Assembly (NCBI GenBank): GCA_946611235.1
Contig: CAMODE010000028.1
Span: 601-64,600, forward strand
Origin: an uncultured Bacillales bacterium
GTDB lineage: Bacteria; Bacillota_I; Bacilli_A; RF39; UBA660
Length of the DNA: 64,000 nt
Direction of reading: 5' to 3'
The notes under the pieces: model-generated
Told to the model about the DNA's origin: nothing
Seen by the model: the letters and a program-made list of their open reading frames with translations, nothing else
Databases searched by the model: none
In this document: positions 1 through 64,000 of the stretch, one piece after another
Numbering within the stretch: the first letter of the stretch is position 1
Layout of the letters: each line of letters opens with the position of its first letter
Program-made: the position numbers and the translations under genes

Positions 1-490
1 TATCATTAATAACTTTAAGTACGGGAGCTAAACAATTTGTTGTACAAGAAGCTGCTGATATAACTTCTTCAGTACCATCTAATATATCTTCATTAACATT
101 ATAAACAATTGTTTTAGCATCTCCCTTACAAGGGGCACTAACAAGTACTTTCTTAGCACCAGCCTTAATATGCTTATAAGCATCTTCCACTTTAGTAAAT
201 CTACCCGTACACTCAAATACTAAATCAATACCAAGTTCTTTCCAAGGTAAACTTTCTGGCTCCGTTTCCTTAAATACCTTTGTCTTCTTACCATCAACAA
301 TAATACCTTCTTCATCAAAAGAAACTTCTTTCTCATATCTTCTAAAATTAGTATCATATTTAAGTAAATAAGCAAGTTCTTCACTACTAGACAAATCATT
401 AATAGCTACCACATCAAAAAAACTATCTTCCTCCATTATTCTATATACTAATCTTCCTATTCTTCCAAAACCATTAATTGCAATTCTCAT
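1..490 (-). CDS. gap: glyceraldehyde-3-phosphate dehydrogenase, N-terminal part (gene runs off the left edge)
   Basis: Own translation from ATG at 488-490 (minus): MRIAINGFGRIGRLVYR...SAASCTTNCLAPVLKVIND. Contains the NAD-binding INGFGRIGR and catalytic SCTTNCLAP motifs. Confidence 0.9.
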   Translation of the reverse strand, partial: MRIAINGFGRIGRLVYRIMEEDSFFDVVAINDLSSSEELAYLLKYDTNFRRYEKEVSFDEEGIIVDGKKTKVFKETEPESLPWKELGIDLVFECTGRFTKVEDAYKHIKAGAKKVLVSAPCKGDAKTIVYNVNEDILDGTEEVISAASCTTNCLAPVLKVIND

Positions 491-505
491 ATTATCATCC
501 TTTCC

Positions 506-1690
506 TTATTCATCAGCATAATTATCAAAGTATCCCTGTACATATACAACCGGAGTACCCTTATCACCAGAACCACTCGTTAAATCACAAAGAGAACCTA
601 CTAAATCAGTAATTCTTCTTGGAGTAGTACCCAAACTCTTATTTTGACCCACTAAATTACTATCCTTTTTCTTAATTTCTTCTTTCATAGCTCTATTAAG
701 TTCTTCTCCCCTTAAATTATCTAAGTCATTATCCGATATATATTTAAGTTTAATTTCATTCGGAGTTCCCTCTAGTCCTTCAGTATAAAATGGGGATACC
801 ACTGGATCAGCAAGTTCCCATATCTTACCTACTGGATCTTTAAAAGCACCATCTCCATATACCATAACCTCTACATGTTTACCAGTTTCTTCAAACATTC
901 TCTTTTGAATATCATGTACAAGCTTATCCCCTTCTTTGGGAAATAACTTAAGTCTTTCATCGGTACTCTTATTTGAACCCAAAAGACCATATTTAGGATT
1001 ACATCCACTACCATTAATACTTTCTGTCATAATATCATCAAGGCCTAATATAATATCAGCATCTTTTAATAATTTTTTTGTTCTTTCTCTCGTATGAATA
1101 TCACAAGCAAGAACATTCTTGGTATATTTAAAAATATCTTTCGGATTATTAGAAAAGATAAATTCTATCTCGCAATCTTCTTTATTACAAATATCCGAAT
1201 AAACATCAACATAATTTACTCCCGTAAACTGATGTTTATACTTTCTAAAATACTTATCATAAGTATCAATACCAAAACAGTCACTATAAGGATTAATATC
1301 ATGTTCAAAAAGTAATTCTTCACTAAATAAATGATTACCAACCTCATCTGAAGGATAAGAAAGCATCATATATATCTTCTTACTACCTCTAGCAATACCT
1401 TTAAGTATCATTGAAAATCTATTTCTACTTAATATTGGAAATATAAGTCCAACTTTCCCATCCGGATACTTATTTCTAATATCACTAGCAATATCATCAA
1501 CACTTACATAATTACCATAACTAATACTAACAACAGCCTCTGTAATAGCAATAATATCCCTATCTCTAATTTCAAAATTTTCTTCTTTACTAGCCCTAAT
1601 TACTGAGTTTACAACAACATCTTCTAAGTCATCACCATTTTTAATAACTCCAGTTCTAATACCTCTACTTGTTGTACCAACACATCTCAC
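506..1690 (-). CDS. CofE-like (F420-0:gamma-glutamyl ligase family) protein
   Basis: 394-aa ORF. N-terminal ...[14 protein letters not shown]...[10 protein letters not shown]... resembles CofE-family ligases as annotated in Firmicutes. Recognised by family resemblance only. Confidence 0.4.
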
Positions 1691-1755
1691 ACTATCACAC
1701 TCCTATAATAATTATATAATATAGGAAAATAAAAATAAAGAAAAAGATAGTTATT

Positions 1756-2790
1756 TTACACTAGTTTATGTAAAGAATTATTAATACCAGAAGATATCAC
1801 TATTGCAAGTTTATCTATTATAAAATCAATTTCTTTCGGAGTAACAATAAAATTATAAGATAGAGAATCTAATACTTCATTAATAAGACCTCTTTTTTCT
1901 TCTTCACTTAAAGTACCAAAAAGTCCAGCAAGTTCTCCCCTTTCTTTATTACTTAAATCCCTATCTTTAATCTTATCATAATAATCATTTCTACTATAAA
2001 TAAGCTTATTTTTATTCTGATTATCCTTAATATAAGAAATATGTTTGAATAAAAAATCAATCGTATCATATACAATAATAGAAGAGCTAACTACTGTTGG
2101 AACACCAATAGCAATAACCGGGATACACAAAGTATCAAAACTAATCTCTTTCCTCATATTTCCTACTCCACTACCAGGATGAATACCAGTGTCAGTAATC
2201 TGTATACTCTTATTAATTCTAGTTATCGAAGAAGCTGCTAATGCATCTACTGCTATCACAATATCCGGTTTAATTCTTTCTACTACCGAAGAAATAATAT
2301 CCACAGTTTCAATCCCCGTATCAGCCATAACCCCTGGACTAATACCTGATACACTTCTAATACCATCACTAACATTTTCTCCAAGTACATATAAATACCT
2401 CGTAATCAAAGTATTTTGAATAACTTTAGGTCCTAAACTATCTGGAGTACTTTTCTCATTACCAAGTCCAATTACTAAAGCAGTATAATCCTTCTTTAAT
2501 TTCAAACTATCAATCATAGTCTTTAACTCACTAGTAAAGATATCTTTAACCTTATCCCTATTACCACTATCCGTAACATCATCAAACTCAATAGTAATAT
2601 ATTTACCTTCTTTTTTATTTAATAAAGAACTATTATCCCTATCAACATCAACCATAGTTACTTTAATACCATCTTTTTCATATATATCACTCTTAATATT
2701 AGACCTATTATTTTCAATACTATCAAGTACCAAATCACTCCTAATATCATACTTTTTTAAGTCAATTTCATGATTCATAATCATCACCAA
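1756..2790 (-). CDS. gpr: spore germination protease GPR
   Basis: LVIGLGNEKSTPDSLGP, SPGVMADTGIET, KPDIVIAVDALAA and IQITDTGIHPGSGVGN blocks are colinear with B. subtilis Gpr. The true start may be the internal Met at 2778. Confidence 0.93.
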   Translation of the reverse strand: MVMIMNHEIDLKKYDIRSDLVLDSIENNRSNIKSDIYEKDGIKVTMVDVDRDNSSLLNKKEGKYITIEFDDVTDSGNRDKVKDIFTSELKTMIDSLKLKKDYTALVIGLGNEKSTPDSLGPKVIQNTLITRYLYVLGENVSDGIRSVSGISPGVMADTGIETVDIISSVVERIKPDIVIAVDALAASSITRINKSIQITDTGIHPGSGVGNMRKEISFDTLCIPVIAIGVPTVVSSSIIVYDTIDFLFKHISYIKDNQNKNKLIYSRNDYYDKIKDRDLSNKERGELAGLFGTLSEEEKRGLINEVLDSLSYNFIVTPKEIDFIIDKLAIVISSGINNSLHKLV

Positions 2791-2882
2791 TAATATTTTT
2801 CACAAAAATAGCAGAAAATATTTGCTTTTTTATTATTTTTTTGATAAAATTATAAGTAGTTTTGGGAGGAGATGAATTTATC

Positions 2883-3152
2883 ATGGCAAACGTTAAAAAT
2901 GCAAAGAAGAAAATTAAGCAAATAAGCAAAGTAACTTTAGCACATCAACAACTTAAGTCTACTGTTAAAAATGCTATCAGAAACACTGATAAAGCCGTAG
3001 CAGCAGGTAATAAAGAAAATGCTGAAAAAAGTTTAAAATTAGCTATCAAATCTTTAGACAATGCTAAAGTAAAAGGCTTAGTACATAAAAACAAAGTTGA
3101 TAGAGAAAAATCAAGATTAACTAAAAAAGTAAATTCAATGGAAGTAAAATAA
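2883..3152 (+). CDS. rpsT: 30S ribosomal protein S20
   Basis: MANVKNAKKKIKQ... is a typical basic S20 sequence. Start trimmed from ORF-track 2862 to the conserved MAN start. Divergent from gpr, as in Bacillus. Confidence 0.9.
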   Translation: MANVKNAKKKIKQISKVTLAHQQLKSTVKNAIRNTDKAVAAGNKENAEKSLKLAIKSLDNAKVKGLVHKNKVDREKSRLTKKVNSMEVK

Positions 3153-3238
3153 TTACTTCCATTTTTTATTTATAAAAAGTTCTTTACTTTTTTAAACAAG
3201 TATATATAATACAAGGCACACATTGAAAGGAGAATATT

Positions 3239-3562
3239 ATGCCTATTACTACCGAAGATTTAGTATCATCTTTATTATTTATTGGATATGATAAAGTTGA
3301 TTCAGCACTATTTATCAGTGCTAAAAATGTCATTGCAAAAGTATTTAAACTAGAAGATTATTCAATAAATAAATTCTTTAATAGCCCTATAACATTTAAT
3401 GGCACTTTCTTCAAATTAAAAGAAGGATTATCATTAAATAGTTCAATTAGCACGATATTAAATAGAAATAAAGACTTAACTAATTATTTAATATCTACTG
3501 GTTTTGGAACAGTATCAGATAAACCTAAAACTAAAGCACTAGTTATGAATAGTTCTAACTAG
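3239..3562 (+). CDS. hypothetical protein, C-terminal DKPKTKALV tail
   Basis: 107-aa ORF preceded by GAAAGGAG SD. Its tail is shared with the next ORF of the cassette array. Confidence 0.5.
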   Translation: MPITTEDLVSSLLFIGYDKVDSALFISAKNVIAKVFKLEDYSINKFFNSPITFNGTFFKLKEGLSLNSSISTILNRNKDLTNYLISTGFGTVSDKPKTKALVMNSSN

Positions 3563-3616
3563 TGTTCTTTTTACATTACTAGAATTATCTTAAACATAGA
3601 TTTTACTCTAAATATA

Positions 3617-3645
3617 TTGCTTTTTCTATAAAAAAAGCATATAAT
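3617..3645 (+). promoter_or_regulatory. sigma-A-type promoter for the plus-strand sRNA (copy 1)
   Basis: TTGCTT (3617-3622), 17-nt spacer, TATAAT (3640-3645). The spacer contains the inverted repeat TGCTTTTT-CTATA-AAAAAGCA. Confidence 0.5.
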
Positions 3646-3651
3646 GTATTT

Positions 3652-3755
3652 GGAAAGAGAAATCTATCCATAATAAAAATGTGGGTAACACCTAGTTTCA
3701 AGGTGTTCTCTCCATAAACAAGTTTATAGAGCACCCCTAGGTGCTCCTTTTATTT
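3652..3755 (+). ncRNA. candidate antitoxin sRNA (copy 1), ~100 nt
   Basis: Runs from the predicted start about 7 nt after the -10 to the terminator at 3729-3755. Contains the hairpin AACACCT-AGTTTCA-AGGTGTT. Convergent with, and overlapping, the 3' end of the predicted toxin transcript. Confidence 0.4.
3729..3755 (+). terminator. rho-independent terminator (plus strand)
   Basis: GAGCACC-CCTA-GGTGCTC stem-loop followed by CTTTTATTT. Confidence 0.6.
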
Positions 3756-3762
3756 CATATGA

Positions 3763-3858
3763 TCATAACTTTATTAAAGCTATGATGACAAGAATAGTTA
3801 AAGCGTAAGCAGTAACTAGTTCCAATCCCAAATCCCCCTTTCTGGAGTATCTAGACAT
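3763..3858 (-). CDS. type I toxin-like hydrophobic peptide, copy 1 (31 aa from ATG; 20-aa core from TTG at 3825)
   Basis: Own translation: MSRYSRKGDLGLELVTAYALTILVIIALIKL. SD AAGGGAG lies 7 nt before the ATG, and a second SD AAGGGGGA precedes the internal TTG. Below the ORF-track size cut-off. Confidence 0.45.
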   Translation of the reverse strand: MSRYSRKGDLGLELVTAYALTILVIIALIKL

Positions 3859-3933
3859 ACAATCACTCCCTTATCTTGGCATAAATGCTTTCAAAAAAGG
3901 AGAGAACACCAATAGGTATTAACCACATCAACC

Positions 3934-3961
3934 ATTATATCATCTATAAAACTTTAGTCAA
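3934..3961 (-). promoter_or_regulatory. extended -10 promoter for the toxin transcript (copy 1)
   Basis: Minus strand reads TTGACT (3956-3961), 16-nt spacer ending in TGA, TATAAT (3934-3939), which gives a TGnTATAAT extended -10. Confidence 0.55.
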
Positions 3962-4104
3962 TACAAATACTCAAGTTTTTTTATTTTATCTGCAAAGCCT
4001 TTATTTATAAGCAATCATCATTATCAAAATGCATAAAAACATAATTTGTGTATTTACTTTCAATCATGTTTAAATTATAATAGACATTACATGAAGGAGG
4101 AATT

Positions 4105-4788
4105 ATGGAAAAAGAATACTTAACAAAAGAAAATTATGAAGAACTGCAAAAGAAACTAGACTCGCTATATCAAAAAGGAATAGAATCAGCCGAAGTAACT
4201 AATAAAAGTGAAGAAGAATATAAAATACTAAGCGATGCAGTTGATACATTAGAATATAATATTAACGATTTAGAAAGGCAAAACAATAACTATATAAATA
4301 CTAATACCAATATATTAAAACAAAAACTATATAAAATTACATGTAGTGTCGCTTTATTTAATACTTTGATAGCGACCGCCCTAGTCTTGCTATTAAATGA
4401 ACTGAATGTAGCGCCATCAATAATCTTCAGTTTAGTATTTGGTGACGGTCTTTTTGGTAGTATTGGTTGTATTGTTTTAATGGATAAAATATCTAAAAAA
4501 AGGATATCCAAAAAAGAAAAAGCATTAAGAGAAGAAATTGAAAAAAAATCAAAAATAAAAGAATTAAAAGAAGAATATTCTTCCAAGATAAAAGAAAGTA
4601 ATATACTTTGGAAAAAACACCTTGAAAATAATGACAGTTATAGCAATATTCTATCAGAAATAGATTCTCTAGAAGAACAAATAAGTGAATTTGAAAGAGA
4701 ATTTACAAATATCTATCTATCACAAATTCAAGAAGAAAATACAATATCTAAACCTAAAACTAAAGCATTAGTTAAACCAAATAACTAA
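4105..4788 (+). CDS. hypothetical coiled-coil membrane protein, C-terminal SKPKTKALV tail
   Basis: 227-aa ORF with GAAGGAGG SD. Central hydrophobic segments (VALFNTLIATALVLLL, IIFSLVFGDGLFGSIGCIVL) are flanked by K/E-rich coiled-coil-like sequence. Confidence 0.6.
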   Translation: MEKEYLTKENYEELQKKLDSLYQKGIESAEVTNKSEEEYKILSDAVDTLEYNINDLERQNNNYINTNTNILKQKLYKITCSVALFNTLIATALVLLLNELNVAPSIIFSLVFGDGLFGSIGCIVLMDKISKKRISKKEKALREEIEKKSKIKELKEEYSSKIKESNILWKKHLENNDSYSNILSEIDSLEEQISEFEREFTNIYLSQIQEENTISKPKTKALVKPNN

Positions 4789-4885
4789 TGCTTTTTTGTA
4801 TTTCACCATACGAGTACATCAAAAGTAAACATTTAAAGACTCCATAACTAGAATAATCTTCAACTTAAATTTTACTCTAAATATA

Positions 4886-4914
4886 TTGCTTTTTCTATAA
4901 AAAAAGCATATAAT
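4886..4914 (+). promoter_or_regulatory. sigma-A-type promoter for the plus-strand sRNA (copy 2)
   Basis: TTGCTT (4886-4891), 17-nt spacer, TATAAT (4909-4914). Identical to copy 1. Confidence 0.5.
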
Positions 4915-4920
4915 GTATTT

Positions 4921-5022
4921 GGAAAGAGAAATTTATCCATAATAAAAATGTGGATAACACCTGTTTGGAAGGTGTTCTCTCCATGTTGACATGAAGGCAC
5001 CCCCTGGGTGCCCCTTTTTTTA
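4921..5022 (+). ncRNA. candidate antitoxin sRNA (copy 2)
   Basis: Promoter to terminator (GGCACCC-CCT-GGGTGCC plus T-run, 4996-5022). Its 3' end overlaps the stop codon of the mini-ORF on the other strand. Confidence 0.4.
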
Positions 5023-5097
5023 TTTTGTACGATTATTCTTACTTATTACAGCAAGAAGAATTAGTACCGTCAAGGCATAAGCCAAGACAAGTTCCAC
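5020..5097 (-). CDS. type I toxin-like hydrophobic peptide, copy 2 (25 aa, GTG start)
   Basis: Own translation: (M)ELVLAYALTVLILLAVISKNNRTK, with SD AAGGGGG 9 nt upstream. The core ELV-AYALT-L matches copy 1. Confidence 0.4.
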   Translation of the reverse strand: MELVLAYALTVLILLAVISKNNRTK

Positions 5098-5202
5098 TTA
5101 CTTAAACCCCCTTCTTTAGTTGATTCTTTCAGCATACAATCACTCCTTCCTCGAATAATCAAAAAAGGAGAGAAACACCAATAGGTATTAACCACATCAA
5201 CC

Positions 5203-5230
5203 ATTATATCATCTATAAAACTTTAGTCAA
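5203..5230 (-). promoter_or_regulatory. extended -10 promoter for the toxin transcript (copy 2)
   Basis: Minus strand reads TTGACT (5225-5230), 16-nt spacer, TGATATAAT (-10 at 5203-5208). Confidence 0.55.
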
Positions 5231-5389
5231 TACAAATAATCAAGTTTTTTCAATTTATCTACAAAGCCTTTATTTATAAGCAATTATCATTATTAAAAAC
5301 ACATACATTTGTCTAAAGTGCAATATGACTATTTACTTTTAATTTTAAATATATTATAATAAATATTACTTAAGGGAAGGAAAGCACAT

Positions 5390-5860
5390 ATGAAAGTAGA
5401 TTTTGAATATTTAAAAAAAGACGAATATTTTATACACCTTATGGGTCAATTAAAAATTTTAGAAATCGAAAAAAATAAATTAAAAGAAGACTACGATAAA
5501 GCAAAAATTTTACATGATGAAATTGATGGCATAGACACTGATATATGCGAAATTATTGATAATATCAATAATAATAATTCTTATATTGAACTTCAGCATC
5601 CAGGAAAAATAGAACTATTTAAACTAAAAAGAAAAAAAAGAAAATTAAAAGAAAAATTATCTGATCTAAAACAGAAATTACAGAAATTAAAAGAAAAAGA
5701 AGAAAATTATGAATGTGAATTTTGTATTGTAGAAAGGAAATCCTTTAGTGCCAATATAAATTATATTAGGAAAGATATGGAAATACAAAATTATATAAGA
5801 GAAAAATTATCAAACTCTAATCCAGTAACAAAAAAACTAATTAAAGAAGAAAACCAGTAA
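5390..5860 (+). CDS. hypothetical coiled-coil protein
   Basis: 156-aa K/E-rich ORF with GGGAAGGAAAG SD. Third ORF in the cassette array; the tail NPVTKKLIKEENQ is loosely like the KPKTKALV tails. Confidence 0.55.
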   Translation: MKVDFEYLKKDEYFIHLMGQLKILEIEKNKLKEDYDKAKILHDEIDGIDTDICEIIDNINNNNSYIELQHPGKIELFKLKRKKRKLKEKLSDLKQKLQKLKEKEENYECEFCIVERKSFSANINYIRKDMEIQNYIREKLSNSNPVTKKLIKEENQ

Positions 5861-5910
5861 TTCTTCTTTTTATTTTATATTAAATCTTTATACAAGAAAT
5901 ATCTCTTAAA

Positions 5911-5953
5911 GGAGTATCCGCGGATTAATTTATTAATCCGTTAGCGATAGCGG
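5911..5953 (-). repeat. ~42-nt GC-enriched intergenic repeat, copy C (inverted orientation)
   Basis: The reverse complement ccgctatcgctaacggattaataaattaatccgcggatactcc aligns with copies at 16310 and 22660. Palindromic core: CGGATTAAT-TT-ATTAATCCG. Confidence 0.6.
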
Positions 5954-5984
5954 TTAAATAAAAAAAGACTAGAATATAAACATT

Positions 5985-8420
5985 CTAATCTAAATCATGT
6001 CTTGAAAGAATTTCCGCAGGAGTCTTTCTAATCGTATTAAATACCGGGAATAATCCAACAAATAAATTAAATAAATATATAAAGATAATCGTAATAACTA
6101 CTCCAAATAAATTAATAACAAATAAATTAGATAAATACTTAATATCAGATAAAACATCTAATATATAAGCCATAAATAAGATACCAGGTATACTAGCAAG
6201 TGTTGTAATAGCAAATATCTCACCAAAGAACATCTTATAAATATCAATTTTCTTAACACCAATAGCCCTATATATACCAACTTCTTTAACTCTCGATAAG
6301 AAAGAAGACCTAATCATTAAAAATATCTCTATTAAAGATATACCAAGAATAATACCCGAAGAAATAAGTGCACTTCTCGTACTCTCGTTTTTATTCTCTT
6401 TGTATTGTTCTAATAATTTATCATAAACATTAACAATATTCTTACCTTTTTCTCTAAACTCACTAATAGTCTTATCCTTATCATTAGACTTAATAACAAT
6501 ATTATCTTTATTAGTAATCAAATTATATTTAATCGTATTATTATTAACAAAATAATAATTATAATTAAATTTACTATCATAATAGCCCACTACTACTAAC
6601 TTTTTATTATTAACAGAGTAATCAATCTCTTTATTAAGCTTAATATTATATTCATTACTAATATTAACAATAACCTCATAATCATTCTCTGGTAATCTAC
6701 CCTTCTTTAATTCAATCTTATCTTGATATAAAGAATAATCAATCAAAGAACTATCACTCATATCGGGTACCATAGCATAATCATCACTACTACTAGAATT
6801 AGCTAAAATATTTATAAATAAACTATCTTTAACATAAATACTAGGACTACCTAAATTAGTAATACCCACTATCGTAAAAGGATTCATATTATTAATAAGA
6901 GCTTCTCTACCCATCATACCTTCTACATCTTTAATACCAATCATTTTAGCCATACAAACAGGCTCATCAAACATTTTATTAATAGCAAAAGAATCCACTA
7001 CTATCTCATAATCATTTTCAGGCATTCTACCATATACTAAATCTTTATCACTAATCATATCAATAGATGATAAAGATCCCTCTAGAGATCCTCCACCTCT
7101 ACTCGTTTGATAATAATCATTAAACTTCAAATTAAAGTTTACAATTGAACTACCAGGCATCATATAATCAATACTATCAAGTTTTTCATAAGATAGATAA
7201 TCATCTACTTTAATATCCTTCTCATTAAGAAGCAAATACTCTTTATTCGCCGTAACAAAATCATAATCATCTATCTTAATAGTAGCCATAATCGAACTAA
7301 CGGCATACATTAAAAACATTCCTGATAAAAAGAATCCAAATAAAAGTAATTTCTTTAAGAAAGAATAATCAAATACTTTCTTAAATCCATTAATAAGTAA
7401 AGTAATAGGATTAAGTATTGATGAATATTTCTTCTTAATATCTTTATTAATAATACTATTAAAATCAAACTTATACTTATCAATATCTTCTTTACCAATT
7501 TTCTTATAATGATCATCTACTAACTCAATACTAGAATTATCATCAATTACTTCTATCTTGTTATTAGTATTACTCTTAATATAAATATTACCAGAACTAA
7601 CAACAATATCAAGTTTAATCTTCTCTCCATCATTAGAATAAATATTAATATCATGCTCACCTATCTTAGAACTATCCTTATTACCAAAATCTTTTAAATA
7701 AAAGGTATTATCTAATCTATAATCAAGTTCATCATCTGGTTCATTCTTATAGTCTTTAATAACCGTACCATCTTTAATCTCAATAATTCTTGTTGCATAA
7801 AACTTAGCAAGATCTACCTCGTGAGTAACAAGTATTACTAATCTATCTTTCGATATAGCCCTAATAATCTTCATAATCTCAAGCGAGTTCTTACTATCAA
7901 GATTACCCGTCGGTTCATCTGCGAGTATAATATTAGGATCTTTAACAATAGCTCTAGCAATACCTACTCTTTGCCTTTCACCACCAGAAAGCATTGAAGC
8001 AGGTCTCTTTTTATATCTTAGCATTCCTACCTTATCTAATACATATTCTACTCTTTTCTTAATCTCCTCTTTATCTTTAATACCAAGCATTTTAAGAACA
8101 ATAGCAACATTATCAAATACCGAAAGATCCTCTACTAACTTATAGTCCTGAAATATATAACCAATATTTAAATTTCTAATCTTATCAGTCTTATAAGAAA
8201 ACTTCGAATTAATCTTCTTACCATCAATATAAATATTACCCTTACTAAGTTTATCTAATCCCCCAATAGTATTAAGAAGTGTTGTCTTACCACAGCCACT
8301 AGGTCCAAGTAGTGCTACTAAACCTGTACTATCTAAACTAATTGAAGTATCATTAATCGCATGAACTTCATTTCTCTTATGCCTATTAAAATATTTATTA
8401 GCATTCTTAATTTCTAACAT
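5985..8420 (-). CDS. ABC transporter, fused ATP-binding domain and FtsX/MacB-type permease
   Basis: Walker A GPSGCGKTT, signature LSGGERQR and Walker B ILADEPT at the N-terminus. Large extracytoplasmic region and C-terminal TM bundle. Confidence 0.85.
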   Translation of the reverse strand: MLEIKNANKYFNRHKRNEVHAINDTSISLDSTGLVALLGPSGCGKTTLLNTIGGLDKLSKGNIYIDGKKINSKFSYKTDKIRNLNIGYIFQDYKLVEDLSVFDNVAIVLKMLGIKDKEEIKKRVEYVLDKVGMLRYKKRPASMLSGGERQRVGIARAIVKDPNIILADEPTGNLDSKNSLEIMKIIRAISKDRLVILVTHEVDLAKFYATRIIEIKDGTVIKDYKNEPDDELDYRLDNTFYLKDFGNKDSSKIGEHDINIYSNDGEKIKLDIVVSSGNIYIKSNTNNKIEVIDDNSSIELVDDHYKKIGKEDIDKYKFDFNSIINKDIKKKYSSILNPITLLINGFKKVFDYSFLKKLLLFGFFLSGMFLMYAVSSIMATIKIDDYDFVTANKEYLLLNEKDIKVDDYLSYEKLDSIDYMMPGSSIVNFNLKFNDYYQTSRGGGSLEGSLSSIDMISDKDLVYGRMPENDYEIVVDSFAINKMFDEPVCMAKMIGIKDVEGMMGREALINNMNPFTIVGITNLGSPSIYVKDSLFINILANSSSSDDYAMVPDMSDSSLIDYSLYQDKIELKKGRLPENDYEVIVNISNEYNIKLNKEIDYSVNNKKLVVVGYYDSKFNYNYYFVNNNTIKYNLITNKDNIVIKSNDKDKTISEFREKGKNIVNVYDKLLEQYKENKNESTRSALISSGIILGISLIEIFLMIRSSFLSRVKEVGIYRAIGVKKIDIYKMFFGEIFAITTLASIPGILFMAYILDVLSDIKYLSNLFVINLFGVVITIIFIYLFNLFVGLFPVFNTIRKTPAEILSRHDLD

Positions 8421-10651
8421 TATACTTCCTCCTTAAGAGTCTTCATAGCACTATCCTTAAAGATCTTCTTAGCAAACTTAGTACTAATCAAATAAGACAT
8501 AAATAATAGTATTATATAAAGTAATATATAATCTTTAACACCCATATATTCAATTATTGTATGAGCAAAACCTACATTAATAACATTAAAATAATTAAGT
8601 ACAAGGAATACTCCAAATAACAAATAAGCAATATTAGCATCATTAAGAAGTTCAATAATAAGAATTTCTCTCGATACCTTTTTAGTAGCACCTAGCATAC
8701 GAATCGTCGTAAAATAAATATTCCTAGATTTAAGTATAACCTTTATAACAAAGTAAGAAATAAAGAATAAAACTACCACTAATATAACTGTAACAATTGT
8801 TTTAAATATTCTAATTGCAGCTACTGCCTCAGAATTAACTAAAGCATCCGTAAGTTTTAAAGTAGTATAACCACTATCATTTAATTTACTAATAGTACTA
8901 TCAATATCCTTAACATTCTTAACAAAGACACTACTCTGATAACTATTCCTATTAAATAACTTATTATAATCCGTGCTACTAATAAAGATAGCCCCATTAA
9001 TACCATCAAAATCTTTAATACCAAGTAAACTTTCCATATTCTTCTTATTATAAGTCTTTTCCACTTTCAAATTAAGACTATCTTTATAATATAAATTATC
9101 AATATCAATAACAATATCACTACCTATACAATATTCATTCTTACATAAATAATTCATATCACTAGATATATATACCATTCCCTCACTAATACTTCTCTTA
9201 GGTACAATTCTAAAATTATTAACATAATTAGAACTATCATAATATTTACCTTGAAATAATACTTTTAAATTACTATACATCTGATTAATCTGATAAGTAA
9301 GATTATTAAGAATACCATCACTAACATAAATAACATCATCCATATAATAGCCATTCGAATCAGTATAAGATATACCCACTATTTTAACCGGAGTACTCTT
9401 ATCTAATTCCCCTGTATACATGTCTCTTAGATATAACTCTCTATCCATTAATTCATCAGCCATATAACGAATATAATAATCATTCTTCGAACCAGATAAA
9501 ATAACCTCATTATCATTTTCTGGTTTTCTGCCCATATCTATCTTACCATTAAAATTATCTATACTATTAACTCTTGTCGTAAGATAGTAATTATCATCAC
9601 CTAAATCAATCTGTGTATCAAGTAGTAAATCATCCTTAATAATATAATCAACATTACTAATTTTCTCTATATTACTATAGTCTTCATCACTAAAAGAAGT
9701 ACCATCTTTTTTCTTTATAATAATTCTCTCTTCGTCATTATTAAGAAAGAAACCATTATAACCGCTAATACTTTCTAAATGTTCTTCCTCTTTAAAAGAA
9801 GCATACTCTGATATCAAAGCCGTTGTAATAAATAAATAAACAAGAAGTACTAATAAAAACTTCGGTATAATATTAAAAGTATTTCTAATGCCAAGTCTTA
9901 TCTTTGATAAAAAACTAATATTCTTATAATCATTTTCTTCAGTATTAGATACTTCTTTATATTTCTTTAACTCTTTATCTTCGAGTACTTTACCATCGTG
10001 CATCTTTATCTTTCTCGTAGCATACTCTTCGACCTGTTCATAATTATGTGTAACAATAATAACAAGTTTATCTTTAGATATTTCACTAAGAAGTTTAATA
10101 ATACCTTTTGCCGACCTACTATCAAGATTACCTGTTGGTTCATCTGCTATTATAATTGGCGTATCTTTAGCAAGAGCTCTAGCAATAGCTACTCTTTGTT
10201 TTTGACCACCAGATAATTTAGATACCTTAGTATTCCTAAATTTATATAAATCAACAGTTCTAATTAATTCCAATACCTTTTCTTTAATATCTTTCTTCTT
10301 AGCCCCATTAAGTAACATTACAAGTTCAATATTCTGATATACCGTATAACTATTAACAAGATTAAAAGACTGAAAAATATTTCCAATATATCTTCTACGG
10401 TAATCCTCAAAATCAGCTTCCGTATAATGACTAGTCTCTTCCCCATTAATGTACATTTCCCCTTCTTCATAAGAATCAAGTCCACTTATAACATTAAGTA
10501 ATGTTGACTTACCACTACCAGACTCACCAGTAATAACAACAAATTCACCCATCTTAAATTCCAAATTAAGACGACTAAATCCCGAAGCAATAACCCCTTT
10601 ACTATAATAAAACTTTGATACATTCTTAAGTTTAATAATACTTTTCTCCAT
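8420..10651 (-). CDS. ABC transporter, fused ATP-binding domain and FtsX/MacB-type permease (paralogous partner)
   Basis: GESGSGKST, LSGGQKQR, IIADEPT. Overlaps the downstream paralog by 1 nt. Confidence 0.85.
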   Translation of the reverse strand: MEKSIIKLKNVSKFYYSKGVIASGFSRLNLEFKMGEFVVITGESGSGKSTLLNVISGLDSYEEGEMYINGEETSHYTEADFEDYRRRYIGNIFQSFNLVNSYTVYQNIELVMLLNGAKKKDIKEKVLELIRTVDLYKFRNTKVSKLSGGQKQRVAIARALAKDTPIIIADEPTGNLDSRSAKGIIKLLSEISKDKLVIIVTHNYEQVEEYATRKIKMHDGKVLEDKELKKYKEVSNTEENDYKNISFLSKIRLGIRNTFNIIPKFLLVLLVYLFITTALISEYASFKEEEHLESISGYNGFFLNNDEERIIIKKKDGTSFSDEDYSNIEKISNVDYIIKDDLLLDTQIDLGDDNYYLTTRVNSIDNFNGKIDMGRKPENDNEVILSGSKNDYYIRYMADELMDRELYLRDMYTGELDKSTPVKIVGISYTDSNGYYMDDVIYVSDGILNNLTYQINQMYSNLKVLFQGKYYDSSNYVNNFRIVPKRSISEGMVYISSDMNYLCKNEYCIGSDIVIDIDNLYYKDSLNLKVEKTYNKKNMESLLGIKDFDGINGAIFISSTDYNKLFNRNSYQSSVFVKNVKDIDSTISKLNDSGYTTLKLTDALVNSEAVAAIRIFKTIVTVILVVVLFFISYFVIKVILKSRNIYFTTIRMLGATKKVSREILIIELLNDANIAYLLFGVFLVLNYFNVINVGFAHTIIEYMGVKDYILLYIILLFMSYLISTKFAKKIFKDSAMKTLKEEV

Positions 10652-10787
10652 ATATTCCTCCTACATATTAATTATACTATTTTTTTATTAATTTATCTTC
10701 CTTTTTCATCATATATTTACACTTTACACATAAAGTGTAAATCATATTATAATCTAATTAATAAATGACAATACTATTTTTCTAAAA

Positions 10788-10810
10788 TGAGGTTCCAAAT
10801 TGGAACCTCA
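10788..10810. repeat. perfect palindrome TGAGGTTCCAA-A-TTGGAACCTCA
   Basis: 11-bp arms. Encodes LRFQFGTS on the minus strand of the decayed ORF6N copy. Confidence 0.9.
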
Positions 10811-10866
10811 AGTTTCCATAACAATATAATTACCTAAGTTTTTATATCTGACACCACACTTTACCT

Positions 10867-10891
10867 TTTTGGTCAATTTTTTTGACCAAAA
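10867..10891. repeat. palindrome TTTTGGTCA-(7)-TGACCAAAA
   Basis: 9-bp arms; in the decayed ORF6N copy. Confidence 0.85.
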
Positions 10892-10920
10892 GTTCATACC
10901 ATCAACATCCCTCCATTTGC

Positions 10921-10937
10921 GGTCAAAATTTTTGACC
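10921..10937. repeat. palindrome GGTCAAAA-T-TTTTGACC
   Basis: 8-bp arms; in the decayed ORF6N copy. Confidence 0.85.
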
Positions 10938-11113
10938 ACAAAATACTGTACTTATAATCACTAACTTATTTTTTTTTTTAGTACAAATCTTACAATGATA
11001 AATGTTTGTCAAATCATTATCAAGCATTATATATTTACATTTATTTCATATATTTTATCTTTAATATTTACCTTTTTTTCCATTGTCAATTCATTCATAC
11101 CAAACTCTCCTAT

Positions 11114-12049
11114 CTACAATCTACTAAGTAATTCTTTAATCATTTTTTCATCTTTAATCTTATTAATAGCAAAACACTTCTTACCTAAATCTTTAAAAGA
11201 AGCGCCACAGTGATATACATCACTTTCATCTATAATAATAAATCTATCATGAAATCCATTATCCATCTTAAAAGTAACATTACTATACTGACTATTATAT
11301 TTACTAATTAAATTATTAGCAATATTTTTACTATATATAGTAATCTTCTTATTAGTCTTTAATAAAATATCTAATAACTCTTTAGATACATAATTATCAA
11401 TAACAATAATATTCTTTTTAGAAGTATCAATAATTTTAAGAAGTAAACTATACGCATCATATATTTCCCCATCATAAAAAATTTCATTGCTAATACAATC
11501 AAACTTATAAAAAGTCTCCTTAAGTAGTTTAATATCGTTATCATGTTCTAATACTAAATTATTAATATATCTTTGTTCTAATAAATTATCCGATATAAAT
11601 CTTCTCATTCCAACAAAAGCATTCATAATAGCAATACTAGTTTTAATAGCCTTATTTGTTTTAAGTAATGAACTAAGCATAGCAACTCCTTGCTCCGTAA
11701 AAGCATATGGTAAATACTTTATATTTAGCCCTTGCCTCTTCTTGTTTTTGTTCAAGGCCACACTTTGTGGCCTTGAAATATTATTATTAACATCATTCTG
11801 TATAAAATCATCTTCATTCAAGATCACATTTTGTGATCTTGAATATAATAGTTGAAGTTCATCTTGCGTTAATTGAAAACAAAAGTCTTCAGGAAATCTA
11901 TCCTTATTTCTCTTAACAGCCTGATTAATTATTCTTGTCTCAGTATCATAAAAATACGCCAAATCCTTATCCAAAATAACTTGCTTTCCTCTTATCTCAA
12001 AAATATAATCTTCAATCTTTACATTATCTCTAACAATTATTTCATTCAT
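11114..12049 (-). CDS. ORF6N (KilA-N-related) domain protein
   Basis: N-terminal IFEIRGKQVILDKDLAYFY...RFPEDFCFQLT...YLPYAFTEQGVAMLSS and C-terminal FYDGEIYDAYSLL...IDNYVS...FHDRFIIID...YHCGASFKDLGKKCFAI. This is the typical two-domain ORF6N-family layout. Confidence 0.8.
   Translation of the reverse strand: MNEIIVRDNVKIEDYIFEIRGKQVILDKDLAYFYDTETRIINQAVKRNKDRFPEDFCFQLTQDELQLLYSRSQNVILNEDDFIQNDVNNNISRPQSVALNKNKKRQGLNIKYLPYAFTEQGVAMLSSLLKTNKAIKTSIAIMNAFVGMRRFISDNLLEQRYINNLVLEHDNDIKLLKETFYKFDCISNEIFYDGEIYDAYSLLLKIIDTSKKNIIVIDNYVSKELLDILLKTNKKITIYSKNIANNLISKYNSQYSNVTFKMDNGFHDRFIIIDESDVYHCGASFKDLGKKCFAINKIKDEKMIKELLSRL
11751..11777. repeat. intragenic palindrome TTCAAGGCCACA-CTT-TGTGGCCTTGAA
   Basis: 12-bp perfect arms. 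Encodes SRPQSVALN. Confidence 0.9.
11816..11844. repeat. intragenic palindrome ATTCAAGATCACA-TTT-TGTGATCTTGAAT
   Basis: 13-bp perfect arms. Encodes SRSQNVILN. Same flanks as 11751-11777 but a compensated core (AT/AT versus GC/GC). Confidence 0.9.
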
Positions 12050-12064
12050 CTATATCCCTCCCAT

Positions 12065-12919
12065 CTACAGTCTACTAAATAATTCTTTAATCATTTTTTC
12101 ATCTTTAATCTTACAAATAGCAAAACACTTCTTACTCAAATCTTTAAAGGAAGCTCCACAGTGATATACATCACTTTCATCTATAATTATAAATCGATCA
12201 TGGAATCTATTATCAATCTTAAAAATAACATTACTATACTGACTATTATATTTATTAATTAAATTATTATCTATATTTTTACTATATATAGTAATATCTT
12301 TATTAGTCTTAGATAAAACATCCAATAACTCTTTAGATACATAATTATCAATAACAATAATATTCTTTTTAGAAGTATCAATAATTTTAAGAAGTAAACT
12401 ATATGCATCATATATTTCTCCATCATAAAATATCTCATTACTAAATGTTTTATTATTAAAATTATTTTCTAATATTTTAATTCTATCATCATGATCCAAT
12501 AACATATTCTTATAAAAATTTTGTTCTAATAAACTATTAGATAAATAGTTTTTCATTTTAATAAAAGCATCCACTATTTTTAAACTCATTTTAATAGCCA
12601 AATCACTTTTTAAAACACCTGCAAGCATTGTAACACCATGTTCGGTAAAGACATATGGTAAATACTTTCTATGTTCACCACGTCCCTTATTCTTTAAGGT
12701 GCCAAATTGGCACCTTAAAGAATTATATTCACTCTCAGTTAACTGAAAGCAATAATTTTCAGGAAATCTTTTAATATTTCTAGCAACTTGTCGATTTAAT
12801 TGTTTAGTCTCGTATTCAAAGAACATAGCAAGATCAGAATCAAGCATAACCCTTTGACCTCTTACCTCATAAATATAATTTTCAATTCTAACATCATCTT
12901 TAATTATTAACTCATTCAT
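12065..12919 (-). CDS. ORF6N (KilA-N-related) domain protein, tandem paralog
   Basis: MNELIIKDDVRIENYIYEVRGQRVMLDSDLA...RFPENYCFQLT...YLPYVFTEHGV. Start trimmed to the Met after GGAGGG SD (ORF track 13000). The 3' ~440 nt are near-identical to 11114-11560. Confidence 0.8.
   Translation of the reverse strand: MNELIIKDDVRIENYIYEVRGQRVMLDSDLAMFFEYETKQLNRQVARNIKRFPENYCFQLTESEYNSLRCQFGTLKNKGRGEHRKYLPYVFTEHGVTMLAGVLKSDLAIKMSLKIVDAFIKMKNYLSNSLLEQNFYKNMLLDHDDRIKILENNFNNKTFSNEIFYDGEIYDAYSLLLKIIDTSKKNIIVIDNYVSKELLDVLSKTNKDITIYSKNIDNNLINKYNSQYSNVIFKIDNRFHDRFIIIDESDVYHCGASFKDLSKKCFAICKIKDEKMIKELFSRL
12691..12721. repeat. intragenic palindrome TCTTTAAGGTGCCAA-A-TTGGCACCTTAAAGA
   Basis: 15-bp perfect arms. 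Encodes SLRCQFGTLKN. Confidence 0.9.
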
Positions 12920-13080
12920 ACCAAAACCCTCCAAAAAATTATTTTTTTTACCGCCAATCTTAGGTACCAAAACTTTATCACAAATCATATAGCATGTCAA
13001 TACATTTTTTAATATATTTATTTACTTGAACAAAAAAAGATAACTGTATTAGTTATCTTTCCGATATATATTTAAAATTA

Positions 13081-13644
13081 TTAAACACAAAATGAAGTCA
13101 ATTCAAAATATTTACCAATTGAATCAATAAGTAAAATATAATTGCATCCGCCAGCATTTGCTTTTCTTGTATTGTATGTTATTATTTCTTGAATATTACT
13201 GTATTCGTCCAATTTAACTGCATTAAAGTTGCTTACATCAGTGCTTGTTGAATTATACTTATATACATTACCAGATTTAGTTAAAATATATAGTATATAT
13301 TCATCAGTAGGTGAAGTAAATAATATGATATCTTTAGCATCAGATATATTTTCTATATTTTCATTAAAATCAACACTTACTGTTCCATTAATATCTAAAC
13401 TAAATGTATGTTTACTATCATTTTCTATTTTTAAAATATTAAAATCACTTTTACCAAACTTATTCAATTCTTCAACATCTAATTCATTATTTACACATTT
13501 ATTATTATCCTTAGCTACTGAATTATCTCCTAATTCATCCTTTCCACTATCCTTATTAACGCCAATATACACTCCCATAGCAATAACAATTAAACTAAGT
13601 ACAATAACCAAAACCGCAAGTACATTATTAATATTCTTTTTCAT
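13081..13644 (-). CDS. membrane-anchored hypothetical protein
   Basis: 187-aa ORF with N-terminal TM (VLAVLVIVLSLIVIAMGVYIGV) and AGGAGAC SD. Confidence 0.6.
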   Translation of the reverse strand: MKKNINNVLAVLVIVLSLIVIAMGVYIGVNKDSGKDELGDNSVAKDNNKCVNNELDVEELNKFGKSDFNILKIENDSKHTFSLDINGTVSVDFNENIENISDAKDIILFTSPTDEYILYILTKSGNVYKYNSTSTDVSNFNAVKLDEYSNIQEIITYNTRKANAGGCNYILLIDSIGKYFELTSFCV

Positions 13645-13813
13645 TTTTTTAGTCTCCTTCTACTATAATAATAGCATATGTCCTAAAAAAAAACAATATT
13701 ATTTTACTATTTCAAATAAAATTCATATACCAGCCTCTTCACGTAAAGGACCATGGAGAAGTAACTTGTTACTTCGGGTAAAACATAAAAAAAGAAAGAG
13801 AACAAGTCTCTTC

Positions 13814-13975
13814 CTACATCATATTTTCTAGGTCACTAATGGCTTTAGTTTTAGCAGAATTCATCTTTCTAACTATCTTTCTCATATTACCATTCTTAAT
13901 ATTCATGTATAATGCAGCACTACCTACACCTATACCCATTCCTAGCATCATATTTCCAATACTAGTTTTTTTCAT
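13814..13975 (-). CDS. small hypothetical protein (53 aa), not in the ORF track
   Basis: Own translation: MKKTSIGNMMLGMGIGVGSAALYMNIKNGNMRKIVRKMNSAKTKAISDLENMM, with SD GAGAGGTG upstream. Confidence 0.35.
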   Translation of the reverse strand: MKKTSIGNMMLGMGIGVGSAALYMNIKNGNMRKIVRKMNSAKTKAISDLENMM

Positions 13976-14063
13976 AAATTATCACCTCTCTAAAATATGA
14001 AGAGTATTTAATAAATAATAATTAAATACCACTAATAGTATTAGAAAAATAAATAAAATTATA

Positions 14064-16244
14064 CTAATAATTATATTTATTAATAATAAAATCCTTTAAA
14101 GTAGTCTTCCTATTATCTACATAATCATTATTAATACCATACATAAAAGAATTAGGATCTCCTACTATAATAAGACTCTTCTTAGCTCTTGTAACACCCG
14201 TATAAACAAGTTTATTATATAGCATTCTCTTAAAAGAAATAGTAATAGGCATAATTACCGTATCAAATTCACTACCCTGAGCCTTATGAATACTAATAGC
14301 ATAACCATGTCTAAAATTAATAAACTTGTCTGGTGTATACTCTACAACATTACCATCATAATTAATATTAATCTGATTAATAATCTTTTTATCTTTTGAT
14401 ATAATAATATCATCAATATACCCAATATCCCCATTATAAACATTATTATCCGGATCATTAACAAGTTGTAATACCTTATCTCCTACCCTATAAATAACCT
14501 CTCTATAAGTAATCTGTTTTTTCTTTTCACTACCAGGATTAAATAACTCCTGCAGCATAATATTTAAGTTATCAATTCCATTAATCCCCTTATACATCGG
14601 AGCAAGTACTTGCACTTCTCTATCCGATAATCCTTTTTTAATAGCCTTACCTACAACTTCTCTAACATAATTCAAAGTATTATCATTATCACTATTAATA
14701 AATAAATAATCCTCTTTCTTAATAAATAAATCCTCACTAATATTCTTTTCTTTAATATCATAAGCCAAATTCAAAATATAAGAACCTTCACTCTGTCTAT
14801 ATATCTGATTTAACCTAATAACAGGTAAAACATCACTATCAATTAAATCTTTAAGTATCTGACCCTCACTAACACTAGGTAGTTGGTAGTAGTCACCAAC
14901 CAAAATCAGTTTAGAATCTCTTCTTATCCCTCTAAGTAAAGCTTCCATAAGTAAAGTATCAATCATACTAACTTCATCTACTATTATATATTTTTCTGAA
15001 TTAGGACTAAACTCATCTACTTCAAAAGAATTCGTATCCTTATCCCATCCCAAATACTTATGAATAGTAGAAGCACTTCTACCAGTCGTTTCCATCATCT
15101 TTTTTGCTGCTCTACCCGTCGGAGCAAGTAAAGCTATATCATTATCTCTAAGTTTATAAGCTTCCGTTAGTATCTTAACAATAGCCTTAATAATCGTTGT
15201 TTTACCAGTACCAGGTCCTCCCGTAATAATAGTAAGATTATTATTAACCCCACACTGGATAGCTTTTCTTTGAATATCATCATACTCTATCCCATTAAAC
15301 TTCTCATTATCAATATACTTTTCTATATTAACAGTACCATTATCTTCAATATCATTAAGAAAGCATATCCTATCCGTAATATACTTTTCTGCCTCATAAA
15401 ACTTCTTCAAATAATATCTTTTATCTTCTACGACTAACTTTCTATCTCTAATAAGTTTCATAATTAAGTAATCAAGTCTTTCTGGAGTAATACTAACATA
15501 ACTAGATAAATTAAAAGATATTTCTTCTAAATTCAAATAAGTATCCCCATTATTAAAACATAAACTCTTCATAACATAAATAATTAAAGCTAAGAGTCTT
15601 CTTTCATCATCTTCTTCTATTCCCATATTAATAGCAATTTCATCAATCTTTGTAAAAGGCATATCATCACTATCAATAAGCTCATATATATTATTATTAA
15701 CCGTATCAAGAATTTTACCCTCATACTTATTCAAAAAAGATAAACTCTCTTTCATTTCAAAACCAAGTTTAGTAAGTTCAATAACAATATTCGAAGTATT
15801 CTGATAATCTTTTAAAACATTATATATTTTATCAATCTTTTTATCAGTAAGCCTTGGTATTCCTATTAGACAAGACTTATCTTCAAGTATTTTATTAATT
15901 GTTTCTTCTTTATATCTACTAACAATCTTTTCTGCTGTTTTTTCTCCTATCGGAAATAAATCACTAGATAAAAAAGTTACTAACTCTTCCTCTTTAGAAG
16001 GCATTACTATATCAAAAGAACTAACATTAAACTGAATACCATATTTTTTATGATTAACAATTTCTCCATAAAGAATATATTCTTTTTTTTCACTTAAACT
16101 AGGAAGAACTCCCGTAATATTAATAATATTATCTTCAAAAGAAGTATTAGTTTCTTTAATTTTAAATAAAGCAACCATATAACCATTCATCTCATTACGA
16201 TATATTTCTCTATATAAATGACCTTTAATATATTCCTTATCCAT
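14064..16244 (-). CDS. recD2: ATP-dependent RecD-like DNA helicase (SF1B)
   Basis: Walker A GGPGTGKTT, IVDEVSMID, SIHKAQGSEF, YTGVTRAK. Size and N-terminal OB/HhH region are typical of RecD2. Confidence 0.9.
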   Translation of the reverse strand: MDKEYIKGHLYREIYRNEMNGYMVALFKIKETNTSFEDNIINITGVLPSLSEKKEYILYGEIVNHKKYGIQFNVSSFDIVMPSKEEELVTFLSSDLFPIGEKTAEKIVSRYKEETINKILEDKSCLIGIPRLTDKKIDKIYNVLKDYQNTSNIVIELTKLGFEMKESLSFLNKYEGKILDTVNNNIYELIDSDDMPFTKIDEIAINMGIEEDDERRLLALIIYVMKSLCFNNGDTYLNLEEISFNLSSYVSITPERLDYLIMKLIRDRKLVVEDKRYYLKKFYEAEKYITDRICFLNDIEDNGTVNIEKYIDNEKFNGIEYDDIQRKAIQCGVNNNLTIITGGPGTGKTTIIKAIVKILTEAYKLRDNDIALLAPTGRAAKKMMETTGRSASTIHKYLGWDKDTNSFEVDEFSPNSEKYIIVDEVSMIDTLLMEALLRGIRRDSKLILVGDYYQLPSVSEGQILKDLIDSDVLPVIRLNQIYRQSEGSYILNLAYDIKEKNISEDLFIKKEDYLFINSDNDNTLNYVREVVGKAIKKGLSDREVQVLAPMYKGINGIDNLNIMLQELFNPGSEKKKQITYREVIYRVGDKVLQLVNDPDNNVYNGDIGYIDDIIISKDKKIINQININYDGNVVEYTPDKFINFRHGYAISIHKAQGSEFDTVIMPITISFKRMLYNKLVYTGVTRAKKSLIIVGDPNSFMYGINNDYVDNRKTTLKDFIINKYNY

Positions 16245-16309
16245 AGTATACCTCTTTTCTTACTAATTATATCAATTAAAAAAAAAGAAGTAAAGAGTTA
16301 TTATATTAT

Positions 16310-16351
16310 TACGCTATCGCTTCCCGAATTAACAAGTTAATCCTCCATAAC
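16310..16351 (+). repeat. ~42-nt GC-enriched intergenic repeat, copy A
   Basis: acgctatcgcttcccgaattaacaagttaatcctccataacc; lies upstream of recD2. Confidence 0.6.
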
Positions 16352-16365
16352 CAAATACCCATAAA

Positions 16366-16884
16366 TTATTTATGCATAGTAAGTTTTTTCTTCATAACAT
16401 GTTTATCACTTATTACATAATTATCCTGATTACAAATTATTCTACTATTATTTTTAATATTATCTTTATTAATAAGTAATTTATATTCACAAAGTAATTC
16501 ATTAAGCATCTTTCCTTGTTTTAATATTTCGTTAGATAAAGCATTATATACATTATCATATCGTTTCTCAGTACTTTTAATAATATACTTAACCATTATT
16601 TTGCTAATAAAAGACAAAGAAATAATATTTGCTATAATAATCATTAATAAAAGTTTAGATGTTGTCACAGCTATAATACCAAATAAAATACAGCTAACAA
16701 AAATAATCGGATAAGTAACAAACTTTCTAATCATAATCATTGAATTCTTTTTAATATACATATCTTTATTTCTAATAAATTCATTTAACTCTTCTTTACA
16801 AAATACCTTTTTAAGAGCTAAAGAACTAATACTATCCTCTATCTCATTTATTCTTTTCCATTCTTCATCACTATAATTACACAT
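16366..16884 (-). CDS. hypothetical membrane protein
   Basis: 172-aa ORF with two central TM segments. Confidence 0.5.
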   Translation of the reverse strand: MCNYSDEEWKRINEIEDSISSLALKKVFCKEELNEFIRNKDMYIKKNSMIMIRKFVTYPIIFVSCILFGIIAVTTSKLLLMIIIANIISLSFISKIMVKYIIKSTEKRYDNVYNALSNEILKQGKMLNELLCEYKLLINKDNIKNNSRIICNQDNYVISDKHVMKKKLTMHK

Positions 16885-16952
16885 ATTTATCCAAGACCTC
16901 CATAATATTATTCTACTATAAATAAAACATACTAGTCAACCAAAAAGAACCA

Positions 16953-17828
16953 TCATTTCTGATAGTTCATAATCAAATTACTAGTTTTATACAAATAATC
17001 TATTATCTTATTAATCTTAATACACATATTATATTCATTACCACTATCTTCAATTACAGGAGGAATAGCCATATAACTAAATAAAAGTAATCTTTCTTCT
17101 TCTTTTAAAGGATACTTAATCTCATAATATTTGAATAAATCATTAAAATCAATATTTAAATAATGATTCTTATAAAAAGATAACAAATCAAATATTGGGC
17201 TATCAATTCTTGATTTATTAAAACTAATTAAATATGGCTTATCACTCTTAAGATAGTGATTTAAATTAATATTACCATGAATAAGCACATTTCTCATATT
17301 CTTATTATCTTGAACTAATTTATACCATTTTTCAATACTATCTTTAACATAATAAATACTACTAAATATAATATTAATATTTCTAGCAATTAAATATGAA
17401 GAAGGAGACATATATACTTCTCTTTCAATATTATCAATAATATTATTATAATAATTATCTAGATAATTAGTTTTCTCTATCATACTCTCATATATTTCTT
17501 TAATCTTATCAATATCAATTTCTTTATAAAAAGTTGTCTTACTATGAAGTAAACTAATCAAATACATTAAATCCTGAGCTTTTTGCTCTATTGGTTCATG
17601 AATATCTTCAATAAAAGGATATATTTCAAAAGACTTATTTATTTCCACTGGATAAGGAAAATAATCAAAAGCTCTTGATTTTAAATAATCATATGTCTTC
17701 ATAATATCATTATTAACTCTTGGTTTAAAAACTAATCTATCATCAATAATTCTTGTATTACCCCTAATAGTAATTTTAAAAGAATTAATATTATATTTAT
17801 CAAGTACTTCTCTTAAATCATTTTTCAT
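16953..17828 (-). CDS. CotS-family (kinase-fold) spore coat protein, YsxE-like
   Basis: 291 aa with VLIHGNINLNHYL (kinase-like H-x-N). Sits immediately downstream of a spoVID-like gene, as ysxE does in B. subtilis. Confidence 0.5.
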   Translation of the reverse strand: MKNDLREVLDKYNINSFKITIRGNTRIIDDRLVFKPRVNNDIMKTYDYLKSRAFDYFPYPVEINKSFEIYPFIEDIHEPIEQKAQDLMYLISLLHSKTTFYKEIDIDKIKEIYESMIEKTNYLDNYYNNIIDNIEREVYMSPSSYLIARNINIIFSSIYYVKDSIEKWYKLVQDNKNMRNVLIHGNINLNHYLKSDKPYLISFNKSRIDSPIFDLLSFYKNHYLNIDFNDLFKYYEIKYPLKEEERLLLFSYMAIPPVIEDSGNEYNMCIKINKIIDYLYKTSNLIMNYQK

Positions 17829-18507
17829 TACATTTAGGAATAATTAATTTATCTCCTACTTTAATATCTGTTATATCATTATAATCCTCTAACTCTTCTT
17901 TAGTAATACCATACTTATTTAATATCTTATCAATATTATCATCTTCCTTAACAATATAAACATAATAAGTAACATAAGTCTCAGTATCATCTAAATTAGA
18001 AAACAAATCATTAGAGACTTCTTCTCTATCTTCAACAGGAATATCTACTACCTCTACTTCTTCAAATTTAGGTTCTTCTTTTACTTCTTCTTCAGGTAAA
18101 ATATCAACTATTTCAGGTTCTTCTCTTACTTCTGCTATTTCTTCTTTCTCTTTTATATCTTCCTTAATAGGTTCAGGTAAGTATTCTGCTTCAATAAATA
18201 AATCAATATTAACCTTCAAAGTATCATTATCAACAATATCATAATAAAAGTCTTCAATATCAGCTTTCACTGTCTTTGTATCATATCTTGGATCTAAAGT
18301 AATATCAAAAGGTAGTTCAAAAGAAAACTCTTCCCTATTAATTGAACCTTCATTCATTTTATAATCCCCAGTTATATGAAACATACCAGTAACAATACCT
18401 TCATCTTCTACATTAATATCTCTTTCTAAAGAAATAGATGTAATATCACTAACCTTCGTTTTAAATGGTAATTCCTTTTTAAATGAAATAATTTGCTTCA
18501 TCGTCAC
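17818..18507 (-). CDS. spoVID: stage VI sporulation protein D-like (N-terminal SPOCS-like region, acidic linker, C-terminal LysM)
   Basis: The N-terminus (...ISLERDINVEDEGIVTGMFHITGDYKM) resembles SpoVID. E-rich middle. C-terminal LysM: YVYIVKEDDNIDKILNKYGITKEELEDYNDITDIKVGDKLIIP. Confidence 0.55.
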   Translation of the reverse strand: MTMKQIISFKKELPFKTKVSDITSISLERDINVEDEGIVTGMFHITGDYKMNEGSINREEFSFELPFDITLDPRYDTKTVKADIEDFYYDIVDNDTLKVNIDLFIEAEYLPEPIKEDIKEKEEIAEVREEPEIVDILPEEEVKEEPKFEEVEVVDIPVEDREEVSNDLFSNLDDTETYVTYYVYIVKEDDNIDKILNKYGITKEELEDYNDITDIKVGDKLIIPKCNEK

Positions 18508-18609
18508 TCTTCCTTTCTATCTAAATATATGAACAAATAAAAAAAATATGAATAACTAATACTAATTATAATAATTTTATGATATACTTAAATAAAGGAG
18601 GAGTAAAAA

Positions 18610-19053
18610 ATGTTAGGAAGTAATCTTTATAGTTATGGTTACAATAGTTCACCAAGTGGAGCTATGATCTGGATGATTATATCAGTAGTACTAGCTATTA
18701 TCGGAGGTATAGCATTATACTTTACAGTATTTGCTAAATCTAATGAAAACAAATTTACAGGTTTCATGAAATGGTTATATGATTTTGTAACATTTAAAAA
18801 AATGATGCTAGAATCATTACTTAGAGTACTATATATCATCGTAGCCATCTATATCACACTATCTTCATTTGCATTAATATCTACTAGTTTCGTAGGATTC
18901 TTAGCTATGTTAGTATTTGGTAACCTAATAGCAAGAATTATTTTTGAATTCTCATTAGTACTACTTACTATCTGCAAGAACACTACTGAAATAAATAGTA
19001 AAATGAAATCAGAAGTAAAACCTAAAAAAGAAGAAACAAAAGAAAAAGAATAG
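18610..19053 (+). CDS. hypothetical membrane protein
   Basis: 147-aa ORF with AAAGGAGGAG SD and 3-4 predicted TM segments. Confidence 0.6.
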   Translation: MLGSNLYSYGYNSSPSGAMIWMIISVVLAIIGGIALYFTVFAKSNENKFTGFMKWLYDFVTFKKMMLESLLRVLYIIVAIYITLSSFALISTSFVGFLAMLVFGNLIARIIFEFSLVLLTICKNTTEINSKMKSEVKPKKEETKEKE

Positions 19054-19059
19054 AAGCAT

Positions 19060-19728
19060 TTAACTTCTATTTTTTAATACTCTTAAATTCCTTTTAAGTT
19101 TAAGTTTATATAATAAGTGACCCTTTTCTATTCTAGATAATATCATCATAATAGTCTTAATCTCTTTATCACATTTCTTTATAAATAAATTATCATTCTT
19201 CTTTATAAGTATCGGCCCAAGATATAACTCTTTATAATTATATCTTTTTTTACCCTTACTAAACTTAATAACCGTATAAATAATATTAGCGTCTTCTACT
19301 AAAGTTTCATCTGCAATATAATAACCTAATTTAGTAACATTCTTTCTTAAAAAATATAAATCCGTATTACTTTGAATAATAATATCTTTAACATTAATAA
19401 GTTTATCTTTACTATATTTAAGAATACCCACTATCGTATTAGCTCCCATACCAGCAATAACTACAGTATCAATTTCCTCGGGAGTTACTACTTCAAGCCC
19501 ACTACCAAGTCTAGTCTCTATTCTACCATCTAAATGTTCCTTCTTAATATTCTCAATAGCGGTACCCAAAGCATTTTTATTAACATCACTAGCAATAATC
19601 TTAATATTATCATATTTCTTAGCCAAATAAATAGATAAAAGGCCGTGATCACAGCCTATATCTATTATTTTAGAATTATCATTTATATAAGAAGATACTA
19701 CTTCTAATCTCTTTGATAACTTATTCAT
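19060..19728 (-). CDS. trmK: tRNA (adenine22-N1)-methyltransferase
   Basis: [13 protein letters not shown]...IASDVN...RLGSGL...[10 protein letters not shown]. Located downstream of sigA, as in Bacillus (dnaG-sigA-trmK). Confidence 0.85.
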
Positions 19729-20821
19729 TTAAGAAATCCTTTAATTTTCTACTACGAGAAGGATGTCTTAACTTTCTAAGAGCTTTAGCTTCAATCTGTC
19801 TAATTCTCTCTCTCGTAACACCAAACATCTGACCAACTTCTTCAAGTGTTTTACTACTTCCATCATCAAGACCAAATCTAAGTCTAAGTACTTGTTCTTC
19901 TCTTTCTGTTAAAGTAAGAAGGACATCAGATATTTCTTCTTTAAGCATTTCATGAATAGTAAAGTCTTCTGGTGACATATTACTTTCATCTGGTACAAAA
20001 TCACCCAAATGCGAGTCATCCTCTTCTCCAATCGGAGTCTCTAGCGAAACTGGATCTTGAGCTATCTTAATAACTTCTCTAACCTTCTCAGGACTCATTC
20101 CCATCTTCTTAGCAAGTTCTTCATCCGTAGGCTCTCTATTAAGTTCAAGAGTAAGTTGTCTTTGAAACCTTGATAACTTATTAATTGTTTCAACCATATG
20201 AACTGGAACCCTAATCGTTCTAGCTTGATCTGCTATAGCTCTCGTAATAGCTTGTCTAATCCACCATGTAGCATAAGTAGAAAACTTAAATCCCTTATTA
20301 GCATCAAACTTTTCTACTGCTTTCATAAGACCAATATTTCCCTCTTGAATAAGGTCTAAGAAAAGCATTCCTCTACCAACATATCTCTTTGCAATAGATA
20401 CAACAAGACGAAGATTAGATTCCGCTAGTATATTCTTGGCTTCCTCATCACCATTAACAATTCTCTCTGATAATTTAGTCTCTTCTTCTAGTGATAATAA
20501 ACTAATCTTACCAATTTCTTTTAAATACATTCTTACCGGATCGTTAATAGTTAACTCTTTAGCAATATTATCATCTTTTAAAATATCTTCTAAATTACCA
20601 CCAGCATCATCATCTTCACTAGCATCATCTAAATCAGACTCAGATACAACACTTATATCATTTTCCATTAATGCATTATATAAATCATCAAGTAAATCAC
20701 TACTAACTTCTAAACCTTTAAGTTCTTCTGCTAACTCCTCATATGTAATAAAACCTAATTCTTTTCCTTTTTTAATCAAAGCTTCTTTTCTAGCTTCAAA
20801 ATCTTTAATCTCTGGTACCAT
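19721..20821 (-). CDS. sigA: RNA polymerase primary sigma factor
   Basis: Regions 1.2-4.2 recognisable: [65 protein letters not shown]. Confidence 0.95.
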
Positions 20822-22538
20822 TTCTTACTCCTTTTCTTAAATTCATAATCTCTAAAGATATTTTTGCTTGTTTAAGAGGATCTTTCTCTTCTTTTAGTTT
20901 CATCTTAAGGTCATTTATCCTTACTTCTTTATGATACTCATTTACCACAAAAATATAATCCTCAATCTCTTCTAATTTAAAATCTTCCTCTTTATCCATA
21001 GCAATAATTTCTTTTAAAGTATGAAGTATTTCATCTCTATCTGCAATATAACTAATAAAATCAGCGACATTTATTATACCATATTTATGAAAATAGTAAA
21101 TAATTTCATTAGATAATTCCCGAATATTTTTATCAGGAAAATATCCTACCCTCTTTTCAACCATATTAATAACCGTACTACTTCTTAGCATATAATAAAT
21201 AAGACTAGTTTGCGCTTTACCATATTTATCGTATACCTTTTTAGGTTTAATATCATTTACTATTTCTTTCTTTTTACTTTTTAAATTATCATACTTACTT
21301 CTTAAAGTATTATAATCTACATTATAATTGGTAGATAATTTCTTTAAATTAAGTTCTACCGCTATATCATCATTAATATTAACAAGTTCTTTAACAGCAC
21401 TATTTAAGTATGATGATATATCCTTAATATCATTTAAATTCTTATTCTTCTTAAGAATCTCCATCTTATAGTCTACTAAACTGGTAGCATTCTTTATTTG
21501 TTCTTTAAAAGAATCTGCTCCTTCTTTTAATATATACTCATCAGGATCCATATTATTAGGTAGTCTTACTACTCTAATATTAATATTAGTATCTTCTAAA
21601 AGTTCTATCGCTGCATTCGTAGCCTTTTCCCCCGCGGCATCTCCATCAAAGCAAAGAATAATATTATCTGTCATATTCTTAAGAATACTTCTGTGGTCTT
21701 TTGTTAAAGCTGTTCCCATGGTAGCAATGCAATTATTAATGCCTACCGTCGAACTTCTTATAACATCCATCTGACCTTCCATTAATATAACACTATCATT
21801 TTTCTTTAAGTATTCTCTAGCAATATGATAATTATATAGTATTTTACCCTTCTTAAACTTATCGGTCTCTTTAGTATTAATATACTTAGAATTATCTTTC
21901 GTATTATATATTCTACCTGAAAAAGCAACTACATTACCACTTAAATCATGTATTGGAAACATAATTCTATTAATAAATATATCATTACCATTCTCATTGG
22001 TAAGACCAATATCAATAAGCTTATCTACATTATATTTCTTACTCTTAAGATAATCCGTAAGAGAAACCTTCTGAATAGAAAGACCGATACCAAACTTTTT
22101 AATCGTATCTTTATCTATCTTTCTCTTTTCTAAATACTCTATAGCATTCTTACCTAAACTAGTAAATAAACTATTCTGATAAAACTTACTAGCAAGATTA
22201 TATATATCAATATAATCATCTTTCTCTTTTTTAGTAATAATATTACTTCCTATATTAATACCAACTTTATCTCCTAGTAGTTTAACTGCTTCACTAAAAG
22301 ATATCTTTTCAAAATCAGATACAAAAGTAAATACATTACCTGATGCACCACATGAAAAACAAGTAAATATCTGTTTTTCTGGACTAACACTCATACTAGG
22401 AGAATGATCATCATGAAAAGGACATACTCCTATATAATTCTTTCCTCTTTTTGTAAGATTAACATATCTAGATACTACATCTACTATATCTGTTTTATTT
22501 CTTATTTCATTAATAACTTCATTACTGATATAAGCCAT
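20805..22538 (-). CDS. dnaG: DNA primase
   Basis: Zinc-binding [13 protein letters not shown]...[11 protein letters not shown] and TOPRIM ([21 protein letters not shown]). Start trimmed to MAYISNEVI after AAGGAG. Confidence 0.93.
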
Positions 22539-22659
22539 AAAACCCATCTCCTTACAAAAAACCAATATAATTATATAACAAATACTTTTCTTTGTAAAGC
22601 AAAAGTTAACTCTATCTATAATAAAAAGCAGTATTTAATACCACTTTATATTATAATTA

Positions 22660-22701
22660 ACGCTTCGCTTACCCGGATTAACAAGTTAATCCTCCATTAC
22701 C
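22660..22701 (+). repeat. ~42-nt GC-enriched intergenic repeat, copy B
   Basis: acgcttcgcttacccggattaacaagttaatcctccattacc. Perfect palindromic core GGATTAAC-AA-GTTAATCC (22675-22692). Lies upstream of dnaG. Confidence 0.6.
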
Positions 22702-22931
22702 CTTTACTAGAAATAATCTGGTATATATTCTTTATTCTAGATATATTATCTAAGGATTTCATATATAACTATAATAAATAAAAAGATACTAATAACTAAG
22801 ATAATATCTCTTACTACATAATTATCTTTCATATCAATAAGAAGTATCATTAAAGATATAATTAAAATAGGAAGAATAAATACTCTTTTTCTCATACTAA
22901 AATATATTAAAAATAGACCTCTATTAGAAGT

Positions 22932-23507
22932 CTACTCTATTATTTCTATACCATTAAATTCAACATTAATAACTTTCCTACTAGCTAAAAAATCACACAT
23001 ATGAACAAATCTTTGATATTTATTTTTAGGTTTAGGAAGCACTTCATTACCATTATAATCCGTATTCCAATTACCCATATGTGTACTAATAACACTAGTA
23101 ACAAAATCAATATCTTCATCACCAAGTGATAACTTATCCTTATGTTCTTTTATAAAAGAAGAAGCAAGTAATGGATGATCAACTCTTGTATATCTTTCTT
23201 TGGGATTACCACATTTTAATCCATCATGTAAAGTAAGAGCAAGTATTATCAAATCCTTTTCCCTATTAGTAAAATTATTTAATGCCAGATTATTCATTAA
23301 CTCATAAGCAATACGTACTGCCACCTTAGTATGCCTAACAAGTCCATGTTCTCCAGAAGCAAACTTCGGATGATATTTACCAGTAGAAGAAGCTTCTATT
23401 TCAAAGAAATAATCAGGTAAATTACTAACTAAGTATTTTAAATCTTCTCTTATCTTATCATCTTTAATAAAATTATATTCCCTATTAAAATAATCTATTT
23501 TCTCCAT
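22932..23507 (-). CDS. HD-domain phosphohydrolase
   Basis: H...HD pattern (GLVRHTKV..., ALTLHDGLK) in a 191-aa protein. Confidence 0.65.
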   Translation of the reverse strand: MEKIDYFNREYNFIKDDKIREDLKYLVSNLPDYFFEIEASSTGKYHPKFASGEHGLVRHTKVAVRIAYELMNNLALNNFTNREKDLIILALTLHDGLKCGNPKERYTRVDHPLLASSFIKEHKDKLSLGDEDIDFVTSVISTHMGNWNTDYNGNEVLPKPKNKYQRFVHMCDFLASRKVINVEFNGIEIIE

Positions 23508-23513
23508 ATATAC

Positions 23514-24314
23514 CTACTTTCTAATATTAACATCAACAGTAGTATAAGGAATACTTATGCCTTCTTTATCAAAAGCATCCTTTACAAGTCTAAGTACTTT
23601 TCTCTTTATACCTAAAGAAGTCATTGCCTTACAACTAATATCTACCATATAAACAATGGAAGAATCACTAAATTCATCTAACCCAAGTAATTGATAATCA
23701 AGAACATTCTCAATATTAAGGATATCTTTCTTTAATCCTCCAAGAACCTTTTCCAACTTATCAATATCCGTATCATATGCTACATTAAGTTTAAGAAACA
23801 AATCAGCATTAGCCATATTAAAATTAGTAACCTCACTAAATGAAGCATTACCAATACACTTTACTTCACCAGAAAAAGACTTTATTTTAGTAGTCCTAAG
23901 TCCTAGTTCAATAACCGTACCCTTAAATCCATTTATTTCAACAACATCTCCAACAGCATATTTATTATCAAAGATAATAGAAATACCCGCTAATAAATCT
24001 TTTAAGATATCTTGAAAGGCAAGACCAATAACCGCAGCAAATACACCAAGTGATGCTATAATACTAGTAGTATCTACTCCGTATAATTTAAGAATACCAA
24101 GTACTATAAATATAAGAACTATATACTTAACTACACTTCTAAGTAAATTAATAATAGTTCCTTTTCTCTTATCTTTATAACTCTTACCACTATGTCTAGA
24201 TAATAACTTATCTATAACTTTACTAAGTAAACTATATATAATAACTCCAATTAAAATATAAACAACTGGCATATATACCTTTTCATTAGTAATAAACTTT
24301 ATAACTTTCTCCAT
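23514..24314 (-). CDS. mscS: small-conductance mechanosensitive channel (MscS family)
   Basis: Three N-terminal TMs followed by ...LAFQDILKDLLAGISIIFDNKYAVGDVVEINGFKGTVIELGLRTTKI... Confidence 0.85.
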   Translation of the reverse strand: MEKVIKFITNEKVYMPVVYILIGVIIYSLLSKVIDKLLSRHSGKSYKDKRKGTIINLLRSVVKYIVLIFIVLGILKLYGVDTTSIIASLGVFAAVIGLAFQDILKDLLAGISIIFDNKYAVGDVVEINGFKGTVIELGLRTTKIKSFSGEVKCIGNASFSEVTNFNMANADLFLKLNVAYDTDIDKLEKVLGGLKKDILNIENVLDYQLLGLDEFSDSSIVYMVDISCKAMTSLGIKRKVLRLVKDAFDKEGISIPYTTVDVNIRK

Positions 24315-24362
24315 AACTACATCCCTCTTTCATTCTAATTATAAAATATTTAATATATTATG

Positions 24363-25439
24363 TCAATTAAATATCCTACTTATAATCTCATTAGATATAT
24401 ACATATATTCCTTATTAATTCTAAGATAATTATTATCTTTAATTAAATAATTATCTTTAACCAATTCATCTATATCAAATACATCATCAATATCTTTACC
24501 ATATCTATCCCTAAATTTATTTAAATTAATACCATCTAATTTTCTTAGCCCTAACATTACTTCATTTTCCATTCTAGTGGAAGTATCTTCTATTTCTTCA
24601 TTACCTTTATAATTACCATTTAAATACTTAGATAAATTCTTCGTATTAACAATTCTTATATTATCAATATAACTAGTACTAGAAAGTCCAAATCCATAAT
24701 AATAATCATTATTCCAATATACTAAGTTATGTTTAGATTCATAACCTTCTTTAGCATAATTACTAATTTCATAATGCTTATAATTATTATCTTCTAAAGT
24801 CTTTTCAATATATTTATACATTTCATAATCTAAGTCTTCATTAATATTTTTAGTACCATTTATTTTAAGTATTGTATTATCTTCAATAATTAAACTATAA
24901 GTAGATATATGCGGAATATCCAATTTAAGGAAATAATCTATATCCCTTTTTAATATATCAATATCATTATAAGCAGCATATATTAAATCAATATTAATAT
25001 TATCAAAATACTTCTTAACTAATTCTATTTTCTTAAAAATATCTTCTTTATTATGCTTTCTTCCAAGTACTTTTAAAGTATCATCATCAAAAGATTCAAC
25101 CCCAATACTAATTCTATTAACACCATATTCTTTCATTAATATAAGTTTATCTTCATCAATAGATTCAACATTACTTTCTATCGTATATTCAATTATATCT
25201 TCAACATCAAATATCCTAATAATATCAAATAATCTCTTTAGTTCATCTAAACTTAAACTAGTCGGAGTTCCTCCTCCTATAAAGATAGTTTTAACTTTTT
25301 CACCTTTATATCTTTCTCTTATTTCTTTCTCTAACATATCTAAATAATTACTAATATATTTTTCATTATAAATAATTTTACAAAAATCACAATAAGTACA
25401 AATACTAGTGCAAAAAGGAATATGAATATATATCGACAT
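24363..25439 (-). CDS. hemW: radical SAM heme chaperone HemW (HemN-like)
   Basis: IHIPFCTSICTYCDFC (CxxxCxxC) and the HemN C-terminal region. Start trimmed to MSIYIHIPFC (ORF track 25508). Confidence 0.85.
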   Translation of the reverse strand: MSIYIHIPFCTSICTYCDFCKIIYNEKYISNYLDMLEKEIRERYKGEKVKTIFIGGGTPTSLSLDELKRLFDIIRIFDVEDIIEYTIESNVESIDEDKLILMKEYGVNRISIGVESFDDDTLKVLGRKHNKEDIFKKIELVKKYFDNINIDLIYAAYNDIDILKRDIDYFLKLDIPHISTYSLIIEDNTILKINGTKNINEDLDYEMYKYIEKTLEDNNYKHYEISNYAKEGYESKHNLVYWNNDYYYGFGLSSTSYIDNIRIVNTKNLSKYLNGNYKGNEEIEDTSTRMENEVMLGLRKLDGINLNKFRDRYGKDIDDVFDIDELVKDNYLIKDNNYLRINKEYMYISNEIISRIFN

Positions 25440-25528
25440 AACATCACCAAAAATAGAATAACATACAAAGTATTTATTATCAAGTATAAAAAAGTAAAAT
25501 AATTCCATTATAATAATGGTGATTAAAA

Positions 25529-25735
25529 ATGGATAATATCGATGTTAGAAAGTACATTATAAATAATTTCAAAGAAGATACTAAAGAACAAATAAAGTCT
25601 TCTATTGAAGAATCAATATCAACTCATGATGATGATACTTTAATAGGACTAGGAGTACTATTTGAATTAGCATGGAATAATAGTACTGAAGAAGAAAAAG
25701 AAAAAATACTTTCTAATATAAAAAAAGGTATGTAA
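25529..25735 (+). CDS. sspI: small acid-soluble spore protein SspI
   Basis: 68 aa. IGLGVLFELAWNNSTEEEKEKIL parallels B. subtilis SspI (LPGLGVLFEVIW...SEKNEML). Confidence 0.7.
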   Translation: MDNIDVRKYIINNFKEDTKEQIKSSIEESISTHDDDTLIGLGVLFELAWNNSTEEEKEKILSNIKKGM

Positions 25736-25739
25736 TTAT

Positions 25740-26690
25740 TTACATATCTTTTTTAGCAATTAATAATTCAATACCCGTATTACCATCAATTAAACTAAGC
25801 TTAATATCATGATCTAATTCAGCTAATTTAGATAAATATTTAAGCAAATCATTCTCACTATAATAATAACTATCACTAAGTAAATATTTAACCCTATATA
25901 CACTTTTAAATTCAAGTATCTTAGCTATTTCATCATTACTTTTACCCTGATTATAAAGTCTCTTAACTTGAAATAATAATCTAATTTGCGAAGCTAACAT
26001 ATTTATAATTTGACTAGCATCCATACCATCTAATACAAAATTATTATATAGTTTTATAGCTTTACTAGTCTCTTTCTTAATAATAGCTCCTACTAAATCA
26101 AATATTGTATCATCAATATTCTCATTAGTAAGTAAATTAATATCTTCTTTAGTTATTTCTTTACTATCTATTTTATATAACATTAATTTATCAAGTTCAT
26201 TAGTCAAATTATCAATATTATTACCACACCTATTAATTAAATAAGTAGCAAGTAACTTACTAAACTTATAACCATTACTATCTAAGTAACTAATAACATA
26301 ATTACATAAATAATCTTCTGTTGCTTCTACTTTTTTAACTATACCTTTACTACTAATAAGTTTAACTAACTTTTTTCTAGAATCAACTGAAGCACTATTA
26401 GAAATAAACAGTAAATAACTATTAGAATTATAATTATCAAAATAATCTTCAAGTAACTTTATATCATCAATATCTTTCTTATCAGATAAATAACTAGTAC
26501 TATCAATAATTAATAACTTAGTACTAGAAAACATACTAATAGTTTCCGCTTCATTAACAATATCTTCAATACTATTAATATCGTAATAGATAATATCATC
26601 ATTATTAACAGAAATACTTTTTTTAATATTATCAATTTCTTTATTCAGTATAGCTTTATCATCACTATATAATAAATAAAAATTCTTCAT
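25740..26690 (-). CDS. holA: DNA polymerase III subunit delta
   Basis: Size and N-terminal (FYLLYSDDKAILNKEI...) and C-terminal helical-domain pattern are typical of HolA. Start trimmed to MKNFYLLY. Confidence 0.7.
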   Translation of the reverse strand: MKNFYLLYSDDKAILNKEIDNIKKSISVNNDDIIYYDINSIEDIVNEAETISMFSSTKLLIIDSTSYLSDKKDIDDIKLLEDYFDNYNSNSYLLFISNSASVDSRKKLVKLISSKGIVKKVEATEDYLCNYVISYLDSNGYKFSKLLATYLINRCGNNIDNLTNELDKLMLYKIDSKEITKEDINLLTNENIDDTIFDLVGAIIKKETSKAIKLYNNFVLDGMDASQIINMLASQIRLLFQVKRLYNQGKSNDEIAKILEFKSVYRVKYLLSDSYYYSENDLLKYLSKLAELDHDIKLSLIDGNTGIELLIAKKDM

Positions 26691-26695
26691 GCATA

Positions 26696-27574
26696 TCACT
26701 CTTCTTTTATTTTGCAACTATAACCATCATTCTCAAAGTAAGAAATAAGTTCCTCTTTATTATCAGGTAAAAAATAATCAGTATTAACATCTATCTTAGA
26801 AAAAACTCTATAAGTATAATTAATATCATCAAATTTATAAGTATCAGCTTCTTCTATATACTTATAAAAATAACTCTTATTTTTAAATTCATTATAATAA
26901 TTAGTATCATTAAAAACATAATCAGTATTAATATCAATACTCATAACAATACCTTTGCTATTAAAAATAACAATTCTATTTTCATTAATAGTCGCAGGTA
27001 ATTCATTATGTCTATAATTCTTATCACAAGAATAAATAGTATTCTTTCCGTTAATAACTTCTGGATTAACAAAGAAAAATACTCCTATCACAATTAATAA
27101 TACCATAATACCAATAACAAATAAAGGTATCTTTTTCTTTGAAACTTCTTTTACTTCCTCACTCTTTTCCTTAGGTATAGTAATATCATCTAATTTATTA
27201 ATATCAACTGAATAATCATATATTAATTCATCAATAATCTGAATACTTTGAATACTATCAAGATTTTCTATTTCATAACTATTATCAATATTACCAGAAA
27301 TAATATTATCAATAAAATTCTTTATAATATCCTTATCAGTATCTTTAGATACCATAACAGTACCAATATTATCCTTAACAAAAAAAGATCCAAAATATAA
27401 CTTCTTATTATCATAACTATAAACAATATACTTATTACCACTCTTAATATTTTTAAATACACCAAATACATTAATATAAACAGTTTCTTGTCCATAAGTA
27501 AACTTATAATCACTAATTCTAATCCTTTTCCCTATCATCTTATATTCCTTTCTCATATAAGAAAAAACTGACAA
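26696..27574 (-). CDS. hypothetical single-pass membrane protein
   Basis: 292-aa ORF with a central TM (IPLFVIGIMVLLIVIGVFFFV). Confidence 0.5.
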   Translation of the reverse strand: MSVFSYMRKEYKMIGKRIRISDYKFTYGQETVYINVFGVFKNIKSGNKYIVYSYDNKKLYFGSFFVKDNIGTVMVSKDTDKDIIKNFIDNIISGNIDNSYEIENLDSIQSIQIIDELIYDYSVDINKLDDITIPKEKSEEVKEVSKKKIPLFVIGIMVLLIVIGVFFFVNPEVINGKNTIYSCDKNYRHNELPATINENRIVIFNSKGIVMSIDINTDYVFNDTNYYNEFKNKSYFYKYIEEADTYKFDDINYTYRVFSKIDVNTDYFLPDNKEELISYFENDGYSCKIKEE

Positions 27575-27579
27575 GCAGT

Positions 27580-28137
27580 TTATTCATATTTAATTTGATT
27601 AGCAAAAATATCAAATTCCCCACTGAAAGAACAATCTTGTTCATTATTTTGATTCTCTTTTGTTTCCATAAGCCAAAGTAAAACTGTAAAATCTTTTGTT
27701 TCACCACTCTTTAAAAACACATTAGAAGTCATAAGAATCTTACCACTACTAGGTAACCCCCCAGTAGTAATCTTATTACCATTAGCATCATATAAAGAAT
27801 ATCTTAAATGATTACTAACAAATTCATTCTTTGTAATATCAATATATAAATCAATAGTTTGATCTAAAGTACCATTACTAGTAACAGAAAAATTCTTCGT
27901 ATATACATATGTAGTATCTCCAAGTTTAGGTTCATCAATAGGAAATAAATCATATGCCTTAATTTCCTTACCATCAACATAATTAATTGATAAAGTACCC
28001 GTCCAAATCTGTGTACTATCATCTTCTTCTTTACCAGCAAGTGTAAAATATGCAAAAGTAATACCAATAGCCATTATAATTAATGCCAAAATCAAAATAA
28101 CTAAATAATAACCATTAACCCTTTTACCATTTTCCAT
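27580..28137 (-). CDS. secreted protein with TasA/camelysin-type (SipW-cognate-like) signal region
   Basis: N-terminal TM ending in GITFAYFT, which resembles the (G)TFAYFSD motif of SipW-dependent signal peptides. The remainder is beta-rich. Confidence 0.4.
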   Translation of the reverse strand: MENGKRVNGYYLVILILALIIMAIGITFAYFTLAGKEEDDSTQIWTGTLSINYVDGKEIKAYDLFPIDEPKLGDTTYVYTKNFSVTSNGTLDQTIDLYIDITKNEFVSNHLRYSLYDANGNKITTGGLPSSGKILMTSNVFLKSGETKDFTVLLWLMETKENQNNEQDCSFSGEFDIFANQIKYE

Positions 28138-28209
28138 ATCGGCACCACCTTCTATATATCTATAACAATAATATCAAAAATATAAAAAAAAAGCAATATC
28201 ATCTATTGC

Positions 28210-28503
28210 TTAATTTAAAAATTTAATAAATTCTTCTTTAGACATAAAACCAGTATGTCTTTTAACTTCATTACCATTTTCAAATAGTATTATTGTAGGA
28301 ATACTCATAATACCATATCCTCTGGCAATATCTGAATATTCATCAGTATCTAATTTAATAAAATTCATATCTATTTCATTAGAAACTTCTTCAAATATTG
28401 GAGCAAACATCTTACAAGGTCCACACCAAGTAGCATAAAAATCCACTACTGCTTTCTTTTCTATTAAAGAAGAAAAATCTTTTTCATAATGAATAAGTCC
28501 CAT
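28210..28503 (-). CDS. trxA: thioredoxin
   Basis: WCGPCK active site in a 97-aa protein. Confidence 0.9.
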   Translation of the reverse strand: MGLIHYEKDFSSLIEKKAVVDFYATWCGPCKMFAPIFEEVSNEIDMNFIKLDTDEYSDIARGYGIMSIPTIILFENGNEVKRHTGFMSKEEFIKFLN

Positions 28504-28514
28504 ATCTTAACCTC

Positions 28515-29210
28515 CTATTCTAATATAGTATTATCACTTAAATGAAGTTTATTCTTTTCTACTAACTTTCTCGCAGATTCTTTTGTAATAACTTCCTTAT
28601 CAAATAACACTTTTAATATCTCCGTATTAACTTCTTCACTCGTTTTATTTTCTTTATTGTCAATAAGTTCATATACTTCACCATATGTTCCAATAATATC
28701 TTCAGCCATCGATGATAATACTGGAGTATCATTAAGCATAAAATTAGCAAGTTTTGATTCCTTTACATAAGAAATATTAAATACCGGTAAAGATAAAAAT
28801 ACTAAAGTAATAAATACATAAACATACATTTCAATCATACCAACAAATATACCAAGTATTTTTGAAGGGATACTAAGTATAATCGTAGCCTTAAGTATTT
28901 TCTCAATAAGACCAGTAACCATAAGTAATACCCTTAAAATAACTAATAATAAAGCAAATACAATAATAAAAGCAAGAACTTCATAAAACAAAATATTAAT
29001 AACTTCTACCCCTTTAATAAGACCACCAAAATCATAAAAAGGTAAATTTTCATACATAATAACTGATAAATAATTTTTAAGATAAAAAGCTATAATAACA
29101 ATAACAAGTGTACCAACAAAATCGGTTGTTTTTTTTATTACTCCCGCTTTAAATCCTCCTATTGCTCCAAGAGCAATTAATATAAGTATAATAATATCTA
29201 CTACTACCAT
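28515..29210 (-). CDS. CvpA-family membrane protein
   Basis: N-terminal VDIIILILIALGAIGGFKAGVIKK and four TMs, typical of the CvpA family. Confidence 0.65.
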   Translation of the reverse strand: MVVVDIIILILIALGAIGGFKAGVIKKTTDFVGTLVIVIIAFYLKNYLSVIMYENLPFYDFGGLIKGVEVINILFYEVLAFIIVFALLLVILRVLLMVTGLIEKILKATIILSIPSKILGIFVGMIEMYVYVFITLVFLSLPVFNISYVKESKLANFMLNDTPVLSSMAEDIIGTYGEVYELIDNKENKTSEEVNTEILKVLFDKEVITKESARKLVEKNKLHLSDNTILE

Positions 29211-29222
29211 AAAATCACCATC

Positions 29223-29951
29223 CTAAACTTCAGCATTATTATTTTTTTCATTAGTAACATAAAAAGTAATAACTTTATCATCGAGTAATTTTCTATAACT
29301 CAAATCAAAATCTTCCCAATTTTTATCCACTTCAAAAGCAACATATCCTTTAGTAGTCTCTCCTACTTCTAAATTCTTATTCAAATTAGCAATACCATCT
29401 ATATCACCAAATAAAAAAGTAGGAATAATTCTTTCATCATCAACTAATCCACTAAAATTTAAATAAGTTACTAATTTTTCTTTGCTAGAAGCATTTTCAA
29501 CATCAAAGAAGAATACCAAATATTCTTTACCTTCCATTGGAGTATTATCACCAATAGAATCATACTTAAGAGCCTCACTGAGAGTAAACCTAACACCATC
29601 TATTTCTAAAGTATCTCCTATTGTACCCTCATCAATTACCTCATAATTTTCTGTATAATCATATATAGAATCCTTTATTTTATCAAAATATCCATCTTTT
29701 TCTTCTATTACGCTTTCTTCTAAAACATTAAAAGCAAATATACCAACTAAAATAATTATTATCAAAGGTATTAATATAACACATCCTAAAACAATTAAAA
29801 CAATTGCCCAAGTAGGAAGACCTTTCTTTTTACCAATATTAACATTATTATTAGTCTTACTTTCTTCTTTATTAACCAAAACACCACAGTTTAAACAAAT
29901 ATCAGCATTCTCATTTAATTCTTTACCACAATTAGAACAAAACTTAGCCAC
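29223..29951 (-). CDS. zinc-ribbon membrane protein with DUF4352-like ectodomain
   Basis: FCSNCGKEL...CLNCG zinc ribbon, one TM, and an Ig-like C-terminal region (...KGYVAFEV...). Confidence 0.55.
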   Translation of the reverse strand: MAKFCSNCGKELNENADICLNCGVLVNKEESKTNNNVNIGKKKGLPTWAIVLIVLGCVILIPLIIIILVGIFAFNVLEESVIEEKDGYFDKIKDSIYDYTENYEVIDEGTIGDTLEIDGVRFTLSEALKYDSIGDNTPMEGKEYLVFFFDVENASSKEKLVTYLNFSGLVDDERIIPTFLFGDIDGIANLNKNLEVGETTKGYVAFEVDKNWEDFDLSYRKLLDDKVITFYVTNEKNNNAEV

Positions 29952-30100
29952 CCTTAATCAACTCCTTACATAATAATTATATATTAAACTAAAAAGAAAT
30001 AAAAGTATTTTTTCAAATAATTTATTTATTTTACCTATATTAGGTATTATCCCATACACATAATAACTAGTTACATAATCTATTTTAGGGAGGAAAAATA

Positions 30101-30589
30101 ATGAATTTTAACGATTATTATAATTATCTAAATGGCTATAATGATATGAATTATATGCCAAATTCCAATCAAATGATTGAAGACTTAAATTATCAAAGTC
30201 TAATGCCAAATAATATGAATACTTCTAATAACCAAGATAATAATATTATATCTACTGAAGAAGGCTTTAAAAGAGGTAACATGTTTAAAAACCTTTATGA
30301 TGAATACAAAAATTTAAAGCCAAGAAAACTATCTGCAAGTAGTGAAAGAGAAGATATGTTAATGCAAATAATGGAATATACTTTTGCTATGATTGATTTA
30401 CAACTTTATCTAGATATGTATCCAAATGATAGAGATGCATTAAAACTATTCAATACATATCTAAATAATAAAAAAGAATTAACAAATATGTTTGAAGAAA
30501 AATATGGACCATTAACAATCGATAGTGAAGTACAAAAAAATAATTGGCTTTGGGATAACTCACCATGGCCTTGGGAGGTGCAAAAATAA
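30101..30589 (+). CDS. cotJB: spore coat-associated protein, CotJA-like plus CotJB fused
   Basis: EGFKRGNMFKNLYDEYK is CotJA-like. LMQIMEYTFAMIDLQLYLDMYPNDRDALKLFN...YGPLT is the CotJB signature. Overlaps the cotJC start by 1 nt. Confidence 0.75.
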   Translation: MNFNDYYNYLNGYNDMNYMPNSNQMIEDLNYQSLMPNNMNTSNNQDNNIISTEEGFKRGNMFKNLYDEYKNLKPRKLSASSEREDMLMQIMEYTFAMIDLQLYLDMYPNDRDALKLFNTYLNNKKELTNMFEEKYGPLTIDSEVQKNNWLWDNSPWPWEVQK

Positions 30590-31155
30590 TGTGGAAATAT
30601 GTTAAAACATTAGAATATCCCGTCAACATAAAGAAAAAAGATTTAAGAATAGCCAAATATCTAGTAACACAATATGGAGGATCCAATGGTGAACTAGCTG
30701 CAGCCTTTAGATATCTAAATCAAAGGTATACAATGCCCGATGACAAAGGAAAAGCCCTATTAACTGATATCGGTACTGAAGAACTAGCTCATGTTGAAAT
30801 AATATCTACTATGATATATCAATTAATGAAGGATGCCACTCTAGATGAAATTAAGAAAGCCGGATTAGATACCCATTATGCTGAGCACGGAAAAGCATTA
30901 TATCCAACCGATGCCAATGGCGTACCATTTACCGTAGCATATTTTGCCACAACAGGAGATCCACTAGCCGATATTTCCGAAGATATGGCCGCCGAACAAA
31001 AAGCAAGAGCTGTTTATGAAAATTTATTAGATTTAACAGATGATCCAGATGTCATAGGGCCATTATTATTCTTAAGACAGAGAGAAATAATACACTTTAC
31101 TAGATTTAAAGAATTATATGATGAATACAAAAAGAAATATAAAAACAAAATGTAG
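30589..31155 (+). CDS. cotJC: spore coat protein CotJC (manganese-catalase family)
   Basis: MWKYVKTLEYPVNIKKKD...GELAAAFRYLNQRY...EELAHVEII. Start at the ATG after GGGAGGTG SD. Confidence 0.9.
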   Translation: MWKYVKTLEYPVNIKKKDLRIAKYLVTQYGGSNGELAAAFRYLNQRYTMPDDKGKALLTDIGTEELAHVEIISTMIYQLMKDATLDEIKKAGLDTHYAEHGKALYPTDANGVPFTVAYFATTGDPLADISEDMAAEQKARAVYENLLDLTDDPDVIGPLLFLRQREIIHFTRFKELYDEYKKKYKNKM

Positions 31156-31173
31156 CCAAATAGGTTACATTTT
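31147..31173. terminator. bidirectional rho-independent terminator
   Basis: AAAATGTAGCC-AAAT-AGGTTACATTTT with U-runs on both strands, between convergent cotJC and the lipoprotein gene. Near-identical copy at 39512-39538. Confidence 0.65.
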
Positions 31174-31176
31174 GTT

Positions 31177-31722
31177 TTATTTACAAGTTAATCCACGACT
31201 AGTATACATACTTTGCATAGTATCAAAATCTCTACTAATACCAAAAGTACTTATATCATCATCAGATAACTTACTAAAATCATAAGTATAAGTTACTTTA
31301 TAATCATTATCAGTATCTGTATCAATAGAAGTCATAAAACCATCAGTATTCGTATAAGTACCAAATCTATTATTATGTCTTGTTCTAATATCAGCAAGAT
31401 CAAGTACTGTATTAGTAACACCCGTAACAACATCATCAAGAGCTTCTCCTACTACACCATCTACTACGCCATCTGTTTCACCAGTAGTATCATCTTCTTC
31501 GGTAGTACCATCAGTACCAGTACCAACGCCATCAGTATGACCATCTTTATATTCATAAGTAACAGTCATCATCTTAACGTCATTATCTCTGTAATCAATT
31601 TTATATGTTGTACTAGAACTAATATTACCAAGAGTATTTTCTGTACTACAAGTTAAACTATCATTAGTACCACAACCAGATAATACTGCTATTACAGCTA
31701 TTATAAGTAAAGCTTTTTTCAT
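31177..31722 (-). CDS. lipoprotein
   Basis: Lipobox VLSGC after an N-terminal signal peptide. T/D/G-rich mature part. Confidence 0.7.
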   Translation of the reverse strand: MKKALLIIAVIAVLSGCGTNDSLTCSTENTLGNISSSTTYKIDYRDNDVKMMTVTYEYKDGHTDGVGTGTDGTTEEDDTTGETDGVVDGVVGEALDDVVTGVTNTVLDLADIRTRHNNRFGTYTNTDGFMTSIDTDTDNDYKVTYTYDFSKLSDDDISTFGISRDFDTMQSMYTSRGLTCK

Positions 31723-31811
31723 ATATAATTAACTCCTTTCCTAATAATAGTATTAACAAATAATACTATTTTTATATTGGAATTTTTAACCAAAAAAAAT
31801 AGCTATAACAG

Positions 31812-32183
31812 CTACTTCTTACTACTAATAAGTTTCTTATTAATAAGACCCGCAGATCTTTTACAATCCTTTAAAAGTTTACCATATAAATTAGGATAAT
31901 GTCTAAGTTCCATAATAAAACAAACATCTTCATAAGATATCGAACCAATATAAGATTTATTTTCTTCATTCATAACAGTAACTTCTCTACCAAGTAAATA
32001 ATCAATTGTCGTATCCAAACTATCCGCTAGTTTAACCAAATTTTCTATCGTAGGTACTCTAGTACCATTTTCATATCCACATATTGATACCTTAGTAACA
32101 CCAATCATATCTCCAAGTTTTTGTTGTGATAATCCCTTTTGCATTCTAATTTCTTTAAGTCTTTTACCAACCATCATAATCAA
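31812..32183 (-). CDS. XRE-family helix-turn-helix transcriptional regulator
   Basis: LKEIRMQKGLSQQKLGDMIGVTKVSICGYENGTRVPTIENLVKLADSL. Confidence 0.85.
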   Translation of the reverse strand: MIMMVGKRLKEIRMQKGLSQQKLGDMIGVTKVSICGYENGTRVPTIENLVKLADSLDTTIDYLLGREVTVMNEENKSYIGSISYEDVCFIMELRHYPNLYGKLLKDCKRSAGLINKKLISSKK

Positions 32184-32328
32184 TTTCCTTTCAAAATATC
32201 CCTATGTTACCCTTTTGTTAATATTATTCTATAACAAAAAAATAAATTTGTATAGTATATTTGACATTTTTTTTAGGAAATAGTCAATAATATTATTATC
32301 AAATAAATATAAAATTATACAATAAGAC

Positions 32329-33031
32329 TTAAATATTAGTTTTAGATTTTTTCACCTCATCAGCAAATTCTTTTTCAGTAGGTAAAAACAATTGATATTT
32401 AGAAGCAAACAAATTTTTGTTATCATTTAAAACAGAATATTTAACAATTGTATCTTTTTTAGAAGTACAAAGAATTATTCCAATACTAGGATTATCTCCT
32501 ATATCCTTTACTTCATTATCAAAATATCTAACATAGAAATCCATCTGTCCAATATCTTGGTGAGTTAACTTATCTAATTTTAAATCAATTAAAACGAAAC
32601 ACTTCAAAACATAATTATAAAAAACCAAATCAATATAAAAATTATCACCATCAACATCAATTCTTTTTTGTCTTGCAACAAAAGAAAAACCTCTTCCTAA
32701 TTCAAGTAAAAATTCTTGGAGATGTTCTAAAATATTTGATTCCAAATCTTTTTCTAAAAATCTATTATTTCTAATATCAAGAAATTCTAAAACATAAGGA
32801 TCCTTTATAAAATCGTTTATATCATCACTTTTTTCTAAATAATTAATTTCATTTCTAACAACATTTTTATACTTATCATTATTAGAAATTAATCTTTCAT
32901 AATAAAAAACTATTAATTTGTCTTTCTAATTGTCTAACACCCTAATTCGCTTTAATACATTCTTCTAAATAAATATTTCTTTTTACTTCATCTTTTATAT
33001 TCATAATAAGTCTATTATGACTCCAACTTAG
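32329..33031 (-). pseudogene. yhcG: yhcG-type PDDEXK nuclease (DUF1016), C-terminal fragment with in-frame stop and frameshift
   Basis: Own translation: LSWSHNRLIMNIKDEVKRNIYLEECIKAN*GVRQLERQINSF(frameshift)YYERLIS...FLLELGRGFSFVARQKRIDVDGDNFYIDLVFYN...IDLK...NPSIGIILC. TAG replaces the conserved Trp codon, and there is an extra T in a T-run. Confidence 0.8.
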
Positions 33032-33180
33032 TTGGTCACACACCGTGTGACCAGTTGATTTATATGGTGACCTGCTCCCACCACTTAAGAAGTGGAGGCT
33101 TCCCTCTTTGGTAATATCGATTACCTCTAAGTAACGACAGCTGGCCCAGCCACCGAAGTTTTTTATATAGTTTCTTCTCT
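33032..33180 (-). ncRNA. predicted TnpB omega-RNA (reRNA) scaffold region at the IS right end
   Basis: The GC-richest stretch in the window, directly 3' of and overlapping the tnpB stop. Contains a perfect 9-bp hairpin TGGTCACAC-ACC-GTGTGACCA (33031-33051) plus the RE hairpin. Position matches the known omega-RNA location in IS200/IS605 elements. Confidence 0.5.
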
Positions 33181-34269
33181 CAATAATCTTAATCCTTCCA
33201 TAGCAATATTTAGTGATGCATTATAGTCTCTGTCCATAATATTACCACAATTACAAGTGTATGTTCTATCAGATAATTTTAAGCCTTTTTTGATATTACC
33301 ACAGTTAGAGCATCTTTTACTTGATGGATAATATTTATCCACCTTTATTAGTCTTTTTCCTCCTTGTTCTAGTTTATAACTAAGCTTTGTTATAAACATT
33401 CCAAAACTATTATCATATATCTTTTTACCAAGATGATTATTCTTACTCATTTCTTGCAAGTTTAAGTTTTCTACTGCAACAATATCAAAACTATCTGACA
33501 TTTCTTTTACAAGTTTATTTATGAAGTCTTTTCTTTGATTTCTGATCTTGATGTGTAATCTTGCAAGATCTTTTTTTCTTTTATACCAATTATTAGAGTA
33601 TGGAGTACATCTAGATAATTTTTCTTGCAATAATATAAGTTTCTCCATATTATTAATTAGATATTTAGGATAACTAATAAATCTGCCATTAGATAATACT
33701 CCAAAATAATCCTGACTATAATCTATTCCTACCATAAAAGTAAAAGGCTTATCAGTTTGGTCTTCTACTGATTCTATCTCATACTCATATAATAGTGATG
33801 CATAGTATTTATAGTCACTTTCTCTTGATATAGTAACACTTTTTAATTTATAATCACTAGAAAACATTCTATGTACTTTAGCATTTAGAATACCTACTTT
33901 AGGCAACCTAATATGCTTATTATCTATTACTCTAGAATTATTATTCGTAACGCTAGTAGTAAACGATTGTTTTTTACTATGTTTAGATTTATAAATTGGT
34001 AATCCAAAATGAGATGGGTTTTTGTAATGATTATCTATTGCTTTTTTTAAGTTTAATCTTGTATTAGCATATGATGAAGTATCAGATTCTAATAACCATT
34101 TGTTATCTTCATTATATATTTTAGTATAATTTTCTACTTTACCAGTCTCATTATACATAGCAAGCAAATGATTATACATATATCTATTACATCCAAAAGT
34201 CTTATCAATCATAATTTTCTGCTGTTTATTAGGATATATTCTTACTTTTAATGCTATGTTCTTCTTCAT
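33163..34269 (-). CDS. tnpB: IS200/IS605-family RNA-guided endonuclease TnpB
   Basis: MKKNIALKVRIYPNKQQ start, RuvC-like blocks (VGIDYS..., IVAVENLNL) and C-terminal zinc finger CSNCGN...CNCGNIMDRDYNASLNI. Confidence 0.9.
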   Translation of the reverse strand: MKKNIALKVRIYPNKQQKIMIDKTFGCNRYMYNHLLAMYNETGKVENYTKIYNEDNKWLLESDTSSYANTRLNLKKAIDNHYKNPSHFGLPIYKSKHSKKQSFTTSVTNNNSRVIDNKHIRLPKVGILNAKVHRMFSSDYKLKSVTISRESDYKYYASLLYEYEIESVEDQTDKPFTFMVGIDYSQDYFGVLSNGRFISYPKYLINNMEKLILLQEKLSRCTPYSNNWYKRKKDLARLHIKIRNQRKDFINKLVKEMSDSFDIVAVENLNLQEMSKNNHLGKKIYDNSFGMFITKLSYKLEQGGKRLIKVDKYYPSSKRCSNCGNIKKGLKLSDRTYTCNCGNIMDRDYNASLNIAMEGLRLLREETI

Positions 34270-34681
34270 CATTACCACCCTGACTTTCAATATATTTTCT
34301 TATTATATCTATTGTTACACCACCTGTGGTAACTAAGCAAAAACTTTTTGACCAAAAAGCCTCTTTCCAAAGTTTTTCTCTTATATTAGGAAATTCATTT
34401 TTTATAAGCCTACTACTGGCACTTTTATATGCATTTATAAATTTACTCATATTTGTTTTAGGAATGCTTCTAAACAAAACATGAATATGATCTTTGTCAT
34501 GATTCCACTCAGCTATAGTAATACCATAATTATTACCAATATAGCAAAAGATTTCTTTTAACCTTTCAGAAATAACATCGTCAATAACTTTTCTTCGATA
34601 TTTTGTTACCATCACAAGATGAAAATTTAATAAATACACTGAATGTTGATTCCGGTCTAATCTTTCCATTTTTACCACCAT
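34229..34681 (-). CDS. tnpA: IS200/IS605-family Y1 (HUH) transposase TnpA
   Basis: HSVYLLNFHLVMVTKYRR, HUH motif DHIHVLF, SFCLVTTGG, C-terminal YIESQ. Confidence 0.9.
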   Translation of the reverse strand: MVVKMERLDRNQHSVYLLNFHLVMVTKYRRKVIDDVISERLKEIFCYIGNNYGITIAEWNHDKDHIHVLFRSIPKTNMSKFINAYKSASSRLIKNEFPNIREKLWKEAFWSKSFCLVTTGGVTIDIIRKYIESQGGNDEEEHSIKSKNIS

Positions 34682-34842
34682 TTATTAGTTTTCTACTGAT
34701 ATTATAATTATACTAATTTTTGACTTCTTTGTCAATGCGTATTATCTAAAAAAAACACTAATTTACACATGCATATATTATCAAAAAACTGCAATTCATC
34801 CCATCACTTATAGAAGTGAGGGACTTCTTGCTGAGTTCTTTT

Positions 34843-35146
34843 TGTTAAATAGAATTTCTTCATCGCCTTTAAATTTGACATTCCATACCCTTTTCCATAT
34901 TTCTTAGTTAGTTTTTCAGAAAAGTTTTTAATTATAATATTTTGTGATGTACTTAACCGATATTTTTCAATTAATTCATTTATAATATGTCCTATATTAA
35001 AATATAATTCTACCATTTGTGTATTTACGTTTTTCTTTATCCATTTCTTTGAATTAATTATTAATTCATCAATCATATCATAATAGTTATCTATAGCAAC
35101 TAATGTAGTATCTAAAGACTCAGTTTTAGTTTTAATATTAATTCAT
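34843..35146 (-). pseudogene. yhcG: yhcG-type nuclease, N-terminal fragment
   Basis: ...NTQMVELYFNIGHIINE...KKYGKGYGMSNLKAMKKFYLT matches the DUF1016 N-terminal domain, then reads into the IS left end. Apparent additional frameshift near the start (ATG AAT TAA at 35138-35146). Confidence 0.7.
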
Positions 35147-35179
35147 CTCCTTTTCCATAATTATAAGAAGAAGCAGAAA

Positions 35180-35563
35180 TTAATCCGCTTCTTCATTTTC
35201 ATCAGGTTCTTCGTCAGAATTAATTTCATCTCTTTTACGATTAGGATTAGAAGTTAAGAATGTAACTCTTTCAGCAACAATTTCTGTCTTTCTTCTTTTC
35301 GTACCATCAGGAGACTCAATAATTCTATTCTGAACACGTCCTTTAACACCAATCATATCGCCAGTACTACAATACTCACTCGTAGACTCTGCAACTTGCG
35401 TCCATAAAGTACAATCTAAGAAATCAGTATCATATTCCCCATTAACATTTTTATATGCTCTAGGAACAGCAAGTGTTAAAGATGCATACTTCTTGCCAGT
35501 CTCTGTTGTTCTAACTTCCGGAGCTCTCGCTATCCTACCAACTAAAACAATTTGATTAACCAT
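35180..35563 (-). CDS. ssb: single-stranded DNA-binding protein
   Basis: MVNQIVLVGRIARAPEVRTTETGKKYASLTLAV... is an OB fold. Acidic tail DEEPDENEEAD. Start trimmed to the Met after AAAGGAGG. Confidence 0.85.
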   Translation of the reverse strand: MVNQIVLVGRIARAPEVRTTETGKKYASLTLAVPRAYKNVNGEYDTDFLDCTLWTQVAESTSEYCSTGDMIGVKGRVQNRIIESPDGTKRRKTEIVAERVTFLTSNPNRKRDEINSDEEPDENEEAD

Positions 35564-35750
35564 AATTACCTCCTTTCGAAAGCAATATATCATGATATAA
35601 GTAATCAAATCAAACACTCAAAAAATCTTTTTACACACATTTTTATAAAGAAAAAAACTTTCATAATTACTAAAAAGAATTTTTCTATTCCTTTTTAATA
35701 ATCAAAAAAGTTTTTTACAACATCTTAACACTTTACACCAACTTTACACT

Positions 35751-37037
35751 TTATTTTTCTATAGCCAGTTCTTTGACTATAGATTCACCAATCAAAGTAG
35801 CAAGTTTTTCTTCACTTTTAAGAAGAATATTAAGATCACTACTATTAGATAAATAACTAAGTTCAAGCAAATAAGATTCATTACCAATATTACTATTATA
35901 ATAAGGATTAACACCAACTTTATCCGGATTACTATCATCAACATAAGCACCAGTTAAATATCCCCCAGTTTCCCTTATCATATATAAATAATTACTATTA
36001 GTAGTTACTCCATATGCCTTATAACCCTTTTCTTTATATCCATTTAAAGAAGATTTAACTTCCGCCTCAGTAAAATTATGAGTATATACTCCATCAGACA
36101 CCCTATACATCTTATTAGTAGAATAACCAAAATCAGTATTATTAATAATATTATTAACAATATCCTTAGCAAAATCATAATTAATATTATCAGGAGTATA
36201 AACTTCTATTCCTTTAACACTAGAACTAACATTCTTGTTAATATGAATTGAAAAAGTATATTTAGATTTAACCTCATTAGGAATAACAGCTCTACCATGT
36301 TCATTATACTCATCCATTGTTTTATCTGATGGAATATCATCCTTATCATGGGTAAGTTTAACTTTAATATTCTTACTCTCTAAATAAGATTTTAATTTCA
36401 AACTAATATTCATTGCAAAGTCACTTTCTTTGTAACTACCTGATAAAGCCCCGCTATCAAGACCACCATGTCCAGGATCAATAGTAATATCATATATTTC
36501 ATTATCTTTATTTTCACTTACCTTAAACATAAAAGTACCATATTCTTCATCACTATTAATAATAATCTTATTATTATATTTAGATAAAGTATAATAGGTA
36601 ACTTCATTATAATCAGTATTATTCTTAAGAACATAATATTTATAAATAGGTTTTTCCTTATCTTCCTTATTTTCATAAGTAAGCTTCAAAAACAAATAAT
36701 AAATACCCCTATCTAAATTATCAATATACATACCTTCATTTATATATTCAGAAGTAGTAAAAGATATATCTGTACCACTCTTTTCATCATTAACATCAAA
36801 TACCTTCTCTTCTCCGTTATATAAAACAAGTGCTATATCCTCATAATTAATATCCGTAATTTTTAAATCACCTTTTATATTAAAATGATTTCCATATATA
36901 TAATACTCATCTATATTAACAACTTCTTCCTCTACATCAATTTTTGGAATAACATCCATAATATAATTAATATAAACAAAATATCCAACAAATCCAATGA
37001 TAACAACAATAAATAAAGTACCAAATAATTTCTTCAT
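35751..37037 (-). CDS. N-acetylmuramoyl-L-alanine amidase (Amidase_3) with N-terminal TM and extra domain
   Basis: ITIDPGHGGLDSGA...FSIHIN...E motif pattern of Amidase_3 in the C-terminal half. Confidence 0.8.
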   Translation of the reverse strand: MKKLFGTLFIVVIIGFVGYFVYINYIMDVIPKIDVEEEVVNIDEYYIYGNHFNIKGDLKITDINYEDIALVLYNGEEKVFDVNDEKSGTDISFTTSEYINEGMYIDNLDRGIYYLFLKLTYENKEDKEKPIYKYYVLKNNTDYNEVTYYTLSKYNNKIIINSDEEYGTFMFKVSENKDNEIYDITIDPGHGGLDSGALSGSYKESDFAMNISLKLKSYLESKNIKVKLTHDKDDIPSDKTMDEYNEHGRAVIPNEVKSKYTFSIHINKNVSSSVKGIEVYTPDNINYDFAKDIVNNIINNTDFGYSTNKMYRVSDGVYTHNFTEAEVKSSLNGYKEKGYKAYGVTTNSNYLYMIRETGGYLTGAYVDDSNPDKVGVNPYYNSNIGNESYLLELSYLSNSSDLNILLKSEEKLATLIGESIVKELAIEK

Positions 37038-38347
37038 TATTTCCCTCCAATATTAAGAGCCAAAAGTCTATTTAATTCAACAGCATATTCCATAGGAAGT
37101 TCCTCTCTAAAAGCATTAACAAACCCCATAATAATAAGTTCTTTAGCTTTTTCTTCATCAATTCCCCTACTCATCAAATAAAATAACTTATCCTCACTTA
37201 TCTTAGAAACAGTTGCTTCATGCTCTAAAAAAGAACTATTATTATCAACAATATTCGTTGGAATAGTATCACTCTTAGATATATCATCTAGTATTAAAGT
37301 ATCACATTTAACAGATGCCCTCGAATTAGTAGCATTCTTACTTATTCTAACAGTACCCCTATATGTAGCAAGACCACCACAAGAAGCAATCGATTTAGAT
37401 ACAATATTACTCTTCGTATTTTTACCTAAATGAATCATCTTAGCACCACTATCTTGCACTTGCCCACAGCCAGCAGCAGCCACCGTAATACAACTACCTC
37501 TCGAATTATCCCCTTTAAGTATACAGCAAGGATACTTCATATTCGATTTAGATCCAACATTACCATCTATCCATTCCATAAGACCATTTTCTTCTACAAT
37601 AGCCCTTTTAGTAACCAAATTATAAACATCACTAGACCAATTCTGAATAGTCGTATACCTACATTTAGAATTCTTACCAACAAATATTTCCACAACAGCA
37701 GCATGAAGAGCATCTTCCGTATATGTAGGAGCAGTACATCCCTCAATATAATGAAGCTCACTATTATCGTCTACTATAATAAGAGTCCTTTCAAATTGTC
37801 CCATATTTCTACTATTAATTCTAAAATAACTTTGTAAAGGTCTATCTAAATGCGTATCAGGAGGTATATATATAAAAGTACCACCAGACCAAACAGCACC
37901 ATTTAATGCCGTAAATTTATTTTCATTATATTTAACCAAAGTATTAAAATATTTCTTAAAAATATCAGGATATTCCCTTAAAGCTGTATCTGTATCACAA
38001 AAAATAACATTCTTATCCTTAAGTTCCTTATTCATATTATGATAAATAACTTCACTATCATATTGAGCCCCAACACCATCTAAGTATTTCTTTTCAGCAG
38101 ATATTACACCCAAATCATCAAATAAATTTCTAACACCGCATGATAAATTATCCCAATTATCCGTAAGATTCTCTTCCCTTTCTTTATAATAATTAATACT
38201 ATCATAATCAATATCAAGTTTAGGTCCAAAAGAAGGATTACTACTCTTATCAAAAGCCTCTAACGAATTAAGCCTAAACTTAAGCATCCATTCAGGTTCA
38301 CTCTTAATACTTGATATCCTTTTAACAACATCATTAGTAAGTTTCAT
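37037..38347 (-). CDS. sufB: Fe-S cluster assembly protein SufB
   Basis: WSGGTFIYIPPDTHLDRPLQSYFRIN, HYIEGCTAP, TIQNWS and EATVSKISEDKLFYLMSRGI blocks. Confidence 0.9.
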   Translation of the reverse strand: MKLTNDVVKRISSIKSEPEWMLKFRLNSLEAFDKSSNPSFGPKLDIDYDSINYYKEREENLTDNWDNLSCGVRNLFDDLGVISAEKKYLDGVGAQYDSEVIYHNMNKELKDKNVIFCDTDTALREYPDIFKKYFNTLVKYNENKFTALNGAVWSGGTFIYIPPDTHLDRPLQSYFRINSRNMGQFERTLIIVDDNSELHYIEGCTAPTYTEDALHAAVVEIFVGKNSKCRYTTIQNWSSDVYNLVTKRAIVEENGLMEWIDGNVGSKSNMKYPCCILKGDNSRGSCITVAAAGCGQVQDSGAKMIHLGKNTKSNIVSKSIASCGGLATYRGTVRISKNATNSRASVKCDTLILDDISKSDTIPTNIVDNNSSFLEHEATVSKISEDKLFYLMSRGIDEEKAKELIIMGFVNAFREELPMEYAVELNRLLALNIGGK

Positions 38348-38418
38348 TCATATCACCTTTTCTACAATTATTATAAATTAAATCAAGACATAAGTAAAGA
38401 AAAAGAAGACAACTTACA

Positions 38419-39153
38419 TTAATCTTCTTTAACAACATTCGAATTAGTAGTAAAACCATCCATATAATAACTAGGTATCTTTCCTTGAATAACTTTCATC
38501 GCAATCGGAATAGTAAAAGAAGTATTCATATCATTACTAACAATAGGAAGTATTACCCTAATATTAATACTAATATTAATATTAAGTTTAAGTAAAGCAT
38601 TATTCATACCATATTCTACTACTTCTGTACTAAATCCAGTAACAACATTTCGTGTGAAAGAAATGCGTACAGGAATCTTAGGACCAAAATTATTCAAAAA
38701 ACTATTATTAAAAGAAGCTCCAAAAGGAACCTCTACTACAATACCCCTTTTTAATAAATTAAAATTATAATCACTATAATAATCTTTAAACTTATCAACT
38801 TTACCCTCTTCAATATCTCTTAAATTATACTCTATATAATTAGTAATATTACTAAGTACCAAAGAAGATTTTTTAGAATCAAAATCAATTAAAATAATTT
38901 CACCATTACTATTATATCTAGGAGTAAAAAGATTATTATAATCAAATTCATTATTACCTTCCCCTATAGCATTATTAATAACAAGTAACATAAGTCTCTT
39001 AATTTCGTCTTCTGAATAACTAGTAATAACCGGAGTAACTCTATCAGAATAAAATTTAATAAGAAGAATAGAAAAAATAATAGAAATAACAATTAAAATA
39101 ATTATCAAAGAAAAAGTTTTACCCCTTTTCTTTTTTTTAAGTACTAATCTCAT
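38419..39153 (-). CDS. yunB: sporulation protein YunB
   Basis: NFGPKIPVRISF...YGMNNALLKLNINISINIRVILP...IPIAMKVIQGKIPSYY is colinear with B. subtilis YunB (NLGPKIPVRFNL...YGINNALIDISIFVEIKVKVIIP...VSIKAVQGEVPQFY). Confidence 0.88.
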   Translation of the reverse strand: MRLVLKKKKRGKTFSLIIILIVISIIFSILLIKFYSDRVTPVITSYSEDEIKRLMLLVINNAIGEGNNEFDYNNLFTPRYNSNGEIILIDFDSKKSSLVLSNITNYIEYNLRDIEEGKVDKFKDYYSDYNFNLLKRGIVVEVPFGASFNNSFLNNFGPKIPVRISFTRNVVTGFSTEVVEYGMNNALLKLNINISINIRVILPIVSNDMNTSFTIPIAMKVIQGKIPSYYMDGFTTNSNVVKED

Positions 39154-39174
39154 ATTAAATTATATGAAATATAA

Positions 39175-39450
39175 TCATCTAAATGAAATAAAACCCCCAT
39201 TAATTGATAATGTCATATATCCAAAAGAATTAAGTCTCGTACTAATTTCATAACTTTGCCTACCCTCATCACAATATAAATAATATATCTTACTCTTATC
39301 AAGATAATGTGAAAAATTATTAAGCAGATTATAATACGGAATATTAATAGCATTTTTAACATGAGATATATTATATGAATAATTATCTCTTATATCAACA
39401 ATAATAGGATTATCCATCTTCATTACCTCATCGATAGATATAGTATTCAT
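39175..39450 (-). CDS. rhodanese-domain protein
   Basis: IVDIRDNYSYNISHVKNAINIPY and active-site loop YCDEGRQS. Start trimmed to MNTISIDEV. Confidence 0.75.
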   Translation of the reverse strand: MNTISIDEVMKMDNPIIVDIRDNYSYNISHVKNAINIPYYNLLNNFSHYLDKSKIYYLYCDEGRQSYEISTRLNSFGYMTLSINGGFISFR

Positions 39451-39511
39451 ACTAACACCTCTAGTATAATATATACACAAATAATAAATATGAAAAGTTA
39501 ATAAGCACAAA

Positions 39512-39538
39512 AAAATGTAGCCATATAGGTTACATTTT
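39512..39538 (-). terminator. rho-independent terminator after the coupling-protein gene
   Basis: AAAATGTAGCC-ATAT-AGGTTACATTTT with a U-run on the minus strand. One mismatch relative to 31147-31173. Confidence 0.6.
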
Positions 39539-41732
39539 AATCATCATCTGCAAAGAAATCATCAAAGAAATCATCATCATCAGTATTATCTTCATAAACA
39601 GTAGTTACTTCTTTTTTATCTTCTGTCTCTACTTTATTATCAGTTACATTATCATCTACTTTAGTATCATTATCACTATTTTTATCTTCAAATGAAGCAT
39701 CAATAGTCTTATTCGGAACTAAATCTTTAACTGACACTTCTTCAGATTCTTTCTTCTCTTTAGCAAGTTCTTCTTCTTTTTCAATTTCCGCTATCTTAGC
39801 ATCTATCTTCTTTACCAAGTCATCAATATTAAAACTATCACTATCATTATTTTTAGAAGGTTCTTTCATAAAACCAGGTAGAGGTCCACCAAATGGATTA
39901 CCACCCATTGGAGCACCGCCAAACGGATTACCTCCCATTGGAGAACCACCAAATGGACTAGTTCCAATAAATGGATTAGCACCACCAAATGGTCCACTAG
40001 GTTGGAAAGATTCCATGCTAGCCATTTTTTCCTGTTTTTTTGCTTTAACATATTCCCTTATATCAAATAATTCAACAGGTTTCTTCTCTCTAGTTGGAGG
40101 CGTAGCTTTCGAATAACTCTTACCCCAGTCAACCTCAAAATCCGTTTGGAATCTTGTTTTATATGGAAATAATCTTCTTCTTAAAACAATAATTTCAAAT
40201 TTATTAAGTCTTTGTAAATCACTAACAGTAACAAGAGGTGTCGATGCTGTCTTATCCTTTTCCTTAGATTTAACTTCACCACACATCTTACTAATCTCTT
40301 CAAGAGCAGCAATTTCACTACTAATCAAATATAATAAATTACAGTTACCACGAATAGTATCACCATTTTCTTTACCATAAACTTGCGTAAGTTGAGCAAA
40401 GTTCTGAATAATAAAGGTAAATCTAATCAATCTACTTCTGGCAGCAGTAACCATTGTTGTAACATCTTTAAGTGGTGGCATATTAGCAAACTCATCCAAT
40501 ATAAAGTTAGTTCTAAATGGAAGTTTACCACCAGATTCTTGAGCAACATCAATAAGTGTTTCATAACATTGTTTAATAAATATCGTAGCAAGAGGATGTA
40601 ATGTCTTCTTTTCATCTTGAACAATTAAAAATACAGCCGTTTTCTTTCTACCAATATCTCTCATATCGAAATCACTATAAGAAAGCATCTCAGATAAATT
40701 TTCTCTAGAAGAAAATAATTTAATCTTCTGCTTAAATGTAGCAATAATACCTTGTTTAGTTTCATCAGCAGTAAATACCGTACCAGAAGCATTAATGTAT
40801 GCAGGTTTAGAAGGATCCTTACCATTAAAATACTCTTTAATATAATTATTATTAGGTCCTCCAAATCTCTCTTCACCTAAACTACACATTAAATTCAAAC
40901 TATTTAAGTTAACCTGCTCTGGAGTAGCATCTTCAAACAAACCTAAAGCAAGACCAGTAAAATAATCCGCTGCTGTCTTCTCCCAGAAAGGATCTCCACT
41001 ACTCTTTTCTTCATACAAGATATTTAAAGCAAGGTCATCCAATAACTCAATAGCCTTATCTGTATTACCTTCTTTATATAATTTATAAGGCAAACTCATC
41101 GGATTCCATGCATTACCATGCTGTGGATCTCTAAAATTTAAAGTAACAATATTATAACCAGCTTCTTTTAATATTTCAGCAGTCTCTTCATATAACTCAC
41201 CCTTAGGGTCAGTTAAAATCATCGATTCATTATGTTTAGCAAGAAGTTTAATCATCGGTTTAGCAACAATAACAGTTTTACCACTACCAGTAGCACCCAT
41301 TACCAAGTAATGATCCTCACCATTATCAACCCACATCTTACCTTTCTTACTATATAAAGCAATACCAGCAGCAGGAATACTCTTATCTTTAATATTAACT
41401 ACTTCTAATCCTTTTTTAAACTCATTATCCGTAGCCCACCTAGAATATCCTTTTTCTTTCTTAGAACCAATACTAATTCCAAATCCACCCTTATCACTAC
41501 TAAAGATATAAGATTTAACAGCTAAGAAAATTCCTATTAAAGATACTAAAAATAATAAAAATGTTGCCCCAATATATCTACTAGTAAAAGCCATAAAAGG
41601 CAAAAAACCATAAAATTTACCATTAGCAAAAATACTAGCTACATTAAGTACTCCTATTGCACATAAATACAATAAAAATACACAAAAGCAAATAAATATT
41701 ATTAAATCTTTCTTTTCTACTTTTATTTTCAT
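39537..41732 (-). CDS. virD4: type IV secretion coupling protein (VirD4/TraG/PcfC family) with low-complexity C-terminal extension
   Basis: Two N-terminal TMs, Walker A GATGSGKT, TDPKGELY, FILDEFANMP (Walker B), IIQNFAQL. C-terminal GGNPFGG repeats and a D/F-rich tail. Confidence 0.9.
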   Translation of the reverse strand: MKIKVEKKDLIIFICFCVFLLYLCAIGVLNVASIFANGKFYGFLPFMAFTSRYIGATFLLFLVSLIGIFLAVKSYIFSSDKGGFGISIGSKKEKGYSRWATDNEFKKGLEVVNIKDKSIPAAGIALYSKKGKMWVDNGEDHYLVMGATGSGKTVIVAKPMIKLLAKHNESMILTDPKGELYEETAEILKEAGYNIVTLNFRDPQHGNAWNPMSLPYKLYKEGNTDKAIELLDDLALNILYEEKSSGDPFWEKTAADYFTGLALGLFEDATPEQVNLNSLNLMCSLGEERFGGPNNNYIKEYFNGKDPSKPAYINASGTVFTADETKQGIIATFKQKIKLFSSRENLSEMLSYSDFDMRDIGRKKTAVFLIVQDEKKTLHPLATIFIKQCYETLIDVAQESGGKLPFRTNFILDEFANMPPLKDVTTMVTAARSRLIRFTFIIQNFAQLTQVYGKENGDTIRGNCNLLYLISSEIAALEEISKMCGEVKSKEKDKTASTPLVTVSDLQRLNKFEIIVLRRRLFPYKTRFQTDFEVDWGKSYSKATPPTREKKPVELFDIREYVKAKKQEKMASMESFQPSGPFGGANPFIGTSPFGGSPMGGNPFGGAPMGGNPFGGPLPGFMKEPSKNNDSDSFNIDDLVKKIDAKIAEIEKEEELAKEKKESEEVSVKDLVPNKTIDASFEDKNSDNDTKVDDNVTDNKVETEDKKEVTTVYEDNTDDDDFFDDFFADDD

Positions 41733-41896
41733 CTAATAACACCTCTCAAACTAACAATATTATAGCATTATAAGTATAAAAAGTAAACAAAAAAATAAAA
41801 AAGAAAAAAGAGCAATTAAGCCCTTTATATATTCAGATACAGTTAGTCTATTTCAACATACCTATCATCATTAATTAATATATTTATTATCAATAA

Positions 41897-42829
41897 TTAA
41901 TTATGTGAATTATTACTTGAAGCATTTTCAGAATTACCTTCCATTTTTCTAACTCTTGCCAATGGTCTATCTACGTCAGTGGTTCCATTTTTATTTAAAG
42001 CACTTAATAACAAAGCCGTTGTAGTATCTTGACCACTGGAAGTACCTAAACTAGCAATAACATTTGCATTAGAGCCAGAAATTAGCACTGTTTTAATAAC
42101 TTCAGAAATTAAATTTTCATCATAACCATTTTCGGCTAACACAGCAATCGTTGCCTTTAAAATAATATTTTGACGATATGCTTCAGCTTCAGCAGAAATC
42201 TTTTGAGCTTCAGCATTAATTACTGCTTGCTCTTTTTTACTTTTTGCTTCAGCAATTGCTCTTTTATTTTCCAATTCTTGGGTTTTAGCTTTTTCGTAGT
42301 CATCTACTAAAGCCTGAGGAAGTTTAATATTTTTGAAAGATAAATGGCTAACATGAAGACCAGTTCTAGCCTCAAATGCATTAAATAAATCACCCGGGTC
42401 TTTTTCATCTATTGAGTAATTTCTTCCAATTAGTTCTTGAGCACTTTTACTCTCCACAAAACTACGGATAACATCCTTTACTAAAATTCCTAATTCTTGA
42501 ATTGGATTAGTATTTTCATATTCAAATTTATATGGATCAGCAATTCTAACTGTTAATGCCGGATCTATTTCAACATAAATACCTTCATTAGTTAAATACT
42601 TCTCTGCAGGATAATCGATCACCGTTTTAGTGACATTAACAAGTTTACTACGATACCATGGTAAAACAAATCTAAATCCACTATTTTTAACAGTTACCTT
42701 TCCAGTCAAAACATTTTGACAAATCAACTTTGCATTTTTCGGTATCATTCTAAATAATTTAACATTATAACTTTTATATAATTCCGAATTAACTTCTGGT
42801 ATAAAAGCATTTTTTTCATTTTGTTCCAT
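41897..42829 (-). CDS. SPFH/band-7 (stomatin/prohibitin-like) domain protein
   Basis: SPFH-like core (...VIDYPAEKYLTNEGIYVEIDPALTVRIADPYKF...) followed by A/E/K coiled coil (ELENKRAIAEAKSKKEQAVINAEAQKISAEAEAYRQN). Start set at the Met after AAGGGGGA. Confidence 0.7.
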   Translation of the reverse strand: MEQNEKNAFIPEVNSELYKSYNVKLFRMIPKNAKLICQNVLTGKVTVKNSGFRFVLPWYRSKLVNVTKTVIDYPAEKYLTNEGIYVEIDPALTVRIADPYKFEYENTNPIQELGILVKDVIRSFVESKSAQELIGRNYSIDEKDPGDLFNAFEARTGLHVSHLSFKNIKLPQALVDDYEKAKTQELENKRAIAEAKSKKEQAVINAEAQKISAEAEAYRQNIILKATIAVLAENGYDENLISEVIKTVLISGSNANVIASLGTSSGQDTTTALLLSALNKNGTTDVDRPLARVRKMEGNSENASSNNSHN

Positions 42830-42967
42830 AATCATTTCCCCCTTAAACTTAAAAGGATTTCCCCTTAAGCAATTAAATTGTATCACAAAAGCGTACATTT
42901 GTCAAATTTGAATAATATTCTACAGCAAAAAAACAAATTTTATTCAAAAAAAGTGTTATAAAAACAC

Positions 42968-43807
42968 TTATTCTTCATTACTTTTAAAATAAAAATTAAC
43001 CTTATAATTCATAACCCCATTCTCACTAAAAGAATAAGAATTATCATTATTATCAATAACAGTATATACTCTATTATCTTTATATTCATCCATATTACAT
43101 AACTTACTAGAAGAAGTAATCTTACTTATATTATCATCAACATATTTATTAAATTCTTCATAAGTATTAAATCTCTTCTTCATACTATCATTAAGCATTT
43201 CATAAGCATCTTTAGTATTATTAAATAATTTACTAACATAATCAGAAAAATATAATTTACATATCTGTACATCAGTAATATTTTCACTTTCAATCATTTT
43301 ATTATTTGGATTACTATCAATATTAATTTTCTTAATACTATTAATAACCTTCTTATAATTATCACTATTTACAGGATATAGAGAATAAGTATTATTAGAA
43401 ACATCATTAAGAACAACTATTTTAAAATTGTCATCAATAATATTAGTACTATCAAAATCATTCTCTATAATTTTACCATTAACTAAATATAAATAATTCT
43501 TACCTATTTTAACATATTCAATATTATTAGTACTAACTTCCGATAATACAGAATAATTTTTACTATCTATAATAGTATTACTATCTAAATATCTATCATC
43601 TAACAAAGACTTAACATTATCATTATTTGTAACCATATAACTAATATAATTATTAACCTCTCTTGTAATAGAAAAGAAAGTACTATAATCATTTACATAT
43701 ACTAACTTATCAGTATTACTTTTTCTACTAGTAAAGAATATAATAAGTCCACATATAATACAAACAACAAGTACGACAATTAAAGTTTTCTTATCATCTT
43801 TTTTCAT
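42968..43807 (-). CDS. membrane-anchored protein at the PrgL/TcpC (VirB8-like) position
   Basis: N-terminal TM plus a ~250-aa ectodomain. Assignment is by synteny only (follows the hydrolase, as prgL follows prgK). Confidence 0.3.
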   Translation of the reverse strand: MKKDDKKTLIVVLVVCIICGLIIFFTSRKSNTDKLVYVNDYSTFFSITREVNNYISYMVTNNDNVKSLLDDRYLDSNTIIDSKNYSVLSEVSTNNIEYVKIGKNYLYLVNGKIIENDFDSTNIIDDNFKIVVLNDVSNNTYSLYPVNSDNYKKVINSIKKINIDSNPNNKMIESENITDVQICKLYFSDYVSKLFNNTKDAYEMLNDSMKKRFNTYEEFNKYVDDNISKITSSSKLCNMDEYKDNRVYTVIDNNDNSYSFSENGVMNYKVNFYFKSNEE

Positions 43808-44547
43808 TGTAATTCCTCCGTTATTAAATTATCTTTCATGTTACTAGGTCTCGGTTTATCAACAGAAACATATTCGAGAGGATCAGATTTATTACCATTT
43901 ATTCTTATTTCAAAATGAAGATGTCCTCCCGTAGAATTACCAGAAGAACCACTTTTAGCAATTACTTGCCCTTGCATAACATAATCCCCTTTTTTTACAG
44001 TAATAGAATCAGCATACAAGTGACCATATAAAGATATAATACCATCACCATGATCAATCATAACATAATTACCATAACTCTTGCAATTAGCTCCGTATGG
44101 AAAATTAGTGCATGTTCCAATACTAACATTATCATTAACATCAGGATATAATACTGTACCACTCTTCGTAGCAATGACATTTTCCTGACCGACAACAGCA
44201 GCAATATCAATTGCTCCATGAGCTCCACTATGAACATCATCATTACCCGCAAACCAAGCCGTTATTGTAGTCGCCGAAGGACTTCCCGTCGCAAACTCTT
44301 TGCCATTAACAGTAGTAATCTCACTACTACCAATAGGCCAATAATATCCCGTATTATCATTAGTAGAACTATATCCTTCATATGCATAACTATTAGAACT
44401 ACTTCCACCATCAAAATCAATTATACCAAGTACTAACCCAACAGGAACAAAAATAATAACAATAAAAAAGATGATGAATATAAAAGGAGAAATAGCACCC
44501 GCAATAACAAGTTTTTTCTTCATATCTCCATTCATAATATTCACCAC
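43804..44547 (-). CDS. membrane-anchored M23 (LytM-type) peptidoglycan hydrolase
   Basis: HGAIDIAA, GNYVMIDHGDGIISLYGHL, GSSGNSTGGHLHFEIR. Confidence 0.88.
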   Translation of the reverse strand: MVNIMNGDMKKKLVIAGAISPFIFIIFFIVIIFVPVGLVLGIIDFDGGSSSNSYAYEGYSSTNDNTGYYWPIGSSEITTVNGKEFATGSPSATTITAWFAGNDDVHSGAHGAIDIAAVVGQENVIATKSGTVLYPDVNDNVSIGTCTNFPYGANCKSYGNYVMIDHGDGIISLYGHLYADSITVKKGDYVMQGQVIAKSGSSGNSTGGHLHFEIRINGNKSDPLEYVSVDKPRPSNMKDNLITEELQ

Positions 44548-44558
44548 CTTAAATAATA

Positions 44559-46343
44559 TTACAATCCACCACCAGAACCAAATGATTCTAATTCATCTTC
44601 TGTAACAATTACATTAATTTGCATTCTTCTATTACCACATACAAATAATGCTTCACCCTGACTAAATCTCTTAATAGCTTCTTTCTCATTATCATTTAAA
44701 TCAATAAGCATTGATAAATCATCAACAGCTTGTTTCTTTAATCCCATTACCAAGTAATAAGAAGAATTATCAAATATAGCTTTACCATGCATTAATATTC
44801 CATCTGCTACAAAATCTGAAGGTTGCTGTGTAATAATAATCGTACCAGTATTATATTTTCTAGCCCTTCTCTGAACCTGGGCAAGAAATTCCGCTCCAAG
44901 TTCATTTTTAGCTCCTAATAATACATGAGCTTCATCAACAGATAAAACAGTATTAACATCAGGATTTAAACAAAGTCCCCAAGCAAACTTAAGAACATTA
45001 AATAAAAGTGCATTTCGAATATTAACATCAGAGTTCATAAGCTCTTTAATATTAAATACAAGAAAATCACTATCCGTATTAATAGATGTCTTACCATTAA
45101 AGAAATACTTAAGTTCTCTTACTAAAGGCCTAAGTTTTAACTCTAACCTTTCCATAACATCTCTTTCATGAGTCTTTTCTGTCATCGAAGTAAGTTTACT
45201 AGTAACAGTAACATAAACATCACTAAATGTTGGATAATCAGCTGATGTAAATTTAGAGAAATCGCTAGTAAAAGTAATACCAAATCTAGCATAAGTATCT
45301 TGTACAATTTCACTAAATAAAGTAAGAACATCATCTTCAATATCAGGAGAATAATACTTCATAAATGCCTTTAAAGATTGAAGAGTCTTATTAAGAACCG
45401 TATATCCAAGACCATTCTTAATCTCTGTTTCATCAGCATCCATAATAACCTCAAGTGGATTAACCATACCATATTCTCCACCTTTACCAAGGTCTACTAC
45501 ATCTCCACCGTACATCCTAGTCATTTCACTAATTTCACCCTCAGGATCTACAGCAACAATCTGATAACCATTTCTAATATGACTTCTAAGAATAAGCTTA
45601 GCCGCAGTACTCTTACCACTACCAGAAGTACCAAGCATAATCATATTAGCATTATTTCTATTACTCTCTTTTCTTAATTGATATAAAAACTGATTAAATA
45701 ACACTACTCCACCAGAAAAATCAACACCAAGTAAGGTAGATAAACCATCATCTTTAATACTATCAAAGATAAAAGGATACATCGCAGCCATTGTAGGAGA
45801 AGGCATAGGCGTACCAATTCTATCCTCAATAACTTGCTTTTCAAATATAGGAAGCATTGACTTAAATACCCTTTCCTGTTCAAATCTTAAAGGAATAGCT
45901 CTAAGCTCCATAGCATCCATATAATTCTTCACATTAACCTTTTTCATTTCAAGTTCTTCTCTAGTATCAGCAGTAATCATAATATGCATTTGAAAATCAA
46001 AAGTTCTAGCTTGCGAAGCAGTAAACTGTTGAATAAAATATTCAAGTGATTCAACATCTTGTCTAATTCTTTCTTGAATAGTTCTATCCTTTTCCTGTTG
46101 ATATCTACTTCTAAGATCAGATATCTCTTTATTAAGCATCTTAGATAAAACACTAAAAGATACCGGAATATGCTTAATAACAAGTTTAACACCAGACATA
46201 TTAGTCAAATTAGATAAATAACCAGGACCAATAAATCTAGGATAAGAAATAACCGTTAAAATAGTAGCATACTTATCACTAATAACAAAATCCGAAGGAT
46301 TAAATTGTAATCCCTTAGGAGCAATCTCACTCTTAAAATTCAT
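44559..46343 (-). CDS. virB4: VirB4/PrgJ-type T4SS ATPase, C-terminal (ATPase) part
   Basis: Walker A GTSGSGKST, AVDPEGE, Walker B SVDEAHVLL, IIITQQPSD. Confidence 0.9.
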   Translation of the reverse strand: MNFKSEIAPKGLQFNPSDFVISDKYATILTVISYPRFIGPGYLSNLTNMSGVKLVIKHIPVSFSVLSKMLNKEISDLRSRYQQEKDRTIQERIRQDVESLEYFIQQFTASQARTFDFQMHIMITADTREELEMKKVNVKNYMDAMELRAIPLRFEQERVFKSMLPIFEKQVIEDRIGTPMPSPTMAAMYPFIFDSIKDDGLSTLLGVDFSGGVVLFNQFLYQLRKESNRNNANMIMLGTSGSGKSTAAKLILRSHIRNGYQIVAVDPEGEISEMTRMYGGDVVDLGKGGEYGMVNPLEVIMDADETEIKNGLGYTVLNKTLQSLKAFMKYYSPDIEDDVLTLFSEIVQDTYARFGITFTSDFSKFTSADYPTFSDVYVTVTSKLTSMTEKTHERDVMERLELKLRPLVRELKYFFNGKTSINTDSDFLVFNIKELMNSDVNIRNALLFNVLKFAWGLCLNPDVNTVLSVDEAHVLLGAKNELGAEFLAQVQRRARKYNTGTIIITQQPSDFVADGILMHGKAIFDNSSYYLVMGLKKQAVDDLSMLIDLNDNEKEAIKRFSQGEALFVCGNRRMQINVIVTEDELESFGSGGGL

Positions 46344-46897
46344 TACGAAGTCACCACCTTAAAATTAGTAGTCATTCCACTATTAAGAAAATTATCAAGT
46401 ATTACTCTTAAGTCATCATTAGAAGTTTGAACAGCCTCTAACCCACTATTAGCGAGTCCAGTAATCAAAGTTCTAAGTCTTTTCTGAATAATATCATCAT
46501 TCTTCTCTTTAAATAAAATATAGTATTCAGTATCAGTAATATTATTATTCATAAAAGTATTAGCCTTATCAATATCCTGATTAATAAGCTTTCTAACTGC
46601 TGGACTAGTACTCTGATTATATAATAATTGCAATCTAGCCAAATAAGCATTCAAGTCAACAGGTCTATCAGCACTAATAAGCCAAAACTCAAAATCAATC
46701 ATATTATAAAAATTTTTTAATGCTACAATAACATTATCTTGAATAGACTGATCAAGAATAAAGATATTTCTTGGCTTAATCTTAACACCAGTAACTTTTT
46801 TCTTATTATCTAAGATAATACAACCATTAGTAATAGAATTAATAGGAACCCAATCCTCAGTAAAGCCACTATTTGTCTTCTTTCCCGAACTTTTCAT
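46343..46897 (-). CDS. VirB4/PrgJ N-terminal domain encoded as a separate ORF
   Basis: MKSSGKKTNSGFTEDWVPINSITNGCIILDNKKKVTGVKIKPRNIFILDQ... resembles the N-terminal region of Gram-positive VirB4 proteins. Its stop overlaps the next ATG (TAATG at 46341-46345). The longer ORF-track N-terminus is an alternate frame of the VirB3-like gene. Confidence 0.6.
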   Translation of the reverse strand: MKSSGKKTNSGFTEDWVPINSITNGCIILDNKKKVTGVKIKPRNIFILDQSIQDNVIVALKNFYNMIDFEFWLISADRPVDLNAYLARLQLLYNQSTSPAVRKLINQDIDKANTFMNNNITDTEYYILFKEKNDDIIQKRLRTLITGLANSGLEAVQTSNDDLRVILDNFLNSGMTTNFKVVTS

Positions 46898-47189
46898 AAA
46901 AACACCAACCTCTCCATTTATAATTTCTTTTTTCAATAAAAAACCTATATATACTCTGTATCGCACAAAGTACATTATGATAATTAGGAATAGGAACCAC
47001 CAAGAGTCCAGTGATAGCAACTGGTAAACAAGATATAAGTACCAGTATACTATCATTAGAATCAACCATAACAAGTAATAATAAAGATACTAAAGCCCCA
47101 GTCCCAAACATAATCAAATCAAAAGGCCTAAAAATATTAAATATAAGTGTACCCTTCTTAGCATTAGCAGGTACTAAATAACCATTCAC
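46869..47189 (-). CDS. PrgI-family (VirB3-like) small membrane protein
   Basis: 106 aa. LIFNIFRPFDLIMFGTGALVSLLLLV plus a second TM. Lies immediately upstream of virB4, as prgI does. Confidence 0.6.
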   Translation of the reverse strand: MNGYLVPANAKKGTLIFNIFRPFDLIMFGTGALVSLLLLVMVDSNDSILVLISCLPVAITGLLVVPIPNYHNVLCAIQSIYRFFIEKRNYKWRGWCFYEKFGKEDK

Positions 47190-47209
47190 TATGTATCACA
47201 CCCTTCTTA

Positions 47210-49120
47210 TTATTTTTTATTCTTTCCATATTTAGAGTTAGCTTTGGCCTCTTCGTAATCTTTATTTCTACTTCCACTGACATTTTTAATATTGTTAGTC
47301 TCTGCCTTGGTTGATTTCTTATTTTTATCAAACTCAACTGCACTAAACCTAACATCATTTTTCCCATAGCCTGCATATCCTTTCTTAACAGCATCAGATC
47401 TAATTTTTTCAGCATCATTTAAGGCAACAGCTAAGGCTTTATTTGCGTCGGCAGCCCCTGTCCTAATTTTATTCATTTCATCCTGTAATCCAATTGCTTT
47501 AGCACTCTTAATACTTGCATCAGCAGCCTGAATTTCTGCAGCAGTAACAGCAGGCCCACCACTACGTTCTCTTTCAAACAAAGCTTCCTTATACAATAAA
47601 GCTGATTGAACATTAGCATTCTTTTCAACTTCTTTTTCAACTATTTCAACCACTGAATTATATTGACTATATGATTCCAATTCTCTCTCATAATCGTCAA
47701 CAGTTCTCTGTGCAGATAAAGGAGCCATTCTTCCAAAGAAAGTTGAAGCATCGTGATGCCTTTGATATGCTCTTTGATTAGCGGCTCTTACATTATTAAG
47801 ACCACTACCAACATTTTTTATAACATTACCTTTAGTTTTTGCGCTTCCAAATGCTCCTCTAAGAGCTCCACCAAAGAAAGCAGGAATTTTACTTAATCCT
47901 TCACCATTTCTAAATCCTGAAAACGCCCCAGCAATTCCACCAGCAGCAAATCCAGCTCCCATCGTTGCAAGTCCCTTACCAGGTATTTCATCAAGCAATT
48001 TCTTAGGGCTCTTAATTCCAAGATCAAACTTACCACCACCAGGGAAGATATCTTTTAGAAGTTCGGGAACTCTCTTTGCAAACATTAATAATCCAATTAT
48101 CAAAAATACTTTTACCCAAGTAGAATCACTATTATTACGTAAGTAACCAATACCATTATCAACCTGATTTAGTATGTCTTTAGAAAAGAAAATAACAAAA
48201 TATATAATCATAAGCCTAATAAATAAATCAATAAAAGTAGTACCACATTGTTGTATCCATTTCTTAAACGAGCCTTCGGGATCAGATACATATGAAAGTA
48301 TAGGAATAGGAGCAATTAATTGAAGAAAAGCTAATTTAAATACCCTAATACCTATTTGAATACAAAATGAAAGAAGAATCCATGCAATAACAATTCCGAC
48401 TATACAAGAACCTAAAAAATCAAATTCAATATAATAATCACCATAAGCATCCGTAAGAGCTAAATAATATGGTGTAGAAGAAAAGCTCTCGTTTCTACTG
48501 ACATCATCAACAATTGAATCAAAATTATTTGCTTTAATATATGTTCCTGTATCAACAGTACCATCAGTAGAAGTCTGTATTGATGAAGACATTGTTATAC
48601 CGCCATTATATTTGGGTGATCTTTCATCAGAATAAAATTCAAAAAAGATGTTTTTAGCCAATTCAGTTCCAAAATTTTCTTTATTAGATATATTTTGGCC
48701 AACTATTAATTTATAAACTATGTTATCTGAGTTGTTAGACCCAATCAATAAATTTTGTAGTCTAAAAGCTTCCTTAAAGATTGTTGGAGTTATTCCGAGC
48801 AAAACAATAGAAATAATTATTCTTAAAATAATGTTTCCAACACCATTTTTTTTATCATTTAATTTTTCTGGGCTTATTAAAGATTGAACTAATACAAAAG
48901 ATAGTTTAAAAACCATAAATAAGCCTAATATTAAACCTGCTTTAGTATATACTTGATTAGCAAAAGATGAATCAAGAAAATCAGCTCTAGCTAAAATTTC
49001 AAAAATATTATAAATAGAAATAATAAAGTTATATATAGTGGAGGCAATTAACCCTCCAAAAGATCTAATCGCTTGAGTAATGGAAACTCCAATATCAAAA
49101 ATAGATGCAAGAAAATACAT
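47210..49120 (-). CDS. VirB6/PrgH/TrbL-like polytopic membrane protein with hydrophilic C-terminal extension
   Basis: At least 6 TM segments over ~400 aa. Gly-rich segment, then a ~190-aa charged or coiled-coil tail. Position matches prgH. Confidence 0.65.
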   Translation of the reverse strand: MYFLASIFDIGVSITQAIRSFGGLIASTIYNFIISIYNIFEILARADFLDSSFANQVYTKAGLILGLFMVFKLSFVLVQSLISPEKLNDKKNGVGNIILRIIISIVLLGITPTIFKEAFRLQNLLIGSNNSDNIVYKLIVGQNISNKENFGTELAKNIFFEFYSDERSPKYNGGITMSSSIQTSTDGTVDTGTYIKANNFDSIVDDVSRNESFSSTPYYLALTDAYGDYYIEFDFLGSCIVGIVIAWILLSFCIQIGIRVFKLAFLQLIAPIPILSYVSDPEGSFKKWIQQCGTTFIDLFIRLMIIYFVIFFSKDILNQVDNGIGYLRNNSDSTWVKVFLIIGLLMFAKRVPELLKDIFPGGGKFDLGIKSPKKLLDEIPGKGLATMGAGFAAGGIAGAFSGFRNGEGLSKIPAFFGGALRGAFGSAKTKGNVIKNVGSGLNNVRAANQRAYQRHHDASTFFGRMAPLSAQRTVDDYERELESYSQYNSVVEIVEKEVEKNANVQSALLYKEALFERERSGGPAVTAAEIQAADASIKSAKAIGLQDEMNKIRTGAADANKALAVALNDAEKIRSDAVKKGYAGYGKNDVRFSAVEFDKNKKSTKAETNNIKNVSGSRNKDYEEAKANSKYGKNKK

Positions 49121-49137
49121 TTATTTCACCTCCAAAC

Positions 49138-50835
49138 TTAAAATAATCCACATGCCCCAGGATAAATATTACTCCATACAGCATTTGCAATTGTTAATAT
49201 TAATTTAACAAACAAAGGAACTAAAAACAAAATTACTACAACCACAATTCTTTTTATAAATTTTGTTTGAGCCTCCTTCATATTTTTCTCATCACCAGAA
49301 AAAACAGCTTTACTAAAATCAATAATCCCGAAAGCTATAAGAGCCAAAGAAACAATTATTTTCAGGATATTATAATAATAGCCTATTCTTTCTTTAAGTT
49401 TATCATTAATTAAATCATCACAATCAATCGCAATAAAAATATCCCTTTGGGCGCCTAAATCTGTCATATTCCTTTTTAACTCAGGAAGTTCATTTTCAAT
49501 TATATCTTTACTTAAATCAGTAGATGAAGAATATTTATTAAAATAAGCTATTGCATTCAAAAACTTTTTTGTATACTCATCAAGAATAGAAATATTACCT
49601 AAATCAAGAATAGTAACATCATCAGAGTATCCATTTCTTTTATTCAAATATTCCCTAATATCATCATAAAGAGCACTGTTTAAGCTAGGTATATTTAAAC
49701 ATTTAAACTCTTTATTGCTTTCACAATAATCCTCTATTTTTGCATAACCTATAGTATTTAACATAGAATATTGCAATGCAGATTCAACAGCATCAGATAA
49801 ATACTGAGTATTACCACCAGAATAATTCTTATATTTTATAGGATTATCATAAATATTTTTTAAATACGAATAAGATAATTTTAATTTTTCATACATTTGC
49901 CTTGACGAAAAACCATCATTAAAATTATAATCACCATTATTCTCATATGCCTTAATCATATTATCGACAGCAGAAATATAGGATTTATCATTAACTAAAG
50001 TCAAAAGTCCACTATAATCATCGTTATCTGATAATGTTACGTTTTTACTAACCCACTCCTCAATTTTATTATTAAGATTGTTCTTATTTTTATCACTATC
50101 AAATAAAATTTCGTAATCATTACAATTAGCTTCCTCTTCACATACGGAATGTACATAAGTCATATCAAAATTCTGAGCAACCTTCCAATATTCACGATTA
50201 AAATCACATATTGATTTTAATTCACTTCTTTTATCACTATTAACACATTCATCATTAGTATGGCCATTACTTTTAATATTAACTCCATAAATAATTTTTT
50301 TTTGATATTCATCATCAAAATTCATATTATTAATATGACTATATATACCATTTACACTATTATAACTTTCCGAAAATATCATTCCATCCTTTTTCTTTAA
50401 AAAAACATATTCATTATTTTCTAAAGTATTGGAATAAATTGATTGCCCTAATTGACCTGCAAAAACAACATCATCGGTTCCTTCCCATGCACGTCTCATT
50501 TTTTGAGGGCACAATTTAGAATTCATATTATATAGTTTATCAGTTCCGTTTTCTCCCACAGAACATGAATCAGATATTTTATTGGCATCGTTTATCCAAC
50601 AATCATCTTTATCACCCAAAATAAATTCAAAACGGTCATAACCACTACCAGGGCCATTTTGTTTAATGTACCCTATTTGAAACTTTACATTTCCTTCACC
50701 TTCTGTAATCATAGCAAGGAAATTAGAAAAGTCATCATCACATTCTATATACATAACCTGTTCACCCAAAACTCTACCACTATATATAAATAAACTAACT
50801 ATTAATGTAAGTAATAATCCTAGTTTTTTCTTCAT
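49138..50835 (-). CDS. secreted Cys/Asn-rich protein with C-terminal two-TM pilin-like module
   Basis: Signal peptide (KKKLGLLLTLIVSLFIYSG). The C-terminal IAFGIIDFSKAVFSGDEKNMKEAQTKFIKRIVVVVILFLVPLFV is homologous to the two small paralogs downstream. Confidence 0.6.
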   Translation of the reverse strand: MKKKLGLLLTLIVSLFIYSGRVLGEQVMYIECDDDFSNFLAMITEGEGNVKFQIGYIKQNGPGSGYDRFEFILGDKDDCWINDANKISDSCSVGENGTDKLYNMNSKLCPQKMRRAWEGTDDVVFAGQLGQSIYSNTLENNEYVFLKKKDGMIFSESYNSVNGIYSHINNMNFDDEYQKKIIYGVNIKSNGHTNDECVNSDKRSELKSICDFNREYWKVAQNFDMTYVHSVCEEEANCNDYEILFDSDKNKNNLNNKIEEWVSKNVTLSDNDDYSGLLTLVNDKSYISAVDNMIKAYENNGDYNFNDGFSSRQMYEKLKLSYSYLKNIYDNPIKYKNYSGGNTQYLSDAVESALQYSMLNTIGYAKIEDYCESNKEFKCLNIPSLNSALYDDIREYLNKRNGYSDDVTILDLGNISILDEYTKKFLNAIAYFNKYSSSTDLSKDIIENELPELKRNMTDLGAQRDIFIAIDCDDLINDKLKERIGYYYNILKIIVSLALIAFGIIDFSKAVFSGDEKNMKEAQTKFIKRIVVVVILFLVPLFVKLILTIANAVWSNIYPGACGLF

Positions 50836-50934
50836 AATAAACACCCATCCCTTTTTTAAGTAATTTATATCAGTATCATTATATCACACAATAAAAAAAA
50901 AAGAAATTACTATTTAATAATTTCTTATTATTAT

Positions 50935-51339
50935 TTATTTATTTTTACAAAAATCAGAATCCATACTTACAGTCTTTCTAATATTACACTTCCAGCACTG
51001 TTTCCAACTTGACTCTTCATAGTTAAAATCAGTACCAGTTGCAACATCAGAAATAGTTTCTAATACAAAAGTAACAATCCACACTACAGCAAATACTCCT
51101 ACTGCGTATAAGAATCTCTTACCAAGTAATTTAGTGGCCTTTTTAACTTCATCTTCTTTACTAGCAATAACTGCTTTTCCTAAATCAATCATACCAAATA
51201 TAATTAATAATATAGGAACACCTATCATTATCACATTAACAATAATACCAACTAAATTCCACACAGGTTGTAATTTGTTAATATACGATCCGCCATCATC
51301 TAAAACATAACCACAAATATTTGCTAAAACATTAATCAT
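50935..51339 (-). CDS. two-TM pilin-like (VirB2/TrbC-like) membrane protein, paralog 2
   Basis: VPILLIIFGMIDLGKAVIASKEDEVKKATKLLGKRFLYAVGVFAVVWIV. Start at the ATG after GAGGAGGAG. Confidence 0.45.
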   Translation of the reverse strand: MINVLANICGYVLDDGGSYINKLQPVWNLVGIIVNVIMIGVPILLIIFGMIDLGKAVIASKEDEVKKATKLLGKRFLYAVGVFAVVWIVTFVLETISDVATGTDFNYEESSWKQCWKCNIRKTVSMDSDFCKNK

Positions 51340-51423
51340 ATCTATACTCCTCCTCTTCAATATAATTATATATTACACTAAAATAATTAAAATGTCAAAT
51401 ATAGGTTAACAATATTTTACATT

Positions 51424-51846
51424 TTATTGTATTTCATCAGTTCTTCCTTGATTTCTATCAGTCTTATTTGGATTACTATTAGTAGTCTTTTCCTCTACCT
51501 CATCCCCATTAATTAAAGCCCAGCATTTCTTCCAAGAAGACTCATCATACTTATAACTATCATTATCCTTACCAATAGTACCCGCAGCTAAATCTAATAC
51601 TAAAGTAACAATCCATACTGTAGCAAATACCCCTACTGCATATAAAAATCTCTTACCTAAAAGTTTAGTAGCTTTCTTAACCTCATCTTCTTTATTAGCA
51701 ATAACAGCTTTAGTTAAATCAATCATACCAAATAATATAAGTACTATAGGTACACCAATTCTAATAATATTAACAACTAATCCTACTATATTCCATACAG
51801 GAGCATAGTCTTTAGTACATATATCAACTGCTGCCATAATTTGCAT
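51424..51846 (-). CDS. two-TM pilin-like (VirB2/TrbC-like) membrane protein, paralog 1
   Basis: VPIVLILFGMIDLTKAVIANKEDEVKKATKLLGKRFLYAVGVFATVWIV. Start at the ATG after AAGGAG. Confidence 0.45.
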   Translation of the reverse strand: MQIMAAVDICTKDYAPVWNIVGLVVNIIRIGVPIVLILFGMIDLTKAVIANKEDEVKKATKLLGKRFLYAVGVFATVWIVTLVLDLAAGTIGKDNDSYKYDESSWKKCWALINGDEVEEKTTNSNPNKTDRNQGRTDEIQ

Positions 51847-51904
51847 ACAAATCAACTCCTTAAATACATTAATATTTTATCACAAAAATAAATATTTACC
51901 AATA

Positions 51905-52915
51905 CTATTTTTTAAAAATATCAAATATACTCTTCTTTTTAGTACTATTATCTTCTTCTATATCATTACTTTCTTTAATTAACCCTAATTTAATAAGTAA
52001 TGGAATAAATATATTACTATTATCTTCTTTATCATTAACAGAACCAATATTATAAAATACTTTCAAATTAGATTCAACTTCAAAATTAGCAATATCTTTA
52101 TCATTAAGTAATAATTTATTAAGTATAACTTTTTTATCTCTTAATTCACTAAGAATACCAGGATTAATACTAACTAACTTATTTAACTTAATAATCGAAG
52201 GTTCTATTAAATACAATACCTCAGTACATAAATAATCTTTCTTAGATTTATTTAAATCAACAATAAATAAATCTACCCCATCATATTTATTAATAGTACT
52301 ATCTAATTGATCTTCTTTAATAGATAAAGCCTCTTTATCATTAAAGAAAGTAAAATCCCTTTTATCAATTTCAATTAACATCGTACTATAATAACCTTCT
52401 AATATATTTTTAATTAAATAACAAAAAGTAGTAGCCCCAGCATTATCTGTAATATTCTTTATACCAAGAATTATCTTTTTCTTCTTTTCATTACCAGTAG
52501 TAGTCTGCGAGAAAGAAGCATCATTATTATTATCAACTTCTTGATAATGAGCGACATCACGATATATATTAGGATTATTATATAAATACATTAAAGCACC
52601 ACTATCAGCAGTAAAATTATAAATACCCATACTAACAAGTTTAGATAAAAATATATCTGATTTACTAATAGCATCATCTTTATCTAAAAGTAAAATAATC
52701 TTACTCATATCTAAACTCATTGATAATTTTTTTAAATTAGAAATATCTTTATAATCCTTAATCGAAGTAATATCTAAAAACATTCTATTAAAGAAGAAAT
52801 TACCAAAAGTATTAATAATCTCATCTACAGTATATTCTCCCTCTAGCTTCTTAGAAACCTCAATATCCAAATTATTAAAAACATCTAAATACTTATTACC
52901 AATAACAGTATCCAT
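51905..52915 (-). CDS. TadZ/CpaE-like protein (receiver-like N-domain plus ParA/MinD-like domain with degenerate Walker A)
   Basis: KIILLLDKDD...MGIYNF N-domain. IILGIKNITDNAGATTF occupies the place of the (K)GGxGKT(T) motif, and DLFIVDL is Walker-B-like. Confidence 0.4.
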   Translation of the reverse strand: MDTVIGNKYLDVFNNLDIEVSKKLEGEYTVDEIINTFGNFFFNRMFLDITSIKDYKDISNLKKLSMSLDMSKIILLLDKDDAISKSDIFLSKLVSMGIYNFTADSGALMYLYNNPNIYRDVAHYQEVDNNNDASFSQTTTGNEKKKKIILGIKNITDNAGATTFCYLIKNILEGYYSTMLIEIDKRDFTFFNDKEALSIKEDQLDSTINKYDGVDLFIVDLNKSKKDYLCTEVLYLIEPSIIKLNKLVSINPGILSELRDKKVILNKLLLNDKDIANFEVESNLKVFYNIGSVNDKEDNSNIFIPLLIKLGLIKESNDIEEDNSTKKKSIFDIFKK

Positions 52916-52917
52916 AA

Positions 52918-53355
52918 TTATCTATTGATCCTTTCTATAACCCTAGTTTCTCCTCTTATCGGAATAGTAATATTAAAATCAATGAAAGGAATACTAAGTT
53001 GTACAAAAGTAACAACTCTGTAATATTCTCTATCATCACCCATTTTAGATATACAATATCCCCTATCAAAACAAGTATAATCATTATATTTATCTAAATA
53101 ACTATTAGATAAAGTAACATAATAATTATAATCCTTAAGCCTATCCTCTATCTTAGTTATCGTATCACCTGATTTATTAATATCATTAAGCTCATCATCA
53201 GTCATTCCTTCATTCTGCTCTATAATATCAATAACACTATTCTTTACTCTAAAAGCTTTAGCATAATTTAAAGCTACCGCTACAAAAGTAATATATACTG
53301 CTAAAAATATAAGTAATACATATATCATAAATGTTCCACCAACTGCTTCTTTCAT
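52918..53355 (-). CDS. TadE-like pseudopilin
   Basis: Short leader MKEAVGG followed by a hydrophobic helix TFMIYVLLIFLAVYITFVAVALNY. 145 aa. Confidence 0.5.
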   Translation of the reverse strand: MKEAVGGTFMIYVLLIFLAVYITFVAVALNYAKAFRVKNSVIDIIEQNEGMTDDELNDINKSGDTITKIEDRLKDYNYYVTLSNSYLDKYNDYTCFDRGYCISKMGDDREYYRVVTFVQLSIPFIDFNITIPIRGETRVIERINR

Positions 53356-53365
53356 CTCTCATCAC

Positions 53366-53542
53366 CTACTTTAAAATAATAGTTTGTGTATCAATACCTG
53401 TTTGCTGTTCAAATGTATTTTGAATCCATTTTCTACCAATAGAATTTTCTCCTCCAAATAACCATACACCAATAGCAAGTACTAATCCAAGTAATACTAT
53501 AGTAATAACAGTACCTGATACCTCTCCTGCTGCTTCTTTCAT
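53366..53542 (-). CDS. Flp-type pilin-like peptide (58 aa), not in the ORF track
   Basis: Own translation: MKEAAGEVSGTVITIVLLGLVLAIGVWLFGGENSIGRKWIQNTFEQQTGIDTQTIILK. SD GAAGGTGA upstream. Leader shared with the TadE-like protein. Confidence 0.55.
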   Translation of the reverse strand: MKEAAGEVSGTVITIVLLGLVLAIGVWLFGGENSIGRKWIQNTFEQQTGIDTQTIILK

Positions 53543-53599
53543 TATTTCACCTTCTTTCTAAATACATTATTTTCTATCTTTCTAATATATTTCAAATTT

Positions 53600-54385
53600 T
53601 TATATTGAAATTAACATAAAAATTGAAATCAATAATAATAACAAAGAACCTCCACCAGTAACAACCATCATTGTCATAGTTCTTCTTTCCATAGAATCAA
53701 GTCTAGACTTATATTTCATCTCTCTAGCTTTACTTTGTAAAGATGAAACACTTTTACTAAAAGAAGTAAGTTGTTCATGTTTCTTCTCCTGTTCACCAAG
53801 ACCTAATCTATATAATAATCTCATCATTCTCATTGAATCTCTAACTGGATATTCTTTAGCAAAATCCATATAAGGATCAATTGAAGAATCACCTTTTTCA
53901 ATCTTTTCTACAAGTCTTCTAAGACCTGGTCTAAATACTTCAGGAGCATCATCAATACTTCTAGCAAGTGCTACCGGAACAGTATAATGATGAATAAGTA
54001 CTTCTAAAGTTTTTAAATAATAAGGAAGTAAAGAATCAATATAATTAAGATGAGTCTTATACCATTTCCTTAAACTTAAATATGGCATCTTATAAGTAAT
54101 ATATCCAAGAACTAAAGCCATAATAATACCTAAGTAACTCAATTGAGTCAAAAACACAAATACTAATGCTACTGATACTAGTATACCATTTTTTATTCTT
54201 TTCATAAATACTTCATTAGGATTATATACCCTATCACCATACTTAGCAATAAGTAAAAAGTCATAATCTTTTTCTTTCAATAAATTACATAATTTATTAT
54301 TCGTAGAAATATCTCCACTAACAATATTATTAACAGATAAAACATATATCGCAATAATAAATACTAATAACATTTCAATATACAT
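53600..54385 (-). CDS. tadC: TadC-like platform protein (GspF/T2SSF fold)
   Basis: N-terminal TM, paired central TMs, and a cytoplasmic helical domain ...ALARSIDDAPEVFRPGLRRLVEKIEKGDSSIDPYMDFAKEYPVRDSMRMM.... C-terminal TM. Confidence 0.65.
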   Translation of the reverse strand: MYIEMLLVFIIAIYVLSVNNIVSGDISTNNKLCNLLKEKDYDFLLIAKYGDRVYNPNEVFMKRIKNGILVSVALVFVFLTQLSYLGIIMALVLGYITYKMPYLSLRKWYKTHLNYIDSLLPYYLKTLEVLIHHYTVPVALARSIDDAPEVFRPGLRRLVEKIEKGDSSIDPYMDFAKEYPVRDSMRMMRLLYRLGLGEQEKKHEQLTSFSKSVSSLQSKAREMKYKSRLDSMERRTMTMMVVTGGGSLLLLLISIFMLISI

Positions 54386-55278
54386 TATTCAGCACCTACA
54401 TTCTCGTTATAATATTTTTCTCCTGCTAGAAGAAAATAACTATTAATAATAACCACTAAATGAACAAATATCCTAATAATTAAATTATCAACCATATTAA
54501 TATAAGTTTCTTGTCCAATTAATATTTGAATAAGAGCAATCATACCATATAAAGCCACACCAAAAGTAACAAATTGTCTATGAAAATTAGCCCTATCCGT
54601 TCTATCTCTGTATACACCTTCTACTAATACATCAATATCTGTAAGCATATTTTCAAAAGTACCTTGGGTATCCTTGGCCCCCTCTTTAGTAACCTGTAAA
54701 AACAATTGATGCATATTTTTTACCATATAATAAGGATATTTAGTATCCATATACTTAATAGAATCACTAATATCACCTTTTTCATATGATAAAGCAATCA
54801 TCATCTTAACATCACTAAGTAAAGGTTCCTCTAATATACCAGATTCAACTACTCCTTCTAAACTCTTAACAAAAGCTTGTGTCGTATTAAATTCCATAAT
54901 CGTATTAGTACAATAAACCTGTACCTGTTCAAATATATATTCACTATATTGTCTTTTACATCTTAAATAAGTAACATAAGGAATAAAAGAAATAGCAATA
55001 ACAATATATACAACCGAAATAATAATATTATAAAAATATAAATAACTAATACCACCAGCAAGTCCAGCAAAGATAAGTACCTGAAATAAATATTGTCTTG
55101 GACTATATTCAAGTCCTAATTCTTTAACCTTTTCTCTCATCATTTTAAAAGAATAAGGCTCTATTTTCTTATAAGTAGATATAGCCTGCTGCGAAATAAA
55201 CTTATATACAGACTCTCCTCTCTTTGTACGATAAGAAACAATAAATAAAATAATTAAACCTATTAATAAAATTTCCAT
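54385..55278 (-). CDS. tadB: TadB-like platform protein (GspF/T2SSF fold)
   Basis: Same topology as its neighbour. Overlaps it by 1 nt. Confidence 0.6.
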   Translation of the reverse strand: MEILLIGLIILFIVSYRTKRGESVYKFISQQAISTYKKIEPYSFKMMREKVKELGLEYSPRQYLFQVLIFAGLAGGISYLYFYNIIISVVYIVIAISFIPYVTYLRCKRQYSEYIFEQVQVYCTNTIMEFNTTQAFVKSLEGVVESGILEEPLLSDVKMMIALSYEKGDISDSIKYMDTKYPYYMVKNMHQLFLQVTKEGAKDTQGTFENMLTDIDVLVEGVYRDRTDRANFHRQFVTFGVALYGMIALIQILIGQETYINMVDNLIIRIFVHLVVIINSYFLLAGEKYYNENVGAE

Positions 55279-55291
55279 TACTTATCACCTC

Positions 55292-56599
55292 TTATCCATT
55301 AATACCAGTAACATTAACCATCTGAGGAGCATTAACATAATTATTAGGTATACTACTATTATTATTAACACCTTGTATAGCATTCTGATTATTATTATCC
55401 ACATTCATTGTTGATAAAGGCTGATTATTATTTGCTATATTAACAGTTCCTGTTGACGTACCATAATTATCTTGCATATAATTACTATTATCAACAACAA
55501 AACTATCGCTCGAAGCATCCCTAAATTCTTCTTTAACAAGAATATCACTAGGAATAATAACACCTTGGGTTTCTAAATAATCAATTAAATGCTTCGAAGG
55601 ATTTAAAATAGTCTCTTTACCATCCGGAGTCTTCTTATATAAAGTTCTCGATTTAGGATTATTATTTTCATCAACATAAAATTCAACAACTTCCGATACC
55701 TCTCTATGAAAAGCATTATACTTAGTACTAAAATAACCCTTAATATGAACACCAATTTGAACATATCTATGAATAGTAGCTAAAAATTGATTAACATCTT
55801 GATTAGTCTCCAATAAACTATACATTCTATTAGGAATAGACTCAGCCTTATCAGCATGAATAGTAGATAAAATATTATGACCAGAAGAAATTGAATTACG
55901 AACAGCCATAACAGCTTCCGCACTTCTAACCTCAGATAAAAGTATCCATCTAGGATTCTGCCTCATACAAGCTACTAATATATCTGAGTATGAAGCAATA
56001 TTATTCGTTTTCATAGCAACAATATCCCTATAAGGAAATATTTTATCCAAATGTAATTCCAAAGTATCTTCAATTGTAATGAGTTTTTCATTATCTTTCG
56101 TATGCGCAGCCAAATACTTAATAAACTCCGTCTTACCAGAACCAGTTTCACCACTAACAATAATATTACAATGACCTTCTACACATTTTAGTAAAAAATC
56201 ATGAATATTAAGTCTAATATAATCTTCTTTTATTATCTTTTCTTTCTCTAGTCTAATCTTAGCAGGAGTCTTTCTAATTAATACAGCTATACCATTCTTA
56301 GCAATCGAATCATGTAAAAAATTCATTCTTAATTCAGTAGACTCAGCATCCAACATCGGATTAGCCATATTAAAAGATTTACCCATTGAATTAGCACACT
56401 GAAAAGCAATCTTTTCCATTAGAGCATTATCAATACCAGTATTTTCTACTCTAAAAACACCTTTAGATAAAGTTTTAAGCCATACTTGTCCACCATTATC
56501 ATAAGATATATCCGTAATATCATCATTATCTAAAAACTGTTTTAAAGGGCCAAAATCAATTTGACTAAATTGTTCATCCACTATATACCCTCCCTTCAA
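55292..56599 (-). CDS. cpaF: CpaF/TadA-type secretion ATPase (VirB11 superfamily)
   Basis: Walker A GETGSGKT, ITIEDTLEL, RQNPRWILLSEVRSAEA, STIHADKAES. Asn-rich C-terminal tail. Confidence 0.85.
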   Translation of the reverse strand: MKGGYIVDEQFSQIDFGPLKQFLDNDDITDISYDNGGQVWLKTLSKGVFRVENTGIDNALMEKIAFQCANSMGKSFNMANPMLDAESTELRMNFLHDSIAKNGIAVLIRKTPAKIRLEKEKIIKEDYIRLNIHDFLLKCVEGHCNIIVSGETGSGKTEFIKYLAAHTKDNEKLITIEDTLELHLDKIFPYRDIVAMKTNNIASYSDILVACMRQNPRWILLSEVRSAEAVMAVRNSISSGHNILSTIHADKAESIPNRMYSLLETNQDVNQFLATIHRYVQIGVHIKGYFSTKYNAFHREVSEVVEFYVDENNNPKSRTLYKKTPDGKETILNPSKHLIDYLETQGVIIPSDILVKEEFRDASSDSFVVDNSNYMQDNYGTSTGTVNIANNNQPLSTMNVDNNNQNAIQGVNNNSSIPNNYVNAPQMVNVTGING

Positions 56600-56609
56600 A
56601 ATAATTTAA

Positions 56610-57446
56610 TTATTCTTCTTCAGTAACCTGATCACTTATTTGCGGTAAATCACTAACATCAACAAATGCTGTCTTAGAATTAATAAACTCTTCTATTTGA
56701 GTACTACTTACATGAACAGAATCACTTTCTGTTAAAGTCTCAGTATTAGGAATAAGTATTAATTCCACATCATAATTACTCAAATATAAAGCCTTTCTAA
56801 GAAGTAAATGTGTCTCTTCTGGTACAGCAAATAATAAATAAGCTGGAGTTCTCGTTTCCTCAGTATTTTCAAATACATGTCTACCAGAAGAATCCTTAAC
56901 ATCAAGAATTTCAACATTACTAATAAACTTACCAAACATAACCTCTCCATCATCATTAAGAGATTTATAATAAATATTAATATAACTACCAGGAGCCATT
57001 GAATTAGCATATGTCGTATAAATAGTAACAGGATAAATAATAATCGTATAACCTTCTGGAACATTCATAAATGAAGAATCAGGAAGATCCTTTTCATCAA
57101 TAACTAAATCACTATAAAACAAACTACCTTTAGCAATAACTGTATTATAATTAGAATACTTTCCAATAATGTTATTAACATTAGAATAATATCCACTAGT
57201 AGCATTTTTTCTCGCCGCATTTAAAAATTGTCTAGGAACATTCATCATACCAATCATATCACTAGTAATATAAGTCCTAGGTTGAATAGTATCCTTAGCA
57301 TAAGGAACTTGTACTAATTCAACTTGTGAATTAATACGATAATTATAACCAATATAAAGTATTACTAAACATAATACAACCCCCAATATAGTAACAGTAT
57401 TTTTGTTACCCATAAATTTCTTAATTGAAGCACTCAAATTATTCAT
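56610..57446 (-). CDS. cpaB: CpaB/RcpC-like pilus assembly protein (TM + SAF-like domain)
   Basis: N-terminal TM, then VQVPYAKDTIQPRTYITSDMIGMMNVPRQF, typical of the SAF domain start in CpaB. Confidence 0.5.
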   Translation of the reverse strand: MNNLSASIKKFMGNKNTVTILGVVLCLVILYIGYNYRINSQVELVQVPYAKDTIQPRTYITSDMIGMMNVPRQFLNAARKNATSGYYSNVNNIIGKYSNYNTVIAKGSLFYSDLVIDEKDLPDSSFMNVPEGYTIIIYPVTIYTTYANSMAPGSYINIYYKSLNDDGEVMFGKFISNVEILDVKDSSGRHVFENTEETRTPAYLLFAVPEETHLLLRKALYLSNYDVELILIPNTETLTESDSVHVSSTQIEEFINSKTAFVDVSDLPQISDQVTEEE

Positions 57447-57472
57447 TTTATTCCTCCTTCGCTTCTCTTATT

Positions 57473-58411
57473 TTATACAAATATATCATAATTCCATCTA
57501 ATTTTATACTTAACAAAAAGTATTTTATTATCACTATTATTAATAGTACCTCTCCACTTAAATATAAAAGTATTAACACCATTACATCTAGAATCAACAT
57601 TACTATTACATAAATAAATATCATCAATTTTAGATATATTTAAATTACCAGTATAATACCTATCAATATCATAATAACTCATATCAAAATATGAAGATTT
57701 ACCAGTTACCCAATCAACTTCTCTCTTTAGAAAAGCCATGGAAACATTCTCAAACAAATTATCATCAATAACATTAGGTCCATCAATAATTTCTACACTA
57801 TTAACTTTAATAAGTCCACCCCGAACATCCAAAATATCAGGAATCTTTAGAACTTGATTAAAATCAACGTTATTAGATTTAACACCAATAAAGGAATAAT
57901 AATCACCTTCATAACTCTTGCTAATATAACCATTATTTATTCCAGAAAAATAATTACTACTTTCATCATAAAAGATAGAATCTTCACCAATATTATAAAA
58001 ATCAAAATTATTATATTCTAATATTGCGCTAAGAGAATTAACAACATTATAATCCGAAGTATCTTTATAAATAGTATAGGATCCTATTCCAGTATCAATC
58101 ATAATAGTAACCTTAGGAGGACTTTCCATAATATCAAACATTTTAATCGTATAAGAACTTCCCATAAAAAGAGTAGATTCAGCAAATCTTCTAGTAAAAC
58201 TTTCAACAAAAACCTTTTCTCTAATTCTAAGTTCACCAGTTTCTCTATAAGTCTTATAATCAATAGCATCAAACATAGAAGCCTCTGTTACTTCTTTCAA
58301 TAAATAGTAATCATTCTCATTATTAGTAGTAAGACTTTGAAATAATAAAATAATAGCAATTCCTATTAATCCTAAAATAGTAACACCAATAGTAGCAAAA
58401 GACCATTTCAC
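57473..58411 (-). CDS. membrane-anchored hypothetical protein
   Basis: N-terminal TM (ATIGVTILGLIGIAIILLF). 4-nt overlap with the upstream gene. Confidence 0.55.
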   Translation of the reverse strand: MKWSFATIGVTILGLIGIAIILLFQSLTTNNENDYYLLKEVTEASMFDAIDYKTYRETGELRIREKVFVESFTRRFAESTLFMGSSYTIKMFDIMESPPKVTIMIDTGIGSYTIYKDTSDYNVVNSLSAILEYNNFDFYNIGEDSIFYDESSNYFSGINNGYISKSYEGDYYSFIGVKSNNVDFNQVLKIPDILDVRGGLIKVNSVEIIDGPNVIDDNLFENVSMAFLKREVDWVTGKSSYFDMSYYDIDRYYTGNLNISKIDDIYLCNSNVDSRCNGVNTFIFKWRGTINNSDNKILFVKYKIRWNYDIFV

Positions 58412-60462
58412 TCATTACCACCTACTTTTAATCCCGTTTCATTAATAAAACTATCAAAATCAAAGTTAAAGTAATTATTTGAACTATTATATTTCTTAAT
58501 ATTATAAATACTATTACTATTAAGTTCAATACTATAATCTAAATGATCATATGCTTCTTTTAATCTATCTCTATTATTATTATACCACAAATACCAATTT
58601 AAGCCAACTGCTCTATTAGGACCGGGAAAAGGATTATCCAAATCAATAGGCCTATATATATATTTATAAATAACCTTAGATTTAGTATTATCTCCATCAT
58701 TATTAAAATCAGAGTTACTATAAGAACCAGGTCCTAATTTGTAAACATTAATATCACAGCTACCATCTGAAGATAAAACTATTTCGTCCCATTTACTACC
58801 ATACCACACTTTATTACCTTCTCCATCACTCTTAGCATAATCCCTATTTAACAAACTAGCATTCAATATACTAGCAGAAACCCTATAAACAGGAACATAT
58901 TCTAAAGGTAAATAATACTTGTTATTAATACCATAATCAAACATAGCATCAATATCATCTTTTTTAATAGAGCCATCTTCGTTAACAACTTGAGGATTAA
59001 AATAGAATAAGCAAATAGTTTCAACAGAATTATTATTTTTTGTTTGAGAACACTGCTTATTTAAAAAAGAACTATCTACTAAAATATTACCTATTTTAAA
59101 ATTTTCAAGTGCAATATTATCATAACTAATTACTCTATCATTCATAACATTAGTAATATTAACATCTTTCGATCCACTTACATAATCAAAATCAATTTTA
59201 TTATAATATATAATACCAAACTTAATACCTCCCCCATTATATATCTCTTTAGGAGTAAGTATATTAGAAATAACCCCTGTCTGCTTAATACTAACAACAG
59301 CAGTTTCATTTCCATCATGAACCGTCAATTCCTCACATTCACTTAACAATCTCTCTGAATTATTACATGATAAAGGGCCATTATTAGATTTATCAATAGA
59401 GCACTTTTTATCATCTATAAAATCAACAGTTAATGTTGTTTGTCCAGCCGGCAAAGCCCAACTTCTATATATTTTAGCTGTAGTAACATTACCAGGAAAT
59501 AAACCTGTATTATCCGTATTAATAATATAATCACCAGGCCCACATTTATATACAATATTACAATCAGTATCCTTAATCTTTTTAGTATATTCATAATAAT
59601 CATTATTAATATATATACGATCATTAACCCCAATAACATTTCCTGTATAATAAGAATTATTTCTAAAAACTCTAGGGATTCCATGGTGAACAGTAACATA
59701 AAGTTCATTTTTAGAAATAGAACTATTATGTATTTTAACTTTACTAGAAGATCCACTTTTAACATTGTCTGCAATATATATTTCACTACCAGCCCATAAC
59801 CTATTATCATAACTAATAGCACTAATCTTTCCTTTTAAACCCCTAGTACCATAACAAATACCATTATTATATTTACTATTAAAATCATTATTAGTAGCAT
59901 AAATATAGAATTTATAAGTTACATTATCAGATAAATTCAACGAAGAAAGATTCAATTCAATATGAAACCCTATATCTTCATATAAGCACTGATAGCACTC
60001 ACCTGCACCACAACTTTTATCACTAATATTACATGAATTTGCATCATATTTACCAGTTAAATGATTTTTATTATTATAATATTCATCTGCTACATTAGCA
60101 TTCAATTTATCGTAAAATTGCATATAATAAAAGTTATATTTCTTTAATTCACTAGAATTAGTTCCTCTATAGCCACTATATAAAGAATTATTTAAATATT
60201 TCTTTTCTCCAGTTAAAGTATTTTCAGCAACAATTATAATATCCTGCCCACCACCATAGCTAGCAGAACCATAAACCTTTTTATTTCTCGAATTGTTTGT
60301 AAAATGAATAAAAGCCCAACCATCAAAAACAATTTTCTCATCACTAACATTTAATTTGGTAATTTCATATATAAGATCTCCACAATTAGCCTTAGAGACA
60401 GGTAACCCAATAAAAAATAATGTAATAATATATATAAGTATAAAATATTTTGATCTTTTCAT
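58408..60462 (-). CDS. large secreted Asn/Tyr/Cys-rich protein (candidate adhesin)
   Basis: Signal peptide. 684 aa. No recognisable catalytic motif. Confidence 0.55.
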   Translation of the reverse strand: MKRSKYFILIYIITLFFIGLPVSKANCGDLIYEITKLNVSDEKIVFDGWAFIHFTNNSRNKKVYGSASYGGGQDIIIVAENTLTGEKKYLNNSLYSGYRGTNSSELKKYNFYYMQFYDKLNANVADEYYNNKNHLTGKYDANSCNISDKSCGAGECYQCLYEDIGFHIELNLSSLNLSDNVTYKFYIYATNNDFNSKYNNGICYGTRGLKGKISAISYDNRLWAGSEIYIADNVKSGSSSKVKIHNSSISKNELYVTVHHGIPRVFRNNSYYTGNVIGVNDRIYINNDYYEYTKKIKDTDCNIVYKCGPGDYIINTDNTGLFPGNVTTAKIYRSWALPAGQTTLTVDFIDDKKCSIDKSNNGPLSCNNSERLLSECEELTVHDGNETAVVSIKQTGVISNILTPKEIYNGGGIKFGIIYYNKIDFDYVSGSKDVNITNVMNDRVISYDNIALENFKIGNILVDSSFLNKQCSQTKNNNSVETICLFYFNPQVVNEDGSIKKDDIDAMFDYGINNKYYLPLEYVPVYRVSASILNASLLNRDYAKSDGEGNKVWYGSKWDEIVLSSDGSCDINVYKLGPGSYSNSDFNNDGDNTKSKVIYKYIYRPIDLDNPFPGPNRAVGLNWYLWYNNNRDRLKEAYDHLDYSIELNSNSIYNIKKYNSSNNYFNFDFDSFINETGLKVGGNE

Positions 60463-61145
60463 TTCAAAACACCCCTATTCTTTTTTCTTCTTATAAAAAT
60501 AATAAAAGCAAAAAAAATCAAAATAAATGCAAAAGTAAAAATAAAATAAACATATTTTTCTTTAATATAACTATACAAATAGTTAAGATAATATGATATA
60601 TTTATGTTTTCAGCAGTCTTTTCATCACTCTTGTTATTATCAGTATTTCTTTTATAATCATTGATTTTTTTTTCAAAATATTCATAAGACACTTCATGTT
60701 CAAAATATTTTCCACACAAAGCAAAATCATTTCCACTTATGCCTTCACACAAAGGATCCAAAGAATAAATATTAAATCTGGGTAAAGTAACATTAATAGT
60801 AGACAAGATGATATCACATTTTTTTGAAATAATATAATATTTGTATGTTCCAGTATCACTTTCAAAAGTAATATAATTAGAATTAAAATCTCTATCTAAT
60901 AAATTCCCAAAATCATCTTTTATATTAAAATCAGTAGTTAATTTGTTGAAAGTTAAAGTAAAATGATTATATTCTAATAATCCACCTTCCACTTCAACAG
61001 CCCCCAAATGTTTATAAGTTACTTTAATTTTATCAGCCTCTTTTTTTAATAAACTAATTTCGTCATTAGTGCATTGAGCATTAACACAGTTAATAAGTAA
61101 ACAAGAAAATAATATAGTAAAAACAAAATAACATATTTTTTTCAT
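60459..61145 (-). CDS. secreted protein with C-terminal TM anchor
   Basis: Signal peptide (KKICYFVFTILFSCLLINCVNA). C-terminal TM followed by RRKKNRG and no LPXTG. First gene of the block. Confidence 0.55.
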   Translation of the reverse strand: MKKICYFVFTILFSCLLINCVNAQCTNDEISLLKKEADKIKVTYKHLGAVEVEGGLLEYNHFTLTFNKLTTDFNIKDDFGNLLDRDFNSNYITFESDTGTYKYYIISKKCDIILSTINVTLPRFNIYSLDPLCEGISGNDFALCGKYFEHEVSYEYFEKKINDYKRNTDNNKSDEKTAENINISYYLNYLYSYIKEKYVYFIFTFAFILIFFAFIIFIRRKKNRGVLK

Positions 61146-61281
61146 ACATACCTCCACTAGTTTACTCTATATAAATATAACATTTTTTTTCAAAAAAAGA
61201 AAGACATTTTCTATATTTTATAATACAAATAATATTAAAAGAAAAAGGCAATAATAAAAGAAAAAAGAATAGTATTTAAAA

Positions 61282-61791
61282 CTACTCTGTCTTTAAATAA
61301 TCTTCTCCTTTAAAAGGATCACTAAATAGTAAATTAGGAAAGCCTTGCTGTCTTAATGCCTCATATGTAACAATAGCGGCACAATTAGATAAATTAAGTG
61401 CTCTAACATTACCACTAGTAGGTATCCTATAACATTTATCCAAATTATCATGTAATATATTTTTTGGAATACCTGTACTTTCTTTTCCAAAAATCAAATA
61501 AATATTTTCTTCCTTATCAGAAAAATCAATATCACTATAAGGTTTAGTTCCATATCTAGTAAAATAATAAAATTTTCCATTATTTTTAGATAGAAAATCA
61601 TTATAATCTAAGTATATTTCATAATTAACCTTATCTATATAATTAGCCCCACTTCTTTTAATCCTATTTTTATCAAAGATAAAACCAAAAGGTTCAATTA
61701 AATGTAATTTAGAATTAGTCGCAGCACAAGTCCTCATAATATTACCTGTATTTTCAGCAATTTCTGGTTCAAATAAAACAATATTAATCAT
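61282..61791 (-). CDS. trmL: tRNA (cytidine/uridine34-2'-O)-methyltransferase (SpoU/TrmL)
   Basis: MINIVLFEPEIAENTGNIMRTCAAT...LHLIEPFGF...LIFGKESTGIP...RALNLSN. Confidence 0.85.
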   Translation of the reverse strand: MINIVLFEPEIAENTGNIMRTCAATNSKLHLIEPFGFIFDKNRIKRSGANYIDKVNYEIYLDYNDFLSKNNGKFYYFTRYGTKPYSDIDFSDKEENIYLIFGKESTGIPKNILHDNLDKCYRIPTSGNVRALNLSNCAAIVTYEALRQQGFPNLLFSDPFKGEDYLKTE

Positions 61792-62281
61792 TAATAACAC
61801 CCTTTTCAACTAAAAATTTTTTAACTGCTTCAATATCATAATTATTATCCTTAATATTAAAAATATATTGGACACTACCATTATTAAAAACAATAATATA
61901 AGGAAAATTAAGACCATAATTATCATTAATTATTTTATGAGAAATATTATTACTAAGATCATTTGTAATATCCATATATAAAATAGCATTATTAAGTGAA
62001 TACTTATTAATAAATCTCTTAAATTTATTTTCAAATTTCCTAATTTCATAATCATTCAAAACAGAAACATAAATAATAGCTTCTTTATTCTCAACTAAAT
62101 AATTATCAAGTTCATTGAATTGAATAACTTCCAAATAATCATCAATGAAAGGAGTATTAATTCTAGCCTCTTGATAAGCACTGTGCCATAAATAAAAATA
62201 TAAAGCACCAAAAATAGATAATAATAAAATAATAAACAAAAGTATATAATTTTTTAAGGGTATATTTTTGACAACATCCAT
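61784..62281 (-). CDS. membrane-anchored protein, possibly thioredoxin-like fold without CXXC
   Basis: N-terminal TM plus a ~130-aa domain. No active-site cysteines. Confidence 0.35.
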   Translation of the reverse strand: MDVVKNIPLKNYILLFIILLLSIFGALYFYLWHSAYQEARINTPFIDDYLEVIQFNELDNYLVENKEAIIYVSVLNDYEIRKFENKFKRFINKYSLNNAILYMDITNDLSNNISHKIINDNYGLNFPYIIVFNNGSVQYIFNIKDNNYDIEAVKKFLVEKGVIND

Positions 62282-62396
62282 AAAACACTCTCCACTAGTC
62301 AAGTATACCAAAAAGAAAAAAAAATAACAATAAAAAAAAAATAATTGTTAATAAAAACTAATAATGTTATAATATATCTACAAAAAGGAGAAAAAA

Positions 62397-63008
62397 ATGA
62401 AAGAAAACTATAGTGAAAAATGTGAAAAAATATTAAAAGGATTAAAAGAAAAAAAGAAAGTATTACTACATAGTTGTTGTGGCCCTTGTAGTAGTTATGT
62501 AATAACATATTTAACAAAATATTTTGATATAACAATATTTTATTATAATCCAAATATATATCCTTATGAAGAATATTCAAAAAGAAAAGAAGAACAAATA
62601 AAAGTAATAAAAGAATTAAATAAAACAAGTAAAAACAATATCGATATAATAGATTGTGATTATGATAATAATGTATACGAAAAAAAAATAAAAGGATTAG
62701 AAAAAGAACCAGAAAGAGGAAAAAGATGTGAAATATGTTACAAAATCAGAATGGAAAAAACAGCAATTACCGCTATTAAAAACAATTATGATTACTTTTG
62801 TACTACACTATCAGTTAGCCCATATAAAAATGCCTATTTAATAAATCAAATAGGAGAAGAAATAGAAAAAAAATATAAAATAAAGTGGCTTTATTCAGAC
62901 TTCAAAAAAAAAGATGGATATAAAAAATCCATTGAATTATCAAAAAAATATAATTTATATAGACAAGATTATTGTGGTTGTATATACTCTCAAAGAAAAG
63001 AATTATAA
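62397..63008 (+). CDS. queH: epoxyqueuosine reductase QueH (DUF208)
   Basis: LLHSCCGPCS, CEICY..R, YCGCIYS cysteine pattern. Confidence 0.85.
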   Translation: MKENYSEKCEKILKGLKEKKKVLLHSCCGPCSSYVITYLTKYFDITIFYYNPNIYPYEEYSKRKEEQIKVIKELNKTSKNNIDIIDCDYDNNVYEKKIKGLEKEPERGKRCEICYKIRMEKTAITAIKNNYDYFCTTLSVSPYKNAYLINQIGEEIEKKYKIKWLYSDFKKKDGYKKSIELSKKYNLYRQDYCGCIYSQRKEL

Positions 63009-63908
63009 ACTTTTCACAATAATAATAGAAATTGCAACTACAATAGCAGCCAAAATAAGACAAAGTGTTCCAATTATAATATAACTATTGCTGGCAAATC
63101 CAGCACTTTTTTTTAATATTTTAATTTTATTAGAAGCCAAAGAAGGCCCACCACTAGATGAACTATCTTGATCTAAAATATTTAAATCATACTGAGCATT
63201 AAAATTATCATTAAAAGCATAACTATTAGTAGTAGGTTCAACATTATTAACAGCTGTATTCTCCGATAGAACAAAGTTAAATCTACTAGATGAATCACTT
63301 ACCGAATTAGCATCAAAACCAAAATTAGAATTAGCAAAGCTATTAGAAGAAGTATAATTAGTATCAGCATTATAACTATTCAATCCATTAGAATTATTAA
63401 ACATAATACTACCAGAACTATAAAGAGAATATGGTAAAGACCCAACAGAACTATTATAAGTTGAACTAAAAGAATTTGCCATAAACAAATCATAAAAAGA
63501 TTTCACAAAATAAGTATAATCTTCAGTAGAATTAGCAAATACAGAATTACTAAATAAATATTGTTCACCCAAATCAAAATTATTATTAATTAAATGAATA
63601 TTATTTTCATTTAAATAACTATTTAATGCAATTTGATAATCACCACTCTTAGAATAACTAGCAGGAAAAATAACAAATAAATTATAAACAATGTCATAAA
63701 TACCATTTTTTTCCATTGAATCAATATCAGCAATAGAATAATTTCCATTATTAGAAAAAATTCTAGAACAAAAAATTTTGCATAACCCTTCCTTTAAAGA
63801 TAAAGAATATGCTAAATAATCATTATTATTGTATACAAAACCAAATAAAGGAAAAGATGGAAAGGCAACAGAATTAACTCTATCAATAACAACAAAATTT
63901 TTATTCAT
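63003..63908 (-). CDS. hypothetical protein, S/N-rich with C-terminal TM
   Basis: ORF with GGAGG SD. C-terminal TM IIIGTLCLILAAIVVAISIIIV. Confidence 0.5.
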   Translation of the reverse strand: MNKNFVVIDRVNSVAFPSFPLFGFVYNNNDYLAYSLSLKEGLCKIFCSRIFSNNGNYSIADIDSMEKNGIYDIVYNLFVIFPASYSKSGDYQIALNSYLNENNIHLINNNFDLGEQYLFSNSVFANSTEDYTYFVKSFYDLFMANSFSSTYNSSVGSLPYSLYSSGSIMFNNSNGLNSYNADTNYTSSNSFANSNFGFDANSVSDSSSRFNFVLSENTAVNNVEPTTNSYAFNDNFNAQYDLNILDQDSSSSGGPSLASNKIKILKKSAGFASNSYIIIGTLCLILAAIVVAISIIIVKSL

Positions 63909-64000
63909 AAATACCTCCATATCCTTATTCTACAGTAAGTATAGCACATTTTGTTATAACGTGCAATAGAAAAAAAAGAAACACTAAATATTTTTCAAAA

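Follow-up and report, generated by a model that had tools for sequence, protein, structure and literature searches.

Type I toxin-antitoxin systems escape standard annotation, and the lineages for which such systems have been described are few. Binding of SR4 at the 3′ end of its target also alters the structure around the SD of the toxin, and in hok mRNA the fbi/tac fold-back pairs the 5′ with the 3′ end. The genetic layout of the type I systems of Bacillus subtilis has been summarised in T1TAdb (PMC8594479). In Fst/RNAII and SprA1/SprA1as the two genes converge, with an antisense RNA that is encoded 3′ of the toxin ORF and stays clear of it (PMC8594479).

The window analysed here is a stretch of 64,000 nucleotides from an uncultured Bacillales bacterium (GenBank assembly GCA_946611235.1, contig CAMODE010000028.1, positions 601 to 64,600). 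A sequence-only reading of this DNA had proposed two paralogous type I toxin-antitoxin modules, and comparison with 65 related cassettes supports this proposal at the sequence level: the peptide ORF is conserved, the convergent sRNA covaries, the cassettes are chromosomal and occur in multiple or tandem copies, and decayed toxins stand beside intact sRNAs. Each cassette is probably a type I toxin-antitoxin-like module of the chromosome and belongs to a hitherto undescribed family.

Two cassettes in the window

The two copies of ~450 nt, claimed at 3578-4028 and 4847-5297, were recovered by repeat search and alignment. The repeat search gave two direct-repeat blocks, 3574-3715 versus 4843-4984 (92 % identity) and 3905-4029 versus 5174-5298 (95 % identity), both at a spacing of 1269. 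In the alignment, the middle of the cassette, with the peptide ORF and the terminator, is far more diverged between the copies than the flanking blocks. The promoters on both strands, the SD sites, the mini-ORFs and the terminators that had been read from the letters were all found in place in both copies, and the predicted features are as follows.

Copy 1
3617-3645, plus strand: sRNA promoter, TTGCTT (3617-3622), 17-nt spacer, TATAAT (3640-3645), read from the sequence
3652-3755, plus strand: sRNA, ~104 nt, fold z-score -4.58, with a 5′ AGAGA/UCUCU helix, hairpin 1 with an A-rich loop, hairpin 2 (AACACC/GGUGUU), the CUCUCC motif (12-mer at 3702-3713), hairpin 3, and the terminator stem (3729-3746) with its T-run
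3763-3858, minus strand: peptide ORF, 31 aa from ATG, MSRYSRKGDLGLELVTAYALTILVIIALIKL; from the TTG at 3825-3823, 20 aa, MELVTAYALTILVIIALIKL
3834-3840, minus strand: SD2, AAGGGGG, 8 nt upstream of the TTG
3866-3872, minus strand: SD1, AAGGGAG, 7 nt upstream of the leader ATG (3858-3856)
3899-3929, minus strand: 5′ end of the toxin mRNA, GAUGUGGUUAAUACCUAUUGGUGUUCUCUCC, almost identical to nt ~28-62 of the sRNA (3679-3713 on the plus strand)
3934-3961, minus strand: toxin promoter, TTGACT-16-TG-n-TATAAT, 11/12 matches plus TG

Copy 2
4886-4914, plus strand: sRNA promoter, TTGCTT-17-TATAAT, with an identical 21-mer at 4897-4917
4921-5022, plus strand: sRNA, ~102 nt, architecture as in copy 1, fold z-score -4.03
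4971-4982, plus strand: 12-mer of the sRNA, GGTGTTCTCTCC
4996-5012, plus strand: terminator stem of the sRNA, followed by a T-run
5020-5097, minus strand: toxin ORF, GTG start, 25 aa, MELVLAYALTVLILLAVISKNNRTK
5070-5135, minus strand: leader ORF, ATG start, 21 aa, MLKESTKEGGLSKWNLSWLMP
5107-5113, minus strand: SD2, AAGGGGG, 9 nt upstream of the GTG
5143-5150, minus strand: SD1, GGAAGGAG, 7 nt upstream of the leader ATG
5167-5198, minus strand: 5′ end of the toxin mRNA, which mimics the sRNA segment 4948-4982 but has an additional U
5203-5230, minus strand: toxin promoter, TTGACT-16-TG-n-TATAAT, 11/12 matches plus TG

The claim of a pair of mini-ORFs held in so far as both are present, and had to be amended as to their standing. 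Judged by its sequence, copy 1 is an atypical member of the family, with a peptide that is devoid of the basic tail and a leader ORF joined in frame via a 5-nt indel. Copy 2 is a typical member, its out-of-frame leader being the family norm and no defect.

Distribution and genomic context

Four copies of the cassette occur in the genome from which the window was taken, and matches were obtained in 18 of the 24 species sampled from the genus, with 1-12 matches in each, often in tandem. The cassette is therefore more than a product of chance, since two further copies are present in the same genome and most species of the genus possess it. The genomes of the genus are MAGs from the human gut that bear the labels Clostridium sp. 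CAG:302, Firmicutes CAG:321 or "uncultured Bacilli", and the 57 further cassette loci all fall within this same group of MAGs. Matches were confined to two genera, that of the window and one other, among 150 sampled from the same family.

Searches for the cassette in plasmid, phage and viral-contig collections gave zero matches, and the flanks vary between copies and consist of core genes, among them obg, ezrA, smc and rpsT. On these grounds an origin from a mobile element, plasmid or phage was rejected, and so was the suspicion that the repeat might be a piece of some larger mobile element whose coding logic is different. A non-coding repeat of the MITE-like or REP-like kind, in which ORF, promoters and hairpins are incidental, would have in common with the cassette its multiple copies, its ~450 nt, its internal inverted repeat of ~35 nt and its intergenic sites. 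Such a repeat is most improbable here, as the inverted repeat lies inside the cassette instead of at its ends, conservation extends to frame, SD and start, with synonymous changes in excess, the two promoters and the terminator are conserved as well, and the covariation at the RNA level shows a G·U asymmetry. The zero matches in the phage, plasmid and viral collections also speak against it.

The peptide ORF

The claimed extended -10 promoter of the minus strand was confirmed as TTGACT-16-(TG)ATATAAT at 3961-3934 and 5230-5203, and these two sites are the best promoter-like sites that a promoter scan returned for the region. The AAGGGGG said to precede the core of the mini-ORF lies at 3840-3834 in copy 1 and at 5113-5107 in copy 2. 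From 65 non-redundant cassettes, 40 distinct peptides were obtained with the consensus MELVLA[FY]A[WL].TL... and a C-terminal basic tail. The family peptides are 24-27 aa long and consist of one hydrophobic helix and a short C-terminal tail that is polar and basic. They start with ATG (23), GTG (20) or TTG (7), and GGGGG or GGAGG is located 8-10 nt upstream of each start.

The pN/pS ratio is 0.43 in the peptide frame versus 0.88 and 0.69 in the other two frames, a pattern which marks the peptide ORF as a coding sequence kept under purifying selection, albeit with a constraint that is moderate at this value. As is expected of a type I toxin, the ORF is small (<60 aa) and hydrophobic, has translation signals of its own, and is conserved as coding sequence. 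In several copies, frameshifted or truncated toxins adjoin intact sRNA genes; some copies are orphan sRNAs, with recognisable toxin remnants alongside. The decayed toxin genes next to intact sRNAs may hint, indirectly, at a toxic peptide that the RNA neutralises.

The convergent sRNA gene

The plus-strand promoter TTGCTT-17-TATAAT was likewise borne out, at 3617-3645 and 4886-4914. It was not listed by the promoter scan because its -35 matches in only 3/6 positions; TTGnnn-17-TATAAT is retained upstream of the sRNA in related cassettes. The two sRNAs of the window fold 4.6 (copy 1) and 4.0 (copy 2) standard deviations below shuffles, and hairpin 1 carries compensatory changes in the consensus structure of the related cassettes. 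This consensus is rich in U·G/G·U pairs, which would be A·C mismatches if read on the opposite strand. The hairpin and the GC-stem/T-run terminator described for the transcript were both found, with terminator stems at 3729-3746 and 4996-5012 on the plus strand only. The region contains 6 terminator-like sites, versus 0.4 expected. The terminator does abut or overlap the 3′ end of the mini-ORF, being 8 nt off the stop in copy 1 and overlapping by ~2 nt in copy 2. A minus-strand terminator was also scored at the shared hairpin in 6 of the 65 cassettes, and beyond this hairpin there are weak candidates only. The convergent sRNA gene thus has a promoter, a covarying structure and a terminator; an overlap of its product with that of the toxin gene would depend on read-through of this terminator, which is predicted to act in one direction only.

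Wherever a cassette is complete, the sRNA gene invariably accompanies the peptide gene in a single geometry, and lone sRNAs adjoin toxin remnants. Both observations make it quite improbable that the plus-strand RNA acts as a regulatory sRNA in trans, or as a cis leader for other genes, and faces the peptide gene by chance, the shared module being a common binding site for a protein or for SD-like targets at other loci. In favour of such an RNA, the sRNA part of the cassette often occurs alone, and both RNAs, which share the CUCUCC module, could bind a common third partner. However, 5′-3′ pairing within the toxin mRNA directly explains the matched CUCUUC changes presented below, and a downstream gene in the direction of the sRNA is found in 7 of 51 cases only, the flanking genes being mostly co-oriented with the toxin. 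A role of the sRNA as the leader of a downstream gene was ruled out by this gene orientation (7/51).

The leader ORF and the predicted 5′ end of the toxin mRNA

A new feature that emerged from the comparison of cassettes is a conserved leader ORF, the SD of which is predicted to be sequestered and which crosses the SD and start of the toxin, as mok does for hok. This ORF was found in about 41 of 43 complete cassettes. In copy 2 it is in another frame than the toxin, crosses SD2 and the toxin start, and stops 25 nt into the toxin ORF. In about 17 cassettes the leader ends 6-2 nt ahead of the toxin start, with UAAUG/UAGUG overlaps in 8. The SD1:anti-SD helix was predicted by RNAalifold with 5 covarying pairs; in the predicted folds of copy 2, SD1 pairs with the upstream sequence CUCUCCUUUUUU.

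Also new is the observation that, over its first ~30 nt, the predicted toxin mRNA is almost identical to a segment within the sRNA. In copy 1 this 5′ end includes the anti-SD CUCUCC, followed by a U-run. Owing to the resemblance, the 5′ ~30 nt would pair (~20-27 bp) with the 3′ UTR of the same mRNA, opposite the sRNA gene, and 27 bp are predicted for copy 1. For 42 cassettes, the expected number of such pairs is at least 20 in 31 and above 11 in 38. The energy of the 5′-3′ duplex is -33 kcal/mol for cognate, -28 for non-cognate and -11 for shuffled sequences. A CUCUUC variant, counted from an anchored motif table, is shared by the 5′ UTR and the sRNA in all 7 of the 7 cassettes bearing it, which represent three toxin lineages. 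The 5′ mimic is absent from 3-4 cassettes.

An Fst- or SprA1-like pairing in trans, of the 5′ part of the sRNA with the 5′ UTR or start of the toxin, was rejected, since shuffled sequences did as well. Local duplexes of the 5′ part of the sRNA with the toxin start region reached at best -15.5 kcal/mol, versus -14.9 kcal/mol for shuffled sequences, and a second comparison with shuffled controls gave a mean z of -0.33. One pairing, of the hairpin-1 loop and hairpin-2 arm of the sRNA with GGUGUUCUCUCC-U6 in the mRNA, recurs because a hairpin is common to both RNAs; it is not significant.

Proposed mechanism

Sequence and comparison of the cassettes bear out both ORFs, those of peptide and leader, as well as the structure of the sRNA, the helix at SD1 and the likeness of the 5′ end to the sRNA with its matched changes; we infer both transcripts and their ends, the toxicity of the peptide and its neutralisation by the sRNA. 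The minus strand would yield the mRNA of a hydrophobic peptide, presumably a membrane toxin, and the plus strand a stable sRNA of ~100 nt, the presumed antitoxin, from a gene that converges on the toxin gene. As the sRNA terminator would act in a single direction, the toxin transcript should run on into the sRNA gene, and its 3′ UTR would then be fully complementary to most of the sRNA. The sRNA might work via this 3′ overlap, the duplex leading to mRNA decay and/or refolding, as in the Bacillus systems TxpA/RatA and BsrG/SR4.

Four layers of repression in cis may be added to this. The toxin start is frequently GTG or TTG, which would constitute the first layer. The second would be the leader ORF, which has a strong SD1 and an ATG, begins ~35-50 nt upstream, and always crosses SD2 and the toxin start, so that translation of the toxin is probably coupled to that of the leader, like that of hok to mok. 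In the third, SD1 would be paired with the upstream anti-SD CUCUCC, which is followed by a U-run, and in the fourth the 5′ ~30 nt of the mRNA would pair with its own 3′ UTR, so that the two ends of the molecule are joined.

Numerous small membrane proteins of bacteria are non-toxic, and the peptide might be one of these, for instance a regulator or complex subunit, with a cis-antisense RNA tuning its dosage and no toxin-antitoxin pair involved. This alternative would suit a peptide that is without homology to known toxins and under moderate selection only, but it is unlikely in view of the up to a dozen dispersed or tandem paralogues per 1.2-Mb genome, the intact sRNAs adjoining frameshifted peptide genes, the four stacked layers of repression, and the patchy, taxonomically narrow distribution. 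Paralogue number, decay pattern, repression layers and distribution would be more readily expected of toxin modules that are addictive or selfish than of a small protein with a housekeeping role.

Within the toxin-antitoxin reading, it is conceivable, though doubtful, that the mRNA 5′ end mimics the antitoxin and competes with the sRNA for the 3′ UTR site, and that a switch of SD1 follows. With the sRNA present, the 3′ UTR site would be occupied, the freed 5′ anti-SD would lock SD1, and leader and toxin would be silent; once the sRNA has decayed, the 3′ UTR would capture the 5′ anti-SD, SD1 would open, and leader translation would turn on the toxin. Thermodynamic modelling gave an SD1 accessibility of 0.19 versus 0.12 with the 3′ UTR free or not, which is a small difference. 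A clean on/off change of SD1 accessibility upon sRNA binding was rejected on account of this small shift, and the switch model is for the same reason not taken as the main claim. If it were true, a type I system of a Gram-positive lineage would unite hok/mok-like coupling and fold-back with a 3′-side antisense RNA, and would have arisen independently of hok. The antitoxin-mimic 5′ end, should it work as proposed, would be a compact RNA switch; such RNA parts have already been reused as portable RNA devices (PMC12721322).

In these Bacilli of the human gut, which are abundant but uncultured and have reduced genomes, the cassettes form a large set that has gone unannotated, at up to 12 matches per 1.2-Mb genome. 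They mark "empty" intergenic stretches of ~450 nt, which annotation pipelines should no longer label as non-coding.

Comparison with known type I systems

Rfam models, run with permissive filters on positions 3000-6000, gave no match at gathering score and no antitoxin family; the best sub-threshold match was suhB/mmgR, with 26.9 bits versus a gathering score of 41. Searches of Pfam with 5 and then 30 peptides (E <= 10) gave CcmD and ComGE noise only and no toxin family, the outcome with NCBIfam was similar, and a sequence search of the PDB with the peptides also gave no toxin family. Membership in the Fst, TxpA/BsrG or holin-like toxin families, with which a comparison had been suggested, was not demonstrable with Pfam and NCBIfam. 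The Fst profile was left unmatched by the peptides in both, the TxpA/RatA, BsrG/SR4 and holin-like group was matched neither by toxin (Pfam) nor by antitoxin (RatA and related Rfam models), and Pfam gave no match of the peptides to the Hok family.

TxpA/RatA, BsrG/SR4, BsrE/SR5 and YonT of B. subtilis resemble the cassettes in their Gram-positive host and small hydrophobic toxin. In these systems, as in the cassettes, the antisense RNA gene converges from the 3′ side, and regulation runs via a 3′ overlap, as is presumed for the cassettes. In contrast to the cassettes, these systems are not known to have a leader ORF or a copy of the antitoxin in the 5′ UTR, and their antisense RNA overlaps part of the ORF, whereas the sRNA of the cassettes ends at the stop codon or 8 nt off.

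Fst/RNAII (par of pAD1) and SprA1/SprA1as share with the cassettes the convergence of the genes, the 3′-side antisense RNA, a hydrophobic helix with a charged C-terminal tail, and a common hairpin at the 3′ ends. Their decisive pairing takes place outside the overlap, between the 5′ domain of the antisense RNA and the toxin start, whereas in the cassettes such pairing is not above shuffled. The repeats flanking the terminator of the cassettes are inverted and not direct, and the two RNAs therefore have the same sequence there instead of complementary ones.

Hok/Sok, which occurs with mok on plasmid R1 and in the chromosomes of enterobacteria, likewise has a leader ORF over the toxin translation start and a sequestered leader SD, and the predicted 5′-3′ pairing of the cassette mRNA resembles the fbi/tac fold-back. 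Sok, however, is opposite the 5′ leader and the cassette sRNA opposite the 3′ UTR; the hosts of Hok/Sok are Gram-negative, and Hok is a longer toxin with no relation to the peptides. What the two have in common is the logic alone (leader ORF, fold-back), presumably through convergence. Ldr/Rdl and Ibs/Sib of E. coli are, like the cassettes, chromosomal, multi-copy and often tandem repeats of ~0.5 kb with one toxin/antisense pair each, and Ldr has a leader ORF too. Neither their sequences nor their hosts are related to those of the cassettes, and their antisense RNA either spans the ORF or is located 5′ of it. In conclusion, the layout of the cassettes unites features that are listed under separate families in T1TAdb (PMC8594479).

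Layout of the duplicated cassette

A repeat search showed that the ~450-nt cassette described in the sequence-only reading is indeed duplicated in the window, as a direct repeat in which 3574-4029 (copy 1) corresponds to 4843-5298 (copy 2) at a spacing of 1269. Each copy combines a presumed toxin-peptide ORF on the minus strand with a convergent gene for a presumed antitoxin sRNA on the plus strand. Alignment of the copies revealed two conserved blocks and, between them, a far more diverged middle. Both promoters and the 5' part of each presumed RNA fall in the blocks, the peptide ORF and the terminator in the middle.

Features of copy 1 and copy 2 and their neighbours

3239-3562: 107-aa ORF upstream of copy 1
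4105-4788: 227-aa ORF upstream of copy 2
3520-3545 and 4749-4774: shared 3' end of the upstream ORFs, 26 near-identical nt encoding KPKTKAL(V)
3574-3715 and 4843-4984: repeat block 1, 92% identity
3617-3645 and 4886-4914, plus strand: sRNA promoters TTGCTT-17-TATAAT, -10 perfect, -35 weak
3652-3755 and 4921-5022, plus strand: sRNAs, fold z-scores of -4.6 and -4.0 against shuffles
3729-3746 and 4996-5012, plus strand only: stems of the terminators, a GC-rich hairpin followed by a T-run
3905-4029 and 5174-5298: repeat block 2, 95% identity
3961-3934 and 5230-5203, minus strand: toxin promoters TTGACT-16-TG-n-TATAAT, the top-scoring promoter-like sites in the region
4043-4098 and 5322-5377: promoter/RBS regions of the downstream ORFs, 73% alike

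The extended -10 promoter, the convergent promoter and the sRNA terminator proposed earlier were all recovered. The region's other terminators are called on both strands, unlike those of the two cassettes. The duplicated unit reaches a little way past the toxin cassette and takes in gene ends: the final codons of the ORFs upstream and the promoter/RBS of those downstream. As it extends into the neighbours, the two copies are attributed to a local duplication or recombination that included these ends. A Pfam search of the three small ORFs around the cassettes gave no match at gathering score.

The presumed toxin peptide

A set of 65 non-redundant cassettes yielded 50 intact ORFs, which encode 40 distinct peptides. 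Their consensus is M-E-L-V-L-A-[FY]-A-[WL]-[IT]-T-L-[IV]-x-[IL]-x-[YF]-I-[DS]-N-x-x-[HR]-[RK]-[KR], a single hydrophobic helix that leads into a polar basic tail. They are 24-27 residues long, apart from the 20 residues of copy 1. Start codons are ATG (23), GTG (20) or TTG (7), each with GGGGG or GGAGG 8-10 nt 5' of it. Close paralogues differ mostly by synonymous changes, and pooled pN/pS was 0.43 in the peptide frame vs 0.88 and 0.69 in the other two; judged from the sequences, the peptide ORF is coding. The peptide of copy 2, MELVLAYALTVLILLAVISKNNRTK, is a typical member. That of copy 1 is atypical: a 5-nt indel brings an ATG further upstream into frame, and at its C-terminus, ...IIALIKL, the peptide has no basic tail.

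In several cassettes elsewhere the peptide gene is frameshifted or truncated while the neighbouring sRNA gene is intact; a few sRNA genes stand alone. A harmful peptide paired with a protective RNA would be expected to leave such a pattern of decay.

The sRNA

Aligned, 44 sRNAs share a closing helix (AGAGA/UCUCU) and two hairpins: in hairpin 1 two positions show compensatory changes and the A-rich loop is invariant, and hairpin 2 is AACACC/GGUGUU. A CUCUCC motif, a third hairpin that keeps its pairing in every cassette while its sequence varies, and the terminator complete the structure. U·G and G·U pairs are numerous, and since they would become A·C mismatches on the opposite strand, the plus-strand RNA is the one selected for structure. 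An Rfam search gave no match at gathering score.

Distribution and genomic context

The host genome, a 1.27-Mb draft of 62 contigs with an estimated completeness of 92% and a gene for a spore germination protease (Pfam match), holds four cassettes: besides the pair in the window, contig 33 has one and another lies at the end of contig 43. Matches were found in 18 of 24 other sampled species of the genus, as many as 12 in one genome and frequently in tandem; nothing beyond a trivial match came from 16 genomes of other families. A covariance model of the sRNA, run on 150 sampled genera of the family (one genome each), had hits in the window's own genus and, beyond it, in just one other genus, as a single copy at a contig end. 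A scan of 185,579 species genomes for an exact pattern returned 57 loci, all in human-gut MAGs (Clostridium sp. CAG:302, Firmicutes bacterium CAG:321, uncultured Bacilli/Tenericutes and a few oddly labelled bins). The cassette is therefore a gene family and not a local curiosity. Direct tandems 300-1500 nt apart are common (loci L028 on contig 9 of the related genome G010, L007, L017, L009/L029, L050, L071 and L088).

Flanking genes, recognised by eye from translations, include obg, ezrA, smc, rpsT and genes for a LysM protein and an aminoacyl-tRNA synthetase, and vary from copy to copy. Most are co-oriented with the toxin (44/51 on one side, 39/50 on the other), which rules out the sRNA as leader of a neighbouring gene. 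The same orientation, together with the absence of matches in plasmid, phage and viral-contig collections, argues against the cassette being a fragment of a larger mobile element, an option raised in the sequence-only reading.

Several further elements adjoin the cassettes. In several other genomes of the genus (L005, L019 and L031), a homologue of the 107-aa ORF (MxxITTEDLVSSLLFIGYDKVD...) neighbours a cassette, probably as conserved synteny near rpsT. Most cassettes have a conserved ~20-nt box, YTTATAAATAAAGRSTTTAYA, about 35-45 nt 5' of the toxin -35 (window copies at 3990-4015 and 5259-5284, minus strand, CTTATAAATAAAGGCTTTG; also in L006, L008, L010, L013, L014 and L028), which could be a UP element, operator or insulator. 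In many relatives (L006, L007, L008, L013, L018, L020, L027 and L030) the toxin -35 lies inside a palindrome, ATAGTCA-N7-9-TGACTAT, whose partner half is missing from both window copies; it may represent an operator or a divergent -35 arranged back to back. A GC-enriched element of ~42 nt, containing a GGATTAA/TTAATCC dyad and a box of the CGCTAACGG type, is found just past the cassettes (window 5911-5953; contig 43, L004 1400-1450).

Predicted ends of the presumed toxin mRNA

The first ~30 nt of the toxin mRNA from its predicted start (GAUGUGGUUAAUACCUAUUGGUGUUCUCUCC in copy 1) match nt ~28-62 of the sRNA (AUGUGGGUAACACC...GGUGUUCUCUCC); a 12-mer of this segment occurs on the plus strand at 3702-3713 and 3899-3910. 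As the two RNAs come from opposite strands, the mRNA 5' end cannot pair with the sRNA. Its possible partner is the antisense of the sRNA gene, which the mRNA itself would carry as its 3' UTR if transcription read through. The predicted fold of the read-through RNA of copy 1 has 27 bp between both ends; expected pairs number more than 11 in 38 of 42 cassettes and 20 or more in 31. Duplex energies were -33 kcal/mol for cognate, -28 for non-cognate and -11 for shuffled 5' ends. A CUCUUC variant is present in the 5' UTR of exactly the seven cassettes that have it in the sRNA, spread over three toxin lineages, and an inserted U is likewise matched in several cassettes. Gene conversion between the inverted copies could also produce matched changes, but is the weaker explanation, given the consistent differences between 5' UTR (AAUACY) and sRNA (AACACC) and their differing loops.

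Downstream of this segment, a strong Shine-Dalgarno site (SD1, GGAAGGRG) lies 6-8 nt 5' of an ATG in about 41 of 43 complete cassettes. This ATG opens a short leader ORF that always spans the toxin's own Shine-Dalgarno site (SD2, AAGGGGG in both window copies) and start codon. In about 17 cassettes the leader ORF ends 6-2 nt before the toxin start, 8 of them with a UAAUG or UAGUG overlap; elsewhere it ends within the toxin ORF, after 5-25 nt (about 11) or 56-68 nt (about 12). Its amino-acid sequence is poorly conserved, unlike its presence and its reach, and the geometry is that of translational coupling, as in the mok/hok pair. Since the leader ORF is the family norm, the out-of-frame leader of copy 2 represents the normal state. 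In the RNAalifold prediction for the 5' UTRs, SD1 pairs with an upstream CUCUCC-U6 (13 pairs, 5 with compensatory changes).

In Fst and SprA1, the 5' part of the sRNA pairs with the toxin translation start, whereas in the cassettes no such pairing rose above shuffled controls, which leaves the 3' overlap as the only real complementarity. Read as a minus-strand terminator, the shared hairpin was acceptable in only 6 of 65 cassettes; under a loose rule for terminators, 16 of the 65 passed with the antisense of hairpin 2 plus a U-run (the complement of the conserved hairpin-1 A-rich loop). If the latter is the 3' end, one may speculate that the first bases of the mRNA pair with the last bases before the U-run. 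Blocking the overlap to model sRNA binding lowered predicted SD1 accessibility only from 0.19 to 0.12. Because of this small shift, an "antitoxin-mimic switch", in which the mRNA 5' end would mimic the antitoxin and compete with the sRNA for the mRNA 3' UTR, is kept as a reading, and a rather doubtful one, instead of as the main claim.

Comparison with known type I systems

The type I toxin-antitoxin reading is supported at the sequence level by the coding peptide, the structured sRNA and the decay of toxin genes beside intact sRNA genes, and the family, with its presumed toxin and antitoxin, probably belongs to these systems. Sequence searches of Rfam, Pfam, NCBIfam and PDB placed it in none of the described toxin or sRNA families. 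Its layout joins a 3'-side antisense RNA, a leader ORF and a 5' end that copies the antitoxin, a combination absent from the layouts in T1TAdb (PMC8594479). Taken singly, the leader ORF across the toxin translation start resembles mok/hok, and the tandem arrangement is like that of the Ldr and Ibs/Sib repeats of E. coli.

Follow-up and report, generated by a model that had tools for sequence, protein, structure and literature searches.

The palindromes embedded in the ORF6N genes of the window (the whole 64,000-nucleotide stretch of DNA that was analysed) are, on sequence evidence and with a probability that we put at about 0.6, the cognate double-stranded DNA sites of the ORF6N domains encoded by the same genes. 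The bases of each palindrome are predicted by the helix-turn-helix residues of the very protein whose gene contains it, which makes the protein's own binding site the most likely identity of the element, and the role of this putative dyad operator is probably self-repression. Among the roles that a preliminary description of this DNA had listed, an operator for the ORF6N DNA-binding domain is therefore the one favoured.

Three tandem copies of the gene lie on the minus strand. Copy 1 (12065-12922, ATG at 12919, 284 aa from the Met) and copy 2 (11114-12049, 311 aa) encode ORF6N/PLD-like proteins that score 116.5 and 104.1 bits against Pfam ORF6N (PF10543, gathering cut-off 27.8; E 6.5e-34 and 5e-30), and the PADLOC model for PDC-S05 (PDLC04869) covers nearly the whole protein in both (E 2e-95 and 1e-90). 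The third copy (10785-11101), earlier called decayed, is indeed an ORF6N pseudogene, frameshifted and 3′-truncated, in which the remnants MNELTMEKKVNIKDKIYEI and KYIMLDNDLTNIYHCK (N-terminal pieces at E 3e-7, spread over two frames, by tblastn with the paralogues) are followed by three palindrome units, and the truncation ends at most 2 nt from the last of them. The copy 1 palindrome, first noted at 12691-12721, is real and extends further, being perfect over 12689-12723 (17+1+17, ATTCTTTAAGGTGCCAA-a-TTGGCACCTTAAAGAAT, centre 12706); it encodes NSLRCQFGTLKN and has the half-site core GGTGCCAA. Copy 2 carries two units, given like all palindromes here without strand, namely unit 1 at 11816-11844 (perfect 13+3+13, centre 11830, encoding YSRSQNVILN, core AGATCACA(A)) and unit 2 at 11751-11777 (perfect 12+3+12, centre 11764, encoding ISRPQSVALN, core AGGCCACA(A)). 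Unit 2 sits in what the alignment shows as a 66-nt in-frame insertion. Compared with unit 1, each of its arms has two changes (GATC to GGCC) with palindromy still perfect; it departs from the consensus at position 6 (C, not T). In the pseudogene, unit A (10916-10942, TTTGCGGTCAAAA-t-TTTTGACCACAAA) has 13-nt arms with 12 of 13 pairs, unit B (10867-10891, TTTTGGTCAA-ttttt-TTGACCAAAA, 10+5+10) has lost the two innermost pairs, and unit C (10788-10810, TGAGGTTCCAA-a-TTGGAACCTCA, perfect 11+1+11) reads NLRFQFGTSF and then a stop. The observation of palindromes in each copy is confirmed; four units are perfect, those noted at 11816-11844, 11751-11777 and 10788-10810 included, and two in the third copy, 10867-10891 and the mismatched one at 10916-10942, are weaker. 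The suggestion that units duplicate in frame holds. The units are all centred on the first codon position of the residue that follows Q/K in L-R/K-S/C/F-Q/K-x-x-T.

The position of the palindrome is a property of the whole family. About ten ORF6N copies, intact or broken, are present in the 1.27-Mb genome (12 search matches, several overlapping), and all 7 intact ones have a palindrome at the common codon position. The same centring is seen in 80 genome loci of many phyla, in 21 of the 24 viral variants and, for a distant phylum, in 27 of 30 genes. In bacteria, archaea and viral contigs alike the element occupies a single codon position; its centre lies about 210 nt past the ATG in nearly all genes, and it is near-perfect and 27-35 bp long in nearly all relatives examined. 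The ORF6N family is found in 179 of the 301 genomes of one sampled phylum. It may be noted that the viral set was obtained with patterns 3′ of the palindrome, that a viral scan with N-terminal patterns gave no match, and that a search of named phages matched only 4 unannotated faecal phage records. Across the whole 1.27-Mb assembly, with up to 3 mismatches allowed, the 21-bp sites are confined to ORF6N genes, and the copy 1 site has no second occurrence there. As a negative control, six genes from the related Rha family (PF09669), for which both ORF6N proteins of the window score under the cut-off, gave background only (at best 7-9 of 13 pairs, scattered in position). In the literature mentioning ORF6N we found no description of a palindrome within the gene, and the intragenic element was found in no paper.

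The constraint on the palindrome acts at the level of nucleotides. Palindromy could in principle be a side effect of the conserved peptide L-R-S-Q-F-V-T-S plus codon usage, and Q-F/I-V/G (CAA-TTT-G..) is by nature self-complementary over a few bases. However, when the amino acids were fixed and synonymous codons were redrawn from GC-matched usage, 6.3 of 15 pairs were complementary as against 13.4 of 15 observed, with p<=0.001 in 81 of 86 genes, loci of 50-67% GC among them. This synonymous-shuffle check on a peptide by-product, which the preliminary description had called for, brought no refutation, and its claim that selection acts on a dyad-symmetric nucleic-acid element inside the coding sequence holds, since the palindromy goes beyond the peptide-constrained null. 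Across the dyad, synonymous changes are coupled to amino-acid changes (Leu TTA/TTG with Leu/Ser at +3, Ser TCA/TCG with Val/Ala-Ser at +1). Also, at C33:20388-20412 the palindrome is read in a different frame, as LLVENFDQK, with the predicted site kept; moreover, the palindrome has non-coding copies and the peptide that it encodes is modelled as a disordered loop. On the strength of the null and of the copy in the other frame the by-product explanation was rejected, and we leave it practically no chance of being right.

A residue-to-base code connects each protein with its palindrome, residue 40 going with bases 8/7, residue 44 with 5/4, residue 48 with 3 and residue 86 with 10. Residues 40, 44 and 48 share one face of the predicted recognition helix. 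The position-specific nMI is 0.72-0.87 for these four residues, and outside the palindrome-coded residues only 40, 41, 44, 48 and 83/84/86 reach at least 0.6; the partners are position 3 only for residue 48, 4/5 for 44 and 41, 7 for 40 and 10 for 86. The more variable residues 33, 51 and 56 stay at or below 0.34, and mutual information that is position-specific while variable residues are silent argues against plain phylogenetic carry-over. The pairings (Q-A, E-C, R-G, K-G, N-A, L-T) are chemically standard and of the direct major-groove readout type, and the four combinations of E/Q with R/N go with the expected cores TCGCAA, TCGAAA, TCACAA and TCAAAA. In the training set, the code being drawn partly from the data described, 85 of 94 distinct genes contain the predicted 5-mer, as against 14.3 after shuffling. 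For out-of-sample genes, which remain homologues, the core was correct in 46 of 49 (19 of 20 of the own class, and 27 of 29 from another phylum with shorter proteins and GC of 0.35-0.60) and residue 86 was correct in 17 of 17 and 28 of 29, respectively. Among these out-of-sample genes K40 occurs with GG in 31 of 37 cases, compared with 2 of 13 for non-K. Among close relatives that are 84-90% identical outside the helix and the site, residue 44 or 48 and both arms switch jointly; counting against the code, L018 and L026 (97% identical) differ by Q/E at residue 44 while the internal site is unchanged. An underpowered tree-based independent-pairs test gave only 3-6 pairs on supported branches, all as expected and 0 against (p 0.03-0.25). 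All 7 copies of the genome obey the code, the one at C33:20388-20412 included. In copy 1 the predicted recognition-helix codons (12776-12808, minus strand) read TKQLNRQVARN (residues 39-49 in model numbering) and the codons HRKYL (12659-12673, minus strand) contain K86, a residue that varies along with palindrome position 10 (Lys goes with A, Arg with G), and the site fits K40/R44/R48/K86 with GG, GC, C and A. In copy 2 the corresponding codons (11906-11938, minus strand) translate to TRIINQAVKRN, and unit 1 fits R40/Q44/R48/K86. A coupling of helix and loop residues within the protein itself is a possible source of this covariation, against which stands the modelling of the loop as disordered.

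In the AF2 model of copy 1 the helix-turn-helix ORF6N domain (predicted recognition helix, residues 39-48) is N-terminal and is followed by a long helix and, at the C-terminus, by a PLD-like domain. The palindrome-coded peptide is the least confident stretch of the ORF6N domain (residues 72-83, pLDDT <50) and looks unstructured in the model, and the in-frame duplications of units fall in this same low-confidence segment. A PDB sequence search gave no match. On Foldseek the C-terminal domain matched the PLD fold, with NucT (6ehi, E 4e-6, TM 0.59 on the target) and further Zucchini (4ggj), PLD3 and TDP1. The PLD motif region (H-x-K-x4-D ... G-S-x-N) aligned to H241-D242-R243-x4-D248 ... G256-A-S258, which is nearly invariant, has Arg in place of Lys and lacks the Asn. 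The best whole-chain matches were TrmB/TrmBL2 (PDB 5bqt, 3qph), in which a winged helix-turn-helix and a long helix precede a C-terminal part of PLD-like topology, with TM-scores of about 0.3 and identity of 10-15%, so that the resemblance is one of architecture and not of membership; TrmBL2 differs, moreover, in that its DNA binding has little sequence specificity. Taken as models, the TrmB/TrmBL2-like overall fold and the likeness of the C-terminal domain to the dimeric PLD nucleases NucT and Zucchini support a dimer.

From the code and these models we infer physical binding, a dimer stoichiometry and a repressive outcome, and the following mechanism is proposed. The ORF6N protein would be a homodimer in which the N-terminal helix-turn-helix is followed by a long helix for pairing and by a C-terminal domain that is PLD-like, a type that functions as a dimer; one recognition helix (39-48) would enter the major groove of each half-site and read bases 3-8 from the dyad, and residue 86, directly past the loop, would read base 10. 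The palindrome follows the helix codons at a distance of about 25 codons and lies within the part of the gene encoding the flexible loop, which suggests that the DNA requirement largely dictates the 'signature' peptide L-R-S-Q-x-x-T-S. Bound about 210 nt inside its own reading frame, the protein would limit its own expression as a roadblock to transcription, independent of whatever promoter the gene lands behind, with extra promoter-region sites assisting in a few loci, and the DNA-binding module, tightly linked to its site, would make a single portable cassette with it. Upstream of copy 1 a consensus scan, the sole basis for this element, finds a promoter-like TTGACA-17-(TG)TAAAGT (12972-13000, minus strand); the site lies inside the coding region downstream of it, as a roadblock of the purB/PurR type needs, and would be about 260 nt into the transcript if that promoter is used. 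Roadblocks at +210 are typically weak as repressors.

A general model of promoter operator plus looping was rejected because the 200 nt upstream contain the gene's own half-site in only 9 of 70 genes. Palindrome units do exist in non-coding DNA, and specific bases are retained there. In promoter-proximal non-coding DNA the code is matched by 3 of 5 units at locus L026, 1 of 1 at L059 and 2 of 3 at L018, but under half of the non-coding units upstream of an ORF6N gene fit the code of that gene, and the idea that they are operators of the adjacent gene is only partly true. Most of the remaining, non-matching units have ORF6N fragments next to them and resemble the remains of dead paralogues.

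An unlikely alternative is that the palindrome acts as a hairpin or cruciform extruded from single-stranded or supercoiled DNA and read by the replication/recombination machinery, SbcCD, resolvases or an ORF6N monomer. The near-perfect complementarity to ±13 (±17 in copy 1) and the near absence of 'mixed' states at two-state positions (at position 10, A-T 32, G-C 30 and mixed 1) would suit such a structure, a pseudogene deletion end adjoins a palindrome, and the residue-to-base code is also compatible with a monomer on a hairpin stem. Yet pairs ±2 and ±3 are 98-99% complementary, with a conserved AA-N-TT, though they could not pair at a hairpin tip, and one fixed central base separates the arms throughout; this includes the non-coding units, whose specific bases are preserved. 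Also, in 35 of the 85 code-matching sites the predicted core is in one arm only, which leaves an intact duplex half-site but places stem mismatches exactly where the helix reads. The proposal of a recombination or hairpin-recognition site received no specific support. Some 400 nt 3′ of the palindrome, the identity of copies 1 and 2 rises from 50-80% to 88-100%, and the N- and C-flanks of the paralogues appear congruent, and a recombination breakpoint at the palindrome was rejected.

Much less probable again is that the arms are kept alike by mutation and not by function, through quasi-palindrome template switching that copies arm onto arm. Joint change of the arms and the perfect palindromes still present in the dead copy agree with it, but it leaves unexplained the single codon position across bacteria, archaea and viral contigs, the A/T-rich codons retained in genomes of 50-67% GC, and bases that are predicted by helix residues 25 codons off. 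Imperfect states are, moreover, common to separate species (L018/L026, L031/L048, L055/L067), which means that homogenisation is not fast. Template switching may nevertheless help both arms to switch jointly. We give still less credence to an mRNA stem-loop that would control how the ORF6N transcript is translated, how stable it is or how RNase III processes it, even though a 13-17-bp stem inside the translated region would be very stable as RNA. On the sense strand the mismatched pairs (65 pairs in 63 distinct 27-mers) are 15 of G·T type, 19 of A·C type and 31 others, whereas an RNA stem tolerates G·U and not A·C; with no G·U bias, the mRNA hairpin offered as a candidate role is unsupported. 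Such units are also present upstream of promoters, in non-coding DNA, and A-form RNA is unsuited to an amino-acid/base code of the major groove. No Rho-independent tail follows the palindrome on the sense strand; an intrinsic terminator (GC-rich stem plus U-run) was rejected for want of a sense-strand match, and only 11751-11777 scores terminator-like, on the plus strand, antisense to the gene.

The binding of ORF6N to a site in its own gene can be compared with known systems. In phage lambda the ori-lambda iterons, dyad-symmetric sites of the O protein, lie in frame within gene O, among codons for a flexible linker; they make up the origin of replication, and a single phage group is known to have them. 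The likeness consists in multiple dyad sites inside the binder's own gene, in flexible-linker codons, with a variable number of units, whereas the ORF6N site is family-wide across bacterial phyla, archaea and viral contigs, lies in defence-type and other genes with no evident replication role, and belongs to an unrelated protein. The parS site within spo0J/parB of Bacillus subtilis and other bacteria is a palindrome to which the protein made from the surrounding gene binds; ParB also binds several further parS sites near oriC, and the role is segregation. Here the putative likeness is a widely conserved palindrome that is the site of the product of its own gene, but the ORF6N sites are confined to the ORF6N genes of the assembly and their specificity varies between paralogues. 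PurR in purB is an example of an intragenic operator that acts as a roadblock (He and Zalkin 1992, cited in PMC10310618). With this case, lac O2, CcpA and CodY the ORF6N element would share a repressor site a few hundred bases into a coding region that hinders elongating RNA polymerase, which is the mechanism that we infer here; those regulators, however, act on other genes, at sites outside the codons of their own DNA-binding domain, and are single cases and not a property of a protein family. Against an operator, the perfect 27-35-bp symmetry exceeds usual operators in length and cleanness. In helix-turn-helix families such as LacI/GalR a few recognition-helix positions co-vary with operator bases across paralogues (comparative genomics, PMC4052901), as recognition-helix positions do with site bases in ORF6N, but the operators of those families are in target-gene promoters and have to be found by regulon reconstruction, whereas the ORF6N site is inside the gene, so that a single sequence gives both the protein and its site.

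At about even odds, in our judgement, ORF6N would be a large family of DNA-binding domains, spread over bacteria, archaea and phages, with an operator hard-wired in its own coding sequence and dictating the signature peptide, a cassette of about 150 bp that inherits and switches specificity jointly and whose target is given by a four-residue code (40, 44, 48, 86). In E. coli B, one cold-seep PDC-S05 representative reduced plating by the phages T7, T5 and T4, although that protein is annotated with a RhuM domain and may therefore belong to a different subfamily (bioRxiv 10.1101/2024.09.26.614923); self-binding would be a possible route of control for PDC-S05 candidate anti-phage genes and for ORF6N 'antirepressors'. 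The recognition code is directly testable, one residue going with one or two bases, on hundreds of natural protein/site pairs within genes, which makes ORF6N an unusually clean system for the evolution of DNA-binding specificity and for orthogonal regulators. Should the operator be hard-wired as proposed, the family would supply a promoter-independent, self-limiting gene module together with ready-made orthogonal DNA-binding specificities. If ORF6N does bind its own palindrome, a widespread protein motif would be conserved for the sake of the DNA encoding it and not for the protein, and the interpretation of domain signatures and of purifying selection would be affected.

Three tandem ORF6N genes lie on the minus strand of the window, flanked by an ABC-transporter pair (5985-10651) and by a small membrane protein and a RecD-like helicase. 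Copy 1 (12065-12922) and copy 2 (11114-12049) are intact and the third copy (10785-11101) is a frameshifted, 3′-truncated pseudogene. Each of the two intact proteins has a Pfam ORF6N match and also aligns along its entire length with the PADLOC candidate defence family PDC-S05; a representative of this family is reported to have made E. coli resistant to T7, T5 and T4 (bioRxiv 10.1101/2024.09.26.614923). About ten ORF6N copies or fragments were found in the 1.27-Mb host genome (26.5% GC, 92% complete). Every palindrome that the preliminary description had listed for these genes is present, as is the rise in palindromic units from one in copy 1 (perfect, 17+1+17) to two in copy 2 (13+3+13 and 12+3+12) and three in the pseudogene. 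All 7 intact copies of the genome carry a perfect palindrome with 12-17-nt arms, different in sequence in each, whose centre falls on base 1 of the codon that follows Q/K in the motif L-R/K-S-Q/K-x-x-T. The final ~340 nt of copies 1 and 2 are 88-100% identical (11114-11450 vs 12065-12400) while the initial ~590 nt are 50-80% identical, which suggests that either the PLD-like end was gene-converted or the DNA-binding end and the site were replaced as one module. Owing to a T-rich run after it, the second unit of copy 2 (11751-11777) scores like an intrinsic terminator on the plus strand, which is antisense to the gene. Also, a perfect 12+4+12 palindrome, ATTTACACTTTA-cacA-TAAAGTGTAAAT, lies at 10715-10742, just upstream of the minus-strand ABC-transporter gene starting at 10651; its sequence has no relation to the ORF6N units, promoter-like hexamers overlap it, and it is probably an operator of the ABC-transporter operon.

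A sample of 80 loci from species-representative genomes, selected without bias by peptide patterns N-terminal to the palindrome, spans Bacillota, Bacteroidota, Nanoarchaeota, Desulfobacterota, Spirochaetota, Actinomycetota, a 67%-GC contig and others. With 87 sequences aligned on the palindrome centre, 75-100% of them are complementary at positions ±1 to ±13. The synonymous-shuffle check proposed earlier was run by holding the amino acids and redrawing synonymous codons from GC-matched usage; we observed 13.4 of 15 complementary pairs vs 6.3 under this null (p≤0.001 in 81 of 86 genes, holding at 50-67% GC), which rules out a by-product of the conserved peptide. Where one arm changes synonymously, the other changes its amino acid: Leu TTA/TTG goes with Leu/Ser at +3 and Ser TCA/TCG with Val/Ala or Ser at +1. 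On viral contigs at least 10 of 13 pairs were found in 21 of 24 distinct variants, and in a distant phylum at least 11 of 13 pairs in 27 of 30 ORF6N genes. In this distant phylum, that of genome G301 (locus L079), ORF6N genes are very common (179 of 301 genomes, up to 8 matches per genome), and most of the proteins are short (170-200 aa) and lack the PLD-like domain. Six genes of the related DNA-binding family Rha (Phage_pRha; L200-L205, from related genomes), taken as negative control, have no intragenic palindrome; judging by these sequences, the palindrome seems confined to ORF6N among the families of this group.

The structure of copy 1 was modelled with AlphaFold2 from a 51-sequence alignment (mean pLDDT 79). 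The model has a beta-hairpin, a helix-turn-helix (H28-35 and H39-48), a segment of pLDDT <50 that corresponds to the palindrome-coded peptide (72-83), a long helix (107-156) and a C-terminal domain. Foldseek matched the whole chain to the TrmBL2/TrmB architecture and the C-terminal domain to the dimeric PLD nucleases NucT, Zucchini, PLD3 and TDP1. Mutual information was calculated between every residue outside the palindrome-coded stretch and every variable base, and few residues stand out, each with its own palindrome position counted outward from the dyad: residue 48 with position 3 (nMI 0.87, ≤0.06 elsewhere), 44 with positions 4 and 5 (0.83 and 0.74), 41 with the same two positions (0.70 and 0.67), 40 with position 7 (0.72) and 86 with position 10 (0.78). 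The more variable residues 33, 51 and 56 reach only ≤0.34. Residues 40, 41, 44 and 48 occupy one helix face, and progress along the helix corresponds to progress outward from the dyad. At residue 44, Gln goes with A, Leu with T and either Arg or Lys with G, and the partner of Glu is a C of the opposite strand; at 48, Arg goes with G and Asn with A; at 40, Lys goes with GG. These are the textbook pairings, and for E/Q at 44 combined with R/N at 48 all four expected cores were found.

Among the distinct genes used for derivation, the predicted 5-mer is present in 85 of 94, vs 14.3 after shuffling. For unused genes the core was correct in 19 of 20 from the same class and 27 of 29 from a distant phylum, residue 86 was correct in 17/17 and 28/29 in these two sets, and Lys40 went with GG in 31 of 37 cases of both sets vs 2 of 13 for other residues. 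All 7 intact copies of this genome obey the code. In gene pairs 84-90% identical outside helix and site, the residue and both arms switch together; a tree-based independent-pairs test always gave the predicted direction (3-6 pairs on supported branches, p 0.03-0.25), which is not decisive alone. Template switching may help both arms to change together, but leaves the palindrome position, the codon-bias cost and the helix code unexplained. In a truncated copy on contig C33 (20228-20488) the palindrome (20388-20412) is read in another frame, as LLVENFDQK vs L-R-S-K-I-S-T, until a second indel, in an A-run, restores the frame. This copy keeps GGTCGAAA, the site predicted from its K40/E44/N48 helix; here the peptide has been lost and the DNA kept. 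A search of the assembly for the 21-bp sites with ≤3 mismatches found none outside ORF6N genes (own gene or same-code paralogue), therefore no other host target is evident for these domains.

The mRNA hairpin role put forward in the preliminary description is unsupported. In an mRNA stem G·U would be accepted and A·C selected against, yet the mismatched pairs in 63 distinct 27-mers comprise 15 of G·T type, 19 of A·C type and 31 others; therefore there is no sign of transcript-level selection. That the palindrome works as a hairpin or cruciform is unlikely, since the innermost pairs are conserved, a one-base centre is fixed and many sites show the predicted core in just one of the arms.

Some units are found in non-coding DNA; by position, 113 units lie inside ORF6N segments and 26 outside. 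Directly upstream of an ORF6N gene, locus L026 has six units in a 355-nt intergenic region (1146-1500) and L018 three (1270-1500). The two genes are 97% identical outside helix and site, with Glu44 in L026 and Gln44 in L018, and perfect GGTCGCAA units number three and one, respectively; from this comparison, a specificity switch may have been caught in progress. Two other loci (L057 and L059) have one promoter-proximal non-coding unit each. In the genome of the window, an isolated unit, TTTTTAGTCGCAA-t-TTGCGACTAAAAA (C60:8516-8542), sits within an intergenic region of 105 nt, its distance to the downstream ORF6N start being 82 nt, and overlaps a possible promoter, TTGCGA-N18-TATTAT; its core is of the E44/R48 type, for which the assembly has no matching protein. 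Many neighbouring non-coding units mismatch the code of the adjacent gene and were probably left behind by tandem paralogues that have since died. Other palindromes were also seen in this genome. At C42:14300-15064, at least 7 perfect 24-26-bp palindromes, (T)TATGTTCCAC|GTGGAACATA(A), are spaced by ~92-107 nt, and GGGAAATAATT-type palindromes occur in the vicinity; the array could be one of iterons or operators, or a centromere. Palindromes of the family TCAAAC/GTAAC ... GTTAC/GTTTGA were found on many contigs (C16:105, C26:15, C35:512, C9:31043, C60:17107, C40:34525, C58:24361 and others), in several cases near a contig end; they may represent either a widespread operator or the terminal inverted repeats of some repeated element.

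On these sequence patterns, the best-supported reading makes the palindrome the cognate duplex site for an ORF6N protein acting as a dimer, and we put the probability of the predicted binding at about 0.6. The preliminary interpretation is thereby supported; of the roles it proposed, that of an operator is favoured, as the helix residues predict the palindrome bases. The protein would bind ~210 nt inside its own reading frame and so limit itself, acting as a purB/PurR-type roadblock (PMC10310618). Such a roadblock would work behind any promoter, which would suit frequently transferred, potentially toxic genes. Autorepression as the outcome is less probable than binding. Three points weaken the proposed reading: roadblocks are usually modest repressors, an additional half-site of the gene's own type was found upstream in only 9 of 70 genes, and many of the non-coding units mismatch the gene beside them. 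Literature mentioning ORF6N yielded no report of a palindrome in the gene. The nearest known situations include the ori-lambda iterons inside gene O, parS inside parB, intragenic roadblock operators and LacI-type specificity-determining residues, none of which is a family-wide self-site within the domain. ORF6N, without a match among these, would be a family whose signature motif is shaped by such a site.

What the first reader, a model, noticed from the sequence alone, without database searches (positions are those of the whole stretch)
39537..61157. Chimeric Tad/Flp-pilus plus Gram-positive conjugative-type T4SS block with no relaxase or integrase, embedded between housekeeping genes
Seen in sequence:
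- 21 tightly packed minus-strand genes, many translationally coupled. Overlaps occur at 60459-60462, 58408-58411, 54385, 46343 and 43804-43807.
- The 5' half encodes a Tad-type pilus set: CpaB-like SAF protein; CpaF/TadA ATPase (GETGSGKT, ITIEDTLEL); two GspF-fold TadB/TadC proteins; a 58-aa Flp-like pilin; a TadE-like pseudopilin; a TadZ-like protein.
- The 3' half encodes T4SS parts in the order known from pCF10 prgH-prgI-prgJ-prgK-prgL...pcfC: VirB6-like, VirB3-like, VirB4, cell-wall hydrolase, membrane-anchored VirB8-position protein, VirD4 coupling protein.
- Not present anywhere in the block or its flanks: relaxase/MOB, integrase or recombinase, replication or partition genes, a prepilin peptidase, obvious flanking direct repeats.
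- The flanks are rhodanese-yunB-sufB on one side and trmL-queH on the other, in the same orientation.

Established knowledge: monoderm conjugative T4SSs (MPF-FA/FATA) normally use surface adhesins rather than pili. Tad pili are separate type IVc pilus machines. T4SSs without a relaxase have been co-opted for DNA uptake (ComB) or effector delivery.

Inference: this may be one domesticated machine in which a Tad pilus replaces the adhesin module of a T4SS. Possible roles are pilus-assisted mating, DNA uptake or release, or contact-dependent protein delivery. I am not aware of a characterised system with this architecture.
Basis: partly seen in the sequence, partly recalled or inferred. Interest (0 to 1): 0.86.

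Follow-up and report, generated by a model that had tools for sequence, protein, structure and literature searches.

The report
Chromosomally fixed relaxase-less Gram-positive conjugation-type machine
A 21-gene pilus-plus-secretion machine of the kind carried by Gram-positive conjugative plasmids sits, without any DNA-processing or integration genes nearby, at the same chromosomal spot in hundreds of species of small-genome uncultured gut bacteria, so it looks like a domesticated cell-contact apparatus rather than a mobile element.

Summary
Window 39537-61157 carries 21 co-oriented, tightly packed genes: a Tad-like filament module upstream and a monoderm (MPF-FATA) T4SS downstream. The 64-kb window holds no relaxase, integrase, prepilin peptidase, tRNA or flanking repeats.

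The claim of an unprecedented chimera does not hold. The same combination occurs in known Firmicutes conjugative plasmids: pLS20 family, pAW63-like pBMB67 and pHTbeta. There the ATPase has been called "VirB11". Profile comparisons link six window proteins to these plasmids. They also show that the two membrane proteins after the ATPase are T2SSF (TadB/TadC)-like.

What is unusual is the setting. The block lies between trmL and rhodanese-yunB-sufB in many species of uncultured, low-GC gut Bacilli with contigs of 1.1-1.3 Mb. At least 475 matches were found in species-representative genomes. The motor proteins are more conserved than the flanking housekeeping genes, while the surface proteins diverge fast. 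One subclade keeps only the Tad-like half at this locus.

Best reading: a vertically inherited, domesticated conjugation-type contact machine, analogous to the relaxase-less T4SS of Patescibacteria. Substrate and direction of transport are unknown. A relaxase elsewhere in the genome is not excluded. I rate it a new variant of a known kind.

The parts
60459..61157 (-). g01, 232 aa: signal peptide plus C-terminal TM anchor; fast-evolving surface protein of unknown function
   Evidence: Sequence. No significant family hit. Only 31-43% identical in relatives where TadB-like is 82-88%.
58408..60462 (-). g02, 684 aa: secreted, Cys-rich protein of unknown function; candidate adhesin or tip protein
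   Evidence: No family hit. 23-35% identity in the relatives. 4-nt overlaps with both neighbours.
57473..58411 (-). g03, 312 aa: N-terminal TM plus DUF5411 domain
   Evidence: PF17424 4.3e-46. DUF5411 is reported next to CpaF and GspF in Clostridia (PMC9523054). Weak hhalign matches to the small proteins preceding the SAF protein or ATPase in pBMB67 (40%) and a pLS20-family plasmid (32%).
56610..57446 (-). g04, 278 aa: CpaB/RcpC-like SAF-domain protein with an N-terminal TM
   Evidence: hhalign Prob 100, E 3e-45 to a relative that carries a Pfam RcpC hit. Prob 99.8, E 1e-28 to the annotated SAF-domain protein of pBMB67.
55292..56599 (-). g05, 435 aa: T2SSE-superfamily secretion ATPase (CpaF/TadA-VirB11 group)
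   Evidence: PF00437 4.5e-26. VirB11 1.4e-33, TadA family 3e-27, all below cut-offs. Closest plasmid homologues are the 'CpaF/VirB11 family' ATPases of pLS20-like, pXO1/pXO2-like, Listeria and pHTbeta plasmids.
54385..55278 (-). g06, 297 aa: TadB-like polytopic platform protein (T2SSF-like)
   Evidence: No Pfam hit. AF2 pLDDT 82.5, all-helical. No Foldseek PDB match. hhalign against 8-9 bona fide TadB/TadC: Prob 84.5-95.1, E down to 3e-8; controls below 1%. Homologous to pHTbeta 271-aa (91.8%) and pLS20-family p38-like (95.3%).
53600..54385 (-). g07, 261 aa: TadC-like paralogue of g06
   Evidence: hhalign g07 vs g06 Prob 93.7. Vs pBMB67 244-aa Prob 95.5. Vs T2SSF reference 62%, E 7.5e-5, same domain region.
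53366..53542 (-). g08, 58 aa: pilin-like small protein
   Evidence: Family-wide conserved N-terminus MKEA[TAS]GE..T followed by a hydrophobic helix and a variable, often Cys-rich C-terminus; 1-3 copies per genome. Lacks the Flp G/XXXXEY motif.
52918..53355 (-). g09, 145 aa: pseudopilin-like protein
   Evidence: Conserved N-terminus M[RK][ED]A.G[GS] plus a hydrophobic helix. No profile match to TadE references.
51905..52915 (-). g10, 336 aa: TadZ-like two-domain protein (alpha/beta N-domain plus MinD/ParA-class NTPase fold with a degenerate P-loop)
   Evidence: AF2 pLDDT 78.7, two alpha/beta domains. Foldseek PDB hits are HypB, SRP54/FtsY, MinD, ParA, FlhG and BcsQ, E 5e-6 to 1e-3. No sequence-profile match to TadZ/CpaE. 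The P-loop reads GIKNITDNAGATT.
51424..51855 (-). g11, about 140 aa: VirB2-like T4SS pilin, paralogue of g12
   Evidence: 209-nt repeat 81% identical to g12. 17 of 48 family members hit PF18895 T4SS_pilin, best E 9e-6.
50935..51360 (-). g12, 141 aa: VirB2-like T4SS pilin
   Evidence: Same evidence as g11.
49138..50844 (-). g13, 568 aa: secreted N-terminal domain fused to a C-terminal VirB2-like pilin domain
   Evidence: PF18895 at residues 487-549, E 2e-4, below cut-off. Family scan.
47210..49120 (-). g14, 636 aa: VirB6-like channel protein
   Evidence: PF19597 TrbL_4 27.3 bits (cut-off 27). Mbov_0396 ICE TM protein 2e-11.
46869..47189 (-). g15, 106 aa: VirB3/PrgI-position two-TM protein
   Evidence: No direct family hit. 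hhalign 88% to the 138-aa protein upstream of VirB4 in the Mycoplasmatota plasmid; 35% to pBMB67 PrgI.
46343..46897 (-). g16: TrsD-like protein, i.e. the VirB4 N-terminal domain as a separate ORF (the ORF is open to 47074; the likely start gives about 184 aa)
   Evidence: VirB4_plasma model positions 34-277, 3.8e-14. Relatives aa with PF26593 TraC-like. hhalign 98.2% to the pBMB67 227-aa protein.
44559..46343 (-). g17, 594 aa: VirB4 ATPase (C-terminal two thirds)
   Evidence: VirB4_plasma 1.7e-104, CD1110 family 1.7e-51. 84-94% identical in relatives where trmL is 66-79%.
43804..44547 (-). g18, 247 aa: membrane-anchored M23 peptidoglycan endopeptidase (VirB1 role)
   Evidence: PF01551 1.6e-25.
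42968..43807 (-). g19, 279 aa: N-terminally anchored protein in the VirB8 position; identity not tested; not conserved in more distant relatives
   Evidence: No family hit. Replaced by 170-aa and 159-aa proteins in L098/L099.
41897..42898 (-). g20: SPFH/Band-7 protein, an accessory gene specific to this species group
   Evidence: PF01145 3.5e-15. Absent from L098/L099. Promoter-like site at 42905-42877 and terminator-like hairpin at 41826-41807.
39537..41732 (-). g21, 731 aa: VirD4-type coupling protein with a Gly/Pro-repeat and acidic C-terminal tail
   Evidence: conju_CD1115 1.3e-86, above cut-off. T4SS-DNA_transf, TrwB_AAD_bind and TraG-D_C. 75-99% identical across the 120 listed homologues, out of 7,988 clusters found.

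Best explanation
What it is. The block is one vertically inherited, chromosomally fixed copy of the mating-pair-formation apparatus used by a class of Firmicutes conjugative plasmids (pLS20, pAW63/pXO2-like, pHTbeta). It has lost, or never had at this locus, the DNA-processing, integration and maintenance genes. In those plasmids a Tad-like type IV filament module lies in or next to the conjugation region.

Inferred mechanism.
1. The g05 ATPase, working on the g06/g07 T2SSF-like platform and positioned by the TadZ-like g10, assembles a short filament from the g08 pilin-like and g09 pseudopilin-like subunits.
2. The filament passes through the wall with help from the CpaB-like g04 and DUF5411 g03. 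The fast-evolving secreted proteins g01/g02 are the likely contact or specificity determinants.
3. The M23 hydrolase opens the peptidoglycan.
4. VirB6, VirB3, TrsD and VirB4, together with three VirB2-like pilins, form the translocon.
5. VirD4 feeds a cytoplasmic substrate (DNA or protein) into it, or receives one from it.

My commitment on function. In these small-genome gut Bacilli the machine has been domesticated for contact-dependent macromolecule exchange with other cells, not for self-transfer of a mobile element. This parallels the relaxase-less T4SS of Patescibacteria.

Shown versus inferred. Shown: gene identities, homology to the plasmid systems, conserved position, selection pattern, and absence of relaxase or integrase in the window. 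Inferred: filament assembly, cooperation between the two halves, substrate and direction of transport.
For: - Component identities.
- Same architecture in plasmids: pHTbeta, pLS20 family, pBMB67, Mycoplasmatota plasmid.
- Homology of window proteins to those plasmids: g04, g05, g06, g07, g16, g17 and g21.
- Fixed chromosomal locus with both flanks conserved across species: queH-PedC-trmL on one side, rhodanese-yunB-sufB-amidase-SSB on the other.
- Spread: at least 475 matches in species-representative genomes; about 8000 protein clusters each for TadB-like and VirD4.
- Selection pattern in the nearest relatives: VirB4 91-94% and TadB-like 82-88% identical, against trmL 75-79% and queH 71-78%. 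Surface proteins are only 28-64%. Divergence of the block tracks divergence of the housekeeping genes.
- No relaxase or integrase in the window.
- No homologue of the MobP3 or MobQ relaxases of the closest plasmids in 1.68 Mb of window plus 91 chromosomal loci.
- No tRNA or att repeats.
- GC content and skew show no obvious step at the block's edges; GC is a few points higher (0.30-0.32) over about 44-49 kb.
- Precedent for a lineage-wide relaxase-less MPF-FATA T4SS with TrsD and VirB2 arrays: PMC12102498.
Against: - No expression or functional data exist.
- Only about 10 kb on either side was inspected in relatives, and 64 kb here. A relaxase and oriT elsewhere in these roughly 1.1-1.3 Mb genomes is not excluded.
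- VirD4 is of a family typical of DNA-transferring systems and is strongly conserved, which fits ordinary conjugation equally well.
- The two halves can be separated. A CAG:914-like subclade has only the Tad-like half at this locus, and L075 lacks VirB2-VirB4. Obligatory cooperation is therefore not demonstrated.
- The Flp and TadE identities, a VirB8-like protein and a prepilin peptidase were not confirmed.
- A terminator-like hairpin and promoter-like sites hint at more than one transcript, though such sites are no more frequent than chance.
Confidence: 0.6

Rival explanations
1. It is a still-functional conjugation apparatus. A relaxase and oriT encoded elsewhere in the genome, or on co-resident mobilisable elements, use this T4SS in trans to move chromosomal or element DNA between cells of the lineage.
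For: The closest relatives of every recognisable part are conjugative-plasmid proteins. VirD4 passes the CD1115 conjugal-transfer cut-off and carries DNA-binding and TraM-recognition domains. It is as conserved as VirB4.
Against: No relaxase lies in 64 kb here, and no MobP3 or MobQ homologue in 1.68 Mb of related loci. In most conjugative systems of this type the relaxase is close to VirD4, as in pBMB67. Fixation at one locus in hundreds of species is not typical of conjugative elements.
Confidence: 0.2
2. These are two functionally independent systems that merely sit side by side: a Tad-like adhesion pilus and a separate T4SS.
For: The Tad-like half occurs at this locus without the T4SS half in a coherent subclade (L012, L013, L016-L018, L021-L023, L026, L030) and is followed there by rlmH and leuS. 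L075 lacks the VirB2-VirB4 core. DUF5411-CpaF-GspF operons without a T4SS are reported in Clostridia.
Against: The two modules lie together, or within a few kb, on four unrelated plasmid backbones. They are collinear in 46 of the 84 related loci, spanning TadB-like identities of 57-88%. Intergenic gaps between the halves are only 49-90 nt.
Confidence: 0.13
3. It is the decaying remnant of an ancient integrative conjugative element.
For: The mobility genes are missing. Some parts are variable or lost in some genomes.
Against: All 21 ORFs are intact. The VirB4 split is conserved in relatives and in pBMB67, so it is not a frameshift. The motors are more conserved than the housekeeping neighbours.
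Confidence: 0.03

Closest known systems
Conjugation (mating-pair-formation) operons of Firmicutes plasmids pLS20 (B. subtilis), pAW63/pXO2-like pBMB67 (B. thuringiensis) and pHTbeta (E. faecium)
   Same: The parts list is shared: (DUF5411-like small TM protein), SAF/CpaB-like, T2SSE ATPase (called VirB11 in the literature), two roughly 245-305-aa membrane proteins, small TM proteins, (VirB2-like) VirD4 of the CD1115 family, VirB6-like, PrgI/VirB3-like, TrsD-like ORF, VirB4 and a wall hydrolase. The local order is largely the same. Profile-level homology was shown for g04, g06, g07 and g16, and BLAST-level homology for g05, g17 and g21.
   Different: Those systems are on plasmids and have a relaxase (MobP3, MobQ, MOBP), replication, partition and regulatory genes, and in pLS20 and pHTbeta an adhesin. 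The window's copy is chromosomal, has none of these in 64 kb, and is fixed at one locus across species. Sequence identity is low (21-33%). The hydrolase here is M23 rather than SLT/C40. VirD4 lies at the end of the block instead of upstream of VirB6.
Relaxase-less chromosomal T4SS of Patescibacteria/CPR (PMC12102498; essential for epibiotic growth in Saccharimonadia according to that paper)
   Same: MPF-FATA-type VirB4 with a separate TrsD-like ORF, PrgI-like VirB3, VirB6 and tandem divergent VirB2-like (PF18895) pilins. No relaxase nearby, a chromosomal location, lineage-wide conservation and small genomes.
   Different: The phylum is different (Bacillota here). Whether this VirB4 falls in or near the Patescibacteria clade was not tested. 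Here VirD4 is adjacent and a Tad-like module is contiguous. In CPR the T4CP is usually distant and the type IV pilus is a separate system.
Tad/Flp (type IVc) pili, including monoderm versions (for example the Clostridium botulinum plasmid and Streptomyces loci used as references)
   Same: The gene set and order are SAF/CpaB, (TadZ), ATPase, TadB, TadC, small pilin, pseudopilins. g06 matches TadB/TadC profiles. g10 has the MinD/ParA-class fold.
   Different: There is no Flp G/XXXXEY motif, no TadE/TadF profile match, no TadV/CpaA peptidase in the window, no direct Pfam T2SSF hit, and the ATPase is no closer to CpaF than to VirB11.
Mycoplasma ICE T4SS (Mbov_0396 / Mbov_0397 families)
   Same: The best NCBIfam models for VirB4 (350 bits) and VirB6-like are the mycoplasma ICE families. 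The best plasmid tblastn hit for VirB4 is a Mycoplasmatota plasmid that also carries SAF-AAA-CpaF-T2SSF.
   Different: Scores are below the family cut-offs. There is no DDE transposase or other ICE-specific gene, and VirB4 is split here.

Membership tests
Tad/Flp type IVc pilus system | TadA/CpaF-type secretion ATPase | tested here: inconclusive
   Membership of the T2SSE superfamily is clear. The subfamily is ambiguous: VirB11 116 bits, TadA family 96, TrbB 95, FlaI 91, all far below cut-offs. The protein is equidistant from plasmid CpaF and VirB11.
Tad/Flp type IVc pilus system | Two paralogous T2SSF-domain platform proteins (TadB, TadC) | tested here: met
   g06 against nine bona fide TadB/TadC: Prob 95.1, E 3e-8 over the T2SSF domain. 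g07: 62%, E 7.5e-5 over the same region. g06 vs g07: 93.7%. Four control families score below 1%. Caveat: no direct Pfam hit and no Foldseek PDB hit.
Tad/Flp type IVc pilus system | Flp pilin with a G/XXXXEY processing motif and a dedicated A24 (TadV/CpaA) prepilin peptidase | tested here: not met
   g08 has a different conserved N-terminus, MKEA[TAS]GE..T. No A24 peptidase was found in the window. The rest of the genome was not searched.
Tad/Flp type IVc pilus system | CpaB/RcpC SAF-domain protein | tested here: met
   Prob 100 to a relative with a Pfam RcpC hit. Prob 99.8 to the annotated SAF protein of pBMB67.
Tad/Flp type IVc pilus system | TadZ/CpaE: receiver-like N-domain plus atypical MinD/ParA ATPase domain | tested here: inconclusive
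   The fold and two-domain layout agree. No sequence-profile match was found. The solved TadZ structure (which I recall as entry 3FKQ) was not among the 50 Foldseek matches listed.
Tad/Flp type IVc pilus system | TadE/TadF pseudopilins | tested here: not met
   hhalign Prob 0.4% against eight TadE/TadG references. Only a pilin-like N-terminal motif supports the call.
Monoderm MPF-FATA type IV secretion system | VirB4 ATPase | tested here: met
   VirB4_plasma 1.7e-104, CD1110 family 1.7e-51. Split into TrsD-like plus C-terminal part, as in pBMB67.
Monoderm MPF-FATA type IV secretion system | VirD4-type coupling protein | tested here: met
   conju_CD1115 291 bits against a cut-off of 250. Three Pfam T4CP domains.
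Monoderm MPF-FATA type IV secretion system | VirB6-like, VirB3/PrgI-like and VirB8-like membrane parts, plus a wall hydrolase | tested here: inconclusive
   VirB6-like just reaches the Pfam cut-off. The hydrolase is clear (M23). VirB3-like rests on position and topology, with 88% and 35% hhalign matches. VirB8-like (g19) was not tested and is not conserved.
Integrative conjugative element or conjugative plasmid (self-transmissible element) | Relaxase (MOB) and oriT | tested here: not met
   No relaxase family among the window ORFs scanned, which included every ORF long enough to be a relaxase. No MobP3 or MobQ homologue in the window plus 91 loci. oriT cannot be tested here, and the rest of the genome was not seen.
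Integrative conjugative element or conjugative plasmid (self-transmissible element) | Integrase or recombinase, att repeats, insertion at a tRNA or other hotspot, patchy distribution among relatives | tested here: not met
   None found. The same insertion context recurs in many species.
Patescibacteria-type domesticated T4SS | VirB4 belonging to the Patescibacteria clade of the VirB4 tree | not tested
   No phylogeny was possible with these tools. Only the shared architecture was established: TrsD, VirB2 arrays, no relaxase, chromosomal.

The most novel reading that the evidence does not exclude
The machine is an indispensable cell-interaction organelle of a whole lineage of small-genome, uncultured gut Bacilli. 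On this reading these bacteria live attached to other cells and use a Tad-like filament plus a relaxase-less T4SS to take DNA, nucleotides or proteins from them, or to inject these into them. That would be a second, independent case of the Patescibacteria-type epibiotic T4SS, this time inside Bacillota and derived from a pLS20/pAW63-type plasmid apparatus.
Probability: 0.2. Interest if true: 0.85.

Novelty: new variant of a known kind. Interest (0 to 1): 0.62.

Why it matters
First, a very abundant but uncultured group of gut bacteria keeps a conjugation-type machine under stronger constraint than its neighbouring housekeeping genes. The group yields thousands of protein clusters in public metagenomes. 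This makes the machine a prime candidate for what these organisms depend on. It also offers a handle for enrichment, imaging or co-culture, because the fast-evolving surface proteins g01, g02 and the pilins should define partner specificity.

Second, the comparison bears on the plasmid field. The so-called VirB11 of pLS20-, pAW63- and pHTbeta-type plasmids is followed by TadB/TadC-like platform proteins. It is accompanied by small TM, pilin-like proteins in all three, by a CpaB-like SAF protein in pBMB67, and by an annotated VirB2-family pilin in pHTbeta. A recent review states that Gram-positive T4SSs universally lack VirB11, and other papers that they lack pilins. If these modules build filaments, part of Gram-positive conjugation is pilus-assisted, and that can be tested directly in the genetically tractable pLS20.

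Tried and rejected
- Direct Pfam and NCBIfam scans of the Tad-like membrane and pilin proteins, and of 20 distant TadB-like homologues, gave no T2SSF, TadE, Flp or RcpC hit.
- Profile searches against PDB sequences gave nothing for the TadB-like, TadZ-like and CpaB-like families.
- Foldseek of the confident TadB-like model against PDB gave no match. I suspect, from memory, that few full-length platform-protein structures are solved. I therefore built reference Tad alignments from annotated plasmid loci instead.
- hhalign gave no significant match in these comparisons: g09 vs TadE, g10 vs TadZ/CpaE, g11 vs pHTbeta VirB2, g13 vs the pHTbeta 608-aa protein, and g07 vs the second pHTbeta membrane protein.
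- The exact VirD4 protein is not on record in the contig index.
- Promoter-like sites are no more frequent than in shuffled sequence, so operon structure could not be settled.
- There are no Rfam families, hence no recognisable riboswitch upstream.
- Literature searches for a prior description in these Bacilli (terms RFN20, CAG-302, DUF5411, TadA+TadB+VirB4) found none.
- I considered and rejected a frameshifted VirB4 pseudogene, because the split is conserved. I also rejected a recent ICE insertion, because the flanks are conserved and no composition step is visible at the edges.

Full report
**Observation.** The window is low-GC (about 22-32%) with strong negative GC skew throughout, and no step in either marks the edges of the block, though GC is a few points higher over about 44-49 kb. 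One search lists 21 minus-strand ORFs between 61157 and 39537.

Direct profile searches identify the following:
- a VirD4 coupling protein (conju_CD1115 above its curated cut-off, plus three Pfam T4CP domains);
- VirB4, closest to the mycoplasma-ICE model and split into a TrsD-like N-terminal ORF and a 594-aa ATPase;
- a VirB6-like protein;
- an M23 hydrolase;
- an SPFH protein;
- a T2SSE-superfamily ATPase;
- a DUF5411 protein.

Three proteins are VirB2-like: the tandem paralogues g11 and g12, and the C-terminus of the 568-aa g13. Of 48 family members, 17 hit PF18895.

Pfam scans of the ORFs I selected across the window, which left out only a few under about 140 aa, show housekeeping and sporulation genes plus one IS200/IS605 tnpA-tnpB pair at 33163-34681. 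They show no relaxase, integrase, replication or partition gene, or A24 peptidase. There is no tRNA, no Rfam family and no att-like direct repeat at the edges.

**Are the Tad-like calls right?** None of them has a direct Pfam or NCBIfam hit, even among homologues only 17-31% identical. I therefore tested them indirectly.
- **g04 (CpaB-like).** It is homologous (hhalign Prob 100) to a relative's protein that carries a Pfam RcpC hit. It also matches the annotated SAF-domain protein of plasmid pBMB67 (Prob 99.8).
- **g06 and g07 (TadB/TadC-like).** They are paralogues of each other (93.7%). I built a reference set of eight, later nine, bona fide TadB/TadC proteins from annotated Tad loci of Azospirillum, Salipiger, Streptomyces, C. 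botulinum and a Mycoplasmatota plasmid. Against it, the g06 family scores Prob 84.5-95.1 (E down to 3e-8) over the T2SSF domain. g07 scores 62% over the same region. Four unrelated families from the locus score below 1%. The AF2 model of g06 is confident and all-helical but has no PDB match.
- **g10 (TadZ-like).** It folds (pLDDT 78.7) into an alpha/beta N-domain plus a MinD/ParA/HypB-class NTPase domain with a degenerate P-loop. That is the TadZ layout, but there is no sequence-level match.
- **g08 and g09 (pilin-like).** Family-wide, they share a short conserved N-terminus (MKEA.GE / MR[ED]A.GG) followed by a hydrophobic helix and a variable C-terminus. This is pilin-like, but it is not the Flp or TadE signature.
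- **g05 (ATPase).** It cannot be assigned to TadA rather than VirB11.

Conclusion: this is a Tad-like type IV filament module, not a canonical Tad system.

**Is the architecture new?** No. The nearest annotated relatives of the ATPase are the "CpaF/VirB11 family" ATPases of Firmicutes conjugative plasmids.
- **pHTbeta.** The gene order is adhesin ... ATPase, 271 aa, 265 aa, three small proteins, TrbC/VirB2, 608 aa, 238 aa, VirD4 (CD1115 family), VirB6-like, DUF5592... VirB4, hydrolase.
- **pLS20 family.** It has the same core: gene 37 "putative VirB11", genes 38 and 39 as two membrane proteins, small TM proteins, then 48 VirD4, 49 VirB6, 52 VirB4, 53 VirB8 and 54 VirB1.
- **pBMB67 (pAW63-like).** It carries relaxase, VirD4, TrbL, PrgI, 227 aa and VirB4. 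A few kb away it has 134 aa, SAF, AAA ATPase, ATPase, 305 aa, 244 aa and small proteins.
- **A Mycoplasmatota plasmid.** It has VirB4 next to SAF, AAA, CpaF and T2SSF.

Profile comparisons tie the window's proteins to these plasmids:

| Window protein | Plasmid counterpart | hhalign Prob |
|---|---|---|
| g06 | pHTbeta 271 aa | 91.8% |
| g06 | pLS20-type p38 | 95.3% |
| g06 | Mycoplasmatota 295 aa | 86.5% |
| g07 | pBMB67 244 aa | 95.5% |
| g16 | pBMB67 227 aa | 98.2% |
| g04 | pBMB67 SAF protein | 99.8% |

The "chimera" is therefore a recurrent layout of one class of Gram-positive conjugation systems. The literature calls the ATPase VirB11 and leaves its neighbours as unknowns. [quoted passage not shown]

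**What is unusual is the genomic setting.**
- **Abundance.** The TadB-like protein has about 8000 close clusters in public data. It gave at least 475 confirmed matches in one-genome-per-species collections. These are MAGs labelled Bacilli bacterium, Tenericutes, Clostridium sp. CAG:302 or CAG:914, and Ca. Fimihabitans. They include contigs of 1.1-1.3 Mb, one a circular chromosome.
- **Gene order in relatives.** In 84 related loci the order g03-g10, pilins, VirB6, VirB3, TrsD, VirB4 is kept. VirB4 or TrsD is visible in 40 loci, and VirB6 or VirB3 in 6 more before the fetched DNA ends.
- **Flanks.** Both are conserved across species: queH-PedC-trmL upstream and rhodanese-yunB-sufB-amidase-SSB downstream.
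- **Selection.** In the nearest relatives VirB4 is 91-94% and TadB-like 82-88% identical, while trmL is 75-79% and queH 71-78%. The secreted or surface proteins (g01, g02, g03, g09, pilins, VirB6) are only 28-64%. Across more distant genomes, block and housekeeping divergence move together.
- **VirB4 split.** It is conserved in relatives and in pBMB67, so it is not a pseudogene.
- **Relaxase.** No homologue of the MobP3 or MobQ relaxases of the closest plasmids occurs in 1.68 Mb of window plus 91 chromosomal loci.

This is the signature of vertical inheritance under purifying selection on the motors and rapid change at the cell surface. It is not the signature of a resident ICE.

**Limits and variants.**
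- A coherent subclade has the Tad-like half followed directly by a membrane protein, rlmH and leuS. It includes Clostridium sp. CAG:914, with TadB-like 68-72% identical to the window.
- One genome goes from TadZ-like straight to hydrolase, lipoprotein and VirD4, without VirB2-VirB4.
- g19 and the SPFH gene are replaced in more distant relatives.
- The stretch between TadZ-like and VirB6 is a variable cassette that can hold CHAP or C39/C70 peptidase genes.

The halves can therefore be uncoupled in evolution, and their cooperation is an inference from recurrent linkage. Promoter and terminator scans are uninformative, apart from a hairpin between the SPFH gene and virD4. I could not search whole genomes, so a distant relaxase or prepilin peptidase remains possible.

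**Interpretation.** The best-supported reading is a domesticated, chromosomally fixed mating-pair-formation machine of the pLS20/pAW63/pHTbeta type. Its filament module and VirB2-like pilins make contact across the wall. Its VirB4/VirD4-powered translocon moves a macromolecule. The closest conceptual parallel is the relaxase-less, TrsD- and VirB2-array-containing T4SS conserved across Patescibacteria. The main rival is ordinary conjugation with a relaxase encoded elsewhere. I found no paper describing this system in these Bacilli.

**Verdict.** The finding is a new variant of a known kind, with moderately high interest. That interest comes from the lineage-wide fixation and from what the comparison implies about "VirB11" modules in Gram-positive conjugation.

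Noticed in passing
L089:11474-14518, L090:14821-17562, L096:26272-31662: In the conjugative plasmids pHTbeta, a pLS20-family plasmid and pBMB67, the ATPase known as 'VirB11' is followed by two membrane proteins. These are homologous to the window's T2SSF-like g06/g07. In pBMB67 the ATPase is preceded by SAF and AAA-ATPase genes. This looks like an unrecognised Tad-like module in Gram-positive conjugation. A 2025 review says such systems universally lack VirB11.
   Followed up: partly
window 33163-34681: An IS200/IS605 element (Y1 transposase TnpA plus TnpB/Cas12f-like OrfB) lies between the tRNA-less housekeeping genes and ssb. It is absent from the same position in relatives L098 and L099.
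   Followed up: partly
window 11114-13000: Two tandem 311-aa paralogues with ORF6N (KilA-N/anti-repressor-like) domains sit in an otherwise housekeeping stretch.
   Followed up: no
L001-L004 about 13500-16100; L098 and L099 1-1700: The segment between the TadZ-like gene and VirB6 is a variable cassette in relatives. It holds CHAP-domain or Peptidase_C39_2/C70 proteins plus a protein of about 215 aa, and differing numbers of VirB2-like genes. The window has only two pilins and the 568-aa fusion.
   Followed up: partly
L075:8300-14400: One related genome goes from the TadZ-like gene to a 722-aa lysozyme-like/M23 hydrolase, a lipoprotein and VirD4. It has no VirB2, VirB6, VirB3 or VirB4 genes in between. 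This is either a natural deletion variant or an assembly artefact.
   Followed up: partly
L022:20208-20735: Clostridium sp. CAG:914 encodes a classical type IVa/ComGC-like prepilin (MNNRGFTLVELL...) about 7 kb from the Tad-like module. These genomes therefore probably also have a PilD/ComC-type peptidase and a second filament system.
   Followed up: no
window 39537-39980: VirD4 ends in a repeated Gly/Pro-rich motif (GGNPFGG, seen as 20-nt direct repeats spaced 30 nt apart), followed by a long acidic, low-complexity tail ending FFDDFFADDD. A similar tail occurs in the L075 homologue.
   Followed up: no
window 1756-2790, 17818-18507, 30101-31155, 38419-39153: The window carries sporulation and germination genes (gpr, a SpoVID-N/LysM protein, cotJB plus a Mn-catalase cotJC-like gene, yunB). 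Related genomes assemble into contigs of only about 1.1-1.3 Mb, so this lineage may be a small-genome spore-former.
   Followed up: no
window 41759-42905: The SPFH/Band-7 gene (g20) has its own strong promoter-like site (TTGACA-17-TACAAT with TG) and is followed by a terminator-like hairpin at 41826-41807. It is missing from more distant relatives, which suggests a recent accessory insertion inside the block.
   Followed up: partly
L013, L015, L017, L021 at about 2000-2300: In the subclade lacking the adjacent T4SS half, a YunB-like gene (26-36% identical) lies about 4 kb upstream of the Tad-like module. This hints at a rearrangement or deletion that joined the two former flanks.
   Followed up: no
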